Part shown: in pieces, positions 1 to 64,000 of the stretch
How positions within the stretch are numbered: the first letter of the stretch is position 1
How the letters are laid out: each line of letters begins with the position of its first letter
Position numbers and translations under genes: made by a program
The notes under the pieces: model-generated
Database searches by the model: none
Seen by the model: only the letters and a program-made list of their open reading frames with translations
What the model was told of the DNA's origin: nothing
Source of the DNA: a virus
Reading direction: 5' to 3' (one strand)
IMG/VR virus record: IMGVR_UViG_3300032087_005129
DNA: 64,000 nt

Positions 1-73
1 AAAATATTTCTTTGAAAAAAATGAACACGTTCTTCAATCAAGCATCAATGTTTTTTTTGAAGAACTTCTTGAT

Positions 74-1594
74 ATGTCTCAAGATGAATTTCGGCAGTGG
101 GTGATTGACTATCGTAAAACTATGCTTGAGTCTTGGGATAGATACGGTTGCCCGCCTCGATCTGGTGCAGACGAAAAGAAAATTGTAAAGTCTTTCAACT
201 CATTGTCATCGCACCCTGTTCACAAGTTTGAATACACAGACAAACTTGGCTGTTCGTTCGGTAAAAAGAACGATGTTATTCTCAACACAGCGAGAGCAGG
301 CACAGAAGTTGATCAATTCTTTCCGACTATGATGAAAGCAAGAATCAACTACAACATCAAAAGCGATGGTCACTCTGTATATGACATGTTTAACGATGAT
401 AAGTTTCTTGAGAGAATGGTCAAGGGTAGTCAACGACATTTCAAACGAGATAGTTTCTATCACTACAGCCACACAATGAAACTTGGTGATCCATCAAACA
501 TTATTAGTGCAGATAGTGGTTTTGATTTCTGTGAGAAGTGTTGTCAAAACAAAAAACTCATGGAGTCAATGGGTTACGATTATTGGATTAGTGAAAAAGA
601 AGAGTCTGAAGGATTGTCTACAGGCTATTATCAAATCGATCAATCAAAGCAACTCTCTCTGAGTGCTGAACAAGTCAAAGTATTGTATGATCGAGGTTGC
701 TTTACAGAACGAAACATTTCTAATATTGATGTGAATGATTTGAAAGCCGATCACGTTTACATTCTTCGTTTATTCAAACTTGGTCACAAGGTGTTTCCGA
801 AAGCGTTTACTGCATTCAAGATTGGTTACATTCAAGTCGCAGTAAACTTTCCGCCTATGACTGCAAAGTATCTCTATGAAAGGTTCACGGAACATGTCAA
901 AGATCAAGAAACTATTCGAATTTATGATCCGTCATCGGGCTGGGGCGGTCGTATTCTTGGTGCTATGTCCGTACGGGATGATCGTCGGATTCACTATATT
1001 GGCACAGATCCTAATCCAGAAAATCAGATCCCGAAAGAAGGCATAAGTCGCTACGACTATCTTGCCAACTTCTTCAACGAAAATACATATCGTGGCAATG
1101 GTGTATTCAGTCACTCGAATACATTTGAGACATTCGATGAGTGTGCCGAAGACATCAAGAACAATCCAGACTTTCAGAAGCACAAGGGTAAACTTGATCT
1201 TGTATTCACATCGCCCCCATACTTCAACCGTGAGGGCTACGCAGATGACGCTAAACAGTCGTATCAGCGTTATCCAGGCTATCAAGGGTGGGTAGACGGG
1301 TTCTTGCGACCAACGCTTGAGACGGCGGTTGAGTATCTGCGTCCGCAAAGATATCTTCTCTGGAACATTGCTGACATTCTGATGGGTAAAGAGTACATGC
1401 CACTCGAAGAAGACTCGAAGAAGATTCTTGAATCTCTCGGTATGGAGTACAAAGGTTTTCTTAAGATGGCAATGGCATCAATGCCTGGTCAAAACCGATT
1501 AGATGAAAACGGTATTCCCAAGTGCAAGAATTATTGTCAAGTGAAGGGGCAGTACCTTAAGTACGAGCCAGTGTTTGTTTTCTGGAAACCTTAA
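74..1594 (+). CDS. DNA methyltransferase (amino-methyltransferase, N4-C or N6-A); 5' end probably lies outside the window
   Basis: SAM-binding motif YDPSSGWGGR and catalytic motif FTSPPYF; the frame is open from base 2. Confidence 0.85.
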   Translation: MSQDEFRQWVIDYRKTMLESWDRYGCPPRSGADEKKIVKSFNSLSSHPVHKFEYTDKLGCSFGKKNDVILNTARAGTEVDQFFPTMMKARINYNIKSDGHSVYDMFNDDKFLERMVKGSQRHFKRDSFYHYSHTMKLGDPSNIISADSGFDFCEKCCQNKKLMESMGYDYWISEKEESEGLSTGYYQIDQSKQLSLSAEQVKVLYDRGCFTERNISNIDVNDLKADHVYILRLFKLGHKVFPKAFTAFKIGYIQVAVNFPPMTAKYLYERFTEHVKDQETIRIYDPSSGWGGRILGAMSVRDDRRIHYIGTDPNPENQIPKEGISRYDYLANFFNENTYRGNGVFSHSNTFETFDECAEDIKNNPDFQKHKGKLDLVFTSPPYFNREGYADDAKQSYQRYPGYQGWVDGFLRPTLETAVEYLRPQRYLLWNIADILMGKEYMPLEEDSKKILESLGMEYKGFLKMAMASMPGQNRLDENGIPKCKNYCQVKGQYLKYEPVFVFWKP

Positions 1595-2634
1595 CCCAAC
1601 TCATCTGGATCGTAAGGGTACATATAGTCGCTCAGATCATCAGGTGGTGGATCTTCACCCAATAGATATCTGATTAGAACACCAAATGGACCGTCATCGT
1701 TTTCGAATTGTGGCGCTGTGAAGTTTTCATAGAAACGTGTAAGGTCACGATACAACTCATCTCGAACGTCGCTAGGCATATCTACATTGTCTAGCAATTC
1801 AACTAAATTGCTAAACATATCTGTAAGTTGTGTTTGATATCTAATCATGTTTTCAAGAACACCGAGAATGTCGCCTTGTCTTATAGACAAGATAAGACTT
1901 TCACGAATGCCTTCAATGGCCTGTGACATTTGGGAAGCATCGCCTGGTAAACCAGAGAGTATAGTTTGAATGTTAGAGATGTAACTTAAAATCTCATCGT
2001 AATTGTCTGGTCGAGGTTGAAGATTCATAAAGGAATCTAAAAAATCATCCAAAGCAGCATTGTTCATAATAAAACTATTCCACCTTTGATCGACATCAAA
2101 ACTTATTTCCCAATTTACTTTAAGATTAAGTTCGTCATAACGTACACCAATACCATATCTCAAAGCAAGATATTGTAATAGATTTTCTTCGCCCATATCA
2201 CTATATTGCAACAGTATTCTAAAAATACTTTGTCCATCACCCACATTTGCAGGAACATCAGGTGAAGCAAAATCTAAGGCTCTTATGAAACGAAGAAGAT
2301 CATTGAGTAGTTGACTGCTAACTGATGGGGAATCCATTTGATTTGGATTTAAAAATTTAGAAAACTGCCGAAAGAATGCCGTCTTGATCGCACTATCTGG
2401 TTGATCTTGTAGAATAGTAGCAATCAGTTCTACCATGTCACGAAAGAAATCGCTTTGTGGAATTGTTATGTCAATTTCTGGAATAGGAACAAACTGTCCG
2501 GCTGGGGTTCTTCCTATTTTTGATGGTTTTGCTCCAGGACGAGGACGAATTGGTGTTGGTTTATCACCAAAAAATCTTCTCGGTGGTGGTATCATCTTTT
2601 CTTGTAAAAGCAATAGTCTTTGTTTCCAATGCAT
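1591..2634 (-). CDS. Hypothetical protein, paralog of 2661..3653; putative head-packaged protein
   Basis: Leader MHWKQRLLLLQE, Pro/Arg-rich segment, helical body; shares FYENFTAPQF with its neighbour. Confidence 0.8.
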   Translation of the reverse strand: MHWKQRLLLLQEKMIPPPRRFFGDKPTPIRPRPGAKPSKIGRTPAGQFVPIPEIDITIPQSDFFRDMVELIATILQDQPDSAIKTAFFRQFSKFLNPNQMDSPSVSSQLLNDLLRFIRALDFASPDVPANVGDGQSIFRILLQYSDMGEENLLQYLALRYGIGVRYDELNLKVNWEISFDVDQRWNSFIMNNAALDDFLDSFMNLQPRPDNYDEILSYISNIQTILSGLPGDASQMSQAIEGIRESLILSIRQGDILGVLENMIRYQTQLTDMFSNLVELLDNVDMPSDVRDELYRDLTRFYENFTAPQFENDDGPFGVLIRYLLGEDPPPDDLSDYMYPYDPDELG

Positions 2635-2660
2635 AGTTATGTTCCTAATAAATGGTAATA

Positions 2661-3653
2661 TTATCTGATAATCTCAAACTCAGGTGGCAAGTCTTCACCC
2701 ATTAGATATCTAATTAGAGCACCGAATGGTGTGTCAGGATCCCCAAATTGTGGCGCCGTAAAGTTTTCATAGAAAGTTTCTAAATTACGAATTACTTCTT
2801 CTCTAACGTCGGCGGGTAAATCTACGGTGTCAAGTAGATCAACCATATCACTCATCATGTCTGTAAGTTGTGCGTGATACCTAATCATATTTTCTAGAAT
2901 GCCAACTACATTACCTGAGTTGATAGATTCAAGAAGTTGATCTCGTATCACTCTCATCGCATCTGCATTTGCTCCTTCACCTCCAAGACCAAGTAGTATG
3001 CTTTGAAGATTGCCAAGTTCGTCAAAAATGTATCTTGGTGGTTCTGGTTCAATGCCTGCAAGATCCTCCATAATTTTGTTAAATGGACCATTTTCTCCGA
3101 TCCAACCCATCCAATCTCTGTACACATCAAATGTTATTTGAGCATTAATTTTGATATCGAGTCTTTCGACGGTGAGTCCGTAACGCAAGGCAAGAAACTG
3201 TAGTAGTTCTGCTGGATTCATATCGCTGTAACTGGTTATTAATTCAAGAAGTCTTGTTGGGTTTCCTAGATTTACTTGGACATCTGTGCCAAAATCTCCT
3301 AAAAGTCTTAGGTGTCTTAGAAGGTCATTTAATTGTTGACTGGTAATTTCTGATGAAGAGCCAGTGGATTTTATAAATTCAGAAAACTGACGGAAGAACG
3401 CCGTTTTTATTGGACTGTTTGGTTGATCTCTATAAATTTGAGCAATCAAACGAATCATGTCCCCAAAGAAACCACTTTGAGGAATTGTAGTGTCAATATC
3501 TGGAATAGGAACAAACTGGCCAGTTGGGGTTCTTCCCAATTTTGGTGGTTTTGGTCGAGGACCAGGACGAATCGGTGTCGGTCTTCCACCAAAATTTCTT
3601 GGTGGTGGTATCGTTACTTCTTGTAGTAGTAGTAGTCTTTGTTTCCAATGCAT
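2661..3653 (-). CDS. Hypothetical protein, paralog of 1591..2634; putative head-packaged protein
   Basis: Identical 12-aa leader and colinear similarity to 1591..2634. Confidence 0.8.
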   Translation of the reverse strand: MHWKQRLLLLQEVTIPPPRNFGGRPTPIRPGPRPKPPKLGRTPTGQFVPIPDIDTTIPQSGFFGDMIRLIAQIYRDQPNSPIKTAFFRQFSEFIKSTGSSSEITSQQLNDLLRHLRLLGDFGTDVQVNLGNPTRLLELITSYSDMNPAELLQFLALRYGLTVERLDIKINAQITFDVYRDWMGWIGENGPFNKIMEDLAGIEPEPPRYIFDELGNLQSILLGLGGEGANADAMRVIRDQLLESINSGNVVGILENMIRYHAQLTDMMSDMVDLLDTVDLPADVREEVIRNLETFYENFTAPQFGDPDTPFGALIRYLMGEDLPPEFEIIR

Positions 3654-3655
3654 AG

Positions 3656-4027
3656 TTATAATCCTATTTGATCACCAATATTTATTCCAATTGTGTCAGC
3701 AACTCCTGAGTTTAGTTCTATTGCGTACATGATTGGTCTGTCAATTGGGTAGTCTGATTGTGTTCGATGATACATGGTTTGTTTGTCAACGACGTAGCCG
3801 TTTGAGTCAAGGCCAAGAATATCTAAATCCATTTTGCAGTTTTTCATCGTGAAACTTCTTGGTTGCTCTTCAGGAAAAACAAAAAGCATACCTCGATTCT
3901 TTGGCATACTTTTTCTAAACATTAAACCGAGTCTTTGCGACGTATCTGTAAGTGCAAGATCAAGAATAAAGTCATAATTCTTAATCTTCATCAAAACTTT
4001 TTTAAGTGGTTTAAAGTAAGATTTCAT
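3656..4027 (-). CDS. DUF192-family protein
   Basis: GLMFR...GMLFVF...F.MKN...LDI...YAIELNSG pattern. Confidence 0.85.
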   Translation of the reverse strand: MKSYFKPLKKVLMKIKNYDFILDLALTDTSQRLGLMFRKSMPKNRGMLFVFPEEQPRSFTMKNCKMDLDILGLDSNGYVVDKQTMYHRTQSDYPIDRPIMYAIELNSGVADTIGINIGDQIGL

Positions 4028-5091
4028 TATATGATATATTCTAAATTTCGAATAAACTTCAACAGTGTAATTATTTGCATTAGTGCATTTAGAGTAAATG
4101 AATCTAAATTACTATCTTTTGCGGGAATCAATTGACCAGTTTTAAGAGATATACGAAAATGCCCCCGGTCTTCTAGTATTTTAATCAAATCATCAACATC
4201 ACCTCCGCTGTTAACCCACTCTGCATATTGATTGCCCAGACCTGCTTCAAGAAAATTACTAAACATGTCATTTCTTCTGATGATTGTCAATGCTGAATCA
4301 TAATTGAAAAATCTTCGTCTTAAATTGTCAATATCTTCTTCGGTAAATCCTAAATCTAAAAGTTCTTGTGGATATCTATCTGAGCCAGTGAATGATCCTC
4401 GTAATAAGGCTTCTATTAACTCTTGCATTGTAAAATCACCTAGAATATCAAAGTTTATATCTCGTCTTATCGTTCCGAAGAAAAGGTTTAAAATAAAACC
4501 AAACTCACCATCTTCATTAATAAAACCTAAACCTCCTGAATACAATTCTAGGTAAGAAAGAAGTTGTGAAATAAAGTCTAGATTAGAAGAAGGATTAATC
4601 AAAAACAAAAGACGTTTTAATAGCAAATCAAACTCTGCTACCTGTGCCTTTGTCATATTCATACCAGCAACAGCATACGGAGATGGCTTGTCGGTTGCCG
4701 CCCTTGTTGGCTGTTTCACAATAAGTTCTATAAGTATCTCTGCAACTGCATCGGCTCTACCGGCATCAAAAGAAAGTGCTAATGCAATCGCCCGCAACTG
4801 CTCTGGTGTAAAAAGTTGTCCAAGACGAACAGTAATTTCTGGTTCACCTACACCAAGCGCCACTAGTCTTTCTAAAAATGTTGTACCATTAATACTGTAT
4901 CCAAGAATAACCCAATAAGGAGAATTTGAACCACCTGAACCATCTGGCATTGACATTCTTTCTGGAGGAGCAATGACTGGTGAATCAGTCGCAAATTTTT
5001 TAGTTGCTTGTGTTTTGGTTAAACCAATTCCAGTATCTTTTGCGATCTGATTTTTAATTATTTGCTCTAATAGTTTTTTTGCTTTTTTCAA
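4027..5091 (-). CDS. Hypothetical helical protein (TTG start uncertain)
   Basis: 354-aa ORF in the minus-strand operon; AGGA upstream of TTG. Confidence 0.7.
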   Translation of the reverse strand: MKKAKKLLEQIIKNQIAKDTGIGLTKTQATKKFATDSPVIAPPERMSMPDGSGGSNSPYWVILGYSINGTTFLERLVALGVGEPEITVRLGQLFTPEQLRAIALALSFDAGRADAVAEILIELIVKQPTRAATDKPSPYAVAGMNMTKAQVAEFDLLLKRLLFLINPSSNLDFISQLLSYLELYSGGLGFINEDGEFGFILNLFFGTIRRDINFDILGDFTMQELIEALLRGSFTGSDRYPQELLDLGFTEEDIDNLRRRFFNYDSALTIIRRNDMFSNFLEAGLGNQYAEWVNSGGDVDDLIKILEDRGHFRISLKTGQLIPAKDSNLDSFTLNALMQIITLLKFIRNLEYII

Positions 5092-5134
5092 AACACAAGT
5101 CCTATTTTTTTATTTTTTTGTATCTTAGTTATTA

Positions 5135-6223
5135 TCAAAATTCTCGAACTTTTTTGTAGTGTCTAAGATAAAACTTTAGAATTAGTGTTAGTTGTCCATT
5201 GATTGTTTCGGTAGGTCTTCTATCATTCACGAAAAATTCGGGCATTACGTTTGCCACGATTCTATCAATTTCTTCACTTGGAAGATCTAAAGATTCAAGA
5301 TACGTTTTAAGTTGGGTACTCACATGCTGTTCATATTGAGCAAATATGGCTTGAAGTTCTGCCATTTTTGCCATCAATGCAGTTAACTCAAAGTCTTCCC
5401 CATTAGCAAACCCAAGTTTAATTTCTTCAATCACTGTTCGAAGTTTTGTTAAAAGTTCTTGGTCTCCACCAAAAAATCTGTTAAGTCCTCCTGATCTCAC
5501 TATTTCTCTTAGTCTTCTGCGAGTCACATCAAAGGTTATGTACGGATTTATTTCTTGAATTGCCGCTACCATTGAATTCACAATGTCGAGTTCCCAATCC
5601 ATTAAACCAAAACTAGATCCACCATACAGTTTTGAGCCTTGAAGGCCAAACAATTCCAGTATATCTTCAAAAGAGTTGTCTTCTGAAAATATACCTCTAA
5701 GTCTGTTAATCCACTCACCTTGAGAGCCTCTTAACTCATCAAAAAGTGTTGAAACTGGCAAAAATCTACCTCTAGCAAGCATATCTGATGGGCTAAGCAT
5801 ACCTCTTTGAAACTTCAGTATTGTTTCAATTATTAGATACCAACTTGGAATTTGTCGTTGACCTGTTTTACTTGTAAAAAGGTCTAAAATTCTATTACCT
5901 AATTGTGTATTTCCAGCATACTTTTGAACCCATCTTTGAATATTTTTTGACCACTCTCTTGGTGGAAAAAAGGGACCGTCGCCTAAGATTTCGAGCAAAT
6001 CATCAAGAGCCCTTCTTGGTGGGGGAATCATTATTGCAGGAAGGTTTCCACCTGGAAGTGGCATAAGAAATTCCATTTCACCTGGCTCTCCCATACCTTT
6101 CATACCTTTACCCATGCGAGGTTTAGTCATACCGATCTCAGCAGGTCTTCCGCCTAGATCCATTCTTGCTTGCTCAAAGAGCCAGTTTGTGTATTGTTCT
6201 TTTGATACGTCTTCAGGTCTCAT
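5135..6223 (-). CDS. Hypothetical protein with IPPPRR motif
   Basis: 362-aa ORF; WLFEQ site, then a Gly/Met/Pro-rich segment and IPPPRR as in 1591..2634. Confidence 0.75.
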   Translation of the reverse strand: MRPEDVSKEQYTNWLFEQARMDLGGRPAEIGMTKPRMGKGMKGMGEPGEMEFLMPLPGGNLPAIMIPPPRRALDDLLEILGDGPFFPPREWSKNIQRWVQKYAGNTQLGNRILDLFTSKTGQRQIPSWYLIIETILKFQRGMLSPSDMLARGRFLPVSTLFDELRGSQGEWINRLRGIFSEDNSFEDILELFGLQGSKLYGGSSFGLMDWELDIVNSMVAAIQEINPYITFDVTRRRLREIVRSGGLNRFFGGDQELLTKLRTVIEEIKLGFANGEDFELTALMAKMAELQAIFAQYEQHVSTQLKTYLESLDLPSEEIDRIVANVMPEFFVNDRRPTETINGQLTLILKFYLRHYKKVREF

Positions 6224-6492
6224 TCTGATCTCTCCAATTGTCTACGGATCCATGCAATGTCTGTTTTAATTTCAGCCAGATCAGTAAGAATACGAGTCTG
6301 TGCTGTTTCTGTTTCTTGAATTCTTTGAACCGCGTCATTCAAATCTTCTTCAAGATTCGTGATGCGATTGTCATATGATGTGTTGAGTGAACTTGCTGTC
6401 CATACAAAACCAAGAATCGTAAGCACCCATGTTGTAGATAGGCCAATAATTAGTGGTTTGTGTTCTTGAATCTTAGTTTTTGCTGTGGGCAT
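6220..6492 (-). CDS. Small membrane-anchored coiled-coil protein (hemolysin XhlA/holin-like architecture)
   Basis: One TM helix followed by heptad repeats; AGGAGG RBS; late promoter upstream. Confidence 0.7.
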   Translation of the reverse strand: MPTAKTKIQEHKPLIIGLSTTWVLTILGFVWTASSLNTSYDNRITNLEEDLNDAVQRIQETETAQTRILTDLAEIKTDIAWIRRQLERSE

Positions 6493-6512
6493 CTAGTCGC
6501 CTCCTGTTCTTG

Positions 6513-6520
6513 TATTTATA
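6513..6520 (-). promoter_or_regulatory. T4-type late promoter TATAAATA
   Basis: Exact match just downstream of a terminator. Confidence 0.8.
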
Positions 6521-6552
6521 AAAAAAGAGCCGCCCGATTGGCGACTCTTTTC
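6521..6552 (-). terminator. Intrinsic terminator
   Basis: GAGCCGCC/GGCGACTC hairpin with an A-tract (U-tract on the minus strand). Confidence 0.7.
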
Positions 6553-6573
6553 ATGCTTAAATTTTTAGCGAAT

Positions 6574-7107
6574 TTACATAGGTGGTTGCATTCCGCCACC
6601 AAAACCGCCGCCTGGTCCTTGTTGAATGCCAGGTCTGTTTGCTTGACGCGAAGGACGAGCAAAGTTTGTTCCTGGTCTAATCGTTGAACGTTGAGGTGGT
6701 CGAGGTCCTGCTGGTTGACCACCAGGATTCGGCACTCCAAAGAATTGACCAAGAGCATCAAAGTCAAATTCAACTGTTGGGGGGTTTGTTCTTGCTACAA
6801 CAAGGAATGGTGAGCCATCCATGATATTAATGAAAACGCCACTTGGCAATTGAAGAAGACCAGGAGAACCCTGTCTTATTGTATAATTTATTAAGGCACC
6901 ATATGTGTTGTTTTCACCAAGAAGGCTCAGAATAAACGTATAGTCGTTGAAGTCGAGTGTTCCGTTTCCACCAATTGTTGTTGTTGTGCCACCAGGTGCA
7001 CCACCACCGAATTGTTCTGAAAGATGTGTTGTCTCTTCAAGACCGGCAGCGTATCCTTTTGCATACGCTTCATTAATTCTTTTTTGTAATCGATTATCTC
7101 TGCTCAT
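6574..7107 (-). CDS. Gly/Pro/Arg-rich hypothetical protein with EAY.KGY leader and a dockerin-like motif
   Basis: RINEAYAKGY leader; GNGTLDFNDYTFILSLLG; AATAAATA at 7132..7139 upstream. Confidence 0.75.
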   Translation of the reverse strand: MSRDNRLQKRINEAYAKGYAAGLEETTHLSEQFGGGAPGGTTTTIGGNGTLDFNDYTFILSLLGENNTYGALINYTIRQGSPGLLQLPSGVFINIMDGSPFLVVARTNPPTVEFDFDALGQFFGVPNPGGQPAGPRPPQRSTIRPGTNFARPSRQANRPGIQQGPGGGFGGGMQPPM

Positions 7108-7140
7108 TTTTAACTCCTAGGAAGATAAACTTATTTATTT

Positions 7141-7746
7141 TTACATGATTTTTGACACATGCTGATAGATTCGAGCAGAGCATTTTTCATGCGGTTTACA
7201 TCGAAATGTTTTAGGCATCATTTCTGGATCAATCAAAGTAGACCACCTTGCTTTTGGCCATCTTTTTTCTTGAAACGAAACCCAATGTGAGTACAAATAT
7301 GCATTTGCACGAACACGAAAGGTATTTATCTCATTCTGACACTGAAGAAGGCCATACTCTTGTAGCAATTTTTCTGTTCGAATTTCGCAGTCTCGTTCCA
7401 TTTCGATTACTTTTTTCATTGCATCAAAAGCAAGATCTTTATCATCATGTATACCATTCACCCATTCGAGAAATACCATACATGGACATCGACCGTCTTC
7501 TGTTTTTGCTGTGTATTTTGGCTCACCTTCAAGCCACTGACACATGTGGCAGTATTCATGTGCAAGTGTTTGCACCCACTTGCTTGATTTTTTTGCCACT
7601 ACGAGAGATGTCTCATCGAAATAGCCTGATGCTCTGCAACGCTCACCTGTATTTACTGCCTGGTGATTAGAAAGAACAAAGCGAATGCCGTGTTCTTTGC
7701 ATTCGCTTCGTACATAATCGATGAGTTTTTTCTCTTCTGAGAGCAT
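7141..7746 (-). CDS. Zincin-like HExxH metallopeptidase-domain protein
   Basis: LAHEYCHMCQW plus downstream E.DCE. Confidence 0.7.
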   Translation of the reverse strand: MLSEEKKLIDYVRSECKEHGIRFVLSNHQAVNTGERCRASGYFDETSLVVAKKSSKWVQTLAHEYCHMCQWLEGEPKYTAKTEDGRCPCMVFLEWVNGIHDDKDLAFDAMKKVIEMERDCEIRTEKLLQEYGLLQCQNEINTFRVRANAYLYSHWVSFQEKRWPKARWSTLIDPEMMPKTFRCKPHEKCSARIYQHVSKIM

Positions 7747-7754
7747 ATAATTAT

Positions 7755-8861
7755 TTATGTTTGGCGATCACCTTTTGCAACAGCATCACCAGATCTGTTG
7801 AAGTTGATCATTGTTTGTACTTCAAAGAATTCTTTTGGCAGTTTACCCTTCAAAACATCGATTAACACAGAGGGAACTCTAAGTTTACAGTCAAATGGCC
7901 TTTTGCCAACACGAAGAGATTCGTACTCTTCTTTGCCAACAGATTCGAGTGAATAACGATTAAGCAATTCTGAACTAAACACAAAGTCATCTGGTGTGTA
8001 ATCAATCTCTATGATGATTGGTATTCCTCTTTTTAGAAAAAGATCAACCATCGCAGACTGATATGATTTTTTGTCACGATTGATCAAAGCCTTGAAGTAT
8101 TTCTTGAACAAAGGCATCGATGCTTTTCCTGTTGGTGTCAAAATTGGATATTCTTTCTTCAATTGCTGCAACTCATCCCACCGCCCATAAGATTGATGAA
8201 ACATTTTCCACAAACGCTCTCCTGCATTTGGTAAGTGTGCCTTATTAGTGTTGAATTTTGCTATGGTGTTTTCGTTGTGAACACGAAAAGCGTTATCGAT
8301 GTTTACAGAGGCACCTGCGATTGCACCAGAAAACTCTAGAGCAATTTCTTCTGATATAGTCCAACTTTCAAGTTCTCGTTTCGGTGTGTATCTAAATTTT
8401 TTGACTGCGGTGTTGCCTTCGATTTTGAACTTTGATGGATCACGAAAAAGTTTCATTACATTTTTTCTCATTTTTTCATCGACGCCATATTCTGACATCA
8501 CAATATTTTCCATATTGATACCACGATACAAAACTTTTGATTCTGGAATCAAGTCTTGAGGAAAAACATTTCTAAACTTTTGAAATATGTTGAAGAATGA
8601 AGATGGAAATTTCAAATCGTTGTGACGAACCCATATGTTCATAACATACTCGAAGTAGTCTTCAATGGGTGTGTTTCTTTCTTTGTCTCTTTTGAGTTCA
8701 CCAAAAAAGATTTTACCAAATGCTTCACGAAAATCTTTCTCCGTTTTGATCAGAGATAAAACTTCTTTTGCGGCTTTACTATCCCGAATCTTTGTTAATG
8801 GACTTGCATAGTCGGCTTCAGGATCATAATCATCAGTTAGATAATTGAAGAATTTTTTCAT
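7755..8861 (-). CDS. Putative ADP-ribosyltransferase-fold protein (Alt-like), likely head-packaged
   Basis: LYRG ... ESWT ... EEYE matches the R-S-E ART signature; leader MKKFFNYL. Confidence 0.55.
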   Translation of the reverse strand: MKKFFNYLTDDYDPEADYASPLTKIRDSKAAKEVLSLIKTEKDFREAFGKIFFGELKRDKERNTPIEDYFEYVMNIWVRHNDLKFPSSFFNIFQKFRNVFPQDLIPESKVLYRGINMENIVMSEYGVDEKMRKNVMKLFRDPSKFKIEGNTAVKKFRYTPKRELESWTISEEIALEFSGAIAGASVNIDNAFRVHNENTIAKFNTNKAHLPNAGERLWKMFHQSYGRWDELQQLKKEYPILTPTGKASMPLFKKYFKALINRDKKSYQSAMVDLFLKRGIPIIIEIDYTPDDFVFSSELLNRYSLESVGKEEYESLRVGKRPFDCKLRVPSVLIDVLKGKLPKEFFEVQTMINFNRSGDAVAKGDRQT

Positions 8862-9187
8862 CGCATTTTCTTTTTGAGATTTGTGAACTTTCTTTTGACT
8901 GATGGTGTCTTCATTTCTTTTTCAACGGCTGTGATTGCATCGACGAACAAACGAACGATACCATCGTCGCTCATTTCTCGTGCAAGGTAATCTGTATCAC
9001 CTTTCTTTTCAAGCCGATCAGCAAGATTGCGAAGTCTTTTTGCGACCTGACTGTTCAATGTTTTGAGTGTCATTGAACCATATCCACGAACAAGAATGTT
9101 AGGATTGTCTACGTCACCGATGTTGCTGAAGTCTATTCTTCCTGCTGGTTGACTTTGTTCGTAGAGGTAGTTGTAGAAGTCTTTCAT
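8858..9187 (-). CDS. Hypothetical protein with capsid-targeting-like leader
   Basis: MKDFYNYLYE resembles T4 IPII/IPIII MKTYQEFIAE. Confidence 0.75.
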   Translation of the reverse strand: MKDFYNYLYEQSQPAGRIDFSNIGDVDNPNILVRGYGSMTLKTLNSQVAKRLRNLADRLEKKGDTDYLAREMSDDGIVRLFVDAITAVEKEMKTPSVKRKFTNLKKKMR

Positions 9188-9504
9188 TTGTTCTTTTCTT
9201 TCGTTATCTTTTTCATCTTTTCAATGTACTTTCGATACACAGCGGCTTCTTCTTTCTTGCCCATCACCTTTGCTCTTTGTTCCATGGCGATTGCTGCTTG
9301 AATTTTATGAGCATGTGTTCGATTTGATGACTCAATTTTTTTGACTGATGCTTCGGCGGTTTTTACATCTTTAAACCCAAGACCGTGAATTGTTCCTTTT
9401 GGATTTTCGTCAGTGTAAAGATCGCTGTGAGTATCAGGGTCTTGATTCTTACGAGTCTTGGGTATACGCTTGCCTTCATCAAAATATTCTAGAAATGATT
9501 TCAT
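9184..9504 (-). CDS. Conserved phage hypothetical protein with capsid-targeting-like leader
   Basis: MKSFLEYFDE; SDLYTDENPKGTIHGLGFKD module. Confidence 0.75.
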   Translation of the reverse strand: MKSFLEYFDEGKRIPKTRKNQDPDTHSDLYTDENPKGTIHGLGFKDVKTAEASVKKIESSNRTHAHKIQAAIAMEQRAKVMGKKEEAAVYRKYIEKMKKITKEKNK

Positions 9505-9514
9505 GCGTGTGTCT

Positions 9515-12199
9515 TTATTTTTTTACGAAGTCTGATCTTTTCTTTGGTGGTCGACCTTTGATCTCATAGCCTCTGAGCAATTTTAACTCTATTTTTGCTT
9601 GTGTTGAAGCATGTGGAATGTCAGCCAAAGCAATAACTATCAAGTCGTTGTTAGAGTAGTTACTGATATAGCGAAGCATTTGCTTTACTGCACCAGGCAA
9701 ATCTTCTTTGTCACCTCTAAAGCCACCCTTGTAACTTTCATTGCCATACGCTTTACTTAGTTTCTTAATGTCTTTGTCGGTGTACAAATCTTTTTTGCTG
9801 TAGTGATCACTTTCATTGATGCTTTCATCCTGCGCACGTCTTACAGCATCCTCATGATCCCGGCGAATTTTTTCGTAATCTACATCAAAGAAATTCTTTG
9901 GAATTTTAATTGGTTTACGGTCTTCATCAGCAATATCTCGTATAAACTTTGCTTTTTTGTGTGCTTGTCTGGCCGTTTTTTCAATTTCTGGAGTTGCCTC
10001 GATTCTACGAAATTTACCACCAACATTTTTCAACACAGTTCCTAATAGTTCAATATGTTTGAGTGAAACTCCACGAACAGGCTTGTATTTAAAGGACACT
10101 TTTCTTCGTTGTATTGTGTAGTCTTTTTCTGACCTTACAATACCATAATCTTTAAGAAAATTAGCATATCTTTTTGGGTTATGCCAAGTATCTAACTCAA
10201 CTACAAAGGTGCTTGCTTTTTGCTCATTGATGCCCATGCTTTCCATGATATCATCAACATCAAGATACATGTCGGTTTGTGGATCGTAATACTTACCAGC
10301 CTTTCTATCATAGTAATAAATCAGACCCGTTTTCTTGGTGCGATACGGTCCTTCAAGACCTTCTCTTTCACGATTTGGGAAACGCTCGCGGTCGATAGGT
10401 GATACACGATTCTTGTTCTTGTATCTTCTATAGTGATCTCTTGCAGACATCTCATCAATTTGTAGGTCCTCATGCAATTCACCTTTGTATTGCTTTGCCA
10501 ACCTTTCAATATCGTTTCTCTCGTAGTCGTTTGGGTGCATGATGACTTGAACAATTTCTTCAGGACTTCTATCCCCGTCATATCGGTCTACTTCACTTGC
10601 GAGTTTATCTCGCATGATTCGTCGCATGAAGGCACCGGCTTTCATTGGGTTTTTAAATTTAAATTCTATTGTGCTGCCTTCATCAAGTTGCACAGACTCA
10701 CTGAATTCAGAAAATGAAACCTCGCTCACAGCCGAGATGCCGAATCGTCGTATCTCTGAACTAAACACTGCACCAGCAAACAACTTGTTTGCTATTTGAT
10801 GTGCTTTTTGATTATTCTTAAAGGAAACATAATAGGTATCTTCGACAGGTCCTTTTTGATTTCCAGCAACAAAGTGGAATTTTATGCCTGCTTTTTTAAG
10901 TTCTCGTTCGAACTCTTTTCGTTTTTTGGCATAATGTGCTTTGTCTTGTTTACTGGCATACTTGCCTGTCTTCATAAACTTATCATTGAACTCAACAATA
11001 TTAGCCTGCTCAAGTTTCATTACCTTATTCATCGCCTTAAGCAAATCTTTAGGTTTGAATTTATGAACGTTGTCTGCTCTTGCTTCGTAGTCACCATAGC
11101 CACTGAGGTTCATGTCATTCAGAACACCTGCAATCTCTTGCTTGGCTTTCTTGTTTAACCCCTTGATCATGCCTTGTATGTCACGGGCTGCTAGTCCTTC
11201 AAATTGAATTGGGGGACCACCAGGATTAACAAGTCCAGGTGCTGGTCTTCGACGACCAATTTCTCGACGGCCAGGACGATATTTTCCTGTTTTTTGTTTC
11301 TGAGCAACTTGAGGTAAAAATGGAAGAGTTGGATTTGTAAGACCTCCACCAAGAGGTCCTTGCTCATCAACATGCACAGATTCTCGATAAAAATCAGGAA
11401 CATTATTTTTTTTGAGAACCTGACCAACTTTTGCACCAGGAAGATTATCAACCATCTGACCAGGCTGCACTAATTTACGGGCTTGTTTTTCTGACAAACC
11501 AACACGAATGATGCTGCCGTATCTATCTACGATTGCAAAACTTTTCTTTCCATAGTAAGCAGAACTATTTTTTGGTGGGTTGTAAACTTTTGATTCATCA
11601 AGTTTCTTAGAACCTTCATAGATGGTATCGACCAATTTCAAGCCGTGCTTCTTGAGCAACTTCTCGAACCTCGGCCAATTTCCTCTTTCCTTACGAAATG
11701 TGAACACAGCCTTTTTCTTCCGAGATTGAAATACTATGTTATGAAGGCCAAGAAAACCTGGTAGTTTCTTAAGTTTGGGATCACGAGTAATACTCTCATA
11801 TGAGTTTTGATCAGCGTCTACAACAAACTTGACAGTCACATTATTTTCGTCAATCTGAACACCTTCTTTGATTGCGATGAGTTTAGCAGTTTTGCCACCG
11901 CCCAAGTCTTGTGTGTCACCAAGTTTCTTGATCTTTGGCCCCATCATCATATCAGCCACGGGGTGAACTTGAAAACCAAGTTCTCTACCACCATCAATAA
12001 AGTAAAAACCATCACCTGGTTTGGCGTGCTTATCGAAGTTTTTTAACATTTTTTTGTATTGTTTTTCAAAGCCAAACTTTTTGAGTTTTGCTAAAAAGAC
12101 TCTTGAGTCCATGTCGAAATCTTTGAACGCGGTTTTCACGGTTTCGTCGATGTGGTGATTTTTGCTTTCATTGAGTGTTTGTTTCATCTTCCAATGCAT
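9515..12199 (-). CDS. Multi-module putative polyprotein (head-packaged cargo)
   Basis: 894 aa; about nine repeats of a phi-x-E-x2-4-(I/L/V)-x-E linker between unrelated basic modules. Confidence 0.8.
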   Translation of the reverse strand: MHWKMKQTLNESKNHHIDETVKTAFKDFDMDSRVFLAKLKKFGFEKQYKKMLKNFDKHAKPGDGFYFIDGGRELGFQVHPVADMMMGPKIKKLGDTQDLGGGKTAKLIAIKEGVQIDENNVTVKFVVDADQNSYESITRDPKLKKLPGFLGLHNIVFQSRKKKAVFTFRKERGNWPRFEKLLKKHGLKLVDTIYEGSKKLDESKVYNPPKNSSAYYGKKSFAIVDRYGSIIRVGLSEKQARKLVQPGQMVDNLPGAKVGQVLKKNNVPDFYRESVHVDEQGPLGGGLTNPTLPFLPQVAQKQKTGKYRPGRREIGRRRPAPGLVNPGGPPIQFEGLAARDIQGMIKGLNKKAKQEIAGVLNDMNLSGYGDYEARADNVHKFKPKDLLKAMNKVMKLEQANIVEFNDKFMKTGKYASKQDKAHYAKKRKEFERELKKAGIKFHFVAGNQKGPVEDTYYVSFKNNQKAHQIANKLFAGAVFSSEIRRFGISAVSEVSFSEFSESVQLDEGSTIEFKFKNPMKAGAFMRRIMRDKLASEVDRYDGDRSPEEIVQVIMHPNDYERNDIERLAKQYKGELHEDLQIDEMSARDHYRRYKNKNRVSPIDRERFPNREREGLEGPYRTKKTGLIYYYDRKAGKYYDPQTDMYLDVDDIMESMGINEQKASTFVVELDTWHNPKRYANFLKDYGIVRSEKDYTIQRRKVSFKYKPVRGVSLKHIELLGTVLKNVGGKFRRIEATPEIEKTARQAHKKAKFIRDIADEDRKPIKIPKNFFDVDYEKIRRDHEDAVRRAQDESINESDHYSKKDLYTDKDIKKLSKAYGNESYKGGFRGDKEDLPGAVKQMLRYISNYSNNDLIVIALADIPHASTQAKIELKLLRGYEIKGRPPKKRSDFVKK

Positions 12200-12229
12200 T
12201 GTTGATTCCTTGTTGTAAGCACTTAGAAC

Positions 12230-12237
12230 TATTTATT
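12230..12237 (-). promoter_or_regulatory. Late promoter AATAAATA (leftward)
   Basis: TAAATA core upstream of the 894-aa ORF. Confidence 0.65.
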
Positions 12238-12252
12238 CAAACGCCAAAATCG

Positions 12253-12260
12253 AATAAATA
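12253..12260 (+). promoter_or_regulatory. Late promoter AATAAATA (rightward)
   Basis: TAAATA core upstream of 12345. Confidence 0.65.
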
Positions 12261-12344
12261 CTAGTAATCACAATCGTAAAATTGCTCAACAATTACTTGA
12301 CACACATCACTCAGATAGTAGATTGAGTCTAACGGAGATCTAAA

Positions 12345-12707
12345 ATGCATTATCTACAGAAACAACTTCTTGAAGAAGAGAAGAAAAAAGCCAAACTGAA
12401 TGCTGGTCATTGCAAGACCGAAGGAAAGAAAAAGACTAAACTGAATGCTGGTCATTGCAAGACTGAATCTGAAAAACTTGATGAGCAAAAAGGTCAAAAG
12501 TTTAACTTTGCAAGAGCAAGAAAAGTGTTCGAGAAGCACTGGCGCGAAATGGAAAGAAAAGTTGTCAATGAACTTGTTCAACCATACGAGGGTCGAGGTC
12601 CTGTGAATTATGATCTCAAAGCCGAACGTCAAGTCTCTGACTACTTTGAAACCAACACAGAAGATCTTCTTGATTACATCACAGAGAGATTCGAAGACCT
12701 CAACTAA
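12345..12707 (+). CDS. Hypothetical protein with a duplicated KKKxKLNAGHCKTE motif
   Basis: ORF with GGAG RBS; tandem 15-aa repeat; KLDEQ site. Confidence 0.75.
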   Translation: MHYLQKQLLEEEKKKAKLNAGHCKTEGKKKTKLNAGHCKTESEKLDEQKGQKFNFARARKVFEKHWREMERKVVNELVQPYEGRGPVNYDLKAERQVSDYFETNTEDLLDYITERFEDLN

Positions 12708-12723
12708 CTAGGGGATAGCATAC

Positions 12724-13005
12724 ATGAACTTTAAAGATAAACTACAAGAAGCATTCGAAGCAGGCTATCTTCAAGGTCTGAGCGAGTCTACTACTATTGA
12801 CACCTCATCATATCGCAGAAGTCACGGTAAGTCACCAAATCCAAATGAGTCAGGTGGCTGGTCTTTTGGCACGAAACCTTTCAGTCGATCTGATGATGAG
12901 ATTGTGTATGAATCGCCCAACAAGATGCCATATAAAGAGGCGAAAAAAGAAGCAGAAAAGATTGCAAAGAAAAAAGGTCTGAAAAAGATCTACGTTCAAT
13001 CGTAA
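12724..13005 (+). CDS. Small protein with MNFKDKLQEAFEAGY leader
   Basis: Leader shared with 13015 and 43575(-). Confidence 0.8.
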   Translation: MNFKDKLQEAFEAGYLQGLSESTTIDTSSYRRSHGKSPNPNESGGWSFGTKPFSRSDDEIVYESPNKMPYKEAKKEAEKIAKKKGLKKIYVQS

Positions 13006-13014
13006 GGAACAAAA

Positions 13015-13404
13015 ATGAACTTTGAAGACAGACTACAAGAAGCATTTAAAGAGGGCTATCGTCAGGCTATCAACGAGCAAAAGAAACCTCTTGGTCCGAG
13101 GAGGCCTGGTGCTTTACTCAAAAAGGCTTATAATCCCAGAAAGTATTTCACTGCACATGTCGAAAAAGAATTAGTTAGTGTGTATAAAAAACTCATGGCT
13201 CGCCTAAAAAGTGATTATGAAAAGAAAGCGTTTGAACAAACTTTTCCTTTTGAACTTGCTGATGAAATAAAGGAAAGAGTCGAGAATCTTTTCGATGGTT
13301 CTTCTATGAGAGATGAACTGATTGATATGTATCGCAATGACTTCAAGAAAAGGGATAGACTCAAGGATTATGACAATAGGGTAAGACATGGATTTCGTAG
13401 GTAA
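13015..13404 (+). CDS. Small protein with MNFEDRLQEAFKEGY leader
   Basis: Leader family; AINEQ site; AAGGA RBS. Confidence 0.8.
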   Translation: MNFEDRLQEAFKEGYRQAINEQKKPLGPRRPGALLKKAYNPRKYFTAHVEKELVSVYKKLMARLKSDYEKKAFEQTFPFELADEIKERVENLFDGSSMRDELIDMYRNDFKKRDRLKDYDNRVRHGFRR

Positions 13405-13413
13405 GGAACAAAA

Positions 13414-13764
13414 ATGAAAAATCTAGAATCATCAATTCAAAATATTCTCAATGAAGAGTACATTGAAGAAAACATCGACAAAGTAAAAGATCTCTATGAC
13501 AATCGAAACATTGTTTCTACACTTAAAGAGGGTGATAGTATCTTTGTTGGTTTTGAATACATCAAACACGATGGATCATCAGAAACAAAGGGGAAGATTT
13601 TTATTGTAGATCAAGTCGAGACATTAAGGAATGGCATAATTAGGGTTTTTCTTGATCATCGAACTTCTGACGATTACGTTCTATTCCTTGATAAAAAAGG
13701 CATGTTGGTTTTTCGGAATCCAAATGGTATGAGATTAGTAGTAAGTAGTATTTCAAAGAAATGA
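13414..13764 (+). CDS. Small protein with MKNLESSIQNILNEE leader
   Basis: Leader similar to 13761; AAGGA RBS. Confidence 0.75.
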   Translation: MKNLESSIQNILNEEYIEENIDKVKDLYDNRNIVSTLKEGDSIFVGFEYIKHDGSSETKGKIFIVDQVETLRNGIIRVFLDHRTSDDYVLFLDKKGMLVFRNPNGMRLVVSSISKK

Positions 13765-14699
13765 AAAGACTTGAATCAACAATCCGTGGCTTGATCAACG
13801 AAGAGACCATTACAGAAGGTGGTCATCACGACGTTATATCTGCCAAGAATCAAATTAAAATTGCTCGTGATGCATTAGACAAGATGGAAAGAGGACTGTC
13901 AGGGCTTGACGATGAAGGCTCACTACCTTCATGGTGGACAAACAAAGTCGCAATTGCTGTTGACAAACTTGATGGCATGGCAGATTATCTTTCAACACAG
14001 ATCAAAGAAGAAACTATCTCAGAAGCAAAGCGTGGCCGAATCAACGCAGAGTACATATTTCCTCTTCGAACGAAGGCTGCCGTAAAGAGTTTCATTCGAG
14101 ATATTGATGCTGTTGCTGATCGTGTTCGAAATCAAATGCCAGACAAAAGAATCGTAAAGGCTCTTATGATCTATAGAGATTCGAGCAGCACAACGAATAA
14201 TGAATTTAACCCGCCAAACGATAAAGAATATTTCGTGACTGTTCTTGTGACAAGCAAAACTCTTGAACTTGATGAACTCAAAGAGGTTGATCGTTACTTC
14301 AAAGAATTCAAGAAGGGCCTTCTCAAAGCAGCCAAAAGTGATAATCGTATCATTGTAACTGCCAAAGTCAAAAAGAAACTTGGCGAAGCAGCCATTAATG
14401 AAAACCTTCAGAGCATGGACAATGACAAAGCAAAAGACATCTATGACAAACTTCGAAAAGGTAGTATCGTAGAAGTCAAGATCGGTAATGCTATTGCAAG
14501 CCAATTAAAGCCAATTCGCCTTGTAGTTACTAGTGGTCATCGTATTGTAGGTAAGTCAAAAGTAGGACGTATTATTCTCGTAGATGAAAAGAATCCACGT
14601 GGCATGAAATACAAACTATTTGATCGAGATGGTACAATTCGCCTTGCTCAAAGTGATATGGCAACCATTCTCAAAGACATGAAGATAGTCAAGAAGTAA
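13761..14699 (+). CDS. Three-module putative polyprotein
   Basis: Linkers LINEETITE, IKEETISE, LGEAAINE. Confidence 0.75.
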   Translation: MKRLESTIRGLINEETITEGGHHDVISAKNQIKIARDALDKMERGLSGLDDEGSLPSWWTNKVAIAVDKLDGMADYLSTQIKEETISEAKRGRINAEYIFPLRTKAAVKSFIRDIDAVADRVRNQMPDKRIVKALMIYRDSSSTTNNEFNPPNDKEYFVTVLVTSKTLELDELKEVDRYFKEFKKGLLKAAKSDNRIIVTAKVKKKLGEAAINENLQSMDNDKAKDIYDKLRKGSIVEVKIGNAIASQLKPIRLVVTSGHRIVGKSKVGRIILVDEKNPRGMKYKLFDRDGTIRLAQSDMATILKDMKIVKK

Positions 14700-14723
14700 G
14701 ACAAAACATAGAGCCGAATGAGA

Positions 14724-14755
14724 GAGAACCTCCTAGTGTATAGGGGGTTCTTTTT
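14724..14755 (+). terminator. Intrinsic terminator
   Basis: GAGAACCTCCTA-loop-TAGGGGGTTCTT followed by a T-tract. Confidence 0.75.
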
Positions 14756-14933
14756 GATTGGGATAGAGTATGAAATAGAGAGAGAAATAGAGCAAAACCC
14801 TTTTTAAAAGGCCAATAAAAATGATTTCCGTATCCTATCAGGGTAAATGGGTTGTGTGATAGGAAGTTGGCGAGATACTCTTGTTGACTGAACCAGCAGG
14901 GTGTTTCGCGGAACATTTCGCGGCCCGCAGACC

Positions 14934-14968
14934 AAAAAAAACCGAGCGAGCCATTATGGCCCGCCCGG
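14934..14968 (-). terminator. Intrinsic terminator of the vWA gene
   Basis: Minus-strand RNA CCGGGCGGGCCA-UAA-UGGCUCGCUCGG-U8. Confidence 0.75.
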
Positions 14969-14994
14969 CGTACCGAGTGATTCTCAGTTTGGTT

Positions 14995-17331
14995 TTAGGA
15001 AGCAACCGCCGCAATGAATTGATTGGCGAACACGCGGGCAGCCTTGCCGCCACCCAGTTGCTTCTTGAAGGCATTCTTGACTGACTTCAAGCCAGCATTC
15101 TCTTTCAGCCCTTCGAGAGCCTCAGAGTTGTCTTCAATACTGATGTTCTTGGATTCGATTGTGAAGTGAACATCGAAATTCTTGTGATTGTCACGCTTGA
15201 TGAAGCCAGTCTCGGAGAAGTTTTTCAACTGCTCTTCGGACAGGCCCATGCGTTGGAGCCACCACTCACTCGTTTCGCCTTCAGCAGCCTCCTTCATCGC
15301 CTTTTTCAATTGACTCTGGCTGCGGAAGTTGCTGGCGAGATGAATGCCGATCAGATTAGCGCCAGTACGATCACGAATGACTTCGAGCAATGCTTCATCG
15401 CCGTGATTGAACCACTTACGACCTTGAGCCGCATAAGAACTCAATGGGTACAAGTTGCCAGTCACGGGATCACGCAATACGACCTTCTTCGATTGGCCGT
15501 TTTCATCCCAACGAACATAACTCTCATTGCGAATCACTTTCGTTCCGTCGCCGTCAGTCAGAAACAGGACGTTGGTGACTTGCACGCCAGTCTGCTTTTG
15601 AAACTGAGGAACGAGATGAGCGGCCGAAAGCATCGCCTCTTGAAGTGGCGTGCCAGTCAGACCGATCCAGCGAGGTGGGTGACAATCAGAGTAGTGCAAA
15701 CGATTCTTGGCATTGCCGCAATAGTAGTCACGAATGGTCAACAGGTTGCGCCAGCATTGACGCCACTTCGCACCCTTCAAGGATGTCGAAGCAAACTGCC
15801 AAAGTTGAAATTGATTGTTGAATTCATTGCCAGCAAACTTCGATGACCAAAGTTGACGATTGTTTTCATCATCTTCGGGACGGAACGGGTTGCCGTAATA
15901 GCCAGGATCAGCGAAGGCGTAAACTTCACAAGGCAAGCCAGCCTTCTTGCAGAAGGCAATCATATTCAGCAATTGGTCGAGAGTGTCACACATGTAATCA
16001 CTCATCGAGCCTGACCAGTCAAGGAAGAAAACGAAGCCGTGATTCTTGCCATCAGCAACCGTAGTGCGAGACAGGAAGATATTGTCATTGAACTTGTACT
16101 CGTGAAGACGATTCATGTTCAACATGCCAGTGCGAGACTCAGAAGTACGACGATGTTCATCGGCAGCCTTCTTCAATTCGAACTCTTTGACCATTGACAT
16201 GACCAAGGACTTGTTTCGTTTGTCCCAAGCCTTTTCACGCTCTTCTTGGCGATCATCAACAATGTGTTGAGTCAGTGTCTCATGCAACTTGCCAGCAGGA
16301 AGCACAATCTCAGACAGATCAGGAGTTGGCAGATCAAAAGTGCCGACTTGCATAGAGCCGTTCTCTTGTGAAGCCTGCTCAGACTTCGAACGCATTGCCT
16401 GATCGAAGTTTTCTTGAGACCAGCCAGGATCGCCCTTGCCGCCTTCGCCGTCAGCAGAGCCAGTGCTTTCAGTTGACTCGCCTTCATCGCTCTCGGCATT
16501 AGAGCCATCGTCGTTTGAATCTTCGCCTTCGAGAGAAGCATCGCCTTTGCTGTCGCCAGCATCGCCGTCGCTATCGCCTTCAGACTCAGAATCGCCAGAC
16601 TCAGAACTTTCTTGACCAGACTCAGAACCTTCTTGAGAAGAAGACTCACCAGTTTCGCCAGCCATGTCGCCAGCATCGGGGTTGTCACCACTCTCGACAT
16701 CAGAACTTACTTCTGGTTGCTTCTGGTCTTGGTTGCTCTTGGTGTATTCGAACAATTCTTGAGCCAGGGCTTCAACATCAGCCCAGGTATTCAATGAATC
16801 AAACTTCGAAAGCCAGACTTTTTCATCATCAGAGAACTGAACACCCGATTGGGTGCCAGCCTTGAAATGAATATTCAGTCGGTCGAGCAAATGGGCCCCG
16901 TCAGGTGACAGGTCCTTGTCAGAAGCACCGAAGAAGTCTTCCGCCCACAAGTGGCGATACCCATGCACGAATGAACGGCGAAGACCAGGATACTGTTTTT
17001 GAATCATTCGCTCGATCCGAACATCTTCAACAATGTTCAGACAAGTATGAGCCAATTTTTTGTCAGACGAGACTCCTTTAGAGACTCGCTTGACACCCTC
17101 AGACCAATCGTTGCTGTCGGTGTTGAGGGCATGAGAAACCTCGTGAGCAACGAATAGGTCGTAAACTTCGGAGGTCATGCCTTTCAACACTGGCAGAATC
17201 AACTCTCGATTCTCAAGGTCAAAAGCAGCAGTCTGGGCAGCCGAATCGTGCGTGACCTGAAGGTTCTCGCCAGCGAGAAGGCGGGCGAGCAGGTCTTTCG
17301 CAGTAGTGTTAGGGACTCGGGTACTCATCAC
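14995..17331 (-). CDS. CobT-like vWA-domain protein with N-terminal HExxH domain and acidic linker (MoxR partner)
   Basis: AHEVSHAL, NIVEDVRIE, MIDAS FLDWSGSM, TGTPL, FLTDGDG. Confidence 0.85.
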   Translation of the reverse strand: MMSTRVPNTTAKDLLARLLAGENLQVTHDSAAQTAAFDLENRELILPVLKGMTSEVYDLFVAHEVSHALNTDSNDWSEGVKRVSKGVSSDKKLAHTCLNIVEDVRIERMIQKQYPGLRRSFVHGYRHLWAEDFFGASDKDLSPDGAHLLDRLNIHFKAGTQSGVQFSDDEKVWLSKFDSLNTWADVEALAQELFEYTKSNQDQKQPEVSSDVESGDNPDAGDMAGETGESSSQEGSESGQESSESGDSESEGDSDGDAGDSKGDASLEGEDSNDDGSNAESDEGESTESTGSADGEGGKGDPGWSQENFDQAMRSKSEQASQENGSMQVGTFDLPTPDLSEIVLPAGKLHETLTQHIVDDRQEEREKAWDKRNKSLVMSMVKEFELKKAADEHRRTSESRTGMLNMNRLHEYKFNDNIFLSRTTVADGKNHGFVFFLDWSGSMSDYMCDTLDQLLNMIAFCKKAGLPCEVYAFADPGYYGNPFRPEDDENNRQLWSSKFAGNEFNNQFQLWQFASTSLKGAKWRQCWRNLLTIRDYYCGNAKNRLHYSDCHPPRWIGLTGTPLQEAMLSAAHLVPQFQKQTGVQVTNVLFLTDGDGTKVIRNESYVRWDENGQSKKVVLRDPVTGNLYPLSSYAAQGRKWFNHGDEALLEVIRDRTGANLIGIHLASNFRSQSQLKKAMKEAAEGETSEWWLQRMGLSEEQLKNFSETGFIKRDNHKNFDVHFTIESKNISIEDNSEALEGLKENAGLKSVKNAFKKQLGGGKAARVFANQFIAAVAS

Positions 17332-17335
17332 CTAG

Positions 17336-17363
17336 ATAATACATTCCCTGGCGGGTGTGTCAA
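17336..17363 (-). promoter_or_regulatory. Sigma70-type early promoter TTGACA-N16-TATTAT
   Basis: Near-consensus boxes immediately before the start codon. Confidence 0.7.
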
Positions 17364-17402
17364 GTCAATACACTAAAAAAGAACGATTTTTGCTGGGGTT
17401 CT

Positions 17403-17421
17403 ATTGAGAATGAGTCTCAAT
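17403..17421. promoter_or_regulatory. Palindromic operator, Fur-box-like
   Basis: ATTGAGAAT-G-AGTCTCAAT (9-1-9, one mismatch) between divergent promoters. Confidence 0.45.
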
Positions 17422-17469
17422 CTCAATTACGGAATATACGGAATATTGACATTTTTTTGAGATATTGAT

Positions 17470-17497
17470 TTGACAGACTAGTGGCATACTGTATAAT
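17470..17497 (+). promoter_or_regulatory. Sigma70-type early promoter TTGACA-N16-TATAAT
   Basis: Perfect -35 and -10 boxes. Confidence 0.8.
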
Positions 17498-17553
17498 CCA
17501 CTTGTGTCGGGGGCGATTGTCGCCCGTGACGTTTCCGTGTCTGAAAAAAAGGA

Positions 17554-18948
17554 GTGATTTCTACCGTGCCACGCCTAGTCGATAAATCTGAGTTCCTGAA
17601 TGCCGCTGCTGCGGCTGGGTTCTCACCCGAATCAACCATGACGCGGGCAGAAGTCAAACAAGTTTGTGCTGAGGCAGGGGTGACTCTTCCTCGGTGGCTC
17701 TTGAATGACGATGCTCACCGTGTCTCGCGTGGTGTTTACGCCCTCACTGCTCAGTCTGCTCCTGCCCCTGTGGCGGCGCCGACTGCACCTGCTCCCGTTG
17801 TCGAGGCTGTTTCAACTGCTACTGCTGCTGTTGAAGTTGTGTCTGAGATGGCTGGTCGGGTTGTTCCTGCCAAAATTCCTAACTACGTCCCGAATGGGCA
17901 TTACGGCGACATCAAGGCTATCCTTGAGTCTGGTCGTTTTTACCCTGCATTCGTGACTGGTCTTTCGGGTAACGGCAAGACTACCATGATCGAGCAAGTG
18001 TGTGCTGCTCTCAATCGAGAGTGTTACCGCGTCAACATCACTAATCTCACCGACGAAGATCAACTTCTCGGTTCGTTTGTCCTCGAAGATGGCAAGACTG
18101 TCTGGAAAGATGGCCCTGTTACTCTCGCTGCCCGTCGTGGCGCTGTGTTGCTGCTTGATGAATACGATCAAGCCACGGCGAAACTGATGTGTTTGCAGCC
18201 AGTTCTCGAAGGCAAGTCATTTATGATTCAGCGAATCAATGAAATCATCACGCCCGCTCCTGGGTTTACGATTGTCGCTACTGCCAACACTAAAGGGCAA
18301 GGCGATGATACGGGTCGATTCATTGGGGCCAACGTGATGAACGAGGCCACGCTTGATCGTTTCCCAGTTTGCCTTGAGCAAGCCTACCCTGCTCGTGCCA
18401 CTGAACGAAAAATCGTTGTTGGCATGATGAAGAATTTGGGCTGCGAAGATCGCAAGTTCGCTGACCTGCTGACCAAGTGGGCCGAGATGACTCGTGAGTT
18501 GTATTACGAGTCGGGCGAAGGCGAGATCATCACGACCCGTCGTCTTGAACACGTTGTCGGTGCGTTCGCCATCTTCGGTGATCGTATGAAGGCAGTCGAG
18601 ATGGCTACTGCTCGCTTCGATGAGGCGACAAAAGAAGCCTTCCGCGATTCCTATCGCGCCTTGGATGCAGAAGTTGACACGGAGACCGAGGCGGGTTCAG
18701 AACCCGCTTCGGCCACTTCTTCTCAATGTGGATCGAATCAACGTGTCCTCTTGAAGTGTTCATACAATGATCGTGACCAAGCGAAAGCATTGGGTGCCAA
18801 GTGGGATCCTAACTGTTCTTTCGGCAATTCGAAAGGCACCTGGGTTGTTGATAGCGAAGTCTACAACAAAGACCCTGAGGCATTCGATCAATGGTCGCCA
18901 ACGTTCGAAAATGTGAAGGAGTACCTGGGTTGCCCAGCACCTTTCTAA
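17554..18948 (+). CDS. cobS: CobS-like/MoxR AAA+ ATPase with C-terminal DUF5710-like domain (probable start GTG at 17566)
   Basis: Walker A GLSGNGKT, Walker B LLLDE, ATANTKG, NEATLDRF; C-terminal YNDRDQAKALGAKWD. Confidence 0.85.
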   Translation: MISTVPRLVDKSEFLNAAAAAGFSPESTMTRAEVKQVCAEAGVTLPRWLLNDDAHRVSRGVYALTAQSAPAPVAAPTAPAPVVEAVSTATAAVEVVSEMAGRVVPAKIPNYVPNGHYGDIKAILESGRFYPAFVTGLSGNGKTTMIEQVCAALNRECYRVNITNLTDEDQLLGSFVLEDGKTVWKDGPVTLAARRGAVLLLDEYDQATAKLMCLQPVLEGKSFMIQRINEIITPAPGFTIVATANTKGQGDDTGRFIGANVMNEATLDRFPVCLEQAYPARATERKIVVGMMKNLGCEDRKFADLLTKWAEMTRELYYESGEGEIITTRRLEHVVGAFAIFGDRMKAVEMATARFDEATKEAFRDSYRALDAEVDTETEAGSEPASATSSQCGSNQRVLLKCSYNDRDQAKALGAKWDPNCSFGNSKGTWVVDSEVYNKDPEAFDQWSPTFENVKEYLGCPAPF

Positions 18949-19253
18949 ATGATCTTCTGGTTGAATTGTCAGCCAGATTTGGAAAGAGAGAGTTTCAATA
19001 CTTTCTCGTGATTGGAGTTCTCTATTGAAACCTACTACTGATGCAATTGTTTCATACAACGGCGATGAAGGCACCTACACTGTTGAGTTTCTGATGGTCT
19101 ACGACCATGCTCATGTGAAGTCTGTCGCCAGCATTGAAGGCTATCTGTCACGGGCAGAAGCCGAGCATGTTGCCGACAACTGGATTCACCGAAATTACAT
19201 TTTGGCGCCTTTGAGCGAGAATCTGCAAGACGGCAAAATTCCCTATTAATTAC

Positions 19254-19281
19254 TTGACACGTACCATTGGGATGGTATATT
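19254..19281 (+). promoter_or_regulatory. Early promoter TTGACA-N16-TATATT with extended -10 TG
   Basis: Sequence match. Confidence 0.7.
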
Positions 19282-19312
19282 GAATCTAACACAAGAAAAG
19301 GAGTCATACAAC

Positions 19313-19528
19313 ATGGCTACACCCGAATACGAATCCGCAGACGAATTCTTTGAATGCATTGAAGACGCCTACGAGTATATGGATCCAGATGATCCTGACA
19401 ATTACGATGATGAGGACTACGAGCCTTATGATCTAGAAGAAGATGCCGATGACTATGAACGGCATCTAGACTATATCGACCATGATGAGTATTATGGCGA
19501 AGAAACCAACTGGCACCGAGACTATTGA
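19313..19528 (+). CDS. Very acidic Tyr-rich small protein
   Basis: AAGGAG RBS before ATG 19313; about 31 of 71 residues are D/E. Confidence 0.7.
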   Translation: MATPEYESADEFFECIEDAYEYMDPDDPDNYDDEDYEPYDLEEDADDYERHLDYIDHDEYYGEETNWHRDY

Positions 19529-19542
19529 AAGGAGTCCTACAC

Positions 19543-19878
19543 ATGCCACGTACTGCTACACCTGTTACTGATTTGATCCCTGCCTACATTGCCTCTGCTC
19601 GGCAAGCAGGCTACAACCAAGACACCCTCACTCGTGCAGAGTGCCTTGACATTCGTGAGAAGACTGGTGCTTCTCTTCCTCGATGGCTTATGAAAGACGA
19701 TTCGCGTCGAGTTTCTAAAGGCGTCTATTCGATCCCTGAGTTGGTGAGTGATTCAACTTCGCCAGCCCCTATGACTGAACCTGCTCATACGGAACCAGTC
19801 GTAGAAGAGATGAATACGCCTGAGTCTACTGATGAGTCTCGCTGGGCTGCTGATGAACCAGCCTTTGCTGAGAACTAA
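19543..19878 (+). CDS. Stand-alone homolog of the CobS-like ATPase N-terminal domain
   Basis: TLTRAE...LPRWLMKDDSRRVSKGVY versus TMTRAE...LPRWLLNDDAHRVSRGVY. Confidence 0.8.
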   Translation: MPRTATPVTDLIPAYIASARQAGYNQDTLTRAECLDIREKTGASLPRWLMKDDSRRVSKGVYSIPELVSDSTSPAPMTEPAHTEPVVEEMNTPESTDESRWAADEPAFAEN

Positions 19879-19929
19879 GTAGACATCGGCAGGGATGCGG
19901 CTGCCAAAACAACGCATACGGCCTAACTA

Positions 19930-20002
19930 GGTTCCGTAACTCAGTTGGTAGAGTAACGGACTTTTAATCCGTGAGTCGTGGGTTCGAGCCCCACCGGAGC
20001 CA
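19930..20002 (+). tRNA. tRNA-Lys(TTT)
   Basis: Cloverleaf; ACGGA-CTTTTAA-TCCGT; GGTTCGAGCC T-arm. Confidence 0.92.
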
Positions 20003-20096
20003 TTATGGTTTACCCGACAGCAACTCTTTGGACTGACATAGGGCGGAAAACGGTTTCTGCTCCGAGCGTTTGTGCTCCACACGCTTAGATAATTTT

Positions 20097-20124
20097 TTGC
20101 ATTTTACCCTCGGCATGTTATACT
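20097..20124 (+). promoter_or_regulatory. Early promoter TTGCAT-N16-TATACT
   Basis: Sequence match upstream of 20145. Confidence 0.6.
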
Positions 20125-20144
20125 GAATTCAGAAAGGAATCTCA

Positions 20145-20801
20145 ATGTTAGTACCTAAACAGCCACACCCAAATATTTCAAACCCAGAAGTCACGAAGAT
20201 TCGCAAAGCAATGTTCAAGTACATGTCTGAATCTCTCGCAAGAATTCAGAAAGGCAACGAAGAGTACGACGAAGCAAAGACTCAACACTTTCTTCTGCAC
20301 GACATCACTGCACCCGAATCGAAAGTTGGCGTCTTTTTCAGTTTCGTAGAGAACGAAAAAGAATGGGGTCCCGATGAAGCGATTCGAATTGTTCAGCACA
20401 CCATCTATGTGAATGAGTATGGTCACACGAAGCATACAAACAATGGTCACAAAACACCATTCGAACATCCTATTAGATGCAATCGAGTACAAGGTCGTAA
20501 ACTCTGGGATCAATGCGTGAGGGGTGTCTTCACTGATCATGCTATGGTGATGCCTGATATCAAGCCTGCGATGATTGAGTACGCACAAGCAAGAATGGAC
20601 AATCCATACCCTGATCATATCAGCACAGAAGACTTAGAGAAACTTGATGAATCTATTTCACAGTGGGCTGATCGTACAGGTTGGGGTGGAAATGAATTTG
20701 AAGAAAATGTCTATGAAGAAATGATGGAACAATATCGCACATTCGTAAAGAAGTGTGAAGAAGGAGATGATTATGGATCAGACTATGCACTCAACGCCTG
20801 A
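20145..20801 (+). CDS. Hypothetical protein
   Basis: ORF with AAAGGA RBS. Confidence 0.75.
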   Translation: MLVPKQPHPNISNPEVTKIRKAMFKYMSESLARIQKGNEEYDEAKTQHFLLHDITAPESKVGVFFSFVENEKEWGPDEAIRIVQHTIYVNEYGHTKHTNNGHKTPFEHPIRCNRVQGRKLWDQCVRGVFTDHAMVMPDIKPAMIEYAQARMDNPYPDHISTEDLEKLDESISQWADRTGWGGNEFEENVYEEMMEQYRTFVKKCEEGDDYGSDYALNA

Positions 20802-21054
20802 GGAAACCACTGAACAAATCACTCTGTCACAAGACAGTATGAACCTACTGAAAACAGGTCACTGGTGGCGCATGGTTCTTTCGACGTTTCCAAATGCCAC
20901 AATGTCGGTGAATGAGTGTGGTGAATTCGTGATTCATACAAACGCTTTTGAGAAAGGCTTTCGGCGTACACACAAGAAGTCAACGAGGCTTATTCTGGCT
21001 CTGACTGGACTTGTGACGGTTCTCTTTTGGTTGTTTGGAGGGTTTACTCAATGA
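20755..21054 (+). CDS. Hypothetical protein with C-terminal TM (start probably downstream, near 20773)
   Basis: AGGAG RBS before the internal ATG. Confidence 0.6.
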   Translation: MKKEMIMDQTMHSTPEETTEQITLSQDSMNLLKTGHWWRMVLSTFPNATMSVNECGEFVIHTNAFEKGFRRTHKKSTRLILALTGLVTVLFWLFGGFTQ

Positions 21055-21214
21055 ATCTCAATGATATTGTTTTTCGTGTTGTGACGTTTCTTCTTGGTCT
21101 GCTCTCGATAACTCTTTGTGTTGTCGCTACGGTCGAAGAAAGTCTTGTTGGGGCTGTGCTTGGTGCCTTTATGGTGTATGCTTTCTGGCTCTGGATTACT
21201 GGGGCTTGGCGTAA

Positions 21215-21817
21215 ATGAAAGGACCTCAATTGTCGATGAATGCCCATATGGCGCGAGCATTCCAGAAGCGTGAAAAGAACCTTGAGATTGGAATGCTCTA
21301 TGAAACTCTGAGAGGTGTAGAGTTTGATTGGTCGGTACCTGCTAAGGCTCCAAATGGGTTGAAAAAAATTAACGAATTCATTGGGATGCCAGAAAAGAAA
21401 AAGAAGGCTTTGCTAAAAGGCACTCTAACGAATCCTTCGAAGATACTGGGTGACGAGAAAGCCAAAGAGGAGTTCTATGACTATGTGTGTAAATGGTATC
21501 ATGGCTACGCGGTTGAGAAAGACAACACTTGGGTAGAGTTCGATTGGATGTTGGTGTCGCCTCTTGGAAAGATTGTGACGTTTCGAAAAGGCGAAGACGG
21601 CCCTGTGCATCTTTCGATCAATTACTATGAATGGGATATGCCAGATTATTCTGTGACTTACCCGCATGTGCCAAGTTCGACCTTCGTTCGAATCGCATCA
21701 GAGCAGTATGTTGCAACCGAAGTTGCACGAAAGCGTTGGAATTATCTGGTGAATCTTGGCTTCACAAGAGTCGATGAGACACTTGCAGAAAAGATCAAGG
21801 CGATTCAAAGCCTCTAA
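21215..21817 (+). CDS. Hypothetical protein
   Basis: 200-aa ORF overlapping the previous stop. Confidence 0.7.
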   Translation: MKGPQLSMNAHMARAFQKREKNLEIGMLYETLRGVEFDWSVPAKAPNGLKKINEFIGMPEKKKKALLKGTLTNPSKILGDEKAKEEFYDYVCKWYHGYAVEKDNTWVEFDWMLVSPLGKIVTFRKGEDGPVHLSINYYEWDMPDYSVTYPHVPSSTFVRIASEQYVATEVARKRWNYLVNLGFTRVDETLAEKIKAIQSL

Positions 21818-21820
21818 AAT

Positions 21821-22288
21821 TTATTTTGGTTGAATCAAGTTCACGGTGAGTTGAATGAAATCATTTGACTCTTTGAGATTGGCTTTGTTTTGCCATTCAG
21901 CAGATTCTTTATCACTTTTGATCGGACCACCTTTTGCCCAAGTATGACATGATCTTGCAGAGTGACATTTGAAATGGTGCATCCAACAATAGCCAAGTTC
22001 ACCATCATCGTCGAAGGTGTCACCAGGCAAACAATCTTTCATTCGAGGTGAGATATCGAAAGCAACGCAGTTTCCACACAAAGATTTCTTGGCAGCCTTC
22101 TCAGTTGTCTTCCAATACTTTGCGATCTTCTCCCAGTAGTCACCAGGCTCGTCAACATTGAGAGGACCATAGTTGTACTTCTTGATCGTCGCATCACGAT
22201 TCTTTGTGTTGAGTTCTAGATCTTTTGCAGCAGGAGGACACTTGAGATCTTTTTCTTGCTCTAGCAGCAGACGTTGTGAAATGTGCAT
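21821..22288 (-). CDS. Cys/His-rich conserved phage protein with leader MHISQRLLLEQE
   Basis: CGNC...C...GYCWMHHFKCHSARSCHTW; ACTAAATA at 22324..22331 upstream. Confidence 0.8.
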   Translation of the reverse strand: MHISQRLLLEQEKDLKCPPAAKDLELNTKNRDATIKKYNYGPLNVDEPGDYWEKIAKYWKTTEKAAKKSLCGNCVAFDISPRMKDCLPGDTFDDDGELGYCWMHHFKCHSARSCHTWAKGGPIKSDKESAEWQNKANLKESNDFIQLTVNLIQPK

Positions 22289-22384
22289 GATTTCTCCAGA
22301 AAAAAAGTGCGTTTGTCAAGTAATATTTAGTATTTTTTCGTCTGTAGCGATTATTCTATCTGGCAAAAAAAAGCACAAAAAGAC

Positions 22385-22412
22385 TTGCACACCCCCCAAC
22401 AGATGGTATAAT
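22385..22412 (+). promoter_or_regulatory. Early promoter TTGCAC-N16-TATAAT (extended -10)
   Basis: Sequence match. Confidence 0.7.
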
Positions 22413-22444
22413 GAATATGTGAGGGGGATGAGAAAGGAATTCTG

Positions 22445-22537
22445 ATGTTTGATCTAGTGATATCTCTTCTTCTCTGTGTCGGCTTCTGTGCCGTGATGAC
22501 CTTGATGATGTATCAAGACTTCAAAAACAAGAGATAA
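22445..22537 (+). CDS. Single-TM microprotein (30 aa)
   Basis: MFDLVISLLLCVGFCAVMTLMMYQDFKNKR; AAAGGA RBS. Confidence 0.6.
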   Translation: MFDLVISLLLCVGFCAVMTLMMYQDFKNKR

Positions 22538-22572
22538 TCGTTTTTCTGTTTCCCTCTAGAAGAAAGGACCCC

Positions 22573-22677
22573 ATGCTTTACTTGACTCTTTCTGTTCCCG
22601 TTCTCGCAATCGCGACCATTTTGGCTGGAGTTGTCTACGGTAGCACTCCGCACTTCCACCACTTGTCTCATCAGTGA
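22573..22677 (+). CDS. Single-TM microprotein (34 aa)
   Basis: MLYLTLSVPVLAIATILAGVVYGSTPHFHHLSHQ; AAAGGA RBS. Confidence 0.6.
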   Translation: MLYLTLSVPVLAIATILAGVVYGSTPHFHHLSHQ

Positions 22678-22691
22678 AAAGGAGTTTCAAC

Positions 22692-22763
22692 ATGATGACA
22701 CTTTACCTAGCACTTGTTTTCGCCTTCTTTCTTTTCATACCTGTTTTTACGGAGCATGACTAA
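22692..22763 (+). CDS. Single-TM microprotein (23 aa)
   Basis: MMTLYLALVFAFFLFIPVFTEHD; AAGGAG RBS; stop overlaps the next start. Confidence 0.55.
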   Translation: MMTLYLALVFAFFLFIPVFTEHD

Positions 22764-23134
22764 TGAATGACATTTACCTTTGCAAATCTGTTGACACCGG
22801 CACCGAGTTCGGATACAAAGTAGCCAAGTTTCGGTTCACTGAAAACAACATGGCTACTGGTCGGCCTCTGATGAGGATTCGAACCTATTGCAGTTCAGAA
22901 GAAGAATACAACAATGAGAAACCTTTCGACCTCGTGAGAGATTACCGAAACGATACCTTTCTCTGGTCACTCAGCGAAGAGGTCATCGAAAAACTCAAAC
23001 GAATCGCTGGCTCGTTGGGCTACTACGAAGAAAGAATTACCCCTTCGGGCGACTACGATCTTGACAATGCCCGCGAGATCTGGAATGCTCTGGTCGAAGA
23101 CGGCTGGACTCGTCAAGATGAATGCCCCTTCTGA
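22763..23134 (+). CDS. Hypothetical protein
   Basis: 123-aa ORF ending AREIWNALVEDGW. Confidence 0.7.
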   Translation: MNDIYLCKSVDTGTEFGYKVAKFRFTENNMATGRPLMRIRTYCSSEEEYNNEKPFDLVRDYRNDTFLWSLSEEVIEKLKRIAGSLGYYEERITPSGDYDLDNAREIWNALVEDGWTRQDECPF

Positions 23135-23159
23135 ATGTTGATCAAACTGAGGAGAATCA

Positions 23160-23708
23160 ATGACTAATCAAAAACTAGCGGAAACTTTCCTGAGCATCAT
23201 AAACTCTGGTATCAAAATCGTTGAGCGGTATGCCGACGAGATGAAACAGGTTCGTGCGCCGAAGCCTCCTCTAGGCAATTCTAAGTCCAAGAAGTTCCTC
23301 AAGTTGCACAAACAATTTCAAGAAGAGTTGAAGAAGTGGGAAGAAAAATCAGCCAGATCTCTTCCTCGATATGCAAATCATCATGGCTATAGCAAATACG
23401 GGGCTTGTCACAACTTCTTCGGTGGTGGATTTGTTGAGAATCAACCAGACTTCTACAGTGAAGAGGGTGTGCCTGCAGGCTGGATTCAGTACAACGGCTG
23501 CTGTGCTTCTGGTGGAGAGTTCAATCTAATCACTGCTTATCAAGATCTTGATTGGATTGAAATTGATGGAGAGAAAGTTCCTCCTGTTGGCGTTCTTGCT
23601 ATGAAAGAATACGCCACCGATGAGGACTATCACGAGTTGATTCGCATCTGTGCGAAAGCAAGAGAGTTTTGTAAAACAGAGATCGAAAAGATCCTAAACG
23701 GAGAATGA
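23160..23708 (+). CDS. Hypothetical protein
   Basis: GAGGAG RBS, 182 aa. Confidence 0.75.
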   Translation: MTNQKLAETFLSIINSGIKIVERYADEMKQVRAPKPPLGNSKSKKFLKLHKQFQEELKKWEEKSARSLPRYANHHGYSKYGACHNFFGGGFVENQPDFYSEEGVPAGWIQYNGCCASGGEFNLITAYQDLDWIEIDGEKVPPVGVLAMKEYATDEDYHELIRICAKAREFCKTEIEKILNGE

Positions 23709-23935
23709 AAATGAAATTAGCGATTGCACTAGCAATTCTTTATCTGTACACTCTGTATAGATTGAGAGTAGAAAAACGAAGAATGAAAGAACAAATGGAG
23801 TTCTATGATCAAGAGATGAGAAATCTTGATATGTCAATGGATGGTTTTGAAAGTTTGTGGGAAGGCGAAAGAATTACAGGCGCCGAACGACCACATCTTC
23901 GATTGGTAAAGGATGGTTCTCACTATGAACACTGA
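23705..23935 (+). CDS. Small membrane-anchored protein
   Basis: N-terminal hydrophobic helix. Confidence 0.65.
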   Translation: MKMKLAIALAILYLYTLYRLRVEKRRMKEQMEFYDQEMRNLDMSMDGFESLWEGERITGAERPHLRLVKDGSHYEH

Positions 23936-24047
23936 ACAATTTGTAGCCATCGTTTGGTGTGTCGTGATGAGCACCGCAATCATCGGTTCTGGTCTTGTTC
24001 TGATCGAAGGCCTCTACTATCTTTTTAAACTTTTTACGAAAAAGTGA

Positions 24048-24055
24048 TATAAATA
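24048..24055 (+). promoter_or_regulatory. Late promoter TATAAATA
   Basis: Exact match, followed by a CCATCTAA/TTAGATGG hairpin. Confidence 0.7.
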
Positions 24056-24107
24056 CTTATCCATCTAACGTTTAGATGGTCGCATTATTCATTATGAAAG
24101 GAAATCT

Positions 24108-24347
24108 ATGAACGCGAAAACTTTTACAAAGTGCCTTGCACTTGGAATCCTAGCCTTGGCGACTGGCTGTACTTCGAATCGCCATACATTCCAAAACGAA
24201 GACGGTTCGGTTTCTGCCCTTGAGCAATCGACTCGATTCAACTGGAGAAACCTTCAGTTTGAAACTGATCACTACTGGACTCCTGATGCTCACACAAATC
24301 AGGATCGTCGGCAACGCGGCCCTCGCCCTGAGCGACAGTCGAGGTAA
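24108..24347 (+). CDS. Small lipoprotein
   Basis: Signal peptide with lipobox LATGC. Confidence 0.7.
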   Translation: MNAKTFTKCLALGILALATGCTSNRHTFQNEDGSVSALEQSTRFNWRNLQFETDHYWTPDAHTNQDRRQRGPRPERQSR

Positions 24348-24350
24348 CCG

Positions 24351-24533
24351 ATGAAGTCAAACACCATTTTGGTGATCTTGATGCTTGTGCTGGTGGCTTC
24401 TTTGCCACTAGCCGGCATCTGGTCATTTAACACGTTGTTCAATCTTGGCATTCAATACACATTTGCAACTTGGTCTGCAATGTTGTTCTTGATGCTTCTT
24501 TTTGTACCTAAAAAAACTGGAGATAGCAAATGA
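24351..24533 (+). CDS. Small two-TM membrane protein
   Basis: Hydrophobic; GAGG RBS. Confidence 0.65.
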   Translation: MKSNTILVILMLVLVASLPLAGIWSFNTLFNLGIQYTFATWSAMLFLMLLFVPKKTGDSK

Positions 24534-24793
24534 TCTGTGATGTTCTTACGATTGGGTTTTCTTTTGTTTTTGGTTTAGCAGTGATTGTAGAAGTGGTTCA
24601 TCAAATCGCTTCTCTTGCAAACACTCAAGACTTTGCGAAAGATGGCCCACTGGCTATTATGTTTGAAGCGTTCAAGGTTTTGGTTCAGAAGACTGTGATT
24701 GGTTGTACCGTCATAATCAAAGCCCATAACAAATTGACCACCAACGTTTCGTCTGCGGTCAAAAAACTTTTCAAACGAAAAACAGAAAATTGA
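24530..24793 (+). CDS. Small membrane protein
   Basis: GGAG RBS; N-terminal TM. Confidence 0.6.
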   Translation: MICDVLTIGFSFVFGLAVIVEVVHQIASLANTQDFAKDGPLAIMFEAFKVLVQKTVIGCTVIIKAHNKLTTNVSSAVKKLFKRKTEN

Positions 24794-25020
24794 CTTGCAA
24801 GGTCTTCATTTTACCTACATAATGTAGAAAGTGAAATGGAGACCTTTTTTAATTTGGTACCTACGACTGGCTAGAAACTGGTCAGATCCTTTCTGTCTCA
24901 CTAGAAAAGAAAAAAACCGCAAAAAGATTTCACTCGAACTTCGAGGAGAAAATCCTTTTGAAAGTCTTGACAGACTCAAACGTGAAGTGTATAGTTTCGA
25001 TAAGAAACAAGGAGTTGATA

Positions 25021-25608
25021 ATGACAACCAGTGAAAACAAAAAGTACATTGACTTTACCCCTGCTGCACGAAACGAATCGGCAGATGAATTGCATGACTC
25101 AGTAACGTATTTTCCTCTTCGGGGATTGTTCACTGGTCACTTTCATTTGTTCACTGGCAGCGAAGCAGACGAATCTGTTTACGAGCGACCAGCAGACTTT
25201 GTGAGACTTGTGGTTGAGTATGATCAATCTGGTCAACCAAGTGTTGTGACATTTGAAGTCTTGGACGATCAAGACACATGGCAAGACATTACGAACGATG
25301 CTGATGATACAGCCTTGTTGAATGCTTTTGAACCATGGATTGAAGAGTTCTATAGCACGTTCATGTTTGTTACAAGCCCTGATGATTGGGAAGTTCTTGA
25401 CGAAGAGATTGTTCCTGAGAATGTCGATGATGTTCCTGGCCAACAAATCTTCAACTTCAACAATGATGGTGATGTGTACTTGAACACCAATAAAGATCAA
25501 TGTTGCAAAAAGAAAGTTTGCGAAAAAGAACAGTGTTGCGATGTGGATCCAACACCTTGGCAAGAAATTGAAAATGACGAGTATCTTCGATACAATGGTC
25601 ACCTTTGA
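25021..25608 (+). CDS. Acidic hypothetical protein
   Basis: AGGAG RBS before ATG 25021. Confidence 0.7.
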   Translation: MTTSENKKYIDFTPAARNESADELHDSVTYFPLRGLFTGHFHLFTGSEADESVYERPADFVRLVVEYDQSGQPSVVTFEVLDDQDTWQDITNDADDTALLNAFEPWIEEFYSTFMFVTSPDDWEVLDEEIVPENVDDVPGQQIFNFNNDGDVYLNTNKDQCCKKKVCEKEQCCDVDPTPWQEIENDEYLRYNGHL

Positions 25609-25615
25609 GGAGTAA

Positions 25616-25945
25616 ATGATGATTACTGAAAAAACTGAAATTTCTGATTCGATGAACAAAGTGATCGGTTTGATTCCAGAAGTTGAAAAACTTTTCGACA
25701 ATTACAATCCAGACGAGTTTGATGCTGAAGGTGTTCAAAGTGTTGGTGATCTGATTCTTGAAATGGTTGTTCGATTCGCCATCGCAAAGAATCAACCCGA
25801 AGGATACTTCACCGACAGTGAGTATCAAGAAATGGAATGGTCAATCAAGCCACGACTTCAAGCACTGAGTTCAAATATTAAGAAGTATGGCTATACTGCC
25901 ATCTGTCGTGAAGACGATGAGTGGCTTGATCAGACAATTGACTAA
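25616..25945 (+). CDS. Hypothetical protein
   Basis: GAGGAG RBS. Confidence 0.7.
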   Translation: MMITEKTEISDSMNKVIGLIPEVEKLFDNYNPDEFDAEGVQSVGDLILEMVVRFAIAKNQPEGYFTDSEYQEMEWSIKPRLQALSSNIKKYGYTAICREDDEWLDQTID

Positions 25946-26040
25946 GTAAGGTAAACTATGTAGGAGCAGAGGTGCTTGTCACCTCACGAGATGCCTTTCT
26001 CGATAAACAGGCTTTCCCAGTGACGGAGAGTGAAGTCACC

Positions 26041-26069
26041 AAACAGCGTCCTTGATGGACGCTGTTTTT
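26041..26069 (+). terminator. Intrinsic terminator
   Basis: AAACAGCGTCC-ttgat-GGACGCTGTTTTT. Confidence 0.75.
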
Positions 26070-26070
26070 G

Positions 26071-26078
26071 TATAAATA
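26071..26078 (+). promoter_or_regulatory. Late promoter TATAAATA
   Basis: Exact match, 5 nt before ATG 26084. Confidence 0.8.
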
Positions 26079-26083
26079 CTGGC

Positions 26084-27535
26084 ATGGCAGAATATCAAGG
26101 CAAAGAAGTAGAATTAGATAATCCTTTTCGCTTACCGAAAGGCTCAGACAAAAAGTTTGGCGTCTACGTTAAGAACAAAAAGGGTAATGTGGTCAAGGTT
26201 GAGTTTGGTGATCCAAACATGGAAATCAAACGTGATGACCCAGAAAGACTAAAGAACTTTCGTGCCAGACACAACTGCGATCAAAAGAAAGACAAGACAA
26301 AAGCAGGGTACTGGTCTTGCAAATTCTGGGAGAAGGGCAAGTCTGTGTCTGATCTCCTCAAAGACGAAAAAGAAGGATGTGGCTGCGGCTGCAATAGTTG
26401 TATGAAAGAACAAAAGATTCGAACACAGGTTGAGTTTGACACTCTCAAAGACGCTATAAAGAGCGTGAAGTTTCATCCAACAAGAGACAAGGGGCGTGAA
26501 GTCGCAATCTATCTAATTCCAGCATCAAAGAGAACGATGCGTACCTCAGCAGAAAGGCCGTCAGGAAAACAAGTGGGTTCTGTCGATTTCCTGAAAAAGG
26601 GAGTATACACCCCAGTCACCTTACCAAATGGGCCTTTCGAAAAGATTCTCAAGGCAAAAGGTGCAAAGCGTGTTGCCACAGTAAAGAACGTAGATGGCAA
26701 AACCAAAGTCTTCAAAGAACAAAAACTCAAAGCAACACCACAGAAAAAGTTTCGTGGTCGTTCGCCTGGTGTGAAGAAGACAACAGGTCACAGCCTACGT
26801 TTCAAAGTAACCTCTAAACTAGCACAGAAGATGCAAGAGATTCTGTCTGGCGAAGACAAGGCTGAACTCAAGAGATACAACCGTCTTGTCACAAGCACCG
26901 ACATTGACGGTGACGAAGTTGTTCTAACCTTTGGCTCTGCTGGGGCAAGAACAAAGGTGACACAGATGCTTAAAGAGTCGCAGGTAAACGAGACACGTTA
27001 TCCTAATGCAGCAGCCGCTCTAAGAGAACTTAAAGAATCTCATAGAGGTCTAGATGTTGAATACAGCAGAGGAACGCTTTTTGTTGAGTCTTCATCTTTA
27101 ACCATAGATACCATCACAACAAGAAACGTGGTTGCAAACACCGTTAAACGAATTTTTGAAAGAAATGGTGTTGATGGTATTAAAGTTGTGTTTGAAGACT
27201 TTAGACTAGAGGATCTGCAACTTGCACAATCAAGAGCAAGATTCTTTTCCGAAAAAAAAAATCCTAAAGACACAAAGTATTATACCAAATCGGGCAAGAT
27301 AAAGAAATCACCAGAAGACAAAGAAACTGGTTTGCCTAAAAAGTATGTTTCAAGAATGACAAAGGCTGATGCAAAACAAAAAGCAGCCGAAATCAAAGCA
27401 AGAAAGAAATTTGGCAAAGATGATCCTCGCAGATACGAACCAACCGATGTTGATAAGAAGTATGCAGGCACAGGTCAAAAATCAAAGCACACTAAGAAGT
27501 ATGAAAAAATGTTTGGAAAGAAGGGTAGCAAATGA
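26084..27535 (+). CDS. Multi-module basic protein, putative polyprotein
   Basis: Conserved phage module AEYQG...FGDP...FRARHNC...YWSC; linkers MKEQ, FKEQ, LKESQVNE, FSEK. Confidence 0.8.
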   Translation: MAEYQGKEVELDNPFRLPKGSDKKFGVYVKNKKGNVVKVEFGDPNMEIKRDDPERLKNFRARHNCDQKKDKTKAGYWSCKFWEKGKSVSDLLKDEKEGCGCGCNSCMKEQKIRTQVEFDTLKDAIKSVKFHPTRDKGREVAIYLIPASKRTMRTSAERPSGKQVGSVDFLKKGVYTPVTLPNGPFEKILKAKGAKRVATVKNVDGKTKVFKEQKLKATPQKKFRGRSPGVKKTTGHSLRFKVTSKLAQKMQEILSGEDKAELKRYNRLVTSTDIDGDEVVLTFGSAGARTKVTQMLKESQVNETRYPNAAAALRELKESHRGLDVEYSRGTLFVESSSLTIDTITTRNVVANTVKRIFERNGVDGIKVVFEDFRLEDLQLAQSRARFFSEKKNPKDTKYYTKSGKIKKSPEDKETGLPKKYVSRMTKADAKQKAAEIKARKKFGKDDPRRYEPTDVDKKYAGTGQKSKHTKKYEKMFGKKGSK

Positions 27536-27810
27536 ACTTTTTCGAAGGTAAAATCAAAGGTCTAACAAACAAAGCAAAAGCAACTGGTGTTCCATACAAC
27601 ATTCTAAAGAAAGTTTATGATCGTGGTATGGCAGCATGGACTGGTGGTCACAGACCAGGCATCGGTCAACACCAATGGGCGTTTGCAAGAGTGAACTCTT
27701 TTCTAACTGGTGGTAAAACACAGAAGACAGCCGACAAAGACTTGTGGGCTAAGGTGCCTGAGGGTGCTAAAAGAGGTGCGAAAAAGGGTGCAAAAAAAGG
27801 TAAGAAGTAA
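27532..27810 (+). CDS. DUF5824-like protein
   Basis: KVYDRGMAAW..GHRPG...QWAFARVNSF. Confidence 0.7.
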   Translation: MNFFEGKIKGLTNKAKATGVPYNILKKVYDRGMAAWTGGHRPGIGQHQWAFARVNSFLTGGKTQKTADKDLWAKVPEGAKRGAKKGAKKGKK

Positions 27811-28481
27811 TGTACTGGAAACAAAACAAAGATTATTTGAGTGAAAGTTATCTCGCCGAAAAAATTCCACCCCCGTTTAGAAGACCAGATTTTGATTCAA
27901 AACCTGGTCCAGCAAAAAAGCCTTGGTGGAAAAGATTGTTTGGTGATGGTAGACCGGTGAGAAGAACACCGCAGATCACAACGGCAAGCGATAATGATCG
28001 ACTTTTCGAATTATTTAGGCAACTCATGAGGGAAACAAATAGAACAGCAAGAAGAACCCGTTCCCTTGCGTATGAATGGTATCTTGTTTTGCGAGAATTA
28101 ACTAGCAGCAACAGTCAATCATGGCAAAGATTTCTTCGGGGGTTTGAACAGACAAACTGGCAATTTCAAAATCTTCCAGACGAAGTTCTTGGTTTTATAA
28201 ACAATGTGAATGATTATTTTGCAAATCTTCGTTCGGCACTTTCTCAATTTGCTAATGGTGAAATTTCATATGCCTCATTACATGAACAAATCGATGAAAT
28301 CATAGAACTTTTTGAAGAATTGAGAGGTGGTCGTTATTTCGATAGCAACCAAATGGCAAATGGTTATAATGTACCAATTTGGATGAGAGATGTAGATCCT
28401 GAAGTTTATGAGTACATTAGTCAGTTGTATGTGCTTCTAAGAGAACTTAAAAGAATTGACCAAAGAAACTTGTCAAGATGA
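27810..28481 (+). CDS. Hypothetical protein with MYWKQ leader and IPPP motif
   Basis: MYWKQNKDYLSESYLAEKIPPPFRR resembles the 1591/2661 N-termini. Confidence 0.75.
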   Translation: MYWKQNKDYLSESYLAEKIPPPFRRPDFDSKPGPAKKPWWKRLFGDGRPVRRTPQITTASDNDRLFELFRQLMRETNRTARRTRSLAYEWYLVLRELTSSNSQSWQRFLRGFEQTNWQFQNLPDEVLGFINNVNDYFANLRSALSQFANGEISYASLHEQIDEIIELFEELRGGRYFDSNQMANGYNVPIWMRDVDPEVYEYISQLYVLLRELKRIDQRNLSR

Positions 28482-28768
28482 ATCTAAAAAGTTTTAAAGA
28501 CCACTTCAACGAAGCCTGCTGGGATGGCTACAAACAAGTTGGTATGAAAAAGAAAGGCAAACGCATGGTACCAAACTGTGTGCCAGAGTCTTCAAAAACC
28601 AACGAAAGAAAACTTACTAAAGTCGAACTCAAAGATCGTGAGAAGTATGTCAAGAAGTTGAAGCCAAAACTCAAAGACTTCAAAAAAAGATATGGCGACG
28701 AAGAGGGCAAAGGCGTGATGTATGCCGTAGCCACGAACTTGGCAAAGAAAAAATCTAAAAAAGACTAG
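28478..28768 (+). CDS. Small basic protein with CWDGY...VPNCVP module
   Basis: Leader LKSFKDHFNE. Confidence 0.75.
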   Translation: MNLKSFKDHFNEACWDGYKQVGMKKKGKRMVPNCVPESSKTNERKLTKVELKDREKYVKKLKPKLKDFKKRYGDEEGKGVMYAVATNLAKKKSKKD

Positions 28769-28800
28769 ACATTAATACAAAATGAAGGTATTATTTGATT

Positions 28801-28992
28801 ATGAACTTAAAGGAATTTCCCATTCGTGTGTGCGTCTTTGAAGATGTAGAACTTATTCACGAAACAATTGTACACGACGAAGATCAACTGTCTGAAACTC
28901 TTCGAGAAGTTTACGAAGAGTACGGCGATGGTAGTCCGTTTACAAAGTGGAAAAAATATGAACTAAAATTAATGGAAGCAGAACATGAATGA
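28801..28992 (+). CDS. Hypothetical protein
   Basis: Directly after TAGACA-N17-TATTAT. Confidence 0.6.
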   Translation: MNLKEFPIRVCVFEDVELIHETIVHDEDQLSETLREVYEEYGDGSPFTKWKKYELKLMEAEHE

Positions 28993-29281
28993 ATTTTATG
29001 ACTTTCGCTTTCAACAACTGAAAAGCGAAGAGTGGATTGCAAAGATTGATGGAAAGAAAATTGCAGAAACGAAACTTGCGATTGCAGACAACCCTGTTAC
29101 TAACCCGTGGTATGTTAATGAGTCTTTTCAAAAATCTATTACAAAAAGTCTCCAAGAAAGGTATGGAGACAATCTAAATACCCTTATAATAAAGGACCAA
29201 CTCGAACTCGTAGAAGGATACTTGTTTGAATCTTGGAAAAACTACCTGCATGTGCATTCATATTATGAAAGGAGCGAATGA
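28985..29281 (+). CDS. Hypothetical protein
   Basis: Overlapping operon ORF. Confidence 0.6.
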   Translation: MNEFYDFRFQQLKSEEWIAKIDGKKIAETKLAIADNPVTNPWYVNESFQKSITKSLQERYGDNLNTLIIKDQLELVEGYLFESWKNYLHVHSYYERSE

Positions 29282-29511
29282 TGGGTAATACAACTAGTGG
29301 CTTTGGTTTTGGTGGTGCTTCGGTGTCACAGAACTACAAAGAGCAAATTAACAAAACATATGAAGAACTGAGACTTCTAATTCGTGAAGCGTACGAAGAA
29401 GGTATTGCTGAAGGGCGATCTGATAACTTCAACGACAGCGACGGCGAAAGATTTGAAAAGACTTTCGTTTCTGAGAAACTAGAGAAAATTCGATACCCAG
29501 AACTTCCGTAA
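29278..29511 (+). CDS. Hypothetical protein
   Basis: AAGGAG RBS. Confidence 0.6.
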   Translation: MMGNTTSGFGFGGASVSQNYKEQINKTYEELRLLIREAYEEGIAEGRSDNFNDSDGERFEKTFVSEKLEKIRYPELP

Positions 29512-29714
29512 TGGACTGTCCTGTTAAGAATGAGCCTTGTGTTATTGATAAGCAAGGTTATTGTATCGGCTGCTTTCTTACTGAGGAAGAAGCCAAAACT
29601 TATCCTACATTAACGGATGAGCAAAAAGAGGATCTTCATTACGAACTAGATCTTCGTGCGAAAATTATTGAGATTGCGAGACAACGAAATGACGATGCCA
29701 AATCAAACGATTGA
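29511..29714 (+). CDS. DUF1289-like Cys-rich protein
   Basis: CP...PC.ID..GYCIGC...EE. Confidence 0.6.
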   Translation: MDCPVKNEPCVIDKQGYCIGCFLTEEEAKTYPTLTDEQKEDLHYELDLRAKIIEIARQRNDDAKSND

Positions 29715-29943
29715 ATACACCTCAACGGAAATGAAAATGAACGGTGAAGTGTTTGCAAGAAAAGAAAATGGTAAGTGGGTTTTAGATCCATTGATTACGT
29801 CTGCTCTCACAAAACCTCAAAGAAATGTTTTAGAAAAAAACTTTGAAAGCCTGGCATCAAACTCGTTTCGTGTTTGCCAGGCTCTTCTTGGTTGTGTTCT
29901 TGGGTATGGAGGAACTTTTCCTAAAGATCCTTCAGAAAAGAAC

Positions 29944-29971
29944 TTTACAAGTGAAAAATAAACCTTATAAT
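29944..29971 (+). promoter_or_regulatory. Early promoter TTTACA-N16-TATAAT for gp45
   Basis: Sequence match. Confidence 0.65.
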
Positions 29972-29997
29972 GATCGTTAACTAAGGAGAACTTTATA

Positions 29998-30672
29998 ATG
30001 CAAATTTCTAGTGAGACACTTGCGATTCTGAAAAACTTTGCAAGTATCAACTCAAACATCCTGATTAATTCAGGCAACACACTCAAAACAATCTCTCCTG
30101 TCAAGAACGTTCTGGCAGAAGCAGTTGTTGAAGAGAACTTTCCAACATCGTTTGGTATCTTTGATCTAAACAAATTTTTGTCTACGATCAATCTGTTCGC
30201 AAATCCAATTCTGAACTTTGATGATAACTTTGTCACAATCTCTGAATCTGGTCGAACAAACTCTGTGAAGTACTACTACTCAGAGCCTTCATTGCTTACT
30301 GTGCCTACCAAAGAACTAAATCTTCCTGACTTTGTTATCAACTTTGAGTTGAAGCAAACAGACTTTGGTAAACTTACGCAAGCAGCCTCAACATTGAGTC
30401 TTCCTGATCTCTCTGTTGAAACACAGGGTGACAAGATTGCTCTTCGTGCGTTTGACAAGAGCGACCCGACATCCAATGACTACAGCGTTGTAGTTGGTGA
30501 TAGCGGAGAGAGTGAGAGTTTCTGTATGATCTTCAAGGTCGAAAATCTTAAACTTCTTCCTGGTGATTACACTGTAAACATCTGCGAACGAAGCGTTGCG
30601 AAATTCAACCACAAAGATCACGATGTCAACTATTGTGTCGCATTGGAGCCTGATACTAAGTATGGAAACTAA
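29998..30672 (+). CDS. gp45: Sliding clamp (T4 gp45)
   Basis: MQISSETLAILKNFASIN...FGIFDLNKFL...ENLKLLPGDY; position before gp44. Confidence 0.95.
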   Translation: MQISSETLAILKNFASINSNILINSGNTLKTISPVKNVLAEAVVEENFPTSFGIFDLNKFLSTINLFANPILNFDDNFVTISESGRTNSVKYYYSEPSLLTVPTKELNLPDFVINFELKQTDFGKLTQAASTLSLPDLSVETQGDKIALRAFDKSDPTSNDYSVVVGDSGESESFCMIFKVENLKLLPGDYTVNICERSVAKFNHKDHDVNYCVALEPDTKYGN

Positions 30673-31612
30673 TCACTTCAACGAAGTCTTGTTTGTTGAA
30701 AAGTATCGGCCTCAAACAATTGAAGAATGCATCCTTCCCGACTCGGTGAAGGATGTTTTTCTATCAATCGTAAACAGTGGCAAGATGCAGAATCTTCTCT
30801 TGGCTGGTGGTGCAGGTTGTGGTAAAACAACCGTTGCTCGTGCCTTGTGTAAACAAATGGGACAAGAATTTTTGTTTGTCAATGCCTCCGAAGAAAGTGG
30901 CATTGACACTCTTCGTACCAAGATCAAAAACTTTGCAAGCACAGTTTCTCTTGGTGGTGAAAGCAAGGTTGTGATTCTTGATGAGGCTGATTATTTGAAT
31001 CCTCAATCGACACAACCTGCGTTGCGTGGCTTCATTGAAGAGTTTAGTCGTAACTGTCGTTTCATTTTTACTTGTAACTTTAAGAATCGAATCATTTCAC
31101 CACTGCATTCTCGTTGTTCGGTGATTGATTTCAAGATGACTGCGAAGGATAAGAAAAGAGTAAGTGCTGATTTCTTTGTTCGACTAAAAGATATTCTTGC
31201 AAAAGAGTCTATCAAAGCAGATGATCGTGTTCTAGTAAAACTTGTTCAGCGTTATTCACCTGACTGGCGAAGAGTGTTGAATGAAGTGCAACGTTATGGT
31301 CAGTCTGGAACTATTGATGAAGGTATTCTTACTAATTTTTCTGATGTCGCTGTTCAAGATTTAATGGCATCAATGTGTAAGAAAGACTTCAAGACTGTTC
31401 GTAAATGGGTCGTAGACAACATCGACAACGACCCCTCAAGAATCTTCCGAAAGATCTATGATCAACTTAGCGATCACATTGAGCCTGGTTCTATTCCTAG
31501 TGCTATTCTTGTTCTTGCTGAGTATCAATACAAGTCTGCCTTTGTGGTAGATCAAGAGATTAATCTTGTTGCAGCCCTCACAGAAATTATGATGGGTTCA
31601 GAATTTAAATAG
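30662..31612 (+). CDS. gp44: Clamp loader large subunit (T4 gp44)
   Basis: LFVEKYRPQTIEEC, GAGCGKTT, ILDEAD, PLHSRC. Confidence 0.95.
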   Translation: METNHFNEVLFVEKYRPQTIEECILPDSVKDVFLSIVNSGKMQNLLLAGGAGCGKTTVARALCKQMGQEFLFVNASEESGIDTLRTKIKNFASTVSLGGESKVVILDEADYLNPQSTQPALRGFIEEFSRNCRFIFTCNFKNRIISPLHSRCSVIDFKMTAKDKKRVSADFFVRLKDILAKESIKADDRVLVKLVQRYSPDWRRVLNEVQRYGQSGTIDEGILTNFSDVAVQDLMASMCKKDFKTVRKWVVDNIDNDPSRIFRKIYDQLSDHIEPGSIPSAILVLAEYQYKSAFVVDQEINLVAALTEIMMGSEFK

Positions 31613-31623
31613 AAAGGTTAAAC

Positions 31624-32484
31624 ATGAGTGGTGAAATAGGAATTATTGGAAATGGTTTTGTTGGTGGGGCAGTTGCATATGGCTTCAAAGATAAAAACCC
31701 GCTAGTCTATGATTTGAAACCAGAGTTGTGTAAGAATACACTCGATGAAGTTTTAGGTTGTAAACATATTTTCGTTTGCTTGCCGACACCAATGGTTGAA
31801 GAAACTGGTGGAGAAGCAAACTTAAGCATTGTTGAAAACTGTCTAGAAAATTTAAGCAACCATTTTACAAAGGACTCAGATCAAGTTTTGATTTTGAAGT
31901 CTACTGTTCCTGTTGGCACGACCAATAAACTAGCAGAAAAGTATGATATAAGAAATTTAATTCACTGTCCAGAATTTTTAACTGCTGCTAATGCAAATTA
32001 TGATTTTGTCAATGCTGATAGAACTGTTATTGGTTTACCTGATTATGTGCAAGAAAAGTACCTAGACATGGTTCAAAAACTTTTTGAGGACTCTTTCCCT
32101 GATATTCCAATTTACACCATGTCATCTGACGAGTCTGAACTGGTAAAGTATAGTGCGAACTGTTTTCTTGCCACAAAGGTAATGTTTTTCAATATGATAA
32201 AAATACTCAGCGAAAAACTTTATTTGGATTATGAAAAAATTCTAAACGGTGTTTTGTCAGACCCCAGAATCAGCCCATCTCACACAAAAGTTCCTGGCCC
32301 TGATGGTGACTACGGATTTGGCGGCACATGTTTTCCAAAGGATGTAAATGCGTTAATTAAAACACTGGATGATCATGGTATTCCACCAAGTATCTTAGAC
32401 TCTGTGTGGGAAGAAAACATGCGTTATAGAGAAAACTGGGATTGGGCTGAGAATAACTCAGCAGTCAAACGAAAGAACGATTGA
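31624..32484 (+). CDS. ugd: UDP-glucose/GDP-mannose dehydrogenase family protein
   Basis: GNGFVG, CLPTP, KSTVPVGT, PEFL, GFGGTCFPKD. Confidence 0.88.
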   Translation: MSGEIGIIGNGFVGGAVAYGFKDKNPLVYDLKPELCKNTLDEVLGCKHIFVCLPTPMVEETGGEANLSIVENCLENLSNHFTKDSDQVLILKSTVPVGTTNKLAEKYDIRNLIHCPEFLTAANANYDFVNADRTVIGLPDYVQEKYLDMVQKLFEDSFPDIPIYTMSSDESELVKYSANCFLATKVMFFNMIKILSEKLYLDYEKILNGVLSDPRISPSHTKVPGPDGDYGFGGTCFPKDVNALIKTLDDHGIPPSILDSVWEENMRYRENWDWAENNSAVKRKND

Positions 32485-32500
32485 AACAATAAATATCAAA

Positions 32501-33256
32501 ATGGTTGATAGTGCAAACGATTTGTCTATAGAAGTGTTTCTTCTCAAAAAGAAGTATGACGTTGATACGTTTTATACTGTTGTTAACGAACTTCTAGATG
32601 AGTTTGGTGTAGATGCAATTGAAGATGACTCACCAGAAAACTTGATGAGTGTTGAAGATCGTATCACGGTAAACATTGGCAAGAAAATTACAAATGAACT
32701 AAAAGAGAATCGTAATAAAATGGATGACGAGACTATTGATGAGTTTGTTCAATCAAATGAGTTTGGTCATCAATTAGAAATGCAAGATAAAATTCTTAAG
32801 CAAGTTTGGAATATTGCAAAAACATATCGCTATACGAACTTTGTTGAGGAATGTAATGATCTTCGAAAAAACTTTATGAAAGAAAGATCAAGTTACATCT
32901 CTCATCAGTTTAGTGGCACAGCAGGAATTTTATCTGTTATTTTTGCACAGACACGAGTGCCTGAGAAACTTTTTTCTGTGTGGTTAAGAACTACGATTGA
33001 AAAGAAAGAAGGCTATGTGGCGATTCAATATGAGGGATTAGATGGTAAAATCTATAACGTCAATGTGATACACACAGATGAAGAGCCACCAAAAGAAAAA
33101 ATAGTGGGGCAAAACCCTTGCGATTCTTTCATGTTGCAGTATTTTTGGGATAGCAAAAAATGGATTGAGATACCTATTAAAATGATTATCTCAGTGGACA
33201 ATAACGACTGTATGGACATAGATTTCAACGATGATGGAGGAAATATTTTAGCATGA
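32501..33256 (+). CDS. Hypothetical protein
   Basis: 251-aa ORF; AATAAATA 5 nt upstream. Confidence 0.7.
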   Translation: MVDSANDLSIEVFLLKKKYDVDTFYTVVNELLDEFGVDAIEDDSPENLMSVEDRITVNIGKKITNELKENRNKMDDETIDEFVQSNEFGHQLEMQDKILKQVWNIAKTYRYTNFVEECNDLRKNFMKERSSYISHQFSGTAGILSVIFAQTRVPEKLFSVWLRTTIEKKEGYVAIQYEGLDGKIYNVNVIHTDEEPPKEKIVGQNPCDSFMLQYFWDSKKWIEIPIKMIISVDNNDCMDIDFNDDGGNILA

Positions 33257-33633
33257 GTTTTGGTGATTTTTTAAACAGCATTAACTTCACAAAAGAAAAT
33301 CTCTTTCACGAAAATGAAGAGATGATGAAGAAAGAATACAATCCTTATCTGATCAACAAGTCGTTGTCCTATCACGCCGACACATTGATGTTTGCAAACT
33401 TAATGAATCAACACTCGAACCTTGACGCAAAAATGCAGTATGAGTTTTATCTGCATCAGGTGAGCAAGGGAAAGCGGTTTAGCAAGTGGCATAAAACAGA
33501 AAGCAACGACACAGTTGAACTATTGGCAAGTCACTACAAGTGTTCTAGAGCGAAGGCTGAAGACTACGCTAAGATACTCACAGAGAGTAATATCGAACAA
33601 ATCAAAAAGCAGAATAATCGCGGCTCTTGCTGA
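33253..33633 (+). CDS. gp62: Clamp loader small subunit (T4 gp62)
   Basis: FLNSIN.TK...YNPYLINKSLS...AN.MN...QYEF...KRFSKW. Confidence 0.92.
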   Translation: MSFGDFLNSINFTKENLFHENEEMMKKEYNPYLINKSLSYHADTLMFANLMNQHSNLDAKMQYEFYLHQVSKGKRFSKWHKTESNDTVELLASHYKCSRAKAEDYAKILTESNIEQIKKQNNRGSC

Positions 33634-33694
33634 TTGTGTAATCTCATTGGACGTTGGTTTTGATAAATAACCACGTATCATTGGAGATTATAAA

Positions 33695-34102
33695 ATGTCA
33701 GATTATGAAGATATTGTTGAGTCGCTGGTTGAAGTTGAACTTCCCGACTCCGATGCGTTTTTGAAGGTGAAAGAAACGCTCACCCGCATCGGCATCTCCT
33801 CAAGAAAAGAAAACAAACTTTGGCAGTCATGCCATATTTTACATAAGAAGGGAAAGTATTACATACTTCACTTCAAAGAACTGTTTTTGCTTGATGGAAA
33901 AAAAACTGATTTACCAGAAGAAGATATTGCCAGAAGAAATAGAATTATAAAACTACTCGAAGAATGGGAACTTCTTCGTATTGTTGATTCGTCAAAGATC
34001 GAAGAGCCTTGTGCTTCGATTGCACAGATCAAGATTCTACCTTTTTCTGAAAAGGAAAACTGGACTTTAGAAGCCAAGTATAACATTGGAAAGAAGAAAT
34101 GA
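33695..34102 (+). CDS. regA: Translational repressor RegA
   Basis: FLKVKETLTRIGI...LWQSCHILHKKGKYYILHFKELF. Confidence 0.96.
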   Translation: MSDYEDIVESLVEVELPDSDAFLKVKETLTRIGISSRKENKLWQSCHILHKKGKYYILHFKELFLLDGKKTDLPEEDIARRNRIIKLLEEWELLRIVDSSKIEEPCASIAQIKILPFSEKENWTLEAKYNIGKKK

Positions 34103-34623
34103 AATACTATCACGATCTTGTAGAACAACTCAGTGAAAAGAAATGGTCTAAGAAATACAAAGACTCAATCGACTGTAATAATCCAAAAGGGTTTTCACAG
34201 AAGGCACACTGTCAAGGTCGTAAAAAGAATGAAAGTCTGAACGAGGATATTACAAAAAGAGAATTAAATCAGATTGAGGTTTATGTTGATAAATTGTATT
34301 CAGCAGTTGGTGTTGATGTTGAGTTTACAAGACACTTTCTAGAGCGCCTAAACGATCCAAGAAATGTTCGAGACATCACACCCGCAGAGGTGATTCGTCT
34401 GTTTAGAGAAGCCTATAAGAAGCATGGCAAGAAGATTGCCAAACTTGGTGCAAACGCAGAAGCGGTTATCAAAGATATGACAACAGATATTAATATGCCA
34501 TTCGTAATTAAATACGACCGAAGAAACGGTGAGTTGGATCTAATTGCCAAAACAGTGATGAGAAAGAAAAGTTTTAGAACACCTGATCAAGTTTTTGTGC
34601 ATGATGATTATAACGCTGGATAA
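34099..34623 (+). CDS. Two-module protein; C-terminal module possibly RelE/RegB-like RNase fold
   Basis: Leader MKYYHDLVEQLSE; SIDCNNPKGFSQKAHC module; NESLNE linker; VEFTRHFLERLND. Confidence 0.65.
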   Translation: MKYYHDLVEQLSEKKWSKKYKDSIDCNNPKGFSQKAHCQGRKKNESLNEDITKRELNQIEVYVDKLYSAVGVDVEFTRHFLERLNDPRNVRDITPAEVIRLFREAYKKHGKKIAKLGANAEAVIKDMTTDINMPFVIKYDRRNGELDLIAKTVMRKKSFRTPDQVFVHDDYNAG

Positions 34624-34638
34624 GAAGAAGGAAGAAAA

Positions 34639-35571
34639 ATGGCAGAAGAAAAAGATTGCAATTGTGATGAGTTTGATGACATACTAAGAAAACTTCGAGA
34701 GTGTGAAGAGTTACGAAGCCACGATAGAAAACAAAGAGAAGAAGAAGTCAGAGGCGCATTAGAGCGTTGTGAGCAAAAGCAAGAACAACTAAGAGAAGCA
34801 CTCGAAGAAGAAAGAGATTCGTTTCGTGAAAAGATTAACGAAGCGAGTGGTTCACAAAAAAGCAAAATTGAAAAACTACAAAAAAGAATAACAGCCATGA
34901 CAATTGCTGGTTCAGCAGGTGCCGCAGTTGTAGGTAAAGAAGTCGTTGATAATGTATCCGACAACTTTGCTTTAATTAGTGCCATACTAAGTGGCGACAT
35001 AGATGCGGTGATGAATCTGATGAACAACGCACCAGCCACTGCTAATCCTGGTGCCCAATCGGACACAGCAGACATGTCTGAAGATGGAAAAGCATCAAAA
35101 GAAAAAGGTGAAGAAGAAGGCAAAGAAGAAGATAAAGAAGAGGACAAAGAAGAAGAGAAAGAAGAGGAAGAGGAGGAAGAAGAAGAGGAAGAGGAAGAGG
35201 AAGAGGAAGAGGAGGAAGAAGAGAGTGAAGAAGAAAGCGAAGAAGATTCTCAAGATGAAGAGTCTACCGAAACGGCTTCTGAAACTCCAATGCAGGGTCT
35301 TCCCATGTCACCTGAAGTTACTCTTGAGCCAATCATAATTGAACTGGCTGATTTAGAAAAAGAAGTGGTACCCGATACGCCTCCATTGCTCCTCGCTGAC
35401 CTACCTCCATTTTTGCCTCCCATACAGGACGTGACAGATGTTGGTGAATACATACCAGATGATCCACAGTTTCCGTTTTTTCCCGCAGAACCAGAACCTG
35501 TCGTTGAACCATCAATGATATACGCATTTATGGCTGTTCTATTTTGGACACGCCGAAGAAAAAGGAATTAA
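34639..35571 (+). CDS. Coiled-coil/poly-Glu protein with PEP-CTERM-like tail
   Basis: Long Glu run; C-terminal VVEPSMIYAFMAVLFWTRRRKRN. Confidence 0.75.
   Translation: MAEEKDCNCDEFDDILRKLRECEELRSHDRKQREEEVRGALERCEQKQEQLREALEEERDSFREKINEASGSQKSKIEKLQKRITAMTIAGSAGAAVVGKEVVDNVSDNFALISAILSGDIDAVMNLMNNAPATANPGAQSDTADMSEDGKASKEKGEEEGKEEDKEEDKEEEKEEEEEEEEEEEEEEEEEEEEESEEESEEDSQDEESTETASETPMQGLPMSPEVTLEPIIIELADLEKEVVPDTPPLLLADLPPFLPPIQDVTDVGEYIPDDPQFPFFPAEPEPVVEPSMIYAFMAVLFWTRRRKRN
35100..35245 (+). repeat. GAA/GAG low-complexity tract coding poly-Glu
   Basis: Directly visible purine tract. Confidence 0.85.
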
Positions 35572-35573
35572 GA

Positions 35574-35843
35574 ATGCTTACATTTAAGTGTTTTTTAAAA
35601 GAGTCTATGAATAAATCGTTTGAAAGTGCCATTGATATGTTTGGCATTGACACTAAAAAAATTAAAACAATTAGAAACTTTTCTACAGCAGAAAGAATGG
35701 CAAAAGACCTTGCTAAGAAAAAAAGACAGACGGTTTATATTTTTCAACACACGAGAAAAGGTGATTACAAAATCGTAACTGAAAAAGGAAGATTAACTGG
35801 CCTTTTGCGTGATTACGAAATTGTTGACACCATAAAGCCCTGA
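35574..35843 (+). CDS. Small basic protein with capsid-targeting-like leader
   Basis: MLTFKCFLKE; AAGGA RBS. Confidence 0.7.
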   Translation: MLTFKCFLKESMNKSFESAIDMFGIDTKKIKTIRNFSTAERMAKDLAKKKRQTVYIFQHTRKGDYKIVTEKGRLTGLLRDYEIVDTIKP

Positions 35844-35851
35844 AATAAAAC

Positions 35852-35879
35852 TTGCAAAAAGCCTAGGCGGGTTTACAAT
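35852..35879 (+). promoter_or_regulatory. Early promoter TTGCAA-N16-TACAAT
   Basis: Sequence match upstream of dut. Confidence 0.6.
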
Positions 35880-35935
35880 CTACTCTCTAAATATCAGGTG
35901 CCTCCCTTAATGGGGAAAAGGTTTAGGAGTATATT

Positions 35936-36463
35936 ATGATAAAATTGAATTACTATTGTAAGACAGCATTGGTAAAGGACCCAATATTTGCTACAAGTGG
36001 ATCAGCATGTTTTGATCTAAGGGCTTACTTTGGTCCTGATAGTCGAAAGATTACAATCTATACCCCAAGCAATGAAAAGATTCATCGACACTGCCAAAAA
36101 GAAAGTGTTGAAGGTGAGTTTTCTTTGTCATTGGGGCCGAATGAAAGAGCAATGATACCAACAGGACTGATCATGGATATCCCTCGTGGTTATTCTGTTC
36201 GTATTCACACGCGATCTGGAACGGCTGCCAAAAAAGGTCTTGGTATGTCTGTCTCCGAGGGCATCATCGACTCTGATTATAAAGAAGAAGTCTTCGCTTT
36301 GATTCGTAATAATTCTGATGTGGCAGTTAACATTGAACACGAAGAAAGAATTTGTCAAGGAGAATTGATAAAACAACTTGACTATTCGTTATCTTGCACT
36401 ACAATAAGACCTACGAACGACGGCGAAAGAACCGGCGGTTTTGGTAGTACAGGAGAAAAATAA
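35936..36463 (+). CDS. dut: Trimeric dUTPase
   Basis: SACFDL, RSG, GIIDSDY, ERICQ, RTGGFGSTG. Confidence 0.93.
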   Translation: MIKLNYYCKTALVKDPIFATSGSACFDLRAYFGPDSRKITIYTPSNEKIHRHCQKESVEGEFSLSLGPNERAMIPTGLIMDIPRGYSVRIHTRSGTAAKKGLGMSVSEGIIDSDYKEEVFALIRNNSDVAVNIEHEERICQGELIKQLDYSLSCTTIRPTNDGERTGGFGSTGEK

Positions 36464-36801
36464 TGACTAGAGATGAACTGTTAAAACATCACGAACTAAT
36501 TTGCAAGTCTGCACAAGACTTGATGAATCTAAAAAATAGAGACTACGCAGGCAATGGTGGTAAAGAACCATTTGCAAACTTCACTCGCTGTGAATCATTG
36601 GGTGTTTGCACTACAGAACAAGGTATGCTCGTTCGTGTAGTTGACAAAATTTCTCGATTGAGTTCCTTCATTGAAGCAGGAAAGATGAGCGTTGAGAATG
36701 AGTCTTTCCATGATTCGTGTATTGATATCATCAATTACATGGTAATTCTTTCTGCTTACATCACCGAACGAGATGGAGAAGAACAACAGTATGGTTGTTG
36801 A
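36463..36801 (+). CDS. DUF1599/Nmad1-like all-alpha nucleotide pyrophosphatase-fold protein
   Basis: KNRDYAG...FANF...VR..DKISRL...DS..DIINY. Confidence 0.7.
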   Translation: MTRDELLKHHELICKSAQDLMNLKNRDYAGNGGKEPFANFTRCESLGVCTTEQGMLVRVVDKISRLSSFIEAGKMSVENESFHDSCIDIINYMVILSAYITERDGEEQQYGC

Positions 36802-37018
36802 GACCATTCTCGGTGTTTTATTTTTAACACACGTTTACTTTGCAAGACGTTCACGAAAGAAAATTGAAATTGAAGTTTTTGATCTTCGTGAAGAGATTGT
36901 AAATAACATGAACAAAACCACGGCGATGGTGAACAAGCACACTCAAGATCTTGTAGCATATGAGCGTGAACTTCGTCACTTCAAAAACCTCATAAAGGAG
37001 ATTTATGCAAAAGTCTGA
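36791..37018 (+). CDS. Small membrane-anchored coiled-coil protein
   Basis: N-terminal TM then heptads. Confidence 0.55.
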   Translation: MVVETILGVLFLTHVYFARRSRKKIEIEVFDLREEIVNNMNKTTAMVNKHTQDLVAYERELRHFKNLIKEIYAKV

Positions 37019-39584
37019 AGTCTATACTCATGTTGCTGTTTACTCAGACAAGATTCTGTTTCGTGGTGTTGATCGAAATACAGGAGAGAGATTTTCTGAA
37101 CAGAGACAATTTTCTCCTACAATCTTTGTGACTTCAAAAGAAGATACAAAGCATAAGACACTTTTCGGTGATAGTGTAAAGCCTTTCTCGCCTGGTGGTA
37201 TGAAAGATACAAAAGAGTTTATTGACAAGTATATGGGTGTCTCTGGTTTTGATGTTCATGGCAACGACAACTGGAAACTTCAATACATCTCTGAAAACTT
37301 TCCTGGTGAGATTGACTGGTCAATCGATCAGATAAAAATTGCTTACATGGATATTGAAACAGAATGTGAGTATGGTTTTCCTAACACATCTGATCCTCAA
37401 GAAAAGATCAATCTCATTACTGTAAAGTATGTTCATGGTAAAAAGAAGTACACACATACTTTTGGTGTCGGTGTGTTTGATATTGATGGTGTGATTTGTC
37501 ATCAGTTTGAAACAGAAAAAGAAATGCTTGAAGCATTTGTCTCTCACTGGAGGGAAGAAGAACCTGATATTGTGACAGGCTGGAACATTCGCTTCTTTGA
37601 CCTTCCGTATCTTGCAAATCGAATCAAGCGTGTCTTTAATCTTACGATGATGAAGAACTTATCGCCTTGGAATATTACGATCAACAAAACGATTCATGTG
37701 ATGGGCAGAGATCAGTCTGCGATTGAGTTAGTTGGTATTTCTTCAACTGACTTTCTTGAACTATACAAAAAGTATACCACAACGAATCAAGAGTCGTATA
37801 AACTTGATCACATTGCTTTTGTTGAACTCGGTGAAAAGAAACTTGATTACTCTGAGTATGACAGCATTGCAGACTTCTATCGAAATGACTTTCAAAAGTT
37901 TGCCGAATACAACGTCAAAGATGTTGAACTCGTTGAGCGTTTAAACGAAAAGATGCAGTTGATTGAACTACATTGTTCGATGGCTTACATGGCGAAGATC
38001 AACTTTGAAGATGTGTTTTCACAAGTGCGAATGTGGGATGCAATCATCTACAATCATCTTCGTGATAAAAATATTGTTATTCCTCTTGCAAAAAGAGAAA
38101 AGGATGACAGTACCCTGATCGGTGCTTATGTGAAAGAGCCTATTGTAGGTTTTCACGAGTGGGTTGTTTCGTTTGACCTGAACTCTCTATATCCTCACTT
38201 GATTATGCAATACAATGTGAGTCCAGAGACAAAGATTGAAAGCACAGAAGAAGATAGATTTGGTATTGGTGTAGACAACATTCTAAAGAATTCACCAGAG
38301 TTATATTGGAAACCATGTCACGAAAAGTTGAAAGAGTTTGCATCTAACGACTATTCGATTGCAGCAAATGGTGTTTGCTACCGTAAAGACAAGCAAGGTT
38401 TTCTTCCTGAGTTGATGCAAAAGATGTATTCTGATCGCAAGAAGTACAAGAAGTTGATGATTGAAGCACAGAAAGAACTTGAGGATCTTCCAAACAAGAA
38501 CATGCCGTCTCTCGGTCGTGCAGGCTATACAAACAAACTGAAAGTAGAAGAACAACGAAATCATCTCAAACAAATGGCTTTGAAGATTGCTTTGAACTCT
38601 GCTTACGGTGCATTGGGTAACAAATACTTCCGTTACTATGACATTGATCTTGCTGAAGCAATTACGATGTCTGGTCAACTTTCAATTCAGTGGATTGGTA
38701 ATCATCTGAATGACTTTTTGAACAAGACTTTCTCCACTGACAATTTTGATTATGTGGTGGCGAGTGATACTGATTCTGTGTATCTTCGTTTAGGAAAAGT
38801 CGTGGAGAAGTTTTGTTCAAACAAAACGAAAGAAGAGACAATCAACTATCTTGACAAAGTGTGCAAAGAAATTATGCAACCATTCATCAATCAAAAGTAT
38901 GAAGAACTTGCGAAGATGATGAATGCTTACGATAACAAGATGGTGATGGAGAGAGAAGTGATTGCCGACAAAGGCATCTGGACAGCAAAGAAAAGATACA
39001 TTCTTCAAGTGCATGATTCTGAAGGTGTTCGCTATGAAACACCAAAACTGAAGATCATGGGTATTGAAACGACACGATCATCTACACCACAGGTTGTTCG
39101 TGACAAACTTAAAGAGTGTATCAAGTTGATTCTTACAACAGATGAGAAAACTGTAATTAATTTCATCGAAGAGTTCCGTGATAGATTTATTTCTTTGCCT
39201 GCTGAAGATGTTGCATTCCCTAGAGGTGTAAATGGTCTTGAAAGATATCGTGATGTCAAGAACATCTACTCAAAAGGAACACCAATCGCTGTGAAAGGCG
39301 CTTTGATTTACAACTACATGATTCAGAAGAAGAATCTAGATCGAAAGTATGAAGCGATTCGTGAAGGTGACAAAGTGAAGTTTTTGATGTTGAAGGTTCC
39401 AAATCCAACACCAGAAAAAGTTCTTGCTTTTACATCTAATCTGCCGAAAGAATTTGAACTTGAAAAATACATAGACTATGACACACAATTTGAAAAAGCG
39501 TTTATTGATCCAATCAAAACTATTCTTGAGACTGTTGGATGGCAACACGAACGAACAGCAACTCTTGAAGATCTTTTTGCGTAA
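37005..39584 (+). CDS. gp43: Family B DNA polymerase (T4 gp43)
   Basis: DIET exo I, SFDLNSLYP, KIALNSAYG, ASDTDS, KKRY. Confidence 0.97.
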   Translation: MQKSEVYTHVAVYSDKILFRGVDRNTGERFSEQRQFSPTIFVTSKEDTKHKTLFGDSVKPFSPGGMKDTKEFIDKYMGVSGFDVHGNDNWKLQYISENFPGEIDWSIDQIKIAYMDIETECEYGFPNTSDPQEKINLITVKYVHGKKKYTHTFGVGVFDIDGVICHQFETEKEMLEAFVSHWREEEPDIVTGWNIRFFDLPYLANRIKRVFNLTMMKNLSPWNITINKTIHVMGRDQSAIELVGISSTDFLELYKKYTTTNQESYKLDHIAFVELGEKKLDYSEYDSIADFYRNDFQKFAEYNVKDVELVERLNEKMQLIELHCSMAYMAKINFEDVFSQVRMWDAIIYNHLRDKNIVIPLAKREKDDSTLIGAYVKEPIVGFHEWVVSFDLNSLYPHLIMQYNVSPETKIESTEEDRFGIGVDNILKNSPELYWKPCHEKLKEFASNDYSIAANGVCYRKDKQGFLPELMQKMYSDRKKYKKLMIEAQKELEDLPNKNMPSLGRAGYTNKLKVEEQRNHLKQMALKIALNSAYGALGNKYFRYYDIDLAEAITMSGQLSIQWIGNHLNDFLNKTFSTDNFDYVVASDTDSVYLRLGKVVEKFCSNKTKEETINYLDKVCKEIMQPFINQKYEELAKMMNAYDNKMVMEREVIADKGIWTAKKRYILQVHDSEGVRYETPKLKIMGIETTRSSTPQVVRDKLKECIKLILTTDEKTVINFIEEFRDRFISLPAEDVAFPRGVNGLERYRDVKNIYSKGTPIAVKGALIYNYMIQKKNLDRKYEAIREGDKVKFLMLKVPNPTPEKVLAFTSNLPKEFELEKYIDYDTQFEKAFIDPIKTILETVGWQHERTATLEDLFA

Positions 39585-39593
39585 GGAATAATT

Positions 39594-40235
39594 ATGATTA
39601 TGTTATTGAATAAAAAATGGTTGAAAAAAGGTTTATCAATACTTGCTTTGATTTTTCTTTTGTCAATACTTGCAGTTTTAGCAAGACAAAGTTTTTATCC
39701 TGCTTTTGGCAACATGAGAGATGTGTCTGTTCGTGCCACTCTGACAGAATCGTTTCAGAACATTTCACAATTGAATGTATTGAAGGTTTCTATGGCAGGT
39801 ATTGTTGATGGTGTTGATGAATCTTTCTGGGGAGACAACAAGGTACTAATTGTGGCACAAGGATATGCAAATCTTGGTGTTGATCTTTCGTATGTGAACA
39901 TTTACGTTGATGAGCAAGAAGTACAGATCATTGTTCTTGAGCCACAGGTGACTGACGCTTATATCGACATGTCACAATCAAGAATCTATGAAAGAGAACT
40001 TGGCACCTTTCGTGTTGATACGAACGGGGAACTTGAAAACTTGACATGGCAAAAAGCACATGATAAGATGATTGATATGGCTTATGATGAAAAGAATGTT
40101 TCTATGGCGAAGACAAATACGGTTGCGTTGATTCGTGCTTTGATCTCACCATACATAGGAAACAGAACATTGACGATTGAGTTTCTAAAGAACGAAAACT
40201 ACATTGAGGTAATTGACAATGAAATTAACAAGTGA
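39594..40235 (+). CDS. DUF4230-like membrane-anchored protein
   Basis: N-terminal TM; G.A.LGVDLS...I.VLEPQV. Confidence 0.65.
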   Translation: MIMLLNKKWLKKGLSILALIFLLSILAVLARQSFYPAFGNMRDVSVRATLTESFQNISQLNVLKVSMAGIVDGVDESFWGDNKVLIVAQGYANLGVDLSYVNIYVDEQEVQIIVLEPQVTDAYIDMSQSRIYERELGTFRVDTNGELENLTWQKAHDKMIDMAYDEKNVSMAKTNTVALIRALISPYIGNRTLTIEFLKNENYIEVIDNEINK

Positions 40236-40377
40236 AGAGATTGATATGATTCTAGATTGTCTTACGCAGCGAGCAGAGTCAATGCGTTTCTATGGCAGCA
40301 GTGCTGAGTATAAAGAATCGAAAAAATACTTTGACTTGATTCAAAAAGTTACTAAACTGAAAGAGCAATAAAAATAC

Positions 40378-40449
40378 GCCAACGTAGCACAACGGTAGTG
40401 CAGTTCACTTGTAATGAACAGGTTGCTGGTTCGAATCCAGTCGTTGGCT
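40378..40449 (+). tRNA. tRNA-Thr(TGT)
   Basis: GTTCA-CTTGTAA-TGAAC; GGTTCGAATCC. Confidence 0.92.
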
Positions 40450-40664
40450 TTCGGAGATAAAACATGGCAGGAAAAGGCGATTCATATCGAAAAGTGAATC
40501 AAAAGAAATGGGAAGAAAATTGGGAAAGGGCTTTCGGTGCTAAAAACAGGAAAAGAAACACACCAACAAATGCAAAAGGCGTATCTTCGAGGAAAAAGAA
40601 AACCTCTACCCGTAACAACAACAAACACTAAAGAGTGGATTGAAAAAATCAAAAAGGATAAACA

Positions 40665-40994
40665 ATGAGTAATGTGAAAAATGTGAGTCTTGCTACAGGT
40701 GAAAGTATTATTGCTGATTGCAGTGGTCTTGGCGAAGACAAAAAATACTTTGAAATCAAAAACGCAGCAATTGTATTGCGTAAAGATATTGCATCGCCAA
40801 TGATGCTTCTGCCTTGGATTGATCATGCAGAAAAAGATCAAACTATTTCTATTAGTTCAGATAAAGTTATTTGGTATTGTGATGTTAGTGATGAGTTAGA
40901 AGATCAGTATGATAAAGCCGTGACGAAGTGGTATTCGAACCTTGTTGTTCCTGATGCTGCAACGACACAAAGACTAAAGATTACTGAAGATTGA
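40665..40994 (+). CDS. Sm-like fold phage protein
   Basis: VK.V.LATGE.IIA...LLPW pattern; typical neighbour of gp43. Confidence 0.6.
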   Translation: MSNVKNVSLATGESIIADCSGLGEDKKYFEIKNAAIVLRKDIASPMMLLPWIDHAEKDQTISISSDKVIWYCDVSDELEDQYDKAVTKWYSNLVVPDAATTQRLKITED

Positions 40995-41000
40995 TTTTAG

Positions 41001-41073
41001 GCTCTCGTAGCATAACGGATAATGCAACTGACTTCTAATCAGTAGATTGCAGGTTCGAATCCTGCCGAGAGCG
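41001..41073 (+). tRNA. tRNA-Arg(TCT)
   Basis: ACTGA-CTTCTAA-TCAGT; GGTTCGAATCC. Confidence 0.92.
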
Positions 41074-41098
41074 TTTTGCAAATAAAAGGAGATTTATT

Positions 41099-41272
41099 AT
41101 GAAAAAAATTGCAAAGGTTTGTCACGTTTTAGGTTTTGCTTCGATTGCACTTTCTGCCTATTGCTACAATGCATATGGTATCGCTGATGCGACCTATGTT
41201 GGTCTTTGGGTTCCTTCGTTCTTTCTTGTAGGCAATTTCTTTGCTTGCAAATCACATTGTAAGAAGAAGTAA
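41099..41272 (+). CDS. Small membrane protein
   Basis: MKKIAKVCHVLGFASIALS...VGLWVPSFF; AAGGAG RBS. Confidence 0.6.
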   Translation: MKKIAKVCHVLGFASIALSAYCYNAYGIADATYVGLWVPSFFLVGNFFACKSHCKKK

Positions 41273-41297
41273 ATAGGGGTGATTTAATCACCCAATC

Positions 41298-41371
41298 GGG
41301 AGTGTAGCCCAATTGGCAGAGGCGCAAGATTTAGGTTCTTGTTGTTGTAGGTTCGAGTCCTATCACTCTCA
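41298..41371 (+). tRNA. tRNA-Leu(TAG), short variable loop
   Basis: CAAGA-TTTAGGT-TCTTG; 5-nt variable region. Confidence 0.85.
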
Positions 41372-41373
41372 TT

Positions 41374-42000
41374 ATGAGTATTTTGTTTTTGACATTAATT
41401 TTAAATATTGAAAATAAATCGGTTTATCAAACACCGCTTGAAAGACTTGTTCATCTTGTTGAGTCTGATGGTAGACTTACAAACAACGAGCCTATACTAG
41501 GTGACTGGTGTGAAAAAAGACAAAGGTTTCTTTCGAGAGGGCCTTTGCAAATAACCAGAGATTGTCATACCGATGCTAATGTTAGTTTTCCGTATGAAGA
41601 GGTAGATAGCCTAGAAAACTCACTGATTGTTTTTCGTAAATATATGAAACGATATGCCAACAAAGATAGATTTGTGCGATTAGGCATTAATAGAGAACCT
41701 ACCGCAGAAGACATGTTAAGAATTTGGGTTGGTGGACCAAAAGGCTTTTTGAAAAAGTCAACAGATTCTTATTGGGAAAATAGTTTAAGGAGATTTTTGA
41801 TGAAACTCAATGTAGGGCAAAAAGTATTTTGTAAGAGTTCAAATAGAGAGGCAACTATTGTCTCAATCAACGAAGAAAAGATTACAATCAAGTATGAGAC
41901 ATCTGGTGAGATCACAGAAGTAACACAAGGACAGATTTCACAGTTGCTTCTTGGAAACAATGATCAATCAGATCAAACTTTTTTACAAGAGGGTCAATAA
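41374..42000 (+). CDS. Lysozyme-like (i-type/destabilase-like) protein in frame with a second small domain
   Basis: VES...GD...SRGPLQI...DA...RIWVGGPKG; internal RBS and ATG at 41800. Confidence 0.55.
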   Translation: MSILFLTLILNIENKSVYQTPLERLVHLVESDGRLTNNEPILGDWCEKRQRFLSRGPLQITRDCHTDANVSFPYEEVDSLENSLIVFRKYMKRYANKDRFVRLGINREPTAEDMLRIWVGGPKGFLKKSTDSYWENSLRRFLMKLNVGQKVFCKSSNREATIVSINEEKITIKYETSGEITEVTQGQISQLLLGNNDQSDQTFLQEGQ

Positions 42001-42968
42001 TGGGAAAGTGTCCATTTTCAATATTTCAAAGCAAAAAAGGTCGTGTTGAGGAAGTAAAACCCTCCATCGTACAAGATCATACAGAATCACCTTTCTTAAG
42101 AGTGAGAAGATTACATCCAACCCAAGGGATTAAAATTGTTCCAGCAAACCGTAAACTAATAGGTCCTGATGGTCAAAATGAAACAGAGCATAATTACTCT
42201 AGATCTGGAGCGATCAAAAGATGCGGCCCTTATGTTCACGCAAACAGTTTAGGTTGGTGGATCTTTCCTGCTGTCGATTTAGATGCTACTTATCACCCCA
42301 ACGGTGAATGGACAATACACGAATATAACAAGTTTGATGAAATTCAACAACATGAGTACCTGTCTAGTCTACCATCCTATGAGTATAAAACAGAGAGTGG
42401 AGAAACTCGTGAATTACCATCAAAATATTTAACTAGAAGTTATGTTAATGCAGGTCTCGCAGATGAGAATATTCTTCAAATCTGGACAGGAGTTATTCTC
42501 AGAACACCGCCTGGTTGGGGACTTTTAATTCGAAGTCCAATCAATGTGGAAGAGGACTATGATAGATCTTGGTACATTCAAGAGGGAGTCATAGAATCTG
42601 ATTGGATGGATTATGATATTTGGACAAATATTGTTTTTAAGAAGCCAAATCAGAAAGTTGAAATACGTCAAAAGATGTGGCCTCCCCTCGCACAAATTGT
42701 TCCAATTCGTCGAGAAGCCTATGATACAAAATGGGATATTGATGATCAGTTAATTACTGCTGATGATCCAGAATTTGCTTCTTGGCAAGATTATACCTTT
42801 AAAAAATGGACACAGATAAACGAAAAAGAAGGTAAAACATATTACAAAGAGCGAGCAGTTCAAAAACCACGTCCTGATGATTCAAAGATTGAGTCTCTTC
42901 GTGAAAAATATGCTACCAGTAGAAACGAACATCAGGTAAGAAAAGATGTGAAAAAGGATTCAGAATAA
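42000..42968 (+). CDS. DUF6065-like protein
   Basis: RCGPY..ANSLGWWI, RTPPGWGL, EGVIESDW. Confidence 0.65.
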   Translation: MGKCPFSIFQSKKGRVEEVKPSIVQDHTESPFLRVRRLHPTQGIKIVPANRKLIGPDGQNETEHNYSRSGAIKRCGPYVHANSLGWWIFPAVDLDATYHPNGEWTIHEYNKFDEIQQHEYLSSLPSYEYKTESGETRELPSKYLTRSYVNAGLADENILQIWTGVILRTPPGWGLLIRSPINVEEDYDRSWYIQEGVIESDWMDYDIWTNIVFKKPNQKVEIRQKMWPPLAQIVPIRREAYDTKWDIDDQLITADDPEFASWQDYTFKKWTQINEKEGKTYYKERAVQKPRPDDSKIESLREKYATSRNEHQVRKDVKKDSE

Positions 42969-42973
42969 AATCA

Positions 42974-43046
42974 GGCCCTGTAGCCCAACGGTAGAGGCAG
43001 TGGACTTAAAATCCATACAGTTCGGGTTCGAATCCCGATGGGGCTA
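42974..43046 (+). tRNA. tRNA-Leu(TAA), short variable loop
   Basis: GTGGA-CTTAAAA-TCCAT; TCGGG-TTCGAAT-CCCGA. Confidence 0.85.
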
Positions 43047-43050
43047 TTTC

Positions 43051-43575
43051 TCAAGGATTACCAAATAGATCATTGAGGAACTCATTAAATTGAGGCAACA
43101 ATGTATCAACTAGTTCTCCAAAATCAATTCCAATAATCTTAAGAATTTGTCTTTCGAGGAATGTCAGTGGTTCGCCTATCATCCACTTTAGCATTATGCC
43201 TGTCATGGTCCCGAACCACCACTCATTTTGCAAATCAGGATACATGTTTCTGATAAGTTCTAGAAGTTTTCTTCTTTGTGCTTTGCTAAGTTCAGGACGA
43301 AGTTCTTTTGGTAGACCTCTACCTTTCAAGTATCTCTTAAGAATTTTTCTTGGTCCTTGACCTGTTTGTTGTCTGATTAGATCTATAATCCATTGAGGAA
43401 GATCACTCGGCAGATTCACTGCGTCACCTAGTCCAGACTCTGTTTCAGTATCTGGAGTAACAGGTGGCACAACTGGTGGTGGTGGCATTCTATTGCCTCC
43501 GGATGGTACTTGCTCGTTGAGTGCCTGACGATATCCTGCTTCGTATGCTTCTTGTAGTTTATCTTTAAAGTTCAT
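43051..43575 (-). CDS. Protein with MNFKDKLQEAYEAGY leader
   Basis: Leader DNA nearly identical to that at 12724. Confidence 0.8.
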   Translation of the reverse strand: MNFKDKLQEAYEAGYRQALNEQVPSGGNRMPPPPVVPPVTPDTETESGLGDAVNLPSDLPQWIIDLIRQQTGQGPRKILKRYLKGRGLPKELRPELSKAQRRKLLELIRNMYPDLQNEWWFGTMTGIMLKWMIGEPLTFLERQILKIIGIDFGELVDTLLPQFNEFLNDLFGNP

Positions 43576-43584
43576 TTCTCTTCC

Positions 43585-44412
43585 TTACTGGGGTGATAGT
43601 TTACCAACTAGATCAAATACTTTCTTTGCAATTGCACTGTCTGGATCTAGGTTCTGCTTACCTGATGATTTGAGTTTGAAATATTTGAAGTCTTTGATTG
43701 CAAAAGGTAGTCCCTCTTTACCATTTGTTGGTCTGCCTTTTTCATCAGAGTAGAAAACAGTGTTGTTTGGTCCACCAATAATCACATAAAACTCACCGTT
43801 GATTTCTTTTGGATATCTGCGAATGAAATAATCTGTCATGGTCTTTGCAGCACCACGGTGTGTCTGAATCAAAACTCTTTCAGGAACAGTTCTTGCTCTT
43901 TTTCTGTTTTGAACCATTGCCATTCTGTAATCAGTAAGCGCCCAAATGATATGAATATTTTCTGGTTTGTATCCTGCTTTCATTAGCGTTGGTAGATATT
44001 CATAGAAATCACCAGAGTCTTTCATTGTTTTGTCGATGACAATATTGGGTAGATTGCCAGAAGCAGTCTTTCTAAAAAGCAGTGATGTTTTCTTACCCAT
44101 CAAACCTTTGCCTTTGATTGTGGCGTGAAGTTTGGCAACATCATCAGGATTCTTCATGTCTAGGTTGGCATACTCTGGATACTTGTCAGGGTATTTTTTG
44201 CCAAGCGAAAGAGCCAAAATTTTCAACTCATCAGGATCAACAATCTTGTATGAGTCTGCTGCCACAAAGTTCTTGATGGCAAAACCCTTGCCTGAGCCTG
44301 CTCCCCCTGCGAAGAAAATAACCTGACCTTCTTTCTTGCCTTTGTTGACAACGATCAGTTTCTCGTTTAGAATGTTTCCTATCTCGCCAAGATAGTTCGA
44401 AAATGAAAGCAT
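43585..44412 (-). CDS. P-loop kinase, zeta-toxin/AAA_33-like, with capsid-targeting-like leader
   Basis: AGGAGSGKG, VDPDE, IVIDKT, RNR.R.R.VP; MLSFSNYLGE...ILNE. Confidence 0.75.
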   Translation of the reverse strand: MLSFSNYLGEIGNILNEKLIVVNKGKKEGQVIFFAGGAGSGKGFAIKNFVAADSYKIVDPDELKILALSLGKKYPDKYPEYANLDMKNPDDVAKLHATIKGKGLMGKKTSLLFRKTASGNLPNIVIDKTMKDSGDFYEYLPTLMKAGYKPENIHIIWALTDYRMAMVQNRKRARTVPERVLIQTHRGAAKTMTDYFIRRYPKEINGEFYVIIGGPNNTVFYSDEKGRPTNGKEGLPFAIKDFKYFKLKSSGKQNLDPDSAIAKKVFDLVGKLSPQ

Positions 44413-44430
44413 GAAGAATCTCCTGGTTAG

Positions 44431-44438
44431 TATTTATT
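44431..44438 (-). promoter_or_regulatory. Late promoter AATAAATA
   Basis: Upstream of the inverted two-gene block. Confidence 0.65.
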
Positions 44439-44473
44439 CGCAAAGGAAATTACAAAAAATGAACCGATTGCAC

Positions 44474-44501
44474 TTGACACAACAGATTGTTGCTCTATAC
44501 T
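44474..44501 (+). promoter_or_regulatory. Early promoter TTGACA-N16-TATACT
   Basis: Sequence match. Confidence 0.75.
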
Positions 44502-44574
44502 TACTTACATGGCCTAGATTAGAAATAATCACAGAAGGTCTTCTACGAACAACTTATGCATAAAGGAAATTCAA

Positions 44575-44850
44575 ATGAAAGTAGAAAATAAAAATCGACA
44601 TCGTGCCGCAGACAAAGAATACTTTTTCGCCACTTATGTAAAGTCTGACGCTGGCCCAGGCGAAGATGATGTTGTTCAACTCTTACTGACAGACAAAGAG
44701 TTGGAGCGTGCCTCAAAGCGAGCAGAAAAGAACAAAGAAGATCTCCCTAAGTATTTTGCCATCGTTCAGGGTTCAAACGAAGAGCCCGAAAAGCGAGTCA
44801 TTCAAGAGGAAAAATCTACTGGCTTCTTTAGTTGGCTGCTTGGGGATTGA
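44575..44850 (+). CDS. Hypothetical protein
   Basis: AAAGGA RBS. Confidence 0.7.
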   Translation: MKVENKNRHRAADKEYFFATYVKSDAGPGEDDVVQLLLTDKELERASKRAEKNKEDLPKYFAIVQGSNEEPEKRVIQEEKSTGFFSWLLGD

Positions 44851-45024
44851 ATAAAACGAGTTTTGTGGAGTGTTTTGCTTCTGCGGCTTGTATGAAAAAA
44901 ATTGAAGTATTTACTTTACTTGACTGATATAGAAGGTATACTTCATATGAATGAGGTGAGAACGACGTAGTTCTTACTTCAAACGTACACAGCGATTTAT
45001 TCGCATTTCTAGGAGAAAGAAAAA

Positions 45025-45246
45025 ATGAGTAAGTATTATTTTCTTGGTTGGATGCTTTTTTTGATCACAGTCGCACTTTACCTCATGGGCACCCAAATGC
45101 CTGCTTGGATTGGCATTGATGCAGACTACAGCCTTAATGTGATCACGCACATCTCTTACGGGTTTGCTGGATCATTCATTGTCTGGTTGTTGAATCTTTT
45201 CATTACAGGCACCTCAAACTACTTCAACAAGTATGAGAACGCATAA
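45025..45246 (+). CDS. Two-TM membrane protein
   Basis: AGGAG RBS; hydrophobic. Confidence 0.65.
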   Translation: MSKYYFLGWMLFLITVALYLMGTQMPAWIGIDADYSLNVITHISYGFAGSFIVWLLNLFITGTSNYFNKYENA

Positions 45247-45431
45247 TGGCAAAACGAGTCATTGATCGTTTTGATATTGAAGCAGAGCGAGAAGGCTCTG
45301 CCGTCTTACGACACACGGTTGTAAGACGAGGTTGGGGCAAAGGCACAATCAAGTCTAGACGAGGGCGAAAAGATGCCGAAGCAGCAATCGAACGTCGAAC
45401 AGTCAAAGGTTTTTATTCAAGGAGCGTCTAA
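45246..45431 (+). CDS. Small Arg-rich protein
   Basis: Coupled start/stop. Confidence 0.6.
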   Translation: MAKRVIDRFDIEAEREGSAVLRHTVVRRGWGKGTIKSRRGRKDAEAAIERRTVKGFYSRSV

Positions 45432-45625
45432 TGTTTACTGCAATTTTTACTCTGGGTGGTTTTACATTCGGATTGATTCTCGGTGTCTGCTTCGGTAGCG
45501 GCTTTATTGATGATCGTCGGAGGTTCTAATGTTTGATGAACCAGAATTTTGGATTGTTGCCTTTGCGTTTATCATGTTTGCTCGTGCAATTCGGCACGAC
45601 TTGAATACTAAGGAGTAATAAAAAA

Positions 45626-45814
45626 ATGTTTCCATTTCCAAATGTACCAATGGTACCAACAGGTTGGCCTCTAGGCTATTGGTGGCCAGTATCAGCCGAT
45701 AGTATAGAACACTTCTGGCTTATTTTGATTAACCTTCTCTCTAACTGGCAAGCAGGAGAACAATGGTTTTTTCAACTGATCACTCTTCTCTCAGCATGGT
45801 CGTTGTGGGGTTAA
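45626..45814 (+). CDS. Small Trp-rich protein with repeated L..LLS.W
   Basis: AAGGAG RBS. Confidence 0.6.
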   Translation: MFPFPNVPMVPTGWPLGYWWPVSADSIEHFWLILINLLSNWQAGEQWFFQLITLLSAWSLWG

Positions 45815-45907
45815 CCATGACAACACCTGAATTTTTTCTTTACATCTTTTTGCCTATGAATGCAATGTTCACGATGGGCTTTTGTTTGTACTACTCAAAG
45901 GATTAAT

Positions 45908-46468
45908 ATGCTTTTGTTTGTTGCTTTGAAATTAGAAGTACCGACTCTTCACGATAAAAACAATGTGTTTTTTACTGGCGTTGGAAAGATCAATGCAACA
46001 CATGTTGTCACACGAGAGTTGATGAACTATAAACATACACACGGTAAACTTCCTAATCTTGTTGTTAACTACGGAACTGCTGGATCTATTTCCGATGCAA
46101 GTGGTCTTGTTGAATGCAAAGATTTTGTTCAGCGTGATATGGATTGTAGTGCGATTGATGTGCCAAAATATTACACACCTTACGAGTATTTGCCAGATCT
46201 CTCAACGAATTCTGGTGATGTTGTTTGTGGCACCGGCGATAGTTTTGTTACAAACAAAGATGAGTTGGTAAAAGATATGCATATCGTAGATATGGAAGCA
46301 TACGCGATTGCTAAAGTTTGCAAAAAAATGCTTGTGCCTTTTGTATGTTTCAAGTATATTAGTGACAACGCAGATCAGAAATCTGGCTCTGAGTGGCAAA
46401 ACTTTAGTATGAGAAAAGGCGAAGAGTCTTTTATTCAAGAAATGAAAAAGCGAGGTATAGAAATCTAA
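45908..46468 (+). CDS. 5'-methylthioadenosine/S-adenosylhomocysteine nucleosidase-like (PNP/UDP family)
   Basis: TGVGKINA, NYGTAGS, TGDSFV, VDMEAYA, KYISDNAD. Confidence 0.85.
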   Translation: MLLFVALKLEVPTLHDKNNVFFTGVGKINATHVVTRELMNYKHTHGKLPNLVVNYGTAGSISDASGLVECKDFVQRDMDCSAIDVPKYYTPYEYLPDLSTNSGDVVCGTGDSFVTNKDELVKDMHIVDMEAYAIAKVCKKMLVPFVCFKYISDNADQKSGSEWQNFSMRKGEESFIQEMKKRGIEI

Positions 46469-46677
46469 TGAAATGTTCAGACTGTGGAAAAAATATTCCT
46501 TCTTTGCGATTAGAGGCTGTACCAGGCACACAACATTGTGTAGACTGTATAGATAAACATATGCCCAAAAGAAAAGGGTACATGATCTACGGCCACAAAA
46601 CTGCTGGTGAAATTGTTATGGCAACTGGTGATGAAAACATTCGTCGCCTTGAAAGAGAATATTTTAGGAGTAGATGA
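46468..46677 (+). CDS. TraR/DksA C4 zinc-finger protein
   Basis: CSDCG..IP..RLEAVPGT..CVDC. Confidence 0.85.
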   Translation: MKCSDCGKNIPSLRLEAVPGTQHCVDCIDKHMPKRKGYMIYGHKTAGEIVMATGDENIRRLEREYFRSR

Positions 46678-47063
46678 TGAATAGAAACCCGACAATTTAT
46701 GTTGCTGGCCCAATGCGTGGCTATGAAGATTATAATTATCCTGCCTTTGATCGTTGCTCTAGAGTGCTTCGAGAACAGGGTTGGAATGTTATTAACCCCG
46801 CTGAACTAGACAGAGATGCAGGCAAGCCTATGTCTGATCCTATGTCTTTTGCACCAGACACAAACTATGAAGATCACGAGTTTATGAGAAAAGCATTGCG
46901 TCGTGACATGGTTGCAATTTGCGATGAATGTACCGCAATCTACATGATGAGCAACTGGGAAAGAAGCAAGGGTGCAAACGCAGAGTTAGCATTATCAAAA
47001 GCAATGGGTCTTGACATCTATTATGAGGCACCATTACCAAAAGTAAAGGAAGAACTTAAATGA
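46674..47063 (+). CDS. DUF4406 (nucleoside deoxyribosyltransferase-like) protein
   Basis: IYVAGPMRG...N.PAF...INPA...WERSKGA.AE. Confidence 0.8.
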   Translation: MMNRNPTIYVAGPMRGYEDYNYPAFDRCSRVLREQGWNVINPAELDRDAGKPMSDPMSFAPDTNYEDHEFMRKALRRDMVAICDECTAIYMMSNWERSKGANAELALSKAMGLDIYYEAPLPKVKEELK

Positions 47064-47401
47064 AAGAAATGAAACCACAATACACTTACAAAGCGACTGT
47101 GCAGAAAGTCGTTGATGGAGACACAGTTGATCTTTTGATTGATTGTGGCTTTAATATTTTGAGAACAGAGCGTATTCGCTTTTATGGTGTTGATGCTTGG
47201 GAAACTCGTGGTGAAGAAAGAGAAAGGGGTCTAAAGGCAAAGAAGTTTGTTCAAGATCTTCTTCCTGTTGGTTCTGAGTGTGTTGTTCGCACAGGAAAAG
47301 AACAAGGTAAGTTTGGTCGCTATCTTGGAGAGATCTATGTGAATGATAAGAGCCTCAATGAAATGCTTCTTGAAGAAGGTCATGCTGAGGTGTATAAGTG
47401 A
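47060..47401 (+). CDS. Thermonuclease (SNase-like)
   Basis: KVVDGDT, RIR..GVDA.E, GKFGRYL, LLEEGHA. Confidence 0.88.
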   Translation: MKEMKPQYTYKATVQKVVDGDTVDLLIDCGFNILRTERIRFYGVDAWETRGEERERGLKAKKFVQDLLPVGSECVVRTGKEQGKFGRYLGEIYVNDKSLNEMLLEEGHAEVYK

Positions 47402-47710
47402 CTTTAGATGCAGTCACTAAATTTGTACCATTGGTTGCGGGTCTTTTGTACGCAGTTGTTGGTATTGCATACTTTATGAAAAAGGAATGGGCTTGGGGTG
47501 TTGTATGGACTTCATACTCATTCGCAAACTTTGGTTTGACAATCGCAGGTAACGAATAAACAGGAGAACAAAAATGGCAAGACAAACCACAAACGAAAAA
47601 GCACATGTTCAGGGTCTTTTGAAAGAGGGTCGTTTGCGTCCTTCTAAGAGATCAAAAAGACCAGGTGCTGCTCGAACAAGTCGATCAGGTAACGGAAAGA
47701 AAATTAAGTA

Positions 47711-48685
47711 ATGTCAAAGTGTCCTTTTGGTTTTATAGCAGAAAAGTTTAACAAGGATAATCCTGATCTGAAAACAACAAAAGAAAGTTATCCAAAAGAA
47801 ACTTTTGATGAGTCTAAACTTTCAATCATTGCACATGATGTTGGTGCTGCTGAATGGGGTATTGAAATAGAAACCGCACCATCTCAAAGAGAATGGATGA
47901 CTGACACGAAAGGTCATGCTTACAAGTGTTTACCTTTGGTTGCCGCAAATAACCTAGGTTGGGTATTGAGATGTCCATCATCTTTTTCTGCTTATTGGAC
48001 TGGTAATAAAGGATTAAACTCTGTTCGTATAATTCCACACACAAAAGAAAAAATTAATTTTGTCCAATCGCATTTTGGACATGGAACTTTAACTTTTCAT
48101 CCTGGGTTTATTTTTACAACAACAAAAAATCACGGACTCTATGTAAAAGGACCAACAAACCTTCCCGACTTTGAAAAAAAAATGGGCATAACACCATTAG
48201 AAGGTCTTGTTGAAACTGACTGGCTTCAATTTTCATTTACAATGAACTGGAAATTCACTGAGTCTCGAAGACTAGTTACTTTTTATCAAGATGACATTTT
48301 TTGTCAATTTTTTCCATATCCTAGAAGTTATGTTTCGCAGTTTGAAACAGACACAAGATTAATTGAAGACAGTAAAGGTTTTGAAAAGTCTGTGCGAAAT
48401 TACAAAGAACATCGAGATCTTGTGCAAAAGACAATTGAAGAAACAAAAGAATCGCCGCCAAAAGATATTCAACTACACTATCTTCGAGGAGAAAATATTG
48501 ATGGTACAAAAACTTCAATTTCAGAACTTGGTTTTACACATGAACCCAAGTGCGGTGCAAAAAAGTTTCCTGTGATATCTAAAGATCAATTGGTGTATGA
48601 AACTGAAGAGATACAAGATCTTTTAGACAAAGGCGCCGAACATGAAGAAATAGTTGAAAAGATTAAAGAAAAAAATGAAGATTAA
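47711..48685 (+). CDS. DUF6065-like protein
   Basis: HAYKCLPLVAANNLGW, SHFGHG, LEGLVETDW, FTMNWKFT. Confidence 0.75.
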   Translation: MSKCPFGFIAEKFNKDNPDLKTTKESYPKETFDESKLSIIAHDVGAAEWGIEIETAPSQREWMTDTKGHAYKCLPLVAANNLGWVLRCPSSFSAYWTGNKGLNSVRIIPHTKEKINFVQSHFGHGTLTFHPGFIFTTTKNHGLYVKGPTNLPDFEKKMGITPLEGLVETDWLQFSFTMNWKFTESRRLVTFYQDDIFCQFFPYPRSYVSQFETDTRLIEDSKGFEKSVRNYKEHRDLVQKTIEETKESPPKDIQLHYLRGENIDGTKTSISELGFTHEPKCGAKKFPVISKDQLVYETEEIQDLLDKGAEHEEIVEKIKEKNED

Positions 48686-48687
48686 AC

Positions 48688-48715
48688 AAGACCCCGTAAG
48701 GGGTCTTTAATTTTT
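48688..48715 (+). terminator. Intrinsic terminator
   Basis: AAGACCCC-GTAA-GGGGTCTT followed by a T-tract. Confidence 0.75.
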
Positions 48716-48798
48716 CACACAACGCTAATACATCCTGTACTAAAAATTAACACTCCCAATAATAAGTAATTGTTTGCCAATTTTTAGGGGAGTTTCAC

Positions 48799-50400
48799 AT
48801 GACAAATCTCGTTCTTGCTTTTACTCTGGCAGCAAACATTGATGTTACTGAAGACATCGCAACATCAACAACTTGGACTGCGGACAACACCTACAATCTA
48901 ACAAAACAAATTTATGTGTTGCCGGGGGCAACTTTGACAATTGAAGCAGGAACAATCATTGCTTCAGAAGCAACTGCAAATGGTGCAGGTGGTTTATGTG
49001 TGACAAATGGCGCACAAATTTTTGTAAACGGAGAAAGACACGCACCAGTCGTGATGACTTCAACCCTTGATGATGGGACTTGGAGAGCATCTGCGAATGA
49101 GTGGGGTAATCTTACGCTATGCGGTGATGCATATATCGGATTCGATGGTGTAACAAACTCTGGAGGTTTCCCTTCAAACACCCTGACTCCGAGTGCATCT
49201 AACCAAGCAAACATGGAAGGTCTTGTTGAAACAGCAGGCAACTCATCTCTAAATAATTATGGTGGTGGTGATGACGATTATGATGCAGGCAATTTATCTT
49301 ATCTGTCTATTCGCTATGCGGGTAGAGTTGTCGGACTATCTAATGAACTCAATGGTCTGTCTCTTGGTGCTATTGGTCGGGATACGAAAATCCATCACAT
49401 CGAAGTAATGAACAACGTCGATGACGGCATCGAGATTTGGGGTGGTACGGTTGACCTCAAGTATGTCTCTATCTGGAATGTTGGTGATGACTCGTTTGAT
49501 GTTGATCAAGGTTGGAGAGGTCGGGCGCAGTTTGGTTTGATCGTGCAAGGCTATTCACGAAACGCTTCACAAGGTTCTGGACTCGGTGACAATATCTTTG
49601 AGTTTGATGGTGCAGAAAACTCTGATGCTCAACCAAGAACTCGTGCAGCAATCTATAACTTTACCACGATTGCAAACACTGAGTCTGGCGATGGTACAAC
49701 AACTTGGAGAGACAACGCATCGGTTCAATTCCGAAACAATATCTTCATCGGTAAAGGCGACAAACTTGTTCGTGCTGATGGGGATGATGGAGATGGATCT
49801 TCTGGGTATGGTCACAACGGTTCTCTGACGCTCGCTGAACGCTTTGAGACAGATGCAGTGGGATCAAACGGGATTGCTTACATTGATCCTGTAAACGCTG
49901 GTGCTTCTTCTATGATGGACAATCTGTATCAAGCACAAACCGATGGTAAACTTGCAGAATTGTCAAACAACATTATCTCTGGTTTTGGTGATATTTCCGA
50001 TGACCCATACTACGACATCGTGCCTGCGTCAATGCGTGTCACAAATGTTGAAACCGCAGAACTTCCGATTCGCACACTGGTTCGTGCGCCGAGTGTTGTT
50101 GTCGGTGGTAAGTCTGTGAATGCTGTTGTGTCAATTGACCCGACACCGATTGACTCTGACATTATCACGACACCCGCTCCTGCACCTGCAAATGGTTTCT
50201 ATTCACCCGTCACCTATCGTGGTGGTTTTGCTCCCGATGAAAACTGGTTGCTCGGATGGTCTGCTGCTGATGAGTTTGGTTTCTTGACAGGAACAGACGA
50301 TAGCGATTGTGGAACTTGTAAGGGTGATGCAAATGCCGATGGTGTGGTTGGTTTCCTTGACCTGACTACTATTCTTGGAAACTGGGGATGCGAAGGCTAA
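48799..50400 (+). CDS. Host-like exported parallel beta-helix protein with C-terminal dockerin-like motif
   Basis: DDGIEIWGG, DDSFDVDQGW.G..QF; ends CKGDANADGVVGFLDLTTILGNWG. Confidence 0.75.
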   Translation: MTNLVLAFTLAANIDVTEDIATSTTWTADNTYNLTKQIYVLPGATLTIEAGTIIASEATANGAGGLCVTNGAQIFVNGERHAPVVMTSTLDDGTWRASANEWGNLTLCGDAYIGFDGVTNSGGFPSNTLTPSASNQANMEGLVETAGNSSLNNYGGGDDDYDAGNLSYLSIRYAGRVVGLSNELNGLSLGAIGRDTKIHHIEVMNNVDDGIEIWGGTVDLKYVSIWNVGDDSFDVDQGWRGRAQFGLIVQGYSRNASQGSGLGDNIFEFDGAENSDAQPRTRAAIYNFTTIANTESGDGTTTWRDNASVQFRNNIFIGKGDKLVRADGDDGDGSSGYGHNGSLTLAERFETDAVGSNGIAYIDPVNAGASSMMDNLYQAQTDGKLAELSNNIISGFGDISDDPYYDIVPASMRVTNVETAELPIRTLVRAPSVVVGGKSVNAVVSIDPTPIDSDIITTPAPAPANGFYSPVTYRGGFAPDENWLLGWSAADEFGFLTGTDDSDCGTCKGDANADGVVGFLDLTTILGNWGCEG

Positions 50401-51029
50401 TCAGAACATTTGTTGCTTTCATTCTTGGGTTAGTATGCACAGCATTCTTCTTTATGCTGTTGCCATTACTTCAAGCGATCAACTCTCCATTCCAAGGTGA
50501 TTCTATGGTACGAACGATGGAAATAGTCAGCGTCCCACCACCTCCACCACCACCGATGGATGAACCGGATAAGCCTGAACCCGAACCAGAGCCAGAACCA
50601 CCTCAGATAGAATTCACACCTGAACCGCTCGACATCAGCCAGTTAGAGGTTATGCTCAATCCCGGCTTTGGTGATTTTATGGGTGGTGACTTCGGTATTC
50701 AGTTGAAGAGTGCAATAGCAAATAGCGAAGAGATGAATGAAATTTTTTCTTCGTCAGAACTCGATCAGAAGGCTCGCCGTTTGAGTGTGGTACAACCTCG
50801 TGTCACCTCTACGTTACTTCGTCAAGCCCCTGCGACCGTAGTAGTAATCTTTATTGTTGATGAAAATGGCAGGGTTCAAGATCCCAAAATTCAGCGAACG
50901 ACTAATCCATCCTTTGATCGATCTGCTCTTTCTGCTATCAAGCAATGGAAGTTTGAGCCTGCCAAAGTTCAGGGTCGTGCCGTTTCAAGTCGTCTGCGAC
51001 AATCATTTTCTTTTGAAAATAACGTATAA
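50388..51029 (+). CDS. tonB: TonB-family energy transducer
   Basis: N-terminal TM, Pro/EP-rich linker, V.FIVDENG.V...A..AIKQWKFEPA. Confidence 0.88.
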   Translation: MRRLIRTFVAFILGLVCTAFFFMLLPLLQAINSPFQGDSMVRTMEIVSVPPPPPPPMDEPDKPEPEPEPEPPQIEFTPEPLDISQLEVMLNPGFGDFMGGDFGIQLKSAIANSEEMNEIFSSSELDQKARRLSVVQPRVTSTLLRQAPATVVVIFIVDENGRVQDPKIQRTTNPSFDRSALSAIKQWKFEPAKVQGRAVSSRLRQSFSFENNV

Positions 51030-51032
51030 ATA
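51025..51032 (+). promoter_or_regulatory. Late promoter TATAAATA
   Basis: Exact match. Confidence 0.75.
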
Positions 51033-51046
51033 AAAGCATCGAGGTT

Positions 51047-52432
51047 ATGATGCTTGAAAAATACCCTGAAAACACAAAACTTGTTCTAAGCACACAAAAC
51101 TCTTTGGGTCGAAAACTTGAATCGTTTGGCTATAAAAACAAAGATGTTTTTGTGGTTGAAAAAGAAACCAAGACGAACAACAACATCAAAATATCAACAA
51201 AAGCAAAGCAGCACACAATCTATGTGAGTGGCCCCGATGGCTATGTCTTTAAACTATCTGTATCAGAAAAAGTCTTTGAAGGTGCTTTCACAGCATCTAA
51301 AAGTGCCAAACAAAAGATTGATCCCACTCGTTTCGAAATTGACATCGTAAATGAGATTAATGAGCGAGGGGGAAAGCAAACATTTAATGGCGGCAACGAA
51401 ACAATTGCATCGTCTGAACTGGCAAAATCAATTGTTGACTCACTCGAAGACAAGATTGGCAAAGTAAAGTCTGCAAGACCTGTCTCTGGCACATCAGTCA
51501 CTTCAAATTTAACAAAACTATATCAACAGTTTGGCGTGAAAAGCGGTGAGCCTAAAACAGATATTATAGTCGATGCAGGTAAAGAGTTTCTTTGCTCAGT
51601 TAAAAAGAAAGAACGTTCTCAGTTTGCAGCAGCACAACATAATGAGATTGCTGCTGTTGTTCAGGTTGTATTTCAGAACTCAAAAGAAGAAAAGAAACTT
51701 GCCAAAGATCTTGCCTCTATTGTGAAGAACATCATCTCAAAAGAAAACTATTATGAACTTCGAAGTCGAATACCAAACTATGATGAAGTTGTCGGTAGTG
51801 TTCTTCGTTTTTCGCCAAACAAACCAAAGAAAGAAGACTTTGAAGCATTCAATTTGATTCTGAATGAAACGGGTCTTGCAAAAAAGTTTAGCACAAGCAT
51901 TCTTGAATTGATGAATCGGAAAGATACACAAAGAAGAATTTTTCAAGAACTCATTGTCGGTGAGAAACGATTTGTAAACAAAGAACATAGTCCCTCACAC
52001 ATTTTTGCTTGGTCGGAATCTACAGGTGAAATATTCATGCAGGATATTTTTGATTATGTTGACAACTCATTCAAGCGTGGTGCGTTTCGTTTTGGTATTT
52101 CAGATCGTGGAAACAGAAGAGGTGGATCATTTAGATTAGCCCCCACAGATCTTAAAGAATGGAGACTTACAAAAGAACAATTCTATAAATACCAAGAGTT
52201 AAATGAAGTGTTCGATTGTGAAATGAATCAAGTAATTCAAGAGGCAATGGTTCAAAAATTGAAATCTTTTGGTAAAGAAACAAAAGAAAAGGTTGCAAAC
52301 GCAATTCGATATCTAGCCAATCTGGCAAAAAAGATCTTTTCGTTTGTTTCTCTTCTAATTAGTAAGGGTATTGGAAAACTAAGTGAGATGTTTGGTCTTG
52401 AATATGAGGCAGAGATTAAATACTCATTCTGA
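51047..52432 (+). CDS. Hypothetical protein, possible PD-(D/E)xK-type nuclease fold
   Basis: EPKTDII...CSVKK. Confidence 0.6.
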   Translation: MMLEKYPENTKLVLSTQNSLGRKLESFGYKNKDVFVVEKETKTNNNIKISTKAKQHTIYVSGPDGYVFKLSVSEKVFEGAFTASKSAKQKIDPTRFEIDIVNEINERGGKQTFNGGNETIASSELAKSIVDSLEDKIGKVKSARPVSGTSVTSNLTKLYQQFGVKSGEPKTDIIVDAGKEFLCSVKKKERSQFAAAQHNEIAAVVQVVFQNSKEEKKLAKDLASIVKNIISKENYYELRSRIPNYDEVVGSVLRFSPNKPKKEDFEAFNLILNETGLAKKFSTSILELMNRKDTQRRIFQELIVGEKRFVNKEHSPSHIFAWSESTGEIFMQDIFDYVDNSFKRGAFRFGISDRGNRRGGSFRLAPTDLKEWRLTKEQFYKYQELNEVFDCEMNQVIQEAMVQKLKSFGKETKEKVANAIRYLANLAKKIFSFVSLLISKGIGKLSEMFGLEYEAEIKYSF

Positions 52433-52440
52433 GGAAACAC

Positions 52441-53904
52441 ATGAAAACGTATAAAGACATACTCAAAGAACAAAAAAATAAACTTGGTAGTGCGCCAACC
52501 ATCAGCACAGGTGGCTTTAGATCGCAGAATCAATTTACGAGTGCCTCTGGTAAAACTCTAACAGGTCTTGATAACCAACTTGCATTGAGTGGCAACCTTG
52601 GTACATCTTATGGTCAAGGCGTTCTTACACCAACAGCATTCACTGATATTGGCCTTGCTAATCAGAAAACATTTATAAACACAAATAAGCCTGGAACAAA
52701 AAAAGGTGGAGTAGACGTTGATCTTGGTGGTGGAAAAGGTGTGCGAGGAGATACAGACACTCGCGGAAAAGATAACACAGACAACAACGGCAACTCCCCA
52801 ATCTATGGTGAACCCTTAACATCAGTTCAAACAGGTGATGGTGGCCAAGTTTATTTCTATGAAAATGGAATGATTGGTTATGATTTTGATGGTGACGGCA
52901 CTGTTGATTTTTGGGATCCGAGATTCTTTGGCAAAGACTTTACAGGTGAGTTCAACTATGACATGCTTCTTGAGATTTTGTCATACTACTCAAGAATAGC
53001 AAGTGGTGGTGGTGGCGAAACTGAAACGCCTCCTGGTCCTCAGCCTCCTATTGGTACAACACCTGATCCTCAGCCTCCTATCGGCACAACCCCTGATCAA
53101 CCAATTTTAGATACAGAAGTGGAAACAGAAGTAGAAGATGAACCAGATCAAGAAACTGAGGAAGATATAGATCGTGCAGGTCAATTCTATGATCCTATTT
53201 CGAATACTATTGTGAACCTGAGTTATAACCCATCACAAATCAAAGCATACTACAAAGAACTTTACGCCTTTGATGGTAACGGTGATGGTATTCCTGATTG
53301 GCTTGTTGACGGTTACAAAGCACAGGTTGAAGGACTTGGTGATTTTGCTTTGCTTTTTGGACTGTTGCCAGATCTGGTGTATGACGATGCAGGTAATTTA
53401 ACACCAGAATCGTTGCAATCAATTTCTTATCTTCTCATGTTCTATCAAAGCGAATTGATGCCTGGTTATAACTCGGTGTTTGGTGAAGGTTCAACCTTCT
53501 TTAATTACTTCTTCGGGCCAGGAGGCATCTACGAGGGAAGATATGAAGAATTCTTTGGTCAACGTGATGATGAAGGTGATGTTTTACCTGATGATTATTA
53601 CGCAGAAACATTTGCAGATAGTGAATTTATTGATAATTTCTTTGCCGATCCTCTATGGGAAAATCTAGTTGGTGACCTATTCCAAGTAGGCTATACAGTT
53701 GATGATTTAGGTAACTACATCGTTCAGTTTGAATATACAATACAGTATCCCGATGACATAAGTGGACAACCAGGCCCTACTCGAACATTCACTAATCTAT
53801 ACGGTATCGACTACGCACCGCAAGACGGAATTATTGACGAGTTATTCTTCGAAAATACAGGTCAAGGTGGCCAAGGCGGCGACATCGGGACTCAACCAGG
53901 CTAA
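52441..53904 (+). CDS. Acidic Gly/Pro-rich protein with capsid-targeting-like leader and DxDGDG loops
   Basis: MKTYKDILKE; DFDGDGTVD; DGNGDGIPD; PQPPIGTTPD repeat. Confidence 0.8.
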   Translation: MKTYKDILKEQKNKLGSAPTISTGGFRSQNQFTSASGKTLTGLDNQLALSGNLGTSYGQGVLTPTAFTDIGLANQKTFINTNKPGTKKGGVDVDLGGGKGVRGDTDTRGKDNTDNNGNSPIYGEPLTSVQTGDGGQVYFYENGMIGYDFDGDGTVDFWDPRFFGKDFTGEFNYDMLLEILSYYSRIASGGGGETETPPGPQPPIGTTPDPQPPIGTTPDQPILDTEVETEVEDEPDQETEEDIDRAGQFYDPISNTIVNLSYNPSQIKAYYKELYAFDGNGDGIPDWLVDGYKAQVEGLGDFALLFGLLPDLVYDDAGNLTPESLQSISYLLMFYQSELMPGYNSVFGEGSTFFNYFFGPGGIYEGRYEEFFGQRDDEGDVLPDDYYAETFADSEFIDNFFADPLWENLVGDLFQVGYTVDDLGNYIVQFEYTIQYPDDISGQPGPTRTFTNLYGIDYAPQDGIIDELFFENTGQGGQGGDIGTQPG

Positions 53905-53929
53905 TAAATAAAGGAAAAGAGAAACAAAA

Positions 53930-55081
53930 ATGAGTGACTACACAGAAGAAGAATTTTTAGACGAGCAAATGATGGGCTTTCAATCAGGTCTACTTGGTCG
54001 ACCTGAAGAGGAAGAAGACGAAGATGATGACTCTTTTTCTAGCACTATGCCGGGAAAAAGACTTCTCTCTCCTTTTGACCCAGAAAGAAAACCAGACTTA
54101 AAGATTCGCGGTAAGGACGATGTTCCGCCATCAGCGAAACCTAAGTTTGGCCCCCCAACAGGTAAGCAAATGCCTGGTATGCCAAAGATGCCTGGTATGC
54201 CTCAAGTGCCTGGTATGCCAAAGATGCCTCAGATGCCTGGTATGCCTCAGATGCCTAAGATGCCTCAGCAAGGTCTTGTGCCGAAAAAAGATTTGCAGTT
54301 TCCTGTAAAGCCACCTGCCCCTCAGGCTGGTAAACCTGCTGGTATGCCTGATCTTGGTGCGTTGATGCAACAGATGATGCAAAAGAAACAACCGCAAGCG
54401 CCTCAACAACAAGCACCAATGGGTGGTCTTGGTGCTATGATGGGCGGTATGATGGGTCAGCAAGCACCGCAGCAGGCGCCCCAACAAGCACCCCAACAGC
54501 AGCAACAAGATCAGTTTGCTACAATTAAGAAGCCTGGTGATCCTGATCCAGAATTTGTTGGTGGTGACATTGATCAAATGGCAAACCCTGTTAGAGACTA
54601 TGATGCAAAACAAGGTCTTCCTCAATATGGTCAACAAAGTCAGAAGCCTTACAATCAACAAGAGATTCTTGATAAACTTGCCTTTGGTGGTCAATACGCA
54701 AAAGACGAAAATCTAGACTTCAAGCCAATGGGTGCTACGTTCAAAGTTTATGCGAATTCACCTCAGCAAAGAGATCAGATCGAGAAGTATGCTTTGAGAT
54801 TTGGTGAAACAGGATCAAAACCAAATATTTCTCTTGGTGGTATTGAAAACAAAGGTGGAAGAGAAACGTTTGTTATTGTAATCAATAGTAACAACGACTC
54901 TGTGTATCGTGAGTTAAATCGATACCTTCAGTCAATTGGTGTTGAGTTTGAAGAACAACAACTTCTTCCTGGTCAACTTGAAGATCAAGAAACTAAGCAG
55001 AAGAAAGAAATGGAAAAACAACAAGGCGGCGGCGGAGGCGGCGGTCTTGGTGCATTAGGAGCCCTCTTGGGGGGTATGTAA
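53930..55081 (+). CDS. Low-complexity Met/Pro/Gln/Gly protein
   Basis: MPG/MPK/MPQ tripeptide repeats; AATAAATA at 53903..53910. Confidence 0.8.
   Translation: MSDYTEEEFLDEQMMGFQSGLLGRPEEEEDEDDDSFSSTMPGKRLLSPFDPERKPDLKIRGKDDVPPSAKPKFGPPTGKQMPGMPKMPGMPQVPGMPKMPQMPGMPQMPKMPQQGLVPKKDLQFPVKPPAPQAGKPAGMPDLGALMQQMMQKKQPQAPQQQAPMGGLGAMMGGMMGQQAPQQAPQQAPQQQQQDQFATIKKPGDPDPEFVGGDIDQMANPVRDYDAKQGLPQYGQQSQKPYNQQEILDKLAFGGQYAKDENLDFKPMGATFKVYANSPQQRDQIEKYALRFGETGSKPNISLGGIENKGGRETFVIVINSNNDSVYRELNRYLQSIGVEFEEQQLLPGQLEDQETKQKKEMEKQQGGGGGGGLGALGALLGGM
54169..54270 (+). repeat. 9-bp tandem repeats coding MP(G/K/Q)
   Basis: ATGCCTGGT/ATGCCAAAG/ATGCCTCAG units. Confidence 0.85.
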
Positions 55082-55229
55082 GGAGAAACATATGGAATTT
55101 TTAACAACTACCTACGGTATTGTCGCTCACACAGTAATTGTTTTTGTTGCTGGTACACTTATCGGTAAGCCATTGTGGGAATGGGTTCGTAAATTCTTCC
55201 CATGGAATAAGTGAGTTAGAAACTAAATT

Positions 55230-56681
55230 ATGAAAGTTATTGTTTTTTCTAGTCGTGCAAGTAATACCGAAGAGGGTGAAAACTCTGGTCTTATGCGAAC
55301 TGCCAAGAGAATTAAAGAGGAATCTAAAAAACTTGGTGTTTCGTGTCATGTTTTTTTCAAAGAAGATTTAAATTACGAAAAGAAAAACAATAAACATTTT
55401 GTAAAGAGTGAAGATAAAGCGGAAGAGATTTCTGTTGATGACACCATCATCATTGTGAGAGGTGCAACAAAAGAAGACTCATCCGCTTTGTCTATTTTAT
55501 CCTCTCTTGAAGACGAAGGGTTTTTCATTGTTAATACAAAAGAGTGTGTTGAAATATGCGAAGACAAATATCGAACACATCTTCGTCTTAGTCAAGAAAA
55601 AATACCATCACCAAAAACAGTTGCTTTACCAAAACCAATTTTTGATGAAGAAGATGATCCTAGAAAAATAGAGAATATTAAAAACTACACTGTTCAGGTA
55701 GGGTCAAAGTATCCAATGATTCTAAAAACATCAACAGGATCAAAAGGCAGTGGTGTGATGATTATTGAATCAGAAAACTCTCTTGTTTCTGTTGTTCAAA
55801 CAATACACAAAGTTGATCGAGAAGCAAATCTTTTGCTTCAAGAGTACATACCATACAAAAAAGATATGCGTGTGATTGTTCTTGGCAACGAAGTAGTCGC
55901 TGCAATGGAAAGAAAAAGTGTTGATGGCGACTTCAGAAGCAATTATTCACTCGGCGGCAAAGCAAAGTCTGTCAACATAGATGATAATCAAAAACAACTT
56001 GCCATTGATGCCGCATCGGCAGTTGAGGGTGTGTTCGTTGGTGTTGACATTCTTGAGTCTAATGGCAGAAATTATGTCATTGAAGTAAACGCTTCGCCTG
56101 GAACTGAGGGTATTGAAACTGCGACTAAAAAGAACGTGACAAAAGAGTTTCTTGAGTATTGTCTAAACAAGACAAACTGGACAAACAAAGAGACAAACAA
56201 TGTAAAACTTGACGGTGAAAGCATAGACGAAATGTATGAAAACTATGTGTATGACACGAGTTCGATGTATTTTAATAAAAGTCTGTTGGTTCGAAAAGTA
56301 GAAAATTCTAGAGTAAACGAGTCTAAGAAAATAGATCGTCTTTTAAAACTCGAAAAGCAAGGTGATTTGTTTGCTCGTTTGTGCATCGAAGAAGCGAAAA
56401 ATCGTCAAAGAAAAGAAGAATCTGAGAAGTGGCTTAATAAAACGTTTGAAGAAAACTTTAAGCAGAAAGAAAATACTTCCAAAGTAAATACCAAACGGGA
56501 TAAATACATACAAGCCTTTGGTGAGAATTGGCAAAAAGTTTATTATGCTGAAGCATGGAGAAAGTATAACGAAGAGTATGATGAAAGCGATTTAGAAGGC
56601 ACTGATGCTTCTGTGATCAAAAGGAAATCACAAACACCTGGTGAACCTTTGTATGATTTGGTCAGAAAAAGAAATGTATAA
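55230..56681 (+). CDS. RimK-family ATP-grasp ligase with C-terminal extension
   Basis: DKY, P.ILK...GSKG.GV, LLQEYI, DFRSNYSLGG, GVDIL, IEVNASPG. Confidence 0.85.
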   Translation: MKVIVFSSRASNTEEGENSGLMRTAKRIKEESKKLGVSCHVFFKEDLNYEKKNNKHFVKSEDKAEEISVDDTIIIVRGATKEDSSALSILSSLEDEGFFIVNTKECVEICEDKYRTHLRLSQEKIPSPKTVALPKPIFDEEDDPRKIENIKNYTVQVGSKYPMILKTSTGSKGSGVMIIESENSLVSVVQTIHKVDREANLLLQEYIPYKKDMRVIVLGNEVVAAMERKSVDGDFRSNYSLGGKAKSVNIDDNQKQLAIDAASAVEGVFVGVDILESNGRNYVIEVNASPGTEGIETATKKNVTKEFLEYCLNKTNWTNKETNNVKLDGESIDEMYENYVYDTSSMYFNKSLLVRKVENSRVNESKKIDRLLKLEKQGDLFARLCIEEAKNRQRKEESEKWLNKTFEENFKQKENTSKVNTKRDKYIQAFGENWQKVYYAEAWRKYNEEYDESDLEGTDASVIKRKSQTPGEPLYDLVRKRNV

Positions 56682-56684
56682 ATA
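56677..56684 (+). promoter_or_regulatory. Late promoter TATAAATA
   Basis: Exact match. Confidence 0.75.
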
Positions 56685-56700
56685 AGACTGAGGTAAAAAT

Positions 56701-57255
56701 ATGTTCACAGAAAACGAACACGAAAAGTATAAAAACGTTTGCGAAGATGCATTCAAGATCTTAGAGGGTGCACCTGGTGTTCTTTCTGAGGAAGTTTTTG
56801 ACTACGCAATTTCAGTCGCAAAGGTGATTGCCGAAAGCAAATCTATCGAAGAGAAGACTGATCTCTCACGACACGCTCTTCGTAAAATAGAAGACGTTCA
56901 AGGCACACTCACAGAAGAAGAAAGAAAAGAATTCTTTAACGTTCTTCAAACAAATATTGAAGACGTATCAATGAAGCAAGTTGTCACAGAAAACTGGATC
57001 CGAAGAGGTATGTTGGTCACAAGCCCAACACAATTAGACGAAGGTGACTACTTGGTTCGTGTTGACTATGATGGAAACGAGTCAACGGTTATTATTGAAA
57101 GTGTTTACGACAGCAACCCAGGTCTTGGCTTCACATATCGTTTTGTGACAGAAGATCATACAACTGGTGAACAATTCTTTGCCGATGAGCAACAGGTTCG
57201 TGCAAGAGGCGAATGTGTTTTTTACGAAACTGTAGATCAAAACAAAAGAAACTAA
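56701..57255 (+). CDS. Hypothetical late protein
   Basis: GAGG RBS; several L/I-x-E sites. Confidence 0.7.
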   Translation: MFTENEHEKYKNVCEDAFKILEGAPGVLSEEVFDYAISVAKVIAESKSIEEKTDLSRHALRKIEDVQGTLTEEERKEFFNVLQTNIEDVSMKQVVTENWIRRGMLVTSPTQLDEGDYLVRVDYDGNESTVIIESVYDSNPGLGFTYRFVTEDHTTGEQFFADEQQVRARGECVFYETVDQNKRN

Positions 57256-57270
57256 CAAAGGAAAGATTCA

Positions 57271-58131
57271 ATGCCAAGTTGGAAAAACGACGATAAACTT
57301 AGTTCTGTGCCATCGTGGTTAACAGAAGAAGATAAAAGAAGATGTGTTAGAACAAATCGTGGCTGGGAAATGCCATTGCGTGGCGATGGTAGTACCGGCG
57401 GTTTTGAACTTATCGTGGCCATGGGTCAAAAGGGTGACCCTACAAGAGACACAGCAGGTTCATCTTCTGGTGATCAAGCAGACGCGCCATACTTTGTGTA
57501 TCCCGACTATATGGCTGGCTCTGGTGCCACTGCTACTGCAAGTGCTACTGCTGCTGGTGCAGCATTCACAGGCACCTTTGAAGATGTAAGATCTTCTACG
57601 GGTGGCTACACGCAAGGCTCTTTCTTCCCATTCGTTGCTGCATTCCCAGATCACGTTTTGAATGACGCTGGTCCTGGTCACTTCCAAAGTGCTGATGGTA
57701 GCGATACTTCAACGGTTCACTTAAGATACTTTGTTTCATTGACAGCAGGTGGTGGTGGCGACGGGCTTACTATCGGCTCACCCTCTGTTCAAGGTATTAC
57801 TGCTGCCACTGTTTCTGTTCTTCACCTTCGAGGTGGCACAGCAACACTTGGTGAAACATTCGGTGGCTCAGGCGACTTTAGCAGTGCTGGTGTAATCGGC
57901 ACAACAGGCCAAGGTGTGTTCCCTGGCGGTAGCACATTGAATGCTCTTGGTATTGTGTTACAACCAGCGGCTGGTACTATTCCGAAATCAGCAACGGGTA
58001 ATCCGTTTGTGTATATCGGTGTTGTTGCCTTCGAAGGCACAACAGGTGGCGTCGGTGGCTTGACATCTTATGCTCAAGACCTTGCAGGCGGCCTGAGTGC
58101 TTGGAAGGGTATCACGCTCGATAGAGAGTAA
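57271..58131 (+). CDS. Gly/Thr-rich putative virion structural protein
   Basis: Composition; position in a late operon. Confidence 0.6.
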   Translation: MPSWKNDDKLSSVPSWLTEEDKRRCVRTNRGWEMPLRGDGSTGGFELIVAMGQKGDPTRDTAGSSSGDQADAPYFVYPDYMAGSGATATASATAAGAAFTGTFEDVRSSTGGYTQGSFFPFVAAFPDHVLNDAGPGHFQSADGSDTSTVHLRYFVSLTAGGGGDGLTIGSPSVQGITAATVSVLHLRGGTATLGETFGGSGDFSSAGVIGTTGQGVFPGGSTLNALGIVLQPAAGTIPKSATGNPFVYIGVVAFEGTTGGVGGLTSYAQDLAGGLSAWKGITLDRE

Positions 58132-58151
58132 AATTTAAGTAAGGAAAAGAT

Positions 58152-58586
58152 ATGATCAGTTATGATAAACTTCGTTCCAGATTGATCGGAACAGTTTTGC
58201 GTGAAACATACGGTATCTCGCCTAGACCTACCAGTGTCACACATGACATAACCGATGAATCCCAACTTCAAACGTTAAACTCTTTTTTAGCGAATGTATC
58301 AAATAAAAATTATTCAAATCCACTGAACGCTCTTTCTGAAATTAGAATGAGGCTTCATACTCTTGGTTACAACTTTGACTACGAGAATGAAATGCCTAAT
58401 GAATCAGAAGAGTATGAATTAAATCGATTTGGTGGTCGTTATGGTTTTCTTGATGACTCTGGTGATGTGACAAGTGATAATGGTTTTGATGTGACTGGCT
58501 TTATTCTTCGTGTAAACTTTGAAAAAGATTTAGTTTCTCATATGTTCATTGTTTCACCAGAGGTAGTACCAGCAGATGACGAATGA
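58152..58586 (+). CDS. Conserved T4-like hypothetical protein
   Basis: RFGGRYG motif; operon context. Confidence 0.65.
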   Translation: MISYDKLRSRLIGTVLRETYGISPRPTSVTHDITDESQLQTLNSFLANVSNKNYSNPLNALSEIRMRLHTLGYNFDYENEMPNESEEYELNRFGGRYGFLDDSGDVTSDNGFDVTGFILRVNFEKDLVSHMFIVSPEVVPADDE

Positions 58587-58969
58587 AGTTCAAAGTTTTG
58601 ACAGAAGAAAACTTCATTCTATTCGCAATGAAACACTACGACAATCCATCGTGTGAAGACGCAGACGAGTTTTACTCAGATCTCAATCGAATCAAATACA
58701 TCAAAAGACTTATTCGTAAGTATCTAAATGGTGAAGAACTCAAAGAGAGACTTCTTCTCAATCATTTGATTATTTTCTTCAACGTCTTTGGCATTCAATC
58801 TGCAAAAAGAATGATATTTTTTCGCTTTGAAGAAGAGTATCACTCAATACTAAAAACTTTTTTAGTCTATCTAAACTACATCAAAGATAATGAAACAATC
58901 GACAACATTGAGTTAGTCCGAATACCTATAAATACCACTGTTGCAAATGTTCTTCGGGAGATCAAATGA
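58583..58969 (+). CDS. Conserved T4-like hypothetical protein
   Basis: LTEENF..FAMKHYDNP.C...EF..DL.RIKYIKRL...ERLLLNH. Confidence 0.75.
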   Translation: MKFKVLTEENFILFAMKHYDNPSCEDADEFYSDLNRIKYIKRLIRKYLNGEELKERLLLNHLIIFFNVFGIQSAKRMIFFRFEEEYHSILKTFLVYLNYIKDNETIDNIELVRIPINTTVANVLREIK

Positions 58970-59703
58970 GCGTTGTAGATACTGTTGTCGCATACAAGTT
59001 TATCAAGATTCTCTCCACACCGTGGAAGAAGACTGACGCTTATAAACTTGGCATCATTGATGATAAAGGCACAGTTCTCAAGAAACGAAAAGATCTAAAA
59101 ACATCAAACGAGAAGAAGGCTTACACAATCTTTCATACTCTTTGTTGGAACATCAAGCGACTACTCGACAAATTGCCTCCAACAAGAACAAGACTCGGCT
59201 CTTTTGCAACTGCTTTATGGATGCTAAAAGAGTATCTTGATCTTTCAAGGCTTGATAGTCAAAAACTTTTTGAAACATCAGAAGATTACTTTAAAGCCAA
59301 GGGGCTTGACATTCGCATGAATCTTCTTGAAGGTGCCAAAAAGAAAAGAAAATTAAACAAAGGTAAATACGTTCTCAAAGCAGATGTCACTGAGGATGTG
59401 TTTATTGGCGATACAGTGATACTTGAAAACGATTCTTTTCCGATTGCTGAGATTATGAATGTGCCATTGTATCAAATGATACATGAGAAAACAAAAAGAA
59501 AAGTCGTTGTGAGTGGTTATGAAATCAAGGAGCAGCCAGCCAACAACATTGGTGGTGGCAATATTGCTGGTGCAGGCTATGGTGGACCAGACGATAAGGT
59601 TGCAGTTGATATGTCTGGTATTACTGGAAGTATAAATAGAAGAGAACGTAATCGCCAGTCTATGCAAAGTTTGACTGGTATAAACTATCCAAGAGGATCA
59701 TAA
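58966..59703 (+). CDS. Conserved T4-like hypothetical protein
   Basis: YKFIKIL.TPW..TDAYKLGIID. Confidence 0.75.
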   Translation: MSVVDTVVAYKFIKILSTPWKKTDAYKLGIIDDKGTVLKKRKDLKTSNEKKAYTIFHTLCWNIKRLLDKLPPTRTRLGSFATALWMLKEYLDLSRLDSQKLFETSEDYFKAKGLDIRMNLLEGAKKKRKLNKGKYVLKADVTEDVFIGDTVILENDSFPIAEIMNVPLYQMIHEKTKRKVVVSGYEIKEQPANNIGGGNIAGAGYGGPDDKVAVDMSGITGSINRRERNRQSMQSLTGINYPRGS

Positions 59704-59704
59704 A

Positions 59705-60430
59705 ATGGGATTAAACTACAGACAACAAAGAAGTCTAGCCGAATCAGTTGATCATGTTCTAGACCCACAAACAAACGAAGTTCACCTAAGTGAAGATTAT
59801 AGAAACATTCGTGAAAAAGCATCTACTCGTGTTGGTTACCAAATCAAGGCCGCTGGTGATGCTAACATGGATCTTCCAGATGATGTTATTGATTATGTTA
59901 TTAACAACATCGCAATGACGGAAGAGGTTATGTCTATTGAGGAAGCGTATGATACAGCGATGAGACAATTGACCGAAAAACCGTTTGGTTTTGGTAGTAG
60001 ACCTAGCCGAGGAGGAGGTTTTGGTATTCCTCCTGGTGGTGGTGGTCAAGAAGTAGATCCTGACGTTTCTCCCGGTGCTGCTGAACCAAAAAAGAAAAAA
60101 TACAAACAAGATCCTCAATTTATTAGTGATCTTAAAAAATTGATTAAAAAAGGTTGGAAAAAAATTAGAGATATCGGTGAGGATATCATAGACTTTATCC
60201 TAAAAACAGGAAAAAGTATTGATGATTGGCTAAACGAAAACATTATTGATCCTATTCTTTCTGTGTTCTTTGAAGATTTGCCTGCTGATCCTGAAAAGCA
60301 AAGAGTCATGCGAACAGTTCTGAAAATTGCTTTGTCTTATCTCATAGGCAAATGGATTCGAGGCGGAGGCGGCGGCGGCGGTACACCGACACCACCCCCA
60401 CCGATCAATCCACCTTTCGGAGGCGGATAA
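59705..60430 (+). CDS. Hypothetical late protein with Gly/Pro-rich segments
   Basis: GAGGA RBS; SLAE, HLSE and QLTE sites. Confidence 0.7.
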   Translation: MGLNYRQQRSLAESVDHVLDPQTNEVHLSEDYRNIREKASTRVGYQIKAAGDANMDLPDDVIDYVINNIAMTEEVMSIEEAYDTAMRQLTEKPFGFGSRPSRGGGFGIPPGGGGQEVDPDVSPGAAEPKKKKYKQDPQFISDLKKLIKKGWKKIRDIGEDIIDFILKTGKSIDDWLNENIIDPILSVFFEDLPADPEKQRVMRTVLKIALSYLIGKWIRGGGGGGGTPTPPPPINPPFGGG

Positions 60431-60436
60431 TTAAAA

Positions 60437-60676
60437 ATGGTATCTAAAAATCTTAGATATCTTTCAACAGTAAATAGTTTTGAAAATCCAACACAGGATC
60501 TTTCGGTTCTATTTTTTGATACACAAACACAAGAGTCGTTCGTAGAGGGTGACCTTACCGAAGATGAGATCGGTGAGGTCATTCTCAATGAAAGAAAATT
60601 GTTTCGTGGAAAATACAAACAACTACCAATAGGAAAACCAGATACGGCGAATACTTTTTATATTGAAAGAAAATAA
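60437..60676 (+). CDS. Hypothetical protein
   Basis: 79-aa ORF in operon. Confidence 0.55.
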   Translation: MVSKNLRYLSTVNSFENPTQDLSVLFFDTQTQESFVEGDLTEDEIGEVILNERKLFRGKYKQLPIGKPDTANTFYIERK

Positions 60677-60700
60677 TCTGGTAATAGAGAGGTATTCGAT

Positions 60701-61150
60701 ATGCTTACAGCATTTTTAAATCCTGAGATGTTGTCCCTACTTACGGGCAGTGTCACAGGATTTATCTTTAAGAGTCTGGCAGAAAAAAGACAGCAAGAGC
60801 AAGATCGCTTTATGCGTTTGCTTGAAGCACAAAAAGCAAGTGATGATAGTGCCGACAAGGCAGCCGCAAGAGTTAGTATTTCTGCGGGTAAATGGGTAAG
60901 AAGATTGATCGTTATCTGCATTCTTTTCGCTACTATCGTAGCCCCTTTTATTATAGCGTTTTCAGATGGTATCACCACTGTTGTTGAACATACCGAAACA
61001 GTCTATGATTGGTGGGATCTGTTCAAAATGTTCCCGCATGAAACAACACTCTACACCGAAGTGGATGGTTTCTTATTTACACCAGAGAATAGAAACATCC
61101 TAGTAACAATCGTAGGATTTTATTTCGGCCAAGCAGTAAAAGGCAAATAA
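60701..61150 (+). CDS. Multi-TM protein, holin-like
   Basis: Three hydrophobic segments; C-terminal IVGFYFG. Confidence 0.6.
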   Translation: MLTAFLNPEMLSLLTGSVTGFIFKSLAEKRQQEQDRFMRLLEAQKASDDSADKAAARVSISAGKWVRRLIVICILFATIVAPFIIAFSDGITTVVEHTETVYDWWDLFKMFPHETTLYTEVDGFLFTPENRNILVTIVGFYFGQAVKGK

Positions 61151-61176
61151 ATACTTTTGTGAAAAGGAGTTATATT

Positions 61177-61389
61177 ATGAAAAATGTTTGTTTGTCTTTA
61201 ATCGCTTTGATGTGTTTCGGGTGTAGTTCGACACAAAAAAGTCCATTCATTTCAGTTAACGATGTGACTGATGAAACACCCGCAGATCAACTGGTGAGAG
61301 ATGAAGATGGTCTTGGTGCTGGTGATGCTTTTGGTTGGCTAACTTTACAGGACATGGAGAAAAAAAAACTTCTGGATTACTTCAAGTAA
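61177..61389 (+). CDS. Small lipoprotein
   Basis: AAGGAG RBS; lipobox CFGC. Confidence 0.6.
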   Translation: MKNVCLSLIALMCFGCSSTQKSPFISVNDVTDETPADQLVRDEDGLGAGDAFGWLTLQDMEKKKLLDYFK

Positions 61390-61611
61390 ATTCAGAACAA
61401 CAGAATGAGAATGAGCAGGTCAGATATAATTGGCCTGCTATTTTTTTGTATGCTGCTCTTTGCATAGTTTGTGCGTACACAGTTATTCGTGAGTTCATAG
61501 AGCCAATGTATAAACGCCGAACTATGTATGAACAAAACCAACAAAAAACCAAAAAATAAGAATTTTGTTTCCTAACTCCAAAACCATAATAAAAACCAAC
61601 TTAAAATAGAT

Positions 61612-61639
61612 TTGACAAGACTCTTCTAATTGCTATACT
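61612..61639 (+). promoter_or_regulatory. Early promoter TTGACA-N16-TATACT for primase
   Basis: Sequence match 6 nt before ATG. Confidence 0.75.
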
Positions 61640-61645
61640 TCTCTC

Positions 61646-62629
61646 ATGTCTATCTTTACTGACAAAAACTATATCAATCGTTTGTCACCTAACTTGCAAC
61701 TGTTCTCATGGAAAAAAGACGATCTAGCAAACTGTAGGTGTCCTGTCTGTGGTGACTCTAGCAAAAACAAAAGAAAAGCAAGAGGTTACTTCTATCGAAA
61801 AGCAAACAACATGTACTACAAGTGCCACAACTGCGATTTCGGTTGTTCGCTTGGCAACATGATTAAACGTCTTTCGCCTTCTCTGTTCAAAGAGTATCGT
61901 CTTGAAAACTACAGAGCGGGTGAAGTGAACAAGCCAAATGTTTCGAAGCCAGAGTTCAAGTTTGAGCCTGTGAAACTTAGAAAGAAGATAGGGGTTCCGA
62001 TACAAGACTCCCTTCTTTCAGTTTCGTTTCTTCAAGCAAGAAGAATCCCAGAGAATCTATACTCAAAGTTTCGTTTTTCTGAGTGCTTTATTGATGATGT
62101 GAAGAAGGTCAATACTGATATTTCTGTTGGCTCAGAGAGTCGTATTTTAATTCCTGTTTATGATGAAAAGAAAAATTTGATTGGCGTTCAAGGCAGAGCG
62201 ATGAATGGTGAAAAGCCAAAGTACATCACAATCAAAACAGATGGTTATCAAGATCAATTGATCTATGGCTTAGATTCTGTAAACGATCAGAAGACGGTCT
62301 GTGTGTTTGAGGGTCCGATTGACTCTATGTTCATACCCAATTCTGTTGCTGTTCTAGGAGCGAATCTAAAGGGGGTAGTAGAGAAATTTAGTGACTGTGT
62401 GTTCTGTTTTGACAATGAACCAAGAAACAAACAAATCGTGAGTAAGATGCAAGAAGCGATTGATCTTGGCGAAAAAGTTTGTATCTGGCCAGAGAGTCTT
62501 AAGATAAAAGATATCAATGACATGATAGTGTCTGGAATGACTGTAGAAATGATTCAGAACATTATCGAGTTGAACACATTCAGCGGCAATGCTGCAAGAT
62601 TGAAATTTGTAAAGTGGAGAAAAGCATGA
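61646..62629 (+). CDS. gp61: DNA primase (T4 gp61)
   Basis: CRCPVCGDS..KARGY..CHNC zinc ribbon; EGPIDS, FDNEPRN, KDINDM. Confidence 0.95.
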   Translation: MSIFTDKNYINRLSPNLQLFSWKKDDLANCRCPVCGDSSKNKRKARGYFYRKANNMYYKCHNCDFGCSLGNMIKRLSPSLFKEYRLENYRAGEVNKPNVSKPEFKFEPVKLRKKIGVPIQDSLLSVSFLQARRIPENLYSKFRFSECFIDDVKKVNTDISVGSESRILIPVYDEKKNLIGVQGRAMNGEKPKYITIKTDGYQDQLIYGLDSVNDQKTVCVFEGPIDSMFIPNSVAVLGANLKGVVEKFSDCVFCFDNEPRNKQIVSKMQEAIDLGEKVCIWPESLKIKDINDMIVSGMTVEMIQNIIELNTFSGNAARLKFVKWRKA

Positions 62630-63354
62630 ATGTATTAGACAAAGGACATGTTGAATATGTCGATCACATGGGAAGTGACTTGATGGTTGTTAACGCAGCC
62701 AGAGTTTCGTTTAGCAGTGAGAGTGAATGGGGGCTTGACTACGATGCAATCGAACGTTTAAAAAGTTCACCATACAACAAAGATGATGTTCGAAAACTAA
62801 AAGAGAAAGATGAAAAACTAATTCGTTATCTTGCAAAGCACCAGCACTGGACTCCGTTTGCTCATCCGCAGATTACGCTAAGAATCAAAGCCCCTGTGTC
62901 GATTCGAACACAACTTTTTAAACACAAAGTTGGCTTCACAGAAAATGAAATCAGCAGACGATATGTTTCGTATGAACCTGAGTTTTACCACCCTGAGTGG
63001 AGAAGTAAACCAACAGATGGTGCGAAACAGGGCAGTGATGATTTTGTAACTGAGGAAGCCAAAACAAATTTATATGATGCTATTTACAGAGAGTCATGTG
63101 AAAAGGCTCTTCATGTTTATAACACATTGATCGAAAAGGGTATTGCACCTGAGCAAGCAAGATTTGTTTTGCCGCAGGGTATGTACACAGAATGGTACTG
63201 GACAGGATCACTTGCTGCGTATGCTCGTGTTGTTCGTCAAAGAGATGATTCTCACGCACAATGGGAAGTTCGTGAGTATGCAAAAGCAATCTCAAGTTCA
63301 ATTGAAAATCTTTTTCCTGTATCATGGAAATACCTTACTGCCAACAATAAATAA
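62626..63354 (+). CDS. thyX: Flavin-dependent thymidylate synthase
   Basis: VVNAARVSF, HWTPF, NEISRRY, PEQARFVLP, HAQWEVR. Confidence 0.93.
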   Translation: MNVLDKGHVEYVDHMGSDLMVVNAARVSFSSESEWGLDYDAIERLKSSPYNKDDVRKLKEKDEKLIRYLAKHQHWTPFAHPQITLRIKAPVSIRTQLFKHKVGFTENEISRRYVSYEPEFYHPEWRSKPTDGAKQGSDDFVTEEAKTNLYDAIYRESCEKALHVYNTLIEKGIAPEQARFVLPQGMYTEWYWTGSLAAYARVVRQRDDSHAQWEVREYAKAISSSIENLFPVSWKYLTANNK

Positions 63355-63387
63355 AATCACACAACCAAACAATGAAGGAAAAAATAA

Positions 63388-64000
63388 ATGAATCTACCAA
63401 CACCGTATCAAGACTTTATTCACCTTTCTCGATACTCAAGATGGCTTGAGAACGAAGATCGCAGAGAAAGTTGGGATGAAACTGTAAATCGTTTTATCGA
63501 ATTTTTTGAAAATCACATTTCTGAAAATCATAGTGATTTTAATTTTTCGAGGCATCGTGAAGCGATTCGCAAGTCTATACTTGGTCTTGAGGTAATGCCT
63601 TCGATGCGTGCATTGATGACGGCTGGACCTGCGTTGCTTCGTGATTCTGTTGCAGGCTATAACTGTTCATATCTTCATATCAATAAACCAAAATGTTTTG
63701 ACGAGATGATGTACATTCTCATGTGTGGTACAGGAGTTGGATTTAGTGTTGAAAGAAACTTTGTTGAAAAATTACCAACAATTGCAGAAGACTTTACTGA
63801 GAGCGAAACTACAATTGTCGTTGCGGATTCTAAAATTGGCTGGGCAAAAGCCTATCGAGAACTCATCTCGCTACTTATTGGAGGTCAGGTGCCAAAGTGG
63901 GACTTATCAAAGATTCGTCCTGCTGGGGCAAGACTTCGAACCTTTGGTGGACGAGCGTCGGGTCCTAAACCTTTGGATGAACTTTTCCACTTTACCGTTG
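63388..64000 (+). CDS. nrdJ: Class II (adenosylcobalamin-dependent) ribonucleotide reductase, 5' part
   Basis: Translated by eye: MNLPTPYQDFIHLSRYSRW...VMPSMRALMTAG...AGYNCSY...LMCGTGVGFSVE; runs off the window. Confidence 0.88.
   Translation, partial: MNLPTPYQDFIHLSRYSRWLENEDRRESWDETVNRFIEFFENHISENHSDFNFSRHREAIRKSILGLEVMPSMRALMTAGPALLRDSVAGYNCSYLHINKPKCFDEMMYILMCGTGVGFSVERNFVEKLPTIAEDFTESETTIVVADSKIGWAKAYRELISLLIGGQVPKWDLSKIRPAGARLRTFGGRASGPKPLDELFHFTV

Follow-up and report, generated by a model that had tools for sequence, protein, structure and literature searches.

Short N-terminal leaders of an uncultured T4-like aquatic phage: probably a strongly expanded form of T4 head targeting

Introduction

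[quoted passage not shown] The T4 internal proteins IPI, IPII and IPIII carry a 10-residue N-terminal capsid targeting sequence (CTS) (Mullaney and Black 1996; PMC9026906, PMC3012670), in which, according to the mutational work as cited in PMC9026906, residues 4 and 7 determine targeting and residues 8 and 10 processing. Asp at position 10 stops processing and leaves targeting (PMC9026906). Citing Repoila et al. (1994), the same source names the locus of the T-even internal proteins as a hot spot of recombination. T4 Alt is a head-packaged ADP-ribosyltransferase (ART) trimmed at both ends by gp21, with a propeptide of six residues, I-T-E-6 (PMC5694885). In the giant phages phiKZ, 201phi2-1 and SPN3US, a gp21-related protease processes numerous head proteins by cutting after Glu (PMC5694885, PMC7411985, PMC10052503), with doubled sites, extra sites within propeptides and identical N-terminal propeptides on diverged paralogs (PMC5694885).

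The window analysed here is the whole 64-kb stretch of DNA from an uncultured T4-like aquatic phage. About 20 of its genes begin with short leaders. As far as can be read from sequence, these probably represent the head-targeting system of T4 in a variant form that has greatly expanded.

Distribution of the Leader Genes

All 20 leader N-termini listed in the initial annotation were found at the starts assigned to them. The leader at 35574 starts at an internal ATG of an ORF opening at 35544, and the leader at 28478 is preceded by two residues, M-N. Twelve leader genes lie in one island:

1591–14699: hypervariable leader-gene island; two divergent late units, leaders on 12 of 17 genes
1591–2634, minus strand: type-2 leader gene with an acidic cargo of 347 aa; L-Q-E closes the 12-residue leader, and a Pro/Arg-rich stretch follows
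2661–3653, minus strand: type-2 leader gene, 330 aa; ATAAATA at 3679–3685 heads the 2661/1591 unit
3656–4027: DUF192 (Pfam), conserved non-leader gene
6220–6492: membrane-helix protein, conserved non-leader gene
6574–7107, minus strand: type-3 variant; short N-terminal extension, then an I-N-E-A-Y-x-x-G-Y core; ATAAATA at 7132–7138
7141–7746: SprT-like metalloprotease (H-E-x-x-H; Pfam), conserved non-leader gene
7755–8861, minus strand: ART-like cargo, type-1 leader with Asp at 10; R113, S166-W167, E312-x-E314; helical insertion
8858–9187, minus strand: type-1 leader gene, 109 aa, basic (pI 9.6)
9184–9504, minus strand: type-1 leader and a 96-residue module widespread in aquatic T4-like phages
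9515–12199, minus strand: basic polyprotein, 894 aa, type-2 leader and eight double linkers; ATAAATA at 12230–12236
12345–12707, plus strand: type-2 leader gene, 120 aa, Lys-rich; opens the plus-strand leader operon
12724–13005, plus strand: type-3 leader gene, 93 aa
13015–13404, plus strand: type-3 leader gene, 129 aa, basic
13414–13764, plus strand: type-4 leader gene, 116 aa
13761–14699, plus strand: type-4 leader gene, 312 aa; I-[NK]-E-E-T-I-[TS]-E at residues 12 and 81

The island is flanked by conserved genes (74–1594 and 14995–17331). Its equivalent in the relative G009 (32007–41145) shares these flanks, and most of its cargo genes differ. The genes at 1591 and 2661 are tandem paralogs; homologs of the former with 76–91% overall identity have an invariant leader, and at 33% identity 8 of the 12 leader residues are retained, L-Q-E among them. 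The extended type-3 form of 6574 was also found in G006, G009 and other IMG/VR contigs. The repeated site in the 13761 protein suggests that it may be a small polyprotein.

Both the SprT-like metalloprotease and a RimK-like ATP-grasp ligase (55230–56681) are conserved beside leader genes in G009 and G006, as would be expected if the leaders were recognition sequences for a phage-encoded modifying or processing enzyme other than the prohead protease, with these two as candidates. This is very improbable, since C-termini are the target of RimK, and T4, like many of its relatives that are not known to encode SprT-like or RimK-like enzymes, has type-1 leaders; T4 likely lacks both.

The other leader genes lie outside the island:

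21821–22288, minus strand: type-2 leader, Cys/His-rich 155-aa protein
27810–28481, plus strand: type-2 variant (M-Y-W-K-Q); sites L-S-E and L-A-E, then an I-P-P-P motif
28478–28768, plus strand: type-1-like leader gene; small Cys module (C-W-x-G-Y ... V-P-N-C), N-E junction, second module
34099–34623, plus strand: type-1 leader gene adjoining the regA-like gene; 9-residue leader, second site L-S-E, Cys module, 130-aa domain
35574–35843, plus strand: type-1 leader gene, 89 aa, basic
43051–43575, minus strand: type-3 leader gene, 174 aa
43585–44412, minus strand: zeta-toxin-type P-loop kinase, type-1 leader; second site L-N-E at residues 15–17
52441–53904, plus strand: type-1 leader closest to that of T4; acidic 487-aa protein with D-x-D-G-D-G Ca-loop motifs

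Several of these leaders were also found in relatives. The 21821 ortholog in the G009 island (85%) shares its leader, and the 43051 ortholog in G006 retains 18 of 22 leader residues against 40% identity overall. In L001, the 35574 ortholog has two leader residues changed, with 4, 7, 8 and 10 retained, and 27810 also has an ortholog there. Similar leaders were found on other cargo: a second M-Y-W-K-Q gene of G006 bears a different one, the near-identical 34099 leader of G006 and G009 precedes a different Cys module, and the G006 gene at the position of 52441 combines the same leader type with a cargo unmatched by BLAST. The 34099 module was present in 33 of 80 metagenome loci.

Leader Classes, Chance Expectation and Match to T4

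Residues 2–12 of the 93 called proteins were compared by ungapped BLOSUM62 scoring. Eighteen N-terminal pairs scored at least 25, compared with a mean of 0.13 (maximum 3) in random internal 11-mers. The type-1 core, [FY]-x-x-[FYILH]-[LIFV]-x-E, started at residues 3–6 in six proteins, where 0.16 was expected (Poisson P ~2e-8), and occurred internally at 8 of ~20,000 positions. Only 3–4 pairs reached 25 in two complete T4-like genomes (160–170 kb, ~200 genes), whereas G009 had 32 among 75 genes; therefore, the expansion is clade-specific. All four leader types were present, with type 4 confined to two genes adjacent to each other and the 7755 leader ending in Asp instead of Glu. The cargo proved as unrelated as had been claimed: the sole full-length paralogs are 1591 and 2661, and similarity among type-3 proteins ends after 21–31 residues.

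The type-3 core was found in 21 copies over four contigs. All copies share E, A, G, Y and E, for which mixed synonymous codons are used, indicating selection on the peptide. Judged from G006, G009, G012 and the 80 metagenome loci, the leaders are kept at the protein level and not at the DNA level. These codons also argue against shared 5' ends that are mainly recombination handles or duplication remnants of cassette movement, encoding functionless peptides. Such an origin would fit the high cargo turnover between the window and G009 islands, the T-even hot spot known from the citation above, and the leaders of 12724 and 43051, which differ at one of their first 39 nt and share a ribosome-binding context. 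However, T4 and marine phages alike retain the type-1 pattern with no similarity at the DNA level, and type-2 leaders are invariant while the residues directly after them vary, making this explanation extremely improbable.

The resemblance to the T4 CTS was specific. Type-1 leaders have an aromatic residue at 4 and 7, an aliphatic residue at 8 and Glu at 10, the positions that matter in the 10-residue T4 tag, and the 52441 leader (MKTYKDILKE) has 6 of 10 residues in common with MKTYQEFIAE of T4. The T4 ipII and ipIII leaders were read directly. A strict DNA pattern of the CTS matched ipII, ipIII and gene 61.1 in T4 and gave three matches within the 64-kb window and four in 605 kb of other T4-like contigs (~1 per genome), with no real match in 615 kb of five non-T4 phages (phiKZ, T5, SPO1, P-SSP7 and HTVC010P). 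Gene 61.1, whose product is to our knowledge no known virion protein, counts against the head-targeting reading. In favour of that reading, basic proteins (pI 9–10) like the internal proteins of T4 make up 12 of the 20 cargos. T4 gp22, gp21 and gp24 have 9–10-residue N-termini ending in [LI]-x-E that resemble type-2 leaders.

The two systems have unrelated, mostly basic cargo, a T4-type phage and late-type promoters in common. In contrast to the 3–4 genes of T4, about 20 are present here, known from sequence alone and spread over replication and late regions. There are at least three further leader classes, one of 22 residues, as well as doubled sites and cargos that are also acidic and large.

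Module Boundaries in the 894-aa Polyprotein

Double linkers recur at regular spacing in the 894-aa protein encoded at 9515, each built as hydrophobic-x-E, [S/G/D], 1–4 residues, [LIV]-[DN]-E:

12143–12175, 11846–11872, 11594–11623 and 11363–11389, minus strand: linkers 1–4
10679–10705, 10451–10477, 10223–10249 and 9812–9832, minus strand: linkers 5–8

The strict linker pattern occurred seven times in this protein, compared with 0.9 expected in the whole shuffled proteome; the eighth linker, which opens with Q-D-E, as the strict pattern allows, was spotted by eye. In G009 the modules are encoded by separate or differently joined genes, with breaks exactly at the linkers. Module 3 is a gene of its own there with a type-3 leader, whose L-N-E aligns with the L-D-E of the linker, and a shorter G009 polyprotein joins the modules flanking module 3 exactly at its linker. 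In the relatives, modules swap between genes exactly at hydrophobic-x-Glu boundaries, each standing behind a leader or behind a polyprotein linker, and leaders and linkers serve as interchangeable module boundaries. Likewise, the 21821 module lies internally within metagenome polyproteins.

The 9184 module (94% identity to its G009 ortholog) was found alone behind a leader or within polyproteins, at no fewer than 498 metagenome loci. A hydrophobic-x-Glu directly precedes it in 59 of 67 distinct contexts, N-terminal or internal, against a background of 9.8%, and among 16 forms that stand alone, 11 begin with a CTS-like leader. As a point against head targeting, this Glu could be part of the domain and not a cut site. 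Similarly, other phages carry some leaders inside larger proteins: the leader-plus-Cys unit of 28478 is internal to 430–650-aa multi-module proteins in cyanophages and phage Melnitz. Cultured phages with the same modules include cyanophage S-RIM8 and the Methylophilales phage Melnitz. The second 28478 module stands alone in G009 with a type-1 leader, and the N-E of that leader lines up with the N-E inside the 28478 protein.

The upstream Glu that both units retain inside large proteins would also fit a leader that is no more than the opening helix of each small module, N-terminal or internal by fusion, with no role in sorting or cleavage. An AF2 helix at residues 2–9 of the 7755 protein points the same way, but the model places this leader apart from the fold, at very low pLDDT. 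Moreover, before the 9184 module only the hydrophobic-x-Glu is conserved while neighbouring residues vary freely, the same leader precedes cargos unrelated by BLAST, and most remote ART-like homologs align only from about residue 25–47 of the window protein, many still having short leader-like N-termini of their own. A purely structural first helix is quite improbable.

Enzyme-Like and Acidic Cargo

Two of the three enzyme types that the initial annotation placed among the cargo were recovered. The 7755 protein is ART-like by its R, S-W and E-x-E residues, invariant in the 40-sequence alignment A2 of its family (74 remote homologs), and by the best fold matches of its AF2 model (pLDDT 73.5, pTM 0.71): in VIA-align, Vis came first (Z 5.9), and R-S-E ARTs made up 14 of the best 27 matches. 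Like Alt, it is an R-S-E ART-like protein of a T4-like phage with a propeptide-like N-terminal leader, and many of its homologs begin with the five residues M-[RK]-[LI]-x-E, resembling the Alt propeptide. Unlike Alt, it has a helical insertion and a leader whose Asp10 would, by the T4 rule, permit targeting without cleavage. No similarity to Alt was detected by sequence, and tblastn against 50,697 phage records gave no match. The 43585 protein is a zeta-toxin-type P-loop kinase (Pfam PF06414, E 9.7e-7, 28.8 bits against a cut-off of 22.3), of which the G006 and G009 orthologs retain only the second site. No RNase-like cargo was identified.

The term effector system overreaches; most cargo is not recognisably enzymatic, being either a small basic module or an acidic protein that bears Ca-loop motifs of the dockerin/EF-hand-like kind. 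Several acidic, Gly/Asp-rich cargos with such loops and Pro-rich tails resemble external or structural proteins more than internal ones associated with DNA, which counts against head targeting. The type-3 core, E-A-Y-x-x-G-Y-x-x-G-[LF]-x-E, is found in the middle of small phage proteins of no relation as well and may be a general helix-pairing motif, a further point against. Both observations would fit uncleaved docking or oligomerisation helices that attach interchangeable proteins to the capsid surface, neck, fibres or each other instead of the prohead core: D-x-[DN]-G-D-G-x-[IV]-D repeat loops and Pro-rich tails are present in 52441 and four G006 paralogs, and the type-3 core is a small-x-x-x-small helix pattern. 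Docking helices are nevertheless unlikely, because the T4 targeting and processing positions are matched, the leader-end Glu is strictly conserved, internal linkers follow the identical boundary logic, and the genes in G012 and L257 are linked to the head operon, not the tail operon.

Head Operons of Relatives and Late Promoters

G012 has two type-3 genes between Portal_T4 and Peptidase_S77 and directly after Gp23, L257 has two leader genes downstream of gp23, and L254 and L261 have a module polyprotein between terminase genes. In more distant T4-like relatives, leader genes lie within the portal-protease-scaffold-capsid operon. The protease, scaffold and capsid genes of the window phage would lie outside the 64-kb window.

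Most leader genes had been placed downstream of TAAATA late promoters. This stands in the operon sense, with 17–19 of 20 in ATAAATA-headed units. Of the 21 ATAAATA copies, 16 are followed by a same-strand start no more than 100 nt downstream. The copy at 44431–44437 heads a two-gene minus-strand cassette (43585 and 43051) inside a plus-strand region, the copy at 51026–51032 heads the 52441 unit, with a further copy at 52185–52191, and none lies within 100 nt of 21821. Upstream of 12345 lie ATAAATA (12254–12260) and, nearer to the start, a sigma-70-like TTGACA-N16-TAGATT. Replication genes, for example the regA-like gene at 33695, are also in ATAAATA-headed units. Late-type motifs at the heads of leader units favour head targeting; the sigma-70-like promoter and the position of 28478, 34099 and 35574 within the replication module count against it. 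Late expression of the leader genes is consistent with these data, which have no discriminating power.

Conclusions

With somewhat better than even confidence, we regard the leaders as prohead-core propeptides cut after Glu, the linkers being cut likewise, the cargo exchanged as cassettes and the enzymes injected. The leader peptides would carry proteins into the assembling prohead core, where a gp21-type prohead protease would remove them after the Glu of the hydrophobic-x-Glu site. This site, frequently present as a pair with few residues between, separates the modules of the 894-aa polyprotein, so that one precursor would yield many small, mostly basic internal proteins. The leaders and their statistics, their conservation as protein, the equivalence of leader and linker, head-operon linkage in relatives and the nature of two cargos are established here; from these we infer scaffold-core binding, cleavage, retention in the head and injection.

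The giant-phage head proteins support this reading through their doubled sites and identical propeptides, although their sites have a small P3 residue ([S/A/G]-x-E), which is hydrophobic here and in T4, their genomes are of another type and the window leaders are much shorter. Like the T4 core proteins, the polyprotein would receive several hydrophobic-x-Glu cuts per precursor; unlike a degraded scaffold, it strings together different basic modules that look folded, joined by a double linker that recurs regularly. At the T-even locus, as far as its description is cited, variable small basic genes likewise keep only the leader and trade cargo among related phages, whereas here the exchange unit also shifts between stand-alone gene and polyprotein, in a 17-gene island.

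The view of a greatly expanded, modular head-packaged set is partly supported, by leader statistics, module boundaries and head-operon linkage, with effector as the part that goes too far. Cargo is traded between genomes as cassettes with hydrophobic-x-Glu sites at their borders. The ART-like protein, comparable to T4 Alt, and the zeta-type kinase would accompany the DNA and probably reach the host interior with it. As the same cut-site pattern lies between polyprotein modules, a large head-packaged protein set can probably be read from the sequence.

Phage Identity and Related Contigs

The window is part of the genome of a T4-superfamily phage. The 859-aa product of 37005-39584 is a gp43-type DNA polymerase (PHROG 262, 1078 bits) that is about 50% identical to the polymerases of cyanomyophages. 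A megablast search with 5 kb of the window found no DNA-level match in the phage collection. Two short IMG/VR contigs, with polymerases 98-99% identical to that of the window, were assigned to the same phage. Relatives were found by pattern scans of IMG/VR for the core of the type-3 leader, one of the four classes (types 1-4) of short N-terminal peptide carried by 20 window genes, and three contigs were useful.

IMG/VR contigs of relatives
G006: 27 kb; polymerase 74% identical to that of the window, syntenic
G009: 51 kb; same clade as the window
G012: 66 kb; more distant from the window

G009 contains about 14 type-3, 5 type-1 and 2-3 type-2 leader genes. Three other features of the window were recorded.

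14995-22300: block of about 50% G+C within a window of roughly 39% G+C, with good promoters of the sigma-70 type; it encodes a CobS-like AAA_5 ATPase (17554-18948) and its 778-aa partner
42000-42968 and 47711-48685 (+): two DUF6065 paralogs with the common start M-[GS]-K-C-P-F
50388-51029 (+): TonB C-terminal domain protein (Pfam E 2e-13), the gene overlapping the end of a 533-aa protein

Homologs of the 14995-22300 block are present in G009, and the block therefore belongs to the phage clade. The common start of the DUF6065 paralogs is a separate N-terminal family outside the leader system.

Statistics and Conservation of the Leaders

All 20 N-termini that the initial annotation had named as leaders were found at the starts of the genes concerned. 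Among the 93 called proteins, 18 pairs of N-termini (residues 2-12) reached a BLOSUM62 score of at least 25, compared with a mean of 0.13 and a maximum of 3 for random internal 11-mers. The type-1 core, [FY]-x-x-[FYILH]-[LIFV]-x-E, started at residue 3-6 in 6 window proteins, while its internal frequency (8 of about 20,000 positions) gave an N-terminal expectation of 0.16 (P about 2e-8). These two comparisons ruled out chance as the origin of the leaders. Whole-gene paralogy was also rejected, since only 1591 and 2661 aligned over their full length in an all-against-all BLASTP. The same search, together with comparison across G006 and G009, bore out the earlier statement that the cargo behind the leaders is unrelated; type-3 similarity between window genes ended after 21-31 residues. 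Two complete T4-like genomes contained 3-4 high-scoring N-terminal pairs per 200 genes, whereas the close relative G009 contained 32 per 75 genes, indicating that the leader expansion is a trait of the clade and not of T4-like phages generally.

The leader of 43051 kept 18 of 22 residues in its G006 counterpart, against 40% identity overall. The G006 gene at the position of 52441 had the identical leader type with cargo unmatched by BLAST, and the leader of 34099 was near-identical in G006 and G009 with a different Cys module behind it. Type-2 leaders were invariant among homologs 76-91% identical overall, with variable residues after the leader, and 8 of 12 residues were retained even at 33% identity. 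Over 21 type-3 copies, mixed synonymous codons encoded the residues that never varied (E, A, G, Y and E), so that it is the peptide, not the DNA, that is selected. Two type-3 leaders 30 kb apart, at 12724-12762 (+) and 43537-43575 (-), differed at 1 of 39 nucleotides and shared their ribosome-binding context, suggesting that a leader cassette was recently copied or underwent gene conversion.

No match was obtained in IMG/VR with an exact leader DNA pattern, among phages by tblastn with a 31-residue type-3 leader, or in metagenomes first scanned with the product of 52441. When the first 40 residues of the 43051 product served as query in a word-based protein search, orthologs alone came back; such a search cannot measure the spread of the leader. 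The type-3 core E-A-Y-x-x-G-Y-x-x-G-F-x-E was also seen about 40 residues into an unrelated phage protein family of about 75 aa with a C-terminal T-G-G-S-A (IMG/VR loci L105, L108, L113, L123, L126, L127 and others). This core resembles small-x-x-x-small helix-pairing repeats.

Comparison with the T4 Capsid Targeting Sequence

Mutagenesis of the T4 capsid targeting sequence (CTS) by Mullaney and Black assigned residues 4 and 7 to targeting and residues 8 and 10 to processing, and Asp at residue 10 stopped cleavage and left targeting intact (PMC9026906). In the T4 record, ipII and ipIII both start with MKTYQEFIAE, and gp24, gp22 and gp21 have N-termini of 9-10 residues that likewise end in [LI]-x-E. 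The equivalent of targeting position 4 was F or Y in all eight type-1 leaders, and position 7 was F or Y in six and I or L in two. At the processing positions, [LF]-x-E ended at leader residue 10 in 6/8; one of these leaders, that of the 28478 protein, is preceded by two extra residues, so that the site ends at protein residue 12. The exceptions were 34099, whose leader ends at residue 9, and 7755, which has Asp. The leader of 52441 had 6 of 10 residues in common with the T4 tag. In types 2-4, [LI]-x-E was present in all leaders and ended at residues 9-22. The propeptides of giant phages of the phiKZ type have a small P3 residue, [S/A/G]-x-E. The window leaders do not have this site; unlike the phiKZ type, P3 in the window was L, I, F or V at the leader ends and at 7 of 8 starts of the linkers between polyprotein modules.

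A strict DNA pattern encoding M-K-x-[FY]-x-x-h-[LIF]-x-E matched ipII, ipIII and the uncharacterised early gene 61.1 in T4. It had 3 matches in the 64-kb window and matched 4 genes in 605 kb of other T4-like contigs, and the only match in phiKZ, T5, SPO1, P-SSP7 and HTVC010P (615 kb) contained an in-frame stop. T4 gene 61.1 (L085:667-831, NC_000866) encodes 54 aa starting with MKTFKEFIKE, a near-copy of the CTS, and its product is not known to occur in virions. Either this protein has been overlooked as a packaged one, or it warns that the tag by itself is no proof of packaging.

Equivalence of Leaders and Polyprotein Linkers

The 894-aa protein encoded by 9515-12199 contains a regular double linker between its modules: hydrophobic-x-E, [S/G/D], 1-4 residues, then [LIV]-[DN]-E. 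The strict pattern occurred in 7 copies in this protein, compared with 0.9 in the whole shuffled proteome, and an eighth linker was recognised by eye (Q-D-E-S-I-N-E, residues 790-796). Module 3 of the 894-aa protein is a separate gene in G009 behind a type-3 leader, and the L-N-E of that leader aligned with the L-D-E of the window linker. A type-3-like segment is also found inside the G009 gene, ahead of the next module. A 415-aa polyprotein of G009 is without module 3, its neighbouring modules being joined precisely at the linker. In G009, a gene of its own with a type-1 leader encodes the second module of 28478, and the N-E of this leader aligned with the internal N-E. The 28478 unit of leader plus Cys module was found inside multi-module proteins of 430-650 aa of S-RIM8, RB11-B and Melnitz, and those of S-RIM8 and RB11-B are annotated as "structural protein".

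Module-chain proteins
L097:82-1857: cyanophage S-RIM8 (591 aa)
L096:973-2256: Synechococcus phage RB11-B
L098:523-2475: Melnitz (650 aa)

The chains of the cultured cyanophages and Melnitz consist of small modules that are single genes here (Cys modules, DUF5824, DUF6321-like). In the Melnitz protein, the modules are joined to a cytidylyltransferase-like domain that has a leader-like start.

The 96-residue module of gene 9184-9504 was present in at least 498 metagenome loci. A hydrophobic-x-Glu ended at most 5 residues from the module start in 59 of 67 distinct upstream contexts (88%), compared with 9.8% at other positions of the same ORFs. A T4-like leader started 11 of the 16 stand-alone forms of this module.

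Genomic Setting and Promoters

The leader-gene island at 1591-14699 has the same conserved flanks as the G009 island at 32007-41145. The two islands share few genes, namely the 9184 ortholog (94%), a SprT-like gene, a membrane protein and DUF192. Conserved flanks around few shared genes mark the island as a cargo locus with fast turnover.

In G012, the gene order is Portal_T4, gp67-like, type-3, Pro-rich gene, Peptidase_S77, T4_CASP scaffold, Gp23 and a second type-3. Two leader genes follow gp23 immediately at locus L257, and at L254 and L261 the genes for the small and large terminase flank a module polyprotein. Among loci of at least 8 kb with the 9184 module, 35 of 37 have other genes in common with the window or G012. 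Neither the Peptidase_S77 (gp21) protease nor the gp22 scaffold lies inside the 64-kb window, and no Peptidase_S77 was detected in G006, G009, G010 and G011, fragments that cover 6-24% of their genomes; the G006 and G009 fragments are without the head region.

The motif ATAAATA occurs in 21 copies in the window, 16 of which precede a same-strand start by no more than 100 nt. The earlier assignment of the leader genes to late promoters held in that 17-19 of the 20 belong to units headed by ATAAATA, but the motif also heads non-leader genes. It precedes replication genes as well, 12345 has a sigma-70-like promoter too, and 21821 has neither ATAAATA nor a sigma-70-like promoter within 100 nt; late expression is therefore consistent with the data and not discriminating. 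The 43585/43051 minus-strand cassette is headed by ATAAATA and embedded in a plus-strand region, an arrangement typical of T4 late genes. The sequence TATAAATA at 26071-26078 lies within the annotated 5' end of ORF 26030-27535 (+). Since the G009 homolog begins 18 codons further downstream, at a Met, 26084 is probably the true start, which would make the unit with 27810 and 28478 late. PHROGs gave nothing informative for the late operon 48799-55081.

Two enzyme genes were noted in these regions.

7141-7746 (-): SprT-like protein with H-E-x-x-H, no leader and its own ATAAATA motif; 51% conserved within the G009 leader-gene island
55230-56681 (+): RimK-type ATP-grasp ligase (Pfam, 153 bits) in the late region of leader gene 52441; 52% conserved in G006, there adjoining an extra type-2 gene

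The SprT-like protein could be a second processing enzyme.

Cargo Proteins

Twelve of the 20 cargos were basic (pI 9-10) and 5 clearly acidic, and 17 of the 20 leader proteins had no Pfam match. The initial annotation had listed an ADP-ribosyltransferase (ART), a P-loop kinase and an RNase-like domain among the cargo. The kinase was confirmed: residues 27-192 of the 43585-44412 product matched the zeta-toxin family PF06414 (28.8 bits, cut-off 22.3), and a G-x-x-G-S-G-K-G Walker A loop is visible in the sequence. No RNase-like domain was located among the leader proteins, leaving that claim unsupported.

The ART claim concerns the 7755-8861 product, which has 74 remote homologs. In an alignment of 40 sequences, R113, S166-W167 and E314 were invariant and E312 was at least 90% conserved. 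The AF2 model (pLDDT 73.5) placed the catalytic-type residues on strands 110-116, 164-168 and 314-318, so that Arg, Ser-x-Ser/Thr and Glu-x-Glu would stand in order on an ART fold. VIA-align, which is independent of Foldseek, ranked Vis first at a modest Z of 5.9 (rmsd 4.1 over 142 residues), followed by many ARTs at Z 4-5 (Tre1-type, XopAI, ExoS, ART2.2, C3, HopU1, iota-like, C2-I, Certhrax, VIP2 and SpvB). Foldseek, Pfam and PDB profile searches gave nothing significant; no useful match came from phmmer or Foldseek against PDB, from the protein atlas, or from tblastn against phages. With modest Z values and these searches silent, the protein is described as ART-like, not as a proven ART. Many of its homologs start with M-[RK]-[LI]-x-E, recalling T4 Alt, which is cut at I-T-E-6 (PMC5694885).

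The acidic leader-bearing proteins 52441-53904 (+) and G006 22963-26667 contain repeated D-x-[DN]-G-D-G-x-[IV]-D loops and Pro-rich C-terminal tails, and G006 has four tandem paralogs of this Ca-loop (dockerin/EF-hand-like) leader protein. Such loops fit internal proteins poorly and keep alive a reading of the leader as a docking tag.

Interpretation

The most economical reading we infer is that the leaders work like the T4 CTS and its cut site. It is preferred because it would explain the position-specific pattern and its restriction to T4-type phages, the peptide-level selection and the leader-linker equivalence, and the head-operon linkage and the Alt-like enzyme. More tentatively, aquatic T4-like phages, including cultured cyanophages and the Methylophilales phage Melnitz, might share a general head-filling route. 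Dozens of small exchangeable modules would be made either as single genes with a T4-type leader or in polyproteins of up to about 1000 residues, which the prohead protease would cut at hydrophobic-x-Glu linkers. The packaged and injected proteome would be predictable from sequence, and in this clade it would have grown to 20 or more precursors with several leader classes. Such a route may be so far undescribed. T4 internal proteins, the variable internal-protein locus of T-even phages and the propeptide families of giant phages are known kinds (PMC3012670, PMC9026906, PMC5694885). New are the scale, the several leader classes, and the evidence that one module pool takes two forms across aquatic T4-like phages, single genes with leaders and long polyproteins. 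The main text of a study of cyanophage virion proteomics makes no statement on leader or module proteins (PMC3037559).

If the head-filling reading is true, the genome sequence would be enough to list the protein cargo that abundant phages of oceans and lakes inject together with their DNA, and this cargo would include enzymes that modify host proteins. The T4 targeting tag is already in use to engineer T4 as a delivery vehicle, and it would be joined by many more natural leaders and cut sites. The large "hypothetical" multi-module proteins of cyanophages would be explained as precursors of internal head proteins.

What the first reader, a model, noticed from the sequence alone, without database searches (positions are those of the whole stretch)
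9515..12199. 894-aa polyprotein: about nine unrelated modules joined by a repeated double protease-site linker
Seen: a linker phi-x-E-x2-4-(I/L/V)-(D/N/V)-E recurs at about aa 9-19 (LNESKNHHIDE), 110-118 (IKEGVQIDE), 193-202 (IYEGSKKLDE), 271-279 (YRESVHVDE), 395-403 (KLEQANIVE), 499-507 (FSESVQLDE), 575-583 (LHEDLQIDE), 651-659 (IMESMGINE) and 790-796 (QDESINE). The intervening Lys/Arg-rich segments are not similar to each other. One of them (GLEGPY...YYYDRKAGKYYDPQTDMYL) resembles a small protein I recall as free-standing in marine phages. Known: T4 gp21 cleaves after (I/L)-x-E. Inference: a single leader loads one precursor into the prohead, where the maturation protease cuts it into about 9-10 small proteins ready for ejection. 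Two sites per linker would trim both ends. This would be a phage polyprotein effector magazine.
Basis: partly seen in the sequence, partly recalled or inferred. Interest (0 to 1): 0.92.

Follow-up and report, generated by a model that had tools for sequence, protein, structure and literature searches.

The report
Shuffled phage polyprotein with protease-type junctions
A gene of an uncultured marine T4-like phage encodes a chain of about ten unrelated small, mostly basic protein modules joined by a conserved acidic peptide that fits the cutting rule of the T4-type head protease, so one gene probably supplies many small head-packaged proteins, though no cut or packaging has been measured.

Summary
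ORF 9515-12199 (-) encodes 894 aa. The junction E-x2-4-[ILV]-[DNV]-E occurs 7 times against 0.66 in shuffles, and two looser copies bring it to nine.

The ORF has a 19-aa leader and ten modules with no mutual similarity. Nine of the ten are basic. Relatives are abundant: 685 representative proteins of 57-2803 aa carry single modules alone, in other orders or with other partners. 61% of alignment ends fall in junction zones (17% expected), and 67% of 140 distinct module starts follow hydrophobic-x-Glu exactly.

Seawater metagenomes hold natural in-frame variants that lack exactly module 4 or module 9, cut right after the junction Glu. AlphaFold confidence drops below 50 at every junction (pTM 0.29).

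Stand-alone copies replace the junction with T4 capsid-targeting-like leaders. Related contigs encode a gp21-type protease, and one has a scaffold protein that starts with EVQLDE.

Cleavage, packaging and ejection are all untested, and no cultured relative exists.

Other readers in this scan noted the same phenomenon on other phage DNA. I found no paper describing it.

The parts
9515..12199 (-). Polyprotein gene, 894 aa (P0001), with a Shine-Dalgarno-like AAGGA 8 nt upstream of the ATG
12230..12237 (-). AATAAATA, a T4-type late-promoter-like octamer 31 nt upstream of the ATG
   Evidence: TATAAATA occurs 8 times in the window against 1.56 expected, mostly just upstream of ORFs.
12143..12199 (-). 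Leader, aa 1-19 (MHWKMKQTLNE-SKNHH-IDE), ending in a junction-like pair LNE / IDE
   Evidence: Conserved in P0002-P0006. In relatives, module 1 is instead preceded by ..E-[SD]-V-x-L-D-E.
11846..12142 (-). Module 1, aa 20-118, pI 9.4, ends IAIKE-GVQIDE
   Evidence: AF2 pLDDT is 72-86 with a dip below 50 at 113-119.
11594..11845 (-). Module 2, aa 119-202, pI 10.0, ferredoxin-like beta-alpha island, ends TIYE-GSKKLDE
11363..11593 (-). Module 3, aa 203-279, pI 9.7, ends FYRE-SVHVDE
11201..11362 (-). Module 4, aa 280-333, Gly/Pro/Arg-rich, pI 12, predicted disordered, ends IQFE. Absent in natural variants.
   Evidence: A joint 11198->11364 skipping 165 nt is seen in three DNA runs and one RNA library. 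It is in frame and gives ..VHVDE|GLAARD.
10991..11200 (-). Module 5, aa 334-403, helical, pI 9.0, ends MKLE-QANIVE
   Evidence: pLDDT is 83-93.
10679..10990 (-). Module 6, aa 404-507, pI 9.6, ends FSE-SVQLDE
10451..10678 (-). Module 7, aa 508-583, the only acidic module (pI 5.2), ends LHE-DLQIDE
10223..10450 (-). Module 8, aa 584-659, Tyr-rich GLEGPY..YYYD..GKYYDP..DMY domain (phrog_13298, KVP40.0154-like, OCRE-like), ends IME-SMGINE
9812..10222 (-). Module 9, aa 660-796, pI 9.8, ends QDE-SINE. Absent in relatives P0004-P0008 and in one metagenome contig.
   Evidence: The joint 9812->10224 skips 411 nt across a 10-nt microhomology between the two junctions. It is in frame and gives ..MGINE|SDHYSK.
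9518..9811 (-). Module 10, aa 797-894, pI 9.6, C-terminal, with no junction after it
9184..9504 (-). Next gene in the same-strand array, 106 aa, with leader MKSFLEYFDE (T4 CTS-like). The same module is internal in a 423-aa protein elsewhere, preceded by ..AMFREFIE|S.
8858..9187 (-). 109-aa gene with leader MKDFYNYLYE. The same module is C-terminal in 419-620-aa proteins, where it follows ..EEDVQLDE| or ..KQVTLDE|.
13761..14699 (+). 312-aa protein of the same kind, with junction-like INE-ETITE, KE-ETISE and EAAINE. Its last module (aa 212-311) recurs in 43 other polyproteins.
26030..27535 (+). Second polyprotein of the window. It shares three modules with P0046/P0034, and its true start is probably the Met at aa 19.

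Best explanation
The gene encodes a cargo polyprotein of a marine T4-like myovirus. It is a bead-on-a-string chain of a short leader and ten unrelated small domains of 54-137 aa, nine of them basic.

Each domain but the last ends in an acidic junction. The family consensus is [ILMV]-x-E-[SDE]-V-[QE]-[LIV]-D-E. This junction holds one universal match, and usually a second, to the L/I-x-Glu rule of the T4 gp21-type prohead serine protease.

Inferred mechanism: the precursor is made late and enters the prohead core. The maturation protease cuts after the junction Glu residues; the second site trims the acidic tail or provides redundancy. The resulting small basic proteins stay with the packaged DNA and probably enter the host with it.

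Shown here: the modular anatomy, peptide-level conservation of the junction, rampant shuffling exactly at the junction Glu, and positional equivalence of junctions with CTS-like N-terminal leaders.

Inferred only: late expression, packaging, cleavage, the identity of the protease, ejection and any function of the modules.
For: The junction motif occurs 7 times against 0.66 expected. A family-wide logo from 670 junctions matches the consensus above. Codons at the nine junctions differ, so the peptide rather than the DNA is conserved.

685 representative relatives of 57-2803 aa share single modules. 61% of internal alignment ends lie in junction zones that cover 17% of the protein. Of 140 distinct module starts in relatives at or below 90% identity, 98 have Glu at P1 and 94 have phi-x-E exactly.

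Natural in-frame variants lack exactly module 4 or module 9.

The MSA-based AlphaFold model has pTM 0.29, and every junction coincides with a pLDDT dip below 50 between confident islands.

Stand-alone versions of modules carry N-terminal leaders in place of junctions. Examples are MKSFLEYFDE| against internal AMFREFIE|, MKDFYNYLYE| against EEDVQLDE|, and KSFKDHFNE|ACWD against EDVEQVDE|ACWD. These leaders match the T4 CTS MKTYQEFIAE at the positions important for targeting (4, 7) and processing (8, 10) (PMC9026906).

Three IMG/VR contigs carrying module 8 relatives encode Peptidase_S77. In one of them the gp22 scaffold begins MATNNTEKEVQLDE| and the neighbouring core-position protein has SEEVEVDE.

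A late-promoter-like AATAAATA lies 31 nt upstream of the ATG. Nine of ten modules are basic, as T4 internal proteins are.
Against: There is no measurement of cleavage, packaging or ejection, and no cultured relative, so no virion proteome exists.

The window lacks the head genes, and the phage's own protease could not be read.

The polyprotein's own N-terminus is not a canonical CTS.

The junction-core scan of contig G001 gave only 4 hits against 1.5 expected. The enrichment of double phi-x-E in 120 gp22 homologues (696 against 219) could partly reflect coiled-coil periodicity.

AlphaFold dips at junctions partly reflect MSA breakpoints, so they are not fully independent of the shuffling evidence. 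One predicted helix (383-411) runs through junction 395-403.

The gene lies in the replication-side region, not in the head module.
Confidence: 0.55

Rival explanations
1. The protein is an uncleaved multi-domain protein. The acidic junction is only a flexible spacer, and its encoding DNA gives the microhomology that lets modules be swapped by recombination. The protein works as one long beads-on-a-string molecule, for example a DNA-coating or condensate-forming protein.
For: The module 9 deletion uses a 10-nt microhomology between two junctions. No cleavage has been shown. Many modules are predicted to be disordered.
Against: Junction codons vary while the peptide is kept. Single-module stand-alone proteins still carry a phi-x-E leader directly before the module, which a mere spacer or recombination scar does not explain. 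The module 4 deletion shares only 3 nt. Conserved P3-hydrophobic and P1-Glu positions are those of a protease site.
Confidence: 0.2
2. The polyprotein is cut at the junctions by a different protease and acts in the cytoplasm without being packaged. Candidates are the nearby HExxH proteins (7141-7746 SprT-like; 14995-17331 CobT-like vWA 'peptidase') or a host enzyme.
For: An HExxH protein lies three genes downstream in the same array. phrog_459 'peptidase' lies 2.8 kb away. Polyvalent proteins of other phages are thought to be processed by metallopeptidases (PMC5512222).
Against: The 201-aa HExxH protein has only one homologue near polyproteins among 80 related loci, and its Pfam/PHROG matches are below threshold. 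Cutting after Glu with a hydrophobic P3 is the signature of gp21-type proteases (PMC9026906). The same peptide occurs at the N-terminus of a gp22 scaffold.
Confidence: 0.1
3. The polyprotein is a gp21 substrate but not a cargo. It would be an auxiliary prohead-core or scaffold component that is chopped up and expelled before DNA packaging, like T4 gp22, gp67 and gp68.
For: T4 core proteins are cut into many fragments that leave the head (PMC9026906). The junction peptide is shared with a gp22 homologue.
Against: There is no similarity to T4_CASP or other core families. The modules are basic, folded mini-domains that also exist as separate genes with CTS-like leaders. They are extremely variable between close relatives, which suits exchangeable cargo better than an assembly scaffold.
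Confidence: 0.1

Closest known systems
Phage T4 internal proteins IPI, IPII, IPIII and Alt (capsid targeting sequence, gp21 processing, injection)
   Same: Both belong to a T4-like phage and are small basic proteins of highly variable sequence. Each is preceded by a short peptide ending in hydrophobic-x-Glu. Neighbouring genes here carry leaders very like the T4 CTS (MKSFLEYFDE against MKTYQEFIAE).
   Different: Here up to ten cargo units are concatenated in one reading frame. Internal junctions take the place of N-terminal leaders. The junction is a longer, conserved double site. The polyprotein's own N-terminus is not a canonical CTS. Nothing has been shown experimentally.
T4 prohead core proteins gp22, gp67 and gp68, cut at several L/I-x-E sites
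   Same: A single precursor is predicted to be cut at many Glu sites. A gp22 homologue on a related contig starts with the same EVQLDE peptide.
   Different: There is no sequence relation to these families. The products here are folded basic mini-domains that also occur as separate genes, not scaffold debris.
Inner-body and ejection proteins of giant phages phiKZ, 201phi2-1 and SPN3US, cleaved by gp21-like proteases (gp175, gp245)
   Same: Both involve many head-internal proteins, cleavage after Glu following a short motif, and redundant multiple sites per propeptide (PMC9026906, PMC5694885).
   Different: In those phages the motif is S/A/G-x-E. The proteins there are mostly trimmed of propeptides rather than divided into a string of unrelated exchangeable modules.
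Polyvalent proteins of phages and conjugative elements (Iyer et al. 2017, PMC5512222)
   Same: Both show the same logic: many unrelated domains in one polypeptide, probably delivered with the DNA and released by proteolysis.
   Different: Polyvalent proteins carry recognisable enzymatic or anti-restriction domains and an embedded metallopeptidase. Here no module has a known family, there is no embedded peptidase, and a conserved trans-cleavage junction is present.

Membership tests
T4-type CTS-bearing, gp21-processed head-internal proteins | Encoded by a phage with a T4-type head and a gp21 (Peptidase_S77) protease | tested here: inconclusive
   The window shows T4-type gp43 polymerase, primase and CobS/CobT but no head genes, and the whole genome is not held. 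Three related contigs that carry module 8 relatives do encode Peptidase_S77.
T4-type CTS-bearing, gp21-processed head-internal proteins | N-terminal ~10-aa capsid targeting sequence (aromatic at positions 4 and 7, hydrophobic at 8, Glu at 10) | tested here: not met
   The polyprotein starts MHWKMKQTLNE, with L-N-E at 9-11 but no aromatic residue at 4 or 7. Neighbours 9184-9504 and 8858-9187 do meet the feature (rule from PMC9026906).
T4-type CTS-bearing, gp21-processed head-internal proteins | Cleavage C-terminal to Glu after L/I-x-E | not testable with these tools
   The sequence fits: every junction ends [ILV]-x-E, and 67% of 140 homologous module starts follow phi-x-E exactly. No cut has been measured.
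T4-type CTS-bearing, gp21-processed head-internal proteins | Small basic mature proteins | tested here: met
   Modules are 54-137 aa, and nine of ten have pI 8.9-12.
T4-type CTS-bearing, gp21-processed head-internal proteins | Present in the virion and ejected into the host | not testable with these tools
   There is no cultured relative and so no virion proteome.
Polyvalent proteins (Iyer et al. 2017) | 2-15 unrelated domains in one polypeptide of a phage or plasmid | tested here: met
   Ten modules without mutual similarity.
Polyvalent proteins (Iyer et al. 2017) | Embedded peptidase (MPTase or other) and recognisable conflict-related enzymatic domains | tested here: not met
   Pfam, PHROGs and PDB searches find no peptidase or enzyme domain. 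Fold searches give only generic ferredoxin-like and OCRE-like matches.
T4 prohead scaffold/core proteins (T4_CASP, gp22) | Match to PF25623 or position in the head gene cluster next to gp21 | tested here: not met
   There is no Pfam match, and the gene lies among replication-side genes.

The most novel reading that the evidence does not exclude
Marine T4-like phages would possess a previously undescribed, very large cassette system. Hundreds of exchangeable mini-protein modules circulate between genomes as in-frame units, each ending in a universal protease-cuttable junction. One gene, cut by one head protease, would then deliver a customisable set of small proteins into the host with the DNA. 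This would be a combinatorial arsenal, evolving by junction-to-junction recombination that is visible as presence/absence polymorphism in natural populations.
Probability: 0.35. Interest if true: 0.85.

Novelty: new variant of a known kind. Interest (0 to 1): 0.72.

Why it matters
If the junctions are head-protease sites, T4-like marine phages, which are among the most abundant viruses in the sea, use a polyprotein strategy. That strategy is otherwise associated with RNA viruses. Here it would load their capsids with sets of small proteins that differ between close relatives.

This would give function-free 'dark matter' ORFs a common logic of address, cut site and cargo. It would explain how new cargo is acquired and lost, namely by in-frame cassette exchange at the junction. 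It would also offer a natural, modular design for packaging several foreign proteins in T4-type capsids.

The idea is directly testable with one protease and one substrate.

Tried and rejected
- The whole genome is not held, so the phage's own gp21, gp22 and gp23 could not be read. No exact-product record exists for P0001. The record behind L002 is not searchable.
- The search for related loci with the single protein found nothing. An alignment of module 8 was needed.
- tblastn against cultured phages found only module 8, in KVP40-like vibriophages. It found nothing for the paralogous neighbour 2661-3653 or for family member P0016. No virion proteome can therefore be consulted.
- Megablast of 13 kb of the window against phages gave no match.
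- Single-sequence AlphaFold was uninformative, with pLDDT 40.
- PDB sequence search and Foldseek against PDB and BFVD gave no functional assignment. They showed only generic ferredoxin-like folds and small OCRE-like viral proteins for module 8.
- A strict junction regex over contig G001 was not significant: 2 against 1.5 expected, and 4 against 1.5 for the core motif.
- The idea, from a first-reader note, that neighbour 7755-8861 is an Alt-like ADP-ribosyltransferase found no support in the PDB phmmer or Atlas feature searches. It was not folded.
- Literature searches found no description of such polyproteins in T4-like marine phages.
- Contigs of an RNA library cover parts of the gene, but this does not prove transcription.
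- A RiPP-type multi-core precursor was considered and rejected, because the modules are 54-137 aa, mutually unrelated and partly folded.
Full report
**1. What is there**

The ORF at 9515-12199 on the minus strand is intact and encodes 894 aa. It heads a tightly spaced same-strand array of genes: 9184-9504, 8858-9187, 7755-8861, 7141-7746 and 6574-7107.

The window belongs to a T4-like myovirus. It holds a gp43-type DNA polymerase (phrog_262, about 50% identical to cyanophage polymerases), a primase, ThyX, CobS and a CobT-like vWA protein, and five tRNAs. It has no close relative among 50,697 cultured phage records. The whole genome is not held.

The gene occurs nearly unchanged in seawater and marine metagenomes. 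Eighteen DNA runs from nine studies hold half or more of its sampled words.

**2. The observation**

- The pattern E-x2-4-[ILV]-[DNVTES]-E occurs 7 times against 0.66 expected (maximum 5 in 2000 shuffles).
- The double form phi-x-E-x2-4-[ILV]-x-E occurs 6 times against 0.60.
- Other ORFs of the window rarely carry the pattern. The exception is the 312-aa protein at 13761-14699, which has three copies.

Using the junctions and the borders of homology, I divide the protein as follows: a leader (aa 1-19) and ten modules at 20-118, 119-202, 203-279, 280-333, 334-403, 404-507, 508-583, 584-659, 660-796 and 797-894.

The border at 333/334 has no canonical junction (..IQFE|GL..), but it is a true module border (see section 4). 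The modules have no significant similarity to each other. Nine are basic (pI 8.9-12) and one is acidic.

**3. Relatives**

An exhaustive HMMER search finds 685 cluster representatives at E <= 0.001, ranging from 57 to 2803 aa. A word-indexed search lists 109 proteins of 500-1350 aa. Most of these share just one or two modules, at 50-95% identity.

- BLAST mapping shows that matches start and stop at the junctions: query ranges 17-118, 110-202, 334-399, 501-583, 575-659 and 794-894.
- Of 576 internal alignment ends, 61% lie in junction zones that make up 17% of the protein. The relatives are not independent, so the p-value is only indicative.
- The close relatives P0003 to P0008 differ from the query by whole-module insertions and deletions.
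- Modules also exist alone. Examples are P0119 for module 1, and P0165, P0204 and P0211 for module 8. The 83-aa KVP40.0154 of Vibrio phage KVP40 is another.

**4. Living polymorphism**

I laid contigs from three DNA metagenomes of three studies, plus one RNA library, on the gene.

- One joint skips 165 nt (11198->11364) and appears in all four runs.
- A second joint skips 411 nt (9812->10224). It appears in one contig only.
- Both are in frame. They remove exactly module 4 (giving ..SVHVDE|GLAARD..) and exactly module 9 (giving ..SMGINE|SDHYSK..).
- The second deletion is the one seen in P0004-P0008, and it lies across a 10-nt identity between the two junctions.

Module gain and loss therefore happens right after the terminal Glu of a junction.

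**5. The junction is a conserved peptide**

Across the family, 670 junction-like windows give the logo [ILMV]-x-E-[SDE]-V-[QE]-[LIV]-D-E. Typical strings are IAIKEDVQLDE, KMMNESVELDE and AKMFEDVQLDE.

Within the query the nine junctions use different codons (GAA/GAG, ATT/ATC/CTT, GAC/GAT). Selection therefore acts on the peptide.

Among 140 distinct module starts in relatives at or below 90% identity, 98 have Glu at P1 and 94 have hydrophobic-x-Glu exactly. About 2% would be expected by composition.

**6. Junctions and N-terminal leaders are interchangeable**

Several small ORFs of the window are modules of polyproteins elsewhere. Where a module stands alone, a leader occupies the place of the junction.

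| Stand-alone leader in this window | Equivalent position in a fused relative |
|---|---|
| MKSFLEYFDE\|GKRIPK.. | internal ..TMAMFREFIE\|SKRVPK.. in a 423-aa protein |
| MKDFYNYLYE\| | ..VHVEEDVQLDE\| and ..KQVTLDE\| |
| MNLKSFKDHFNE\|ACWDGY | ..NEDVEQVDE\|ACWDSH and ..RIKSFKE\|ACWDTH |

The KAKDIYDKL module is preceded in different relatives by INE|, VNE|, MNE|, MRE| or LNE|.

The leaders resemble the T4 capsid targeting sequence MKTYQEFIAE. Published mutagenesis places targeting at residues 4 and 7 and processing at residues 8 and 10. The same source reports that gp21 cuts after L/I-x-E (PMC9026906; PMC3012670).

This equivalence is the strongest argument that the junction is a processing (and perhaps targeting) signal rather than a mere spacer.

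**7. Link to the head protease**

Three long IMG/VR contigs that carry module 8 relatives encode Peptidase_S77.

- In contig G001 the T4_CASP scaffold homologue begins MATNNTEKEVQLDE|S.
- The protein between its portal and protease genes contains SEEVEVDE.
- Its gp23 propeptide ends ..FISE|A.
- The thirteen closest gp22 homologues keep EV(Q/K)LDE at the N-terminus. 120 gp22 homologues hold 696 double phi-x-E motifs against 219 in shuffles.

These data are supportive but weak. The G001 scan has few hits (4 against 1.5 expected), and coiled-coil periodicity may inflate the gp22 count.

**8. Structure**

The single-sequence AlphaFold model was poor. With a 46-sequence alignment, the mean pLDDT is 56.9 and pTM is 0.29, so no global fold is predicted.

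Confident islands lie inside modules 1, 2, 5, 7, 8 and 9. Every junction (113-119, 196-, 267-337, 398-, 475-508, 578-583, 653-662, 789-807) falls below pLDDT 50. Module 4 and module 10 look disordered.

Two caveats apply. The dips partly reflect alignment breakpoints, and one low-confidence helix runs through junction 395-403.

Fold searches give only generic ferredoxin-like matches and small viral OCRE-like proteins for module 8. Pfam, PHROGs and the PDB give no function.

**9. Expression**

AATAAATA lies 31 nt upstream of the ATG, followed by an AAGGA ribosome-binding site. TATAAATA is enriched in the window (8 against 1.56 expected), and NATAAATA mostly sits 6-70 nt upstream of ORFs. That this octamer marks T4-type late promoters is my own knowledge of T4 and cyanomyoviruses, not a result obtained here.

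Contigs from one RNA library cover parts of the gene, but they do not prove transcription.

**10. Interpretation**

The anatomy and the shuffling are shown. The mechanism is inferred: prohead loading, cutting by the gp21-type protease at the junction Glu residues, with the second site trimming the tail or adding redundancy as reported for phiKZ propeptides (PMC9026906), and then retention of small basic proteins with the DNA and their delivery.

The rivals are listed separately: an uncleaved spacer or recombination joint, another protease, or scaffold-like debris.

The nearest published concepts are T4 internal proteins and Alt, the multi-cut core proteins, giant-phage inner-body proteins, and polyvalent proteins with embedded metallopeptidases (PMC5512222). 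None of these describes concatenated, exchangeable cargo units with a conserved trans-cleavage junction. The literature searches found no such description.

Notes from this scan show that other readers reached similar readings on other phage DNA and on this genome. Those notes are not independent evidence. The one claim in them that would matter most is detection of a relative in purified cyanophage virions, and I could not check it.

**11. Verdict**

The finding is a new variant of a known kind, namely CTS/gp21-processed head cargo. Interest is high because the hypothesis is sharp and cheaply testable, and because the family is very large in marine viromes.

Noticed in passing
window 26030-27535 (+): A second polyprotein of the same kind. 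Three of its segments match P0046/P0034 at 64-86% identity in a different order. Its likely true start is the Met at residue 19 (MAEYQGKEVELD).
   Followed up: partly
window 1591-60430, many ORFs: Recurrent N-terminal leader classes appear on unrelated proteins: MKSF/MKDF/MKTY..phi-x-E (9184-9504, 8858-9187, 7755-8861, 52441-53904, 34099-34623, 28478-28768); MHWK/MYWK (1591-2634, 2661-3653, 27810-28481, 21821-22288); and MNFKDKLQEA(F/Y)EAGY (12724-13005, 13015-13404, 43051-43575).
   Followed up: partly
window 12345-12707 (+): This 120-aa ORF, divergent from the polyprotein gene, has a tandem KKKxKLNAGHCKTE repeat followed by ESEKLDE, a junction-like peptide.
   Followed up: no
window 7141-7746 (-): A 201-aa protein with an HEYCH (HExxH) motif has sub-threshold SprT-like matches. 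It is a possible metallopeptidase in the same gene array, but only one homologue was found near polyproteins in 80 related loci.
   Followed up: partly
window 7755-8861 (-): A 368-aa protein carries the leader MKKFFNYLTDD, with Asp at position 10; in T4 that residue allows targeting but blocks processing. A first-reader note calls it a candidate ADP-ribosyltransferase, but sequence searches gave no support.
   Followed up: partly
window 53930-55081 (+): A 383-aa low-complexity protein has long (M/Q)PGMP(K/Q) and QQAP repeats and a Gly-rich tail, behind an AATAAATA motif.
   Followed up: no
window 52441-53904 (+): A 487-aa Gly/Asp/Pro-rich protein starts MKTYKDILKE, the closest match in the window to the T4 CTS MKTYQEFIAE.
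   Followed up: no
window 9248-9495 (within ORF 9184-9504): Metagenome word depth rises 5- to 40-fold over the DPDTHSDLYTDE..GTIHGLGF module, with many contigs that run on into unlike sequence. This module is evidently shared by many different phages in the same samples.
   Followed up: no
window 14995-18948: A CobT-like vWA protein with an N-terminal HExxH (phrog_459, annotated 'peptidase') lies divergent from a CobS-like AAA ATPase (phrog_249). GC content here is about 0.50 against about 0.39 elsewhere in the window.
   Followed up: no
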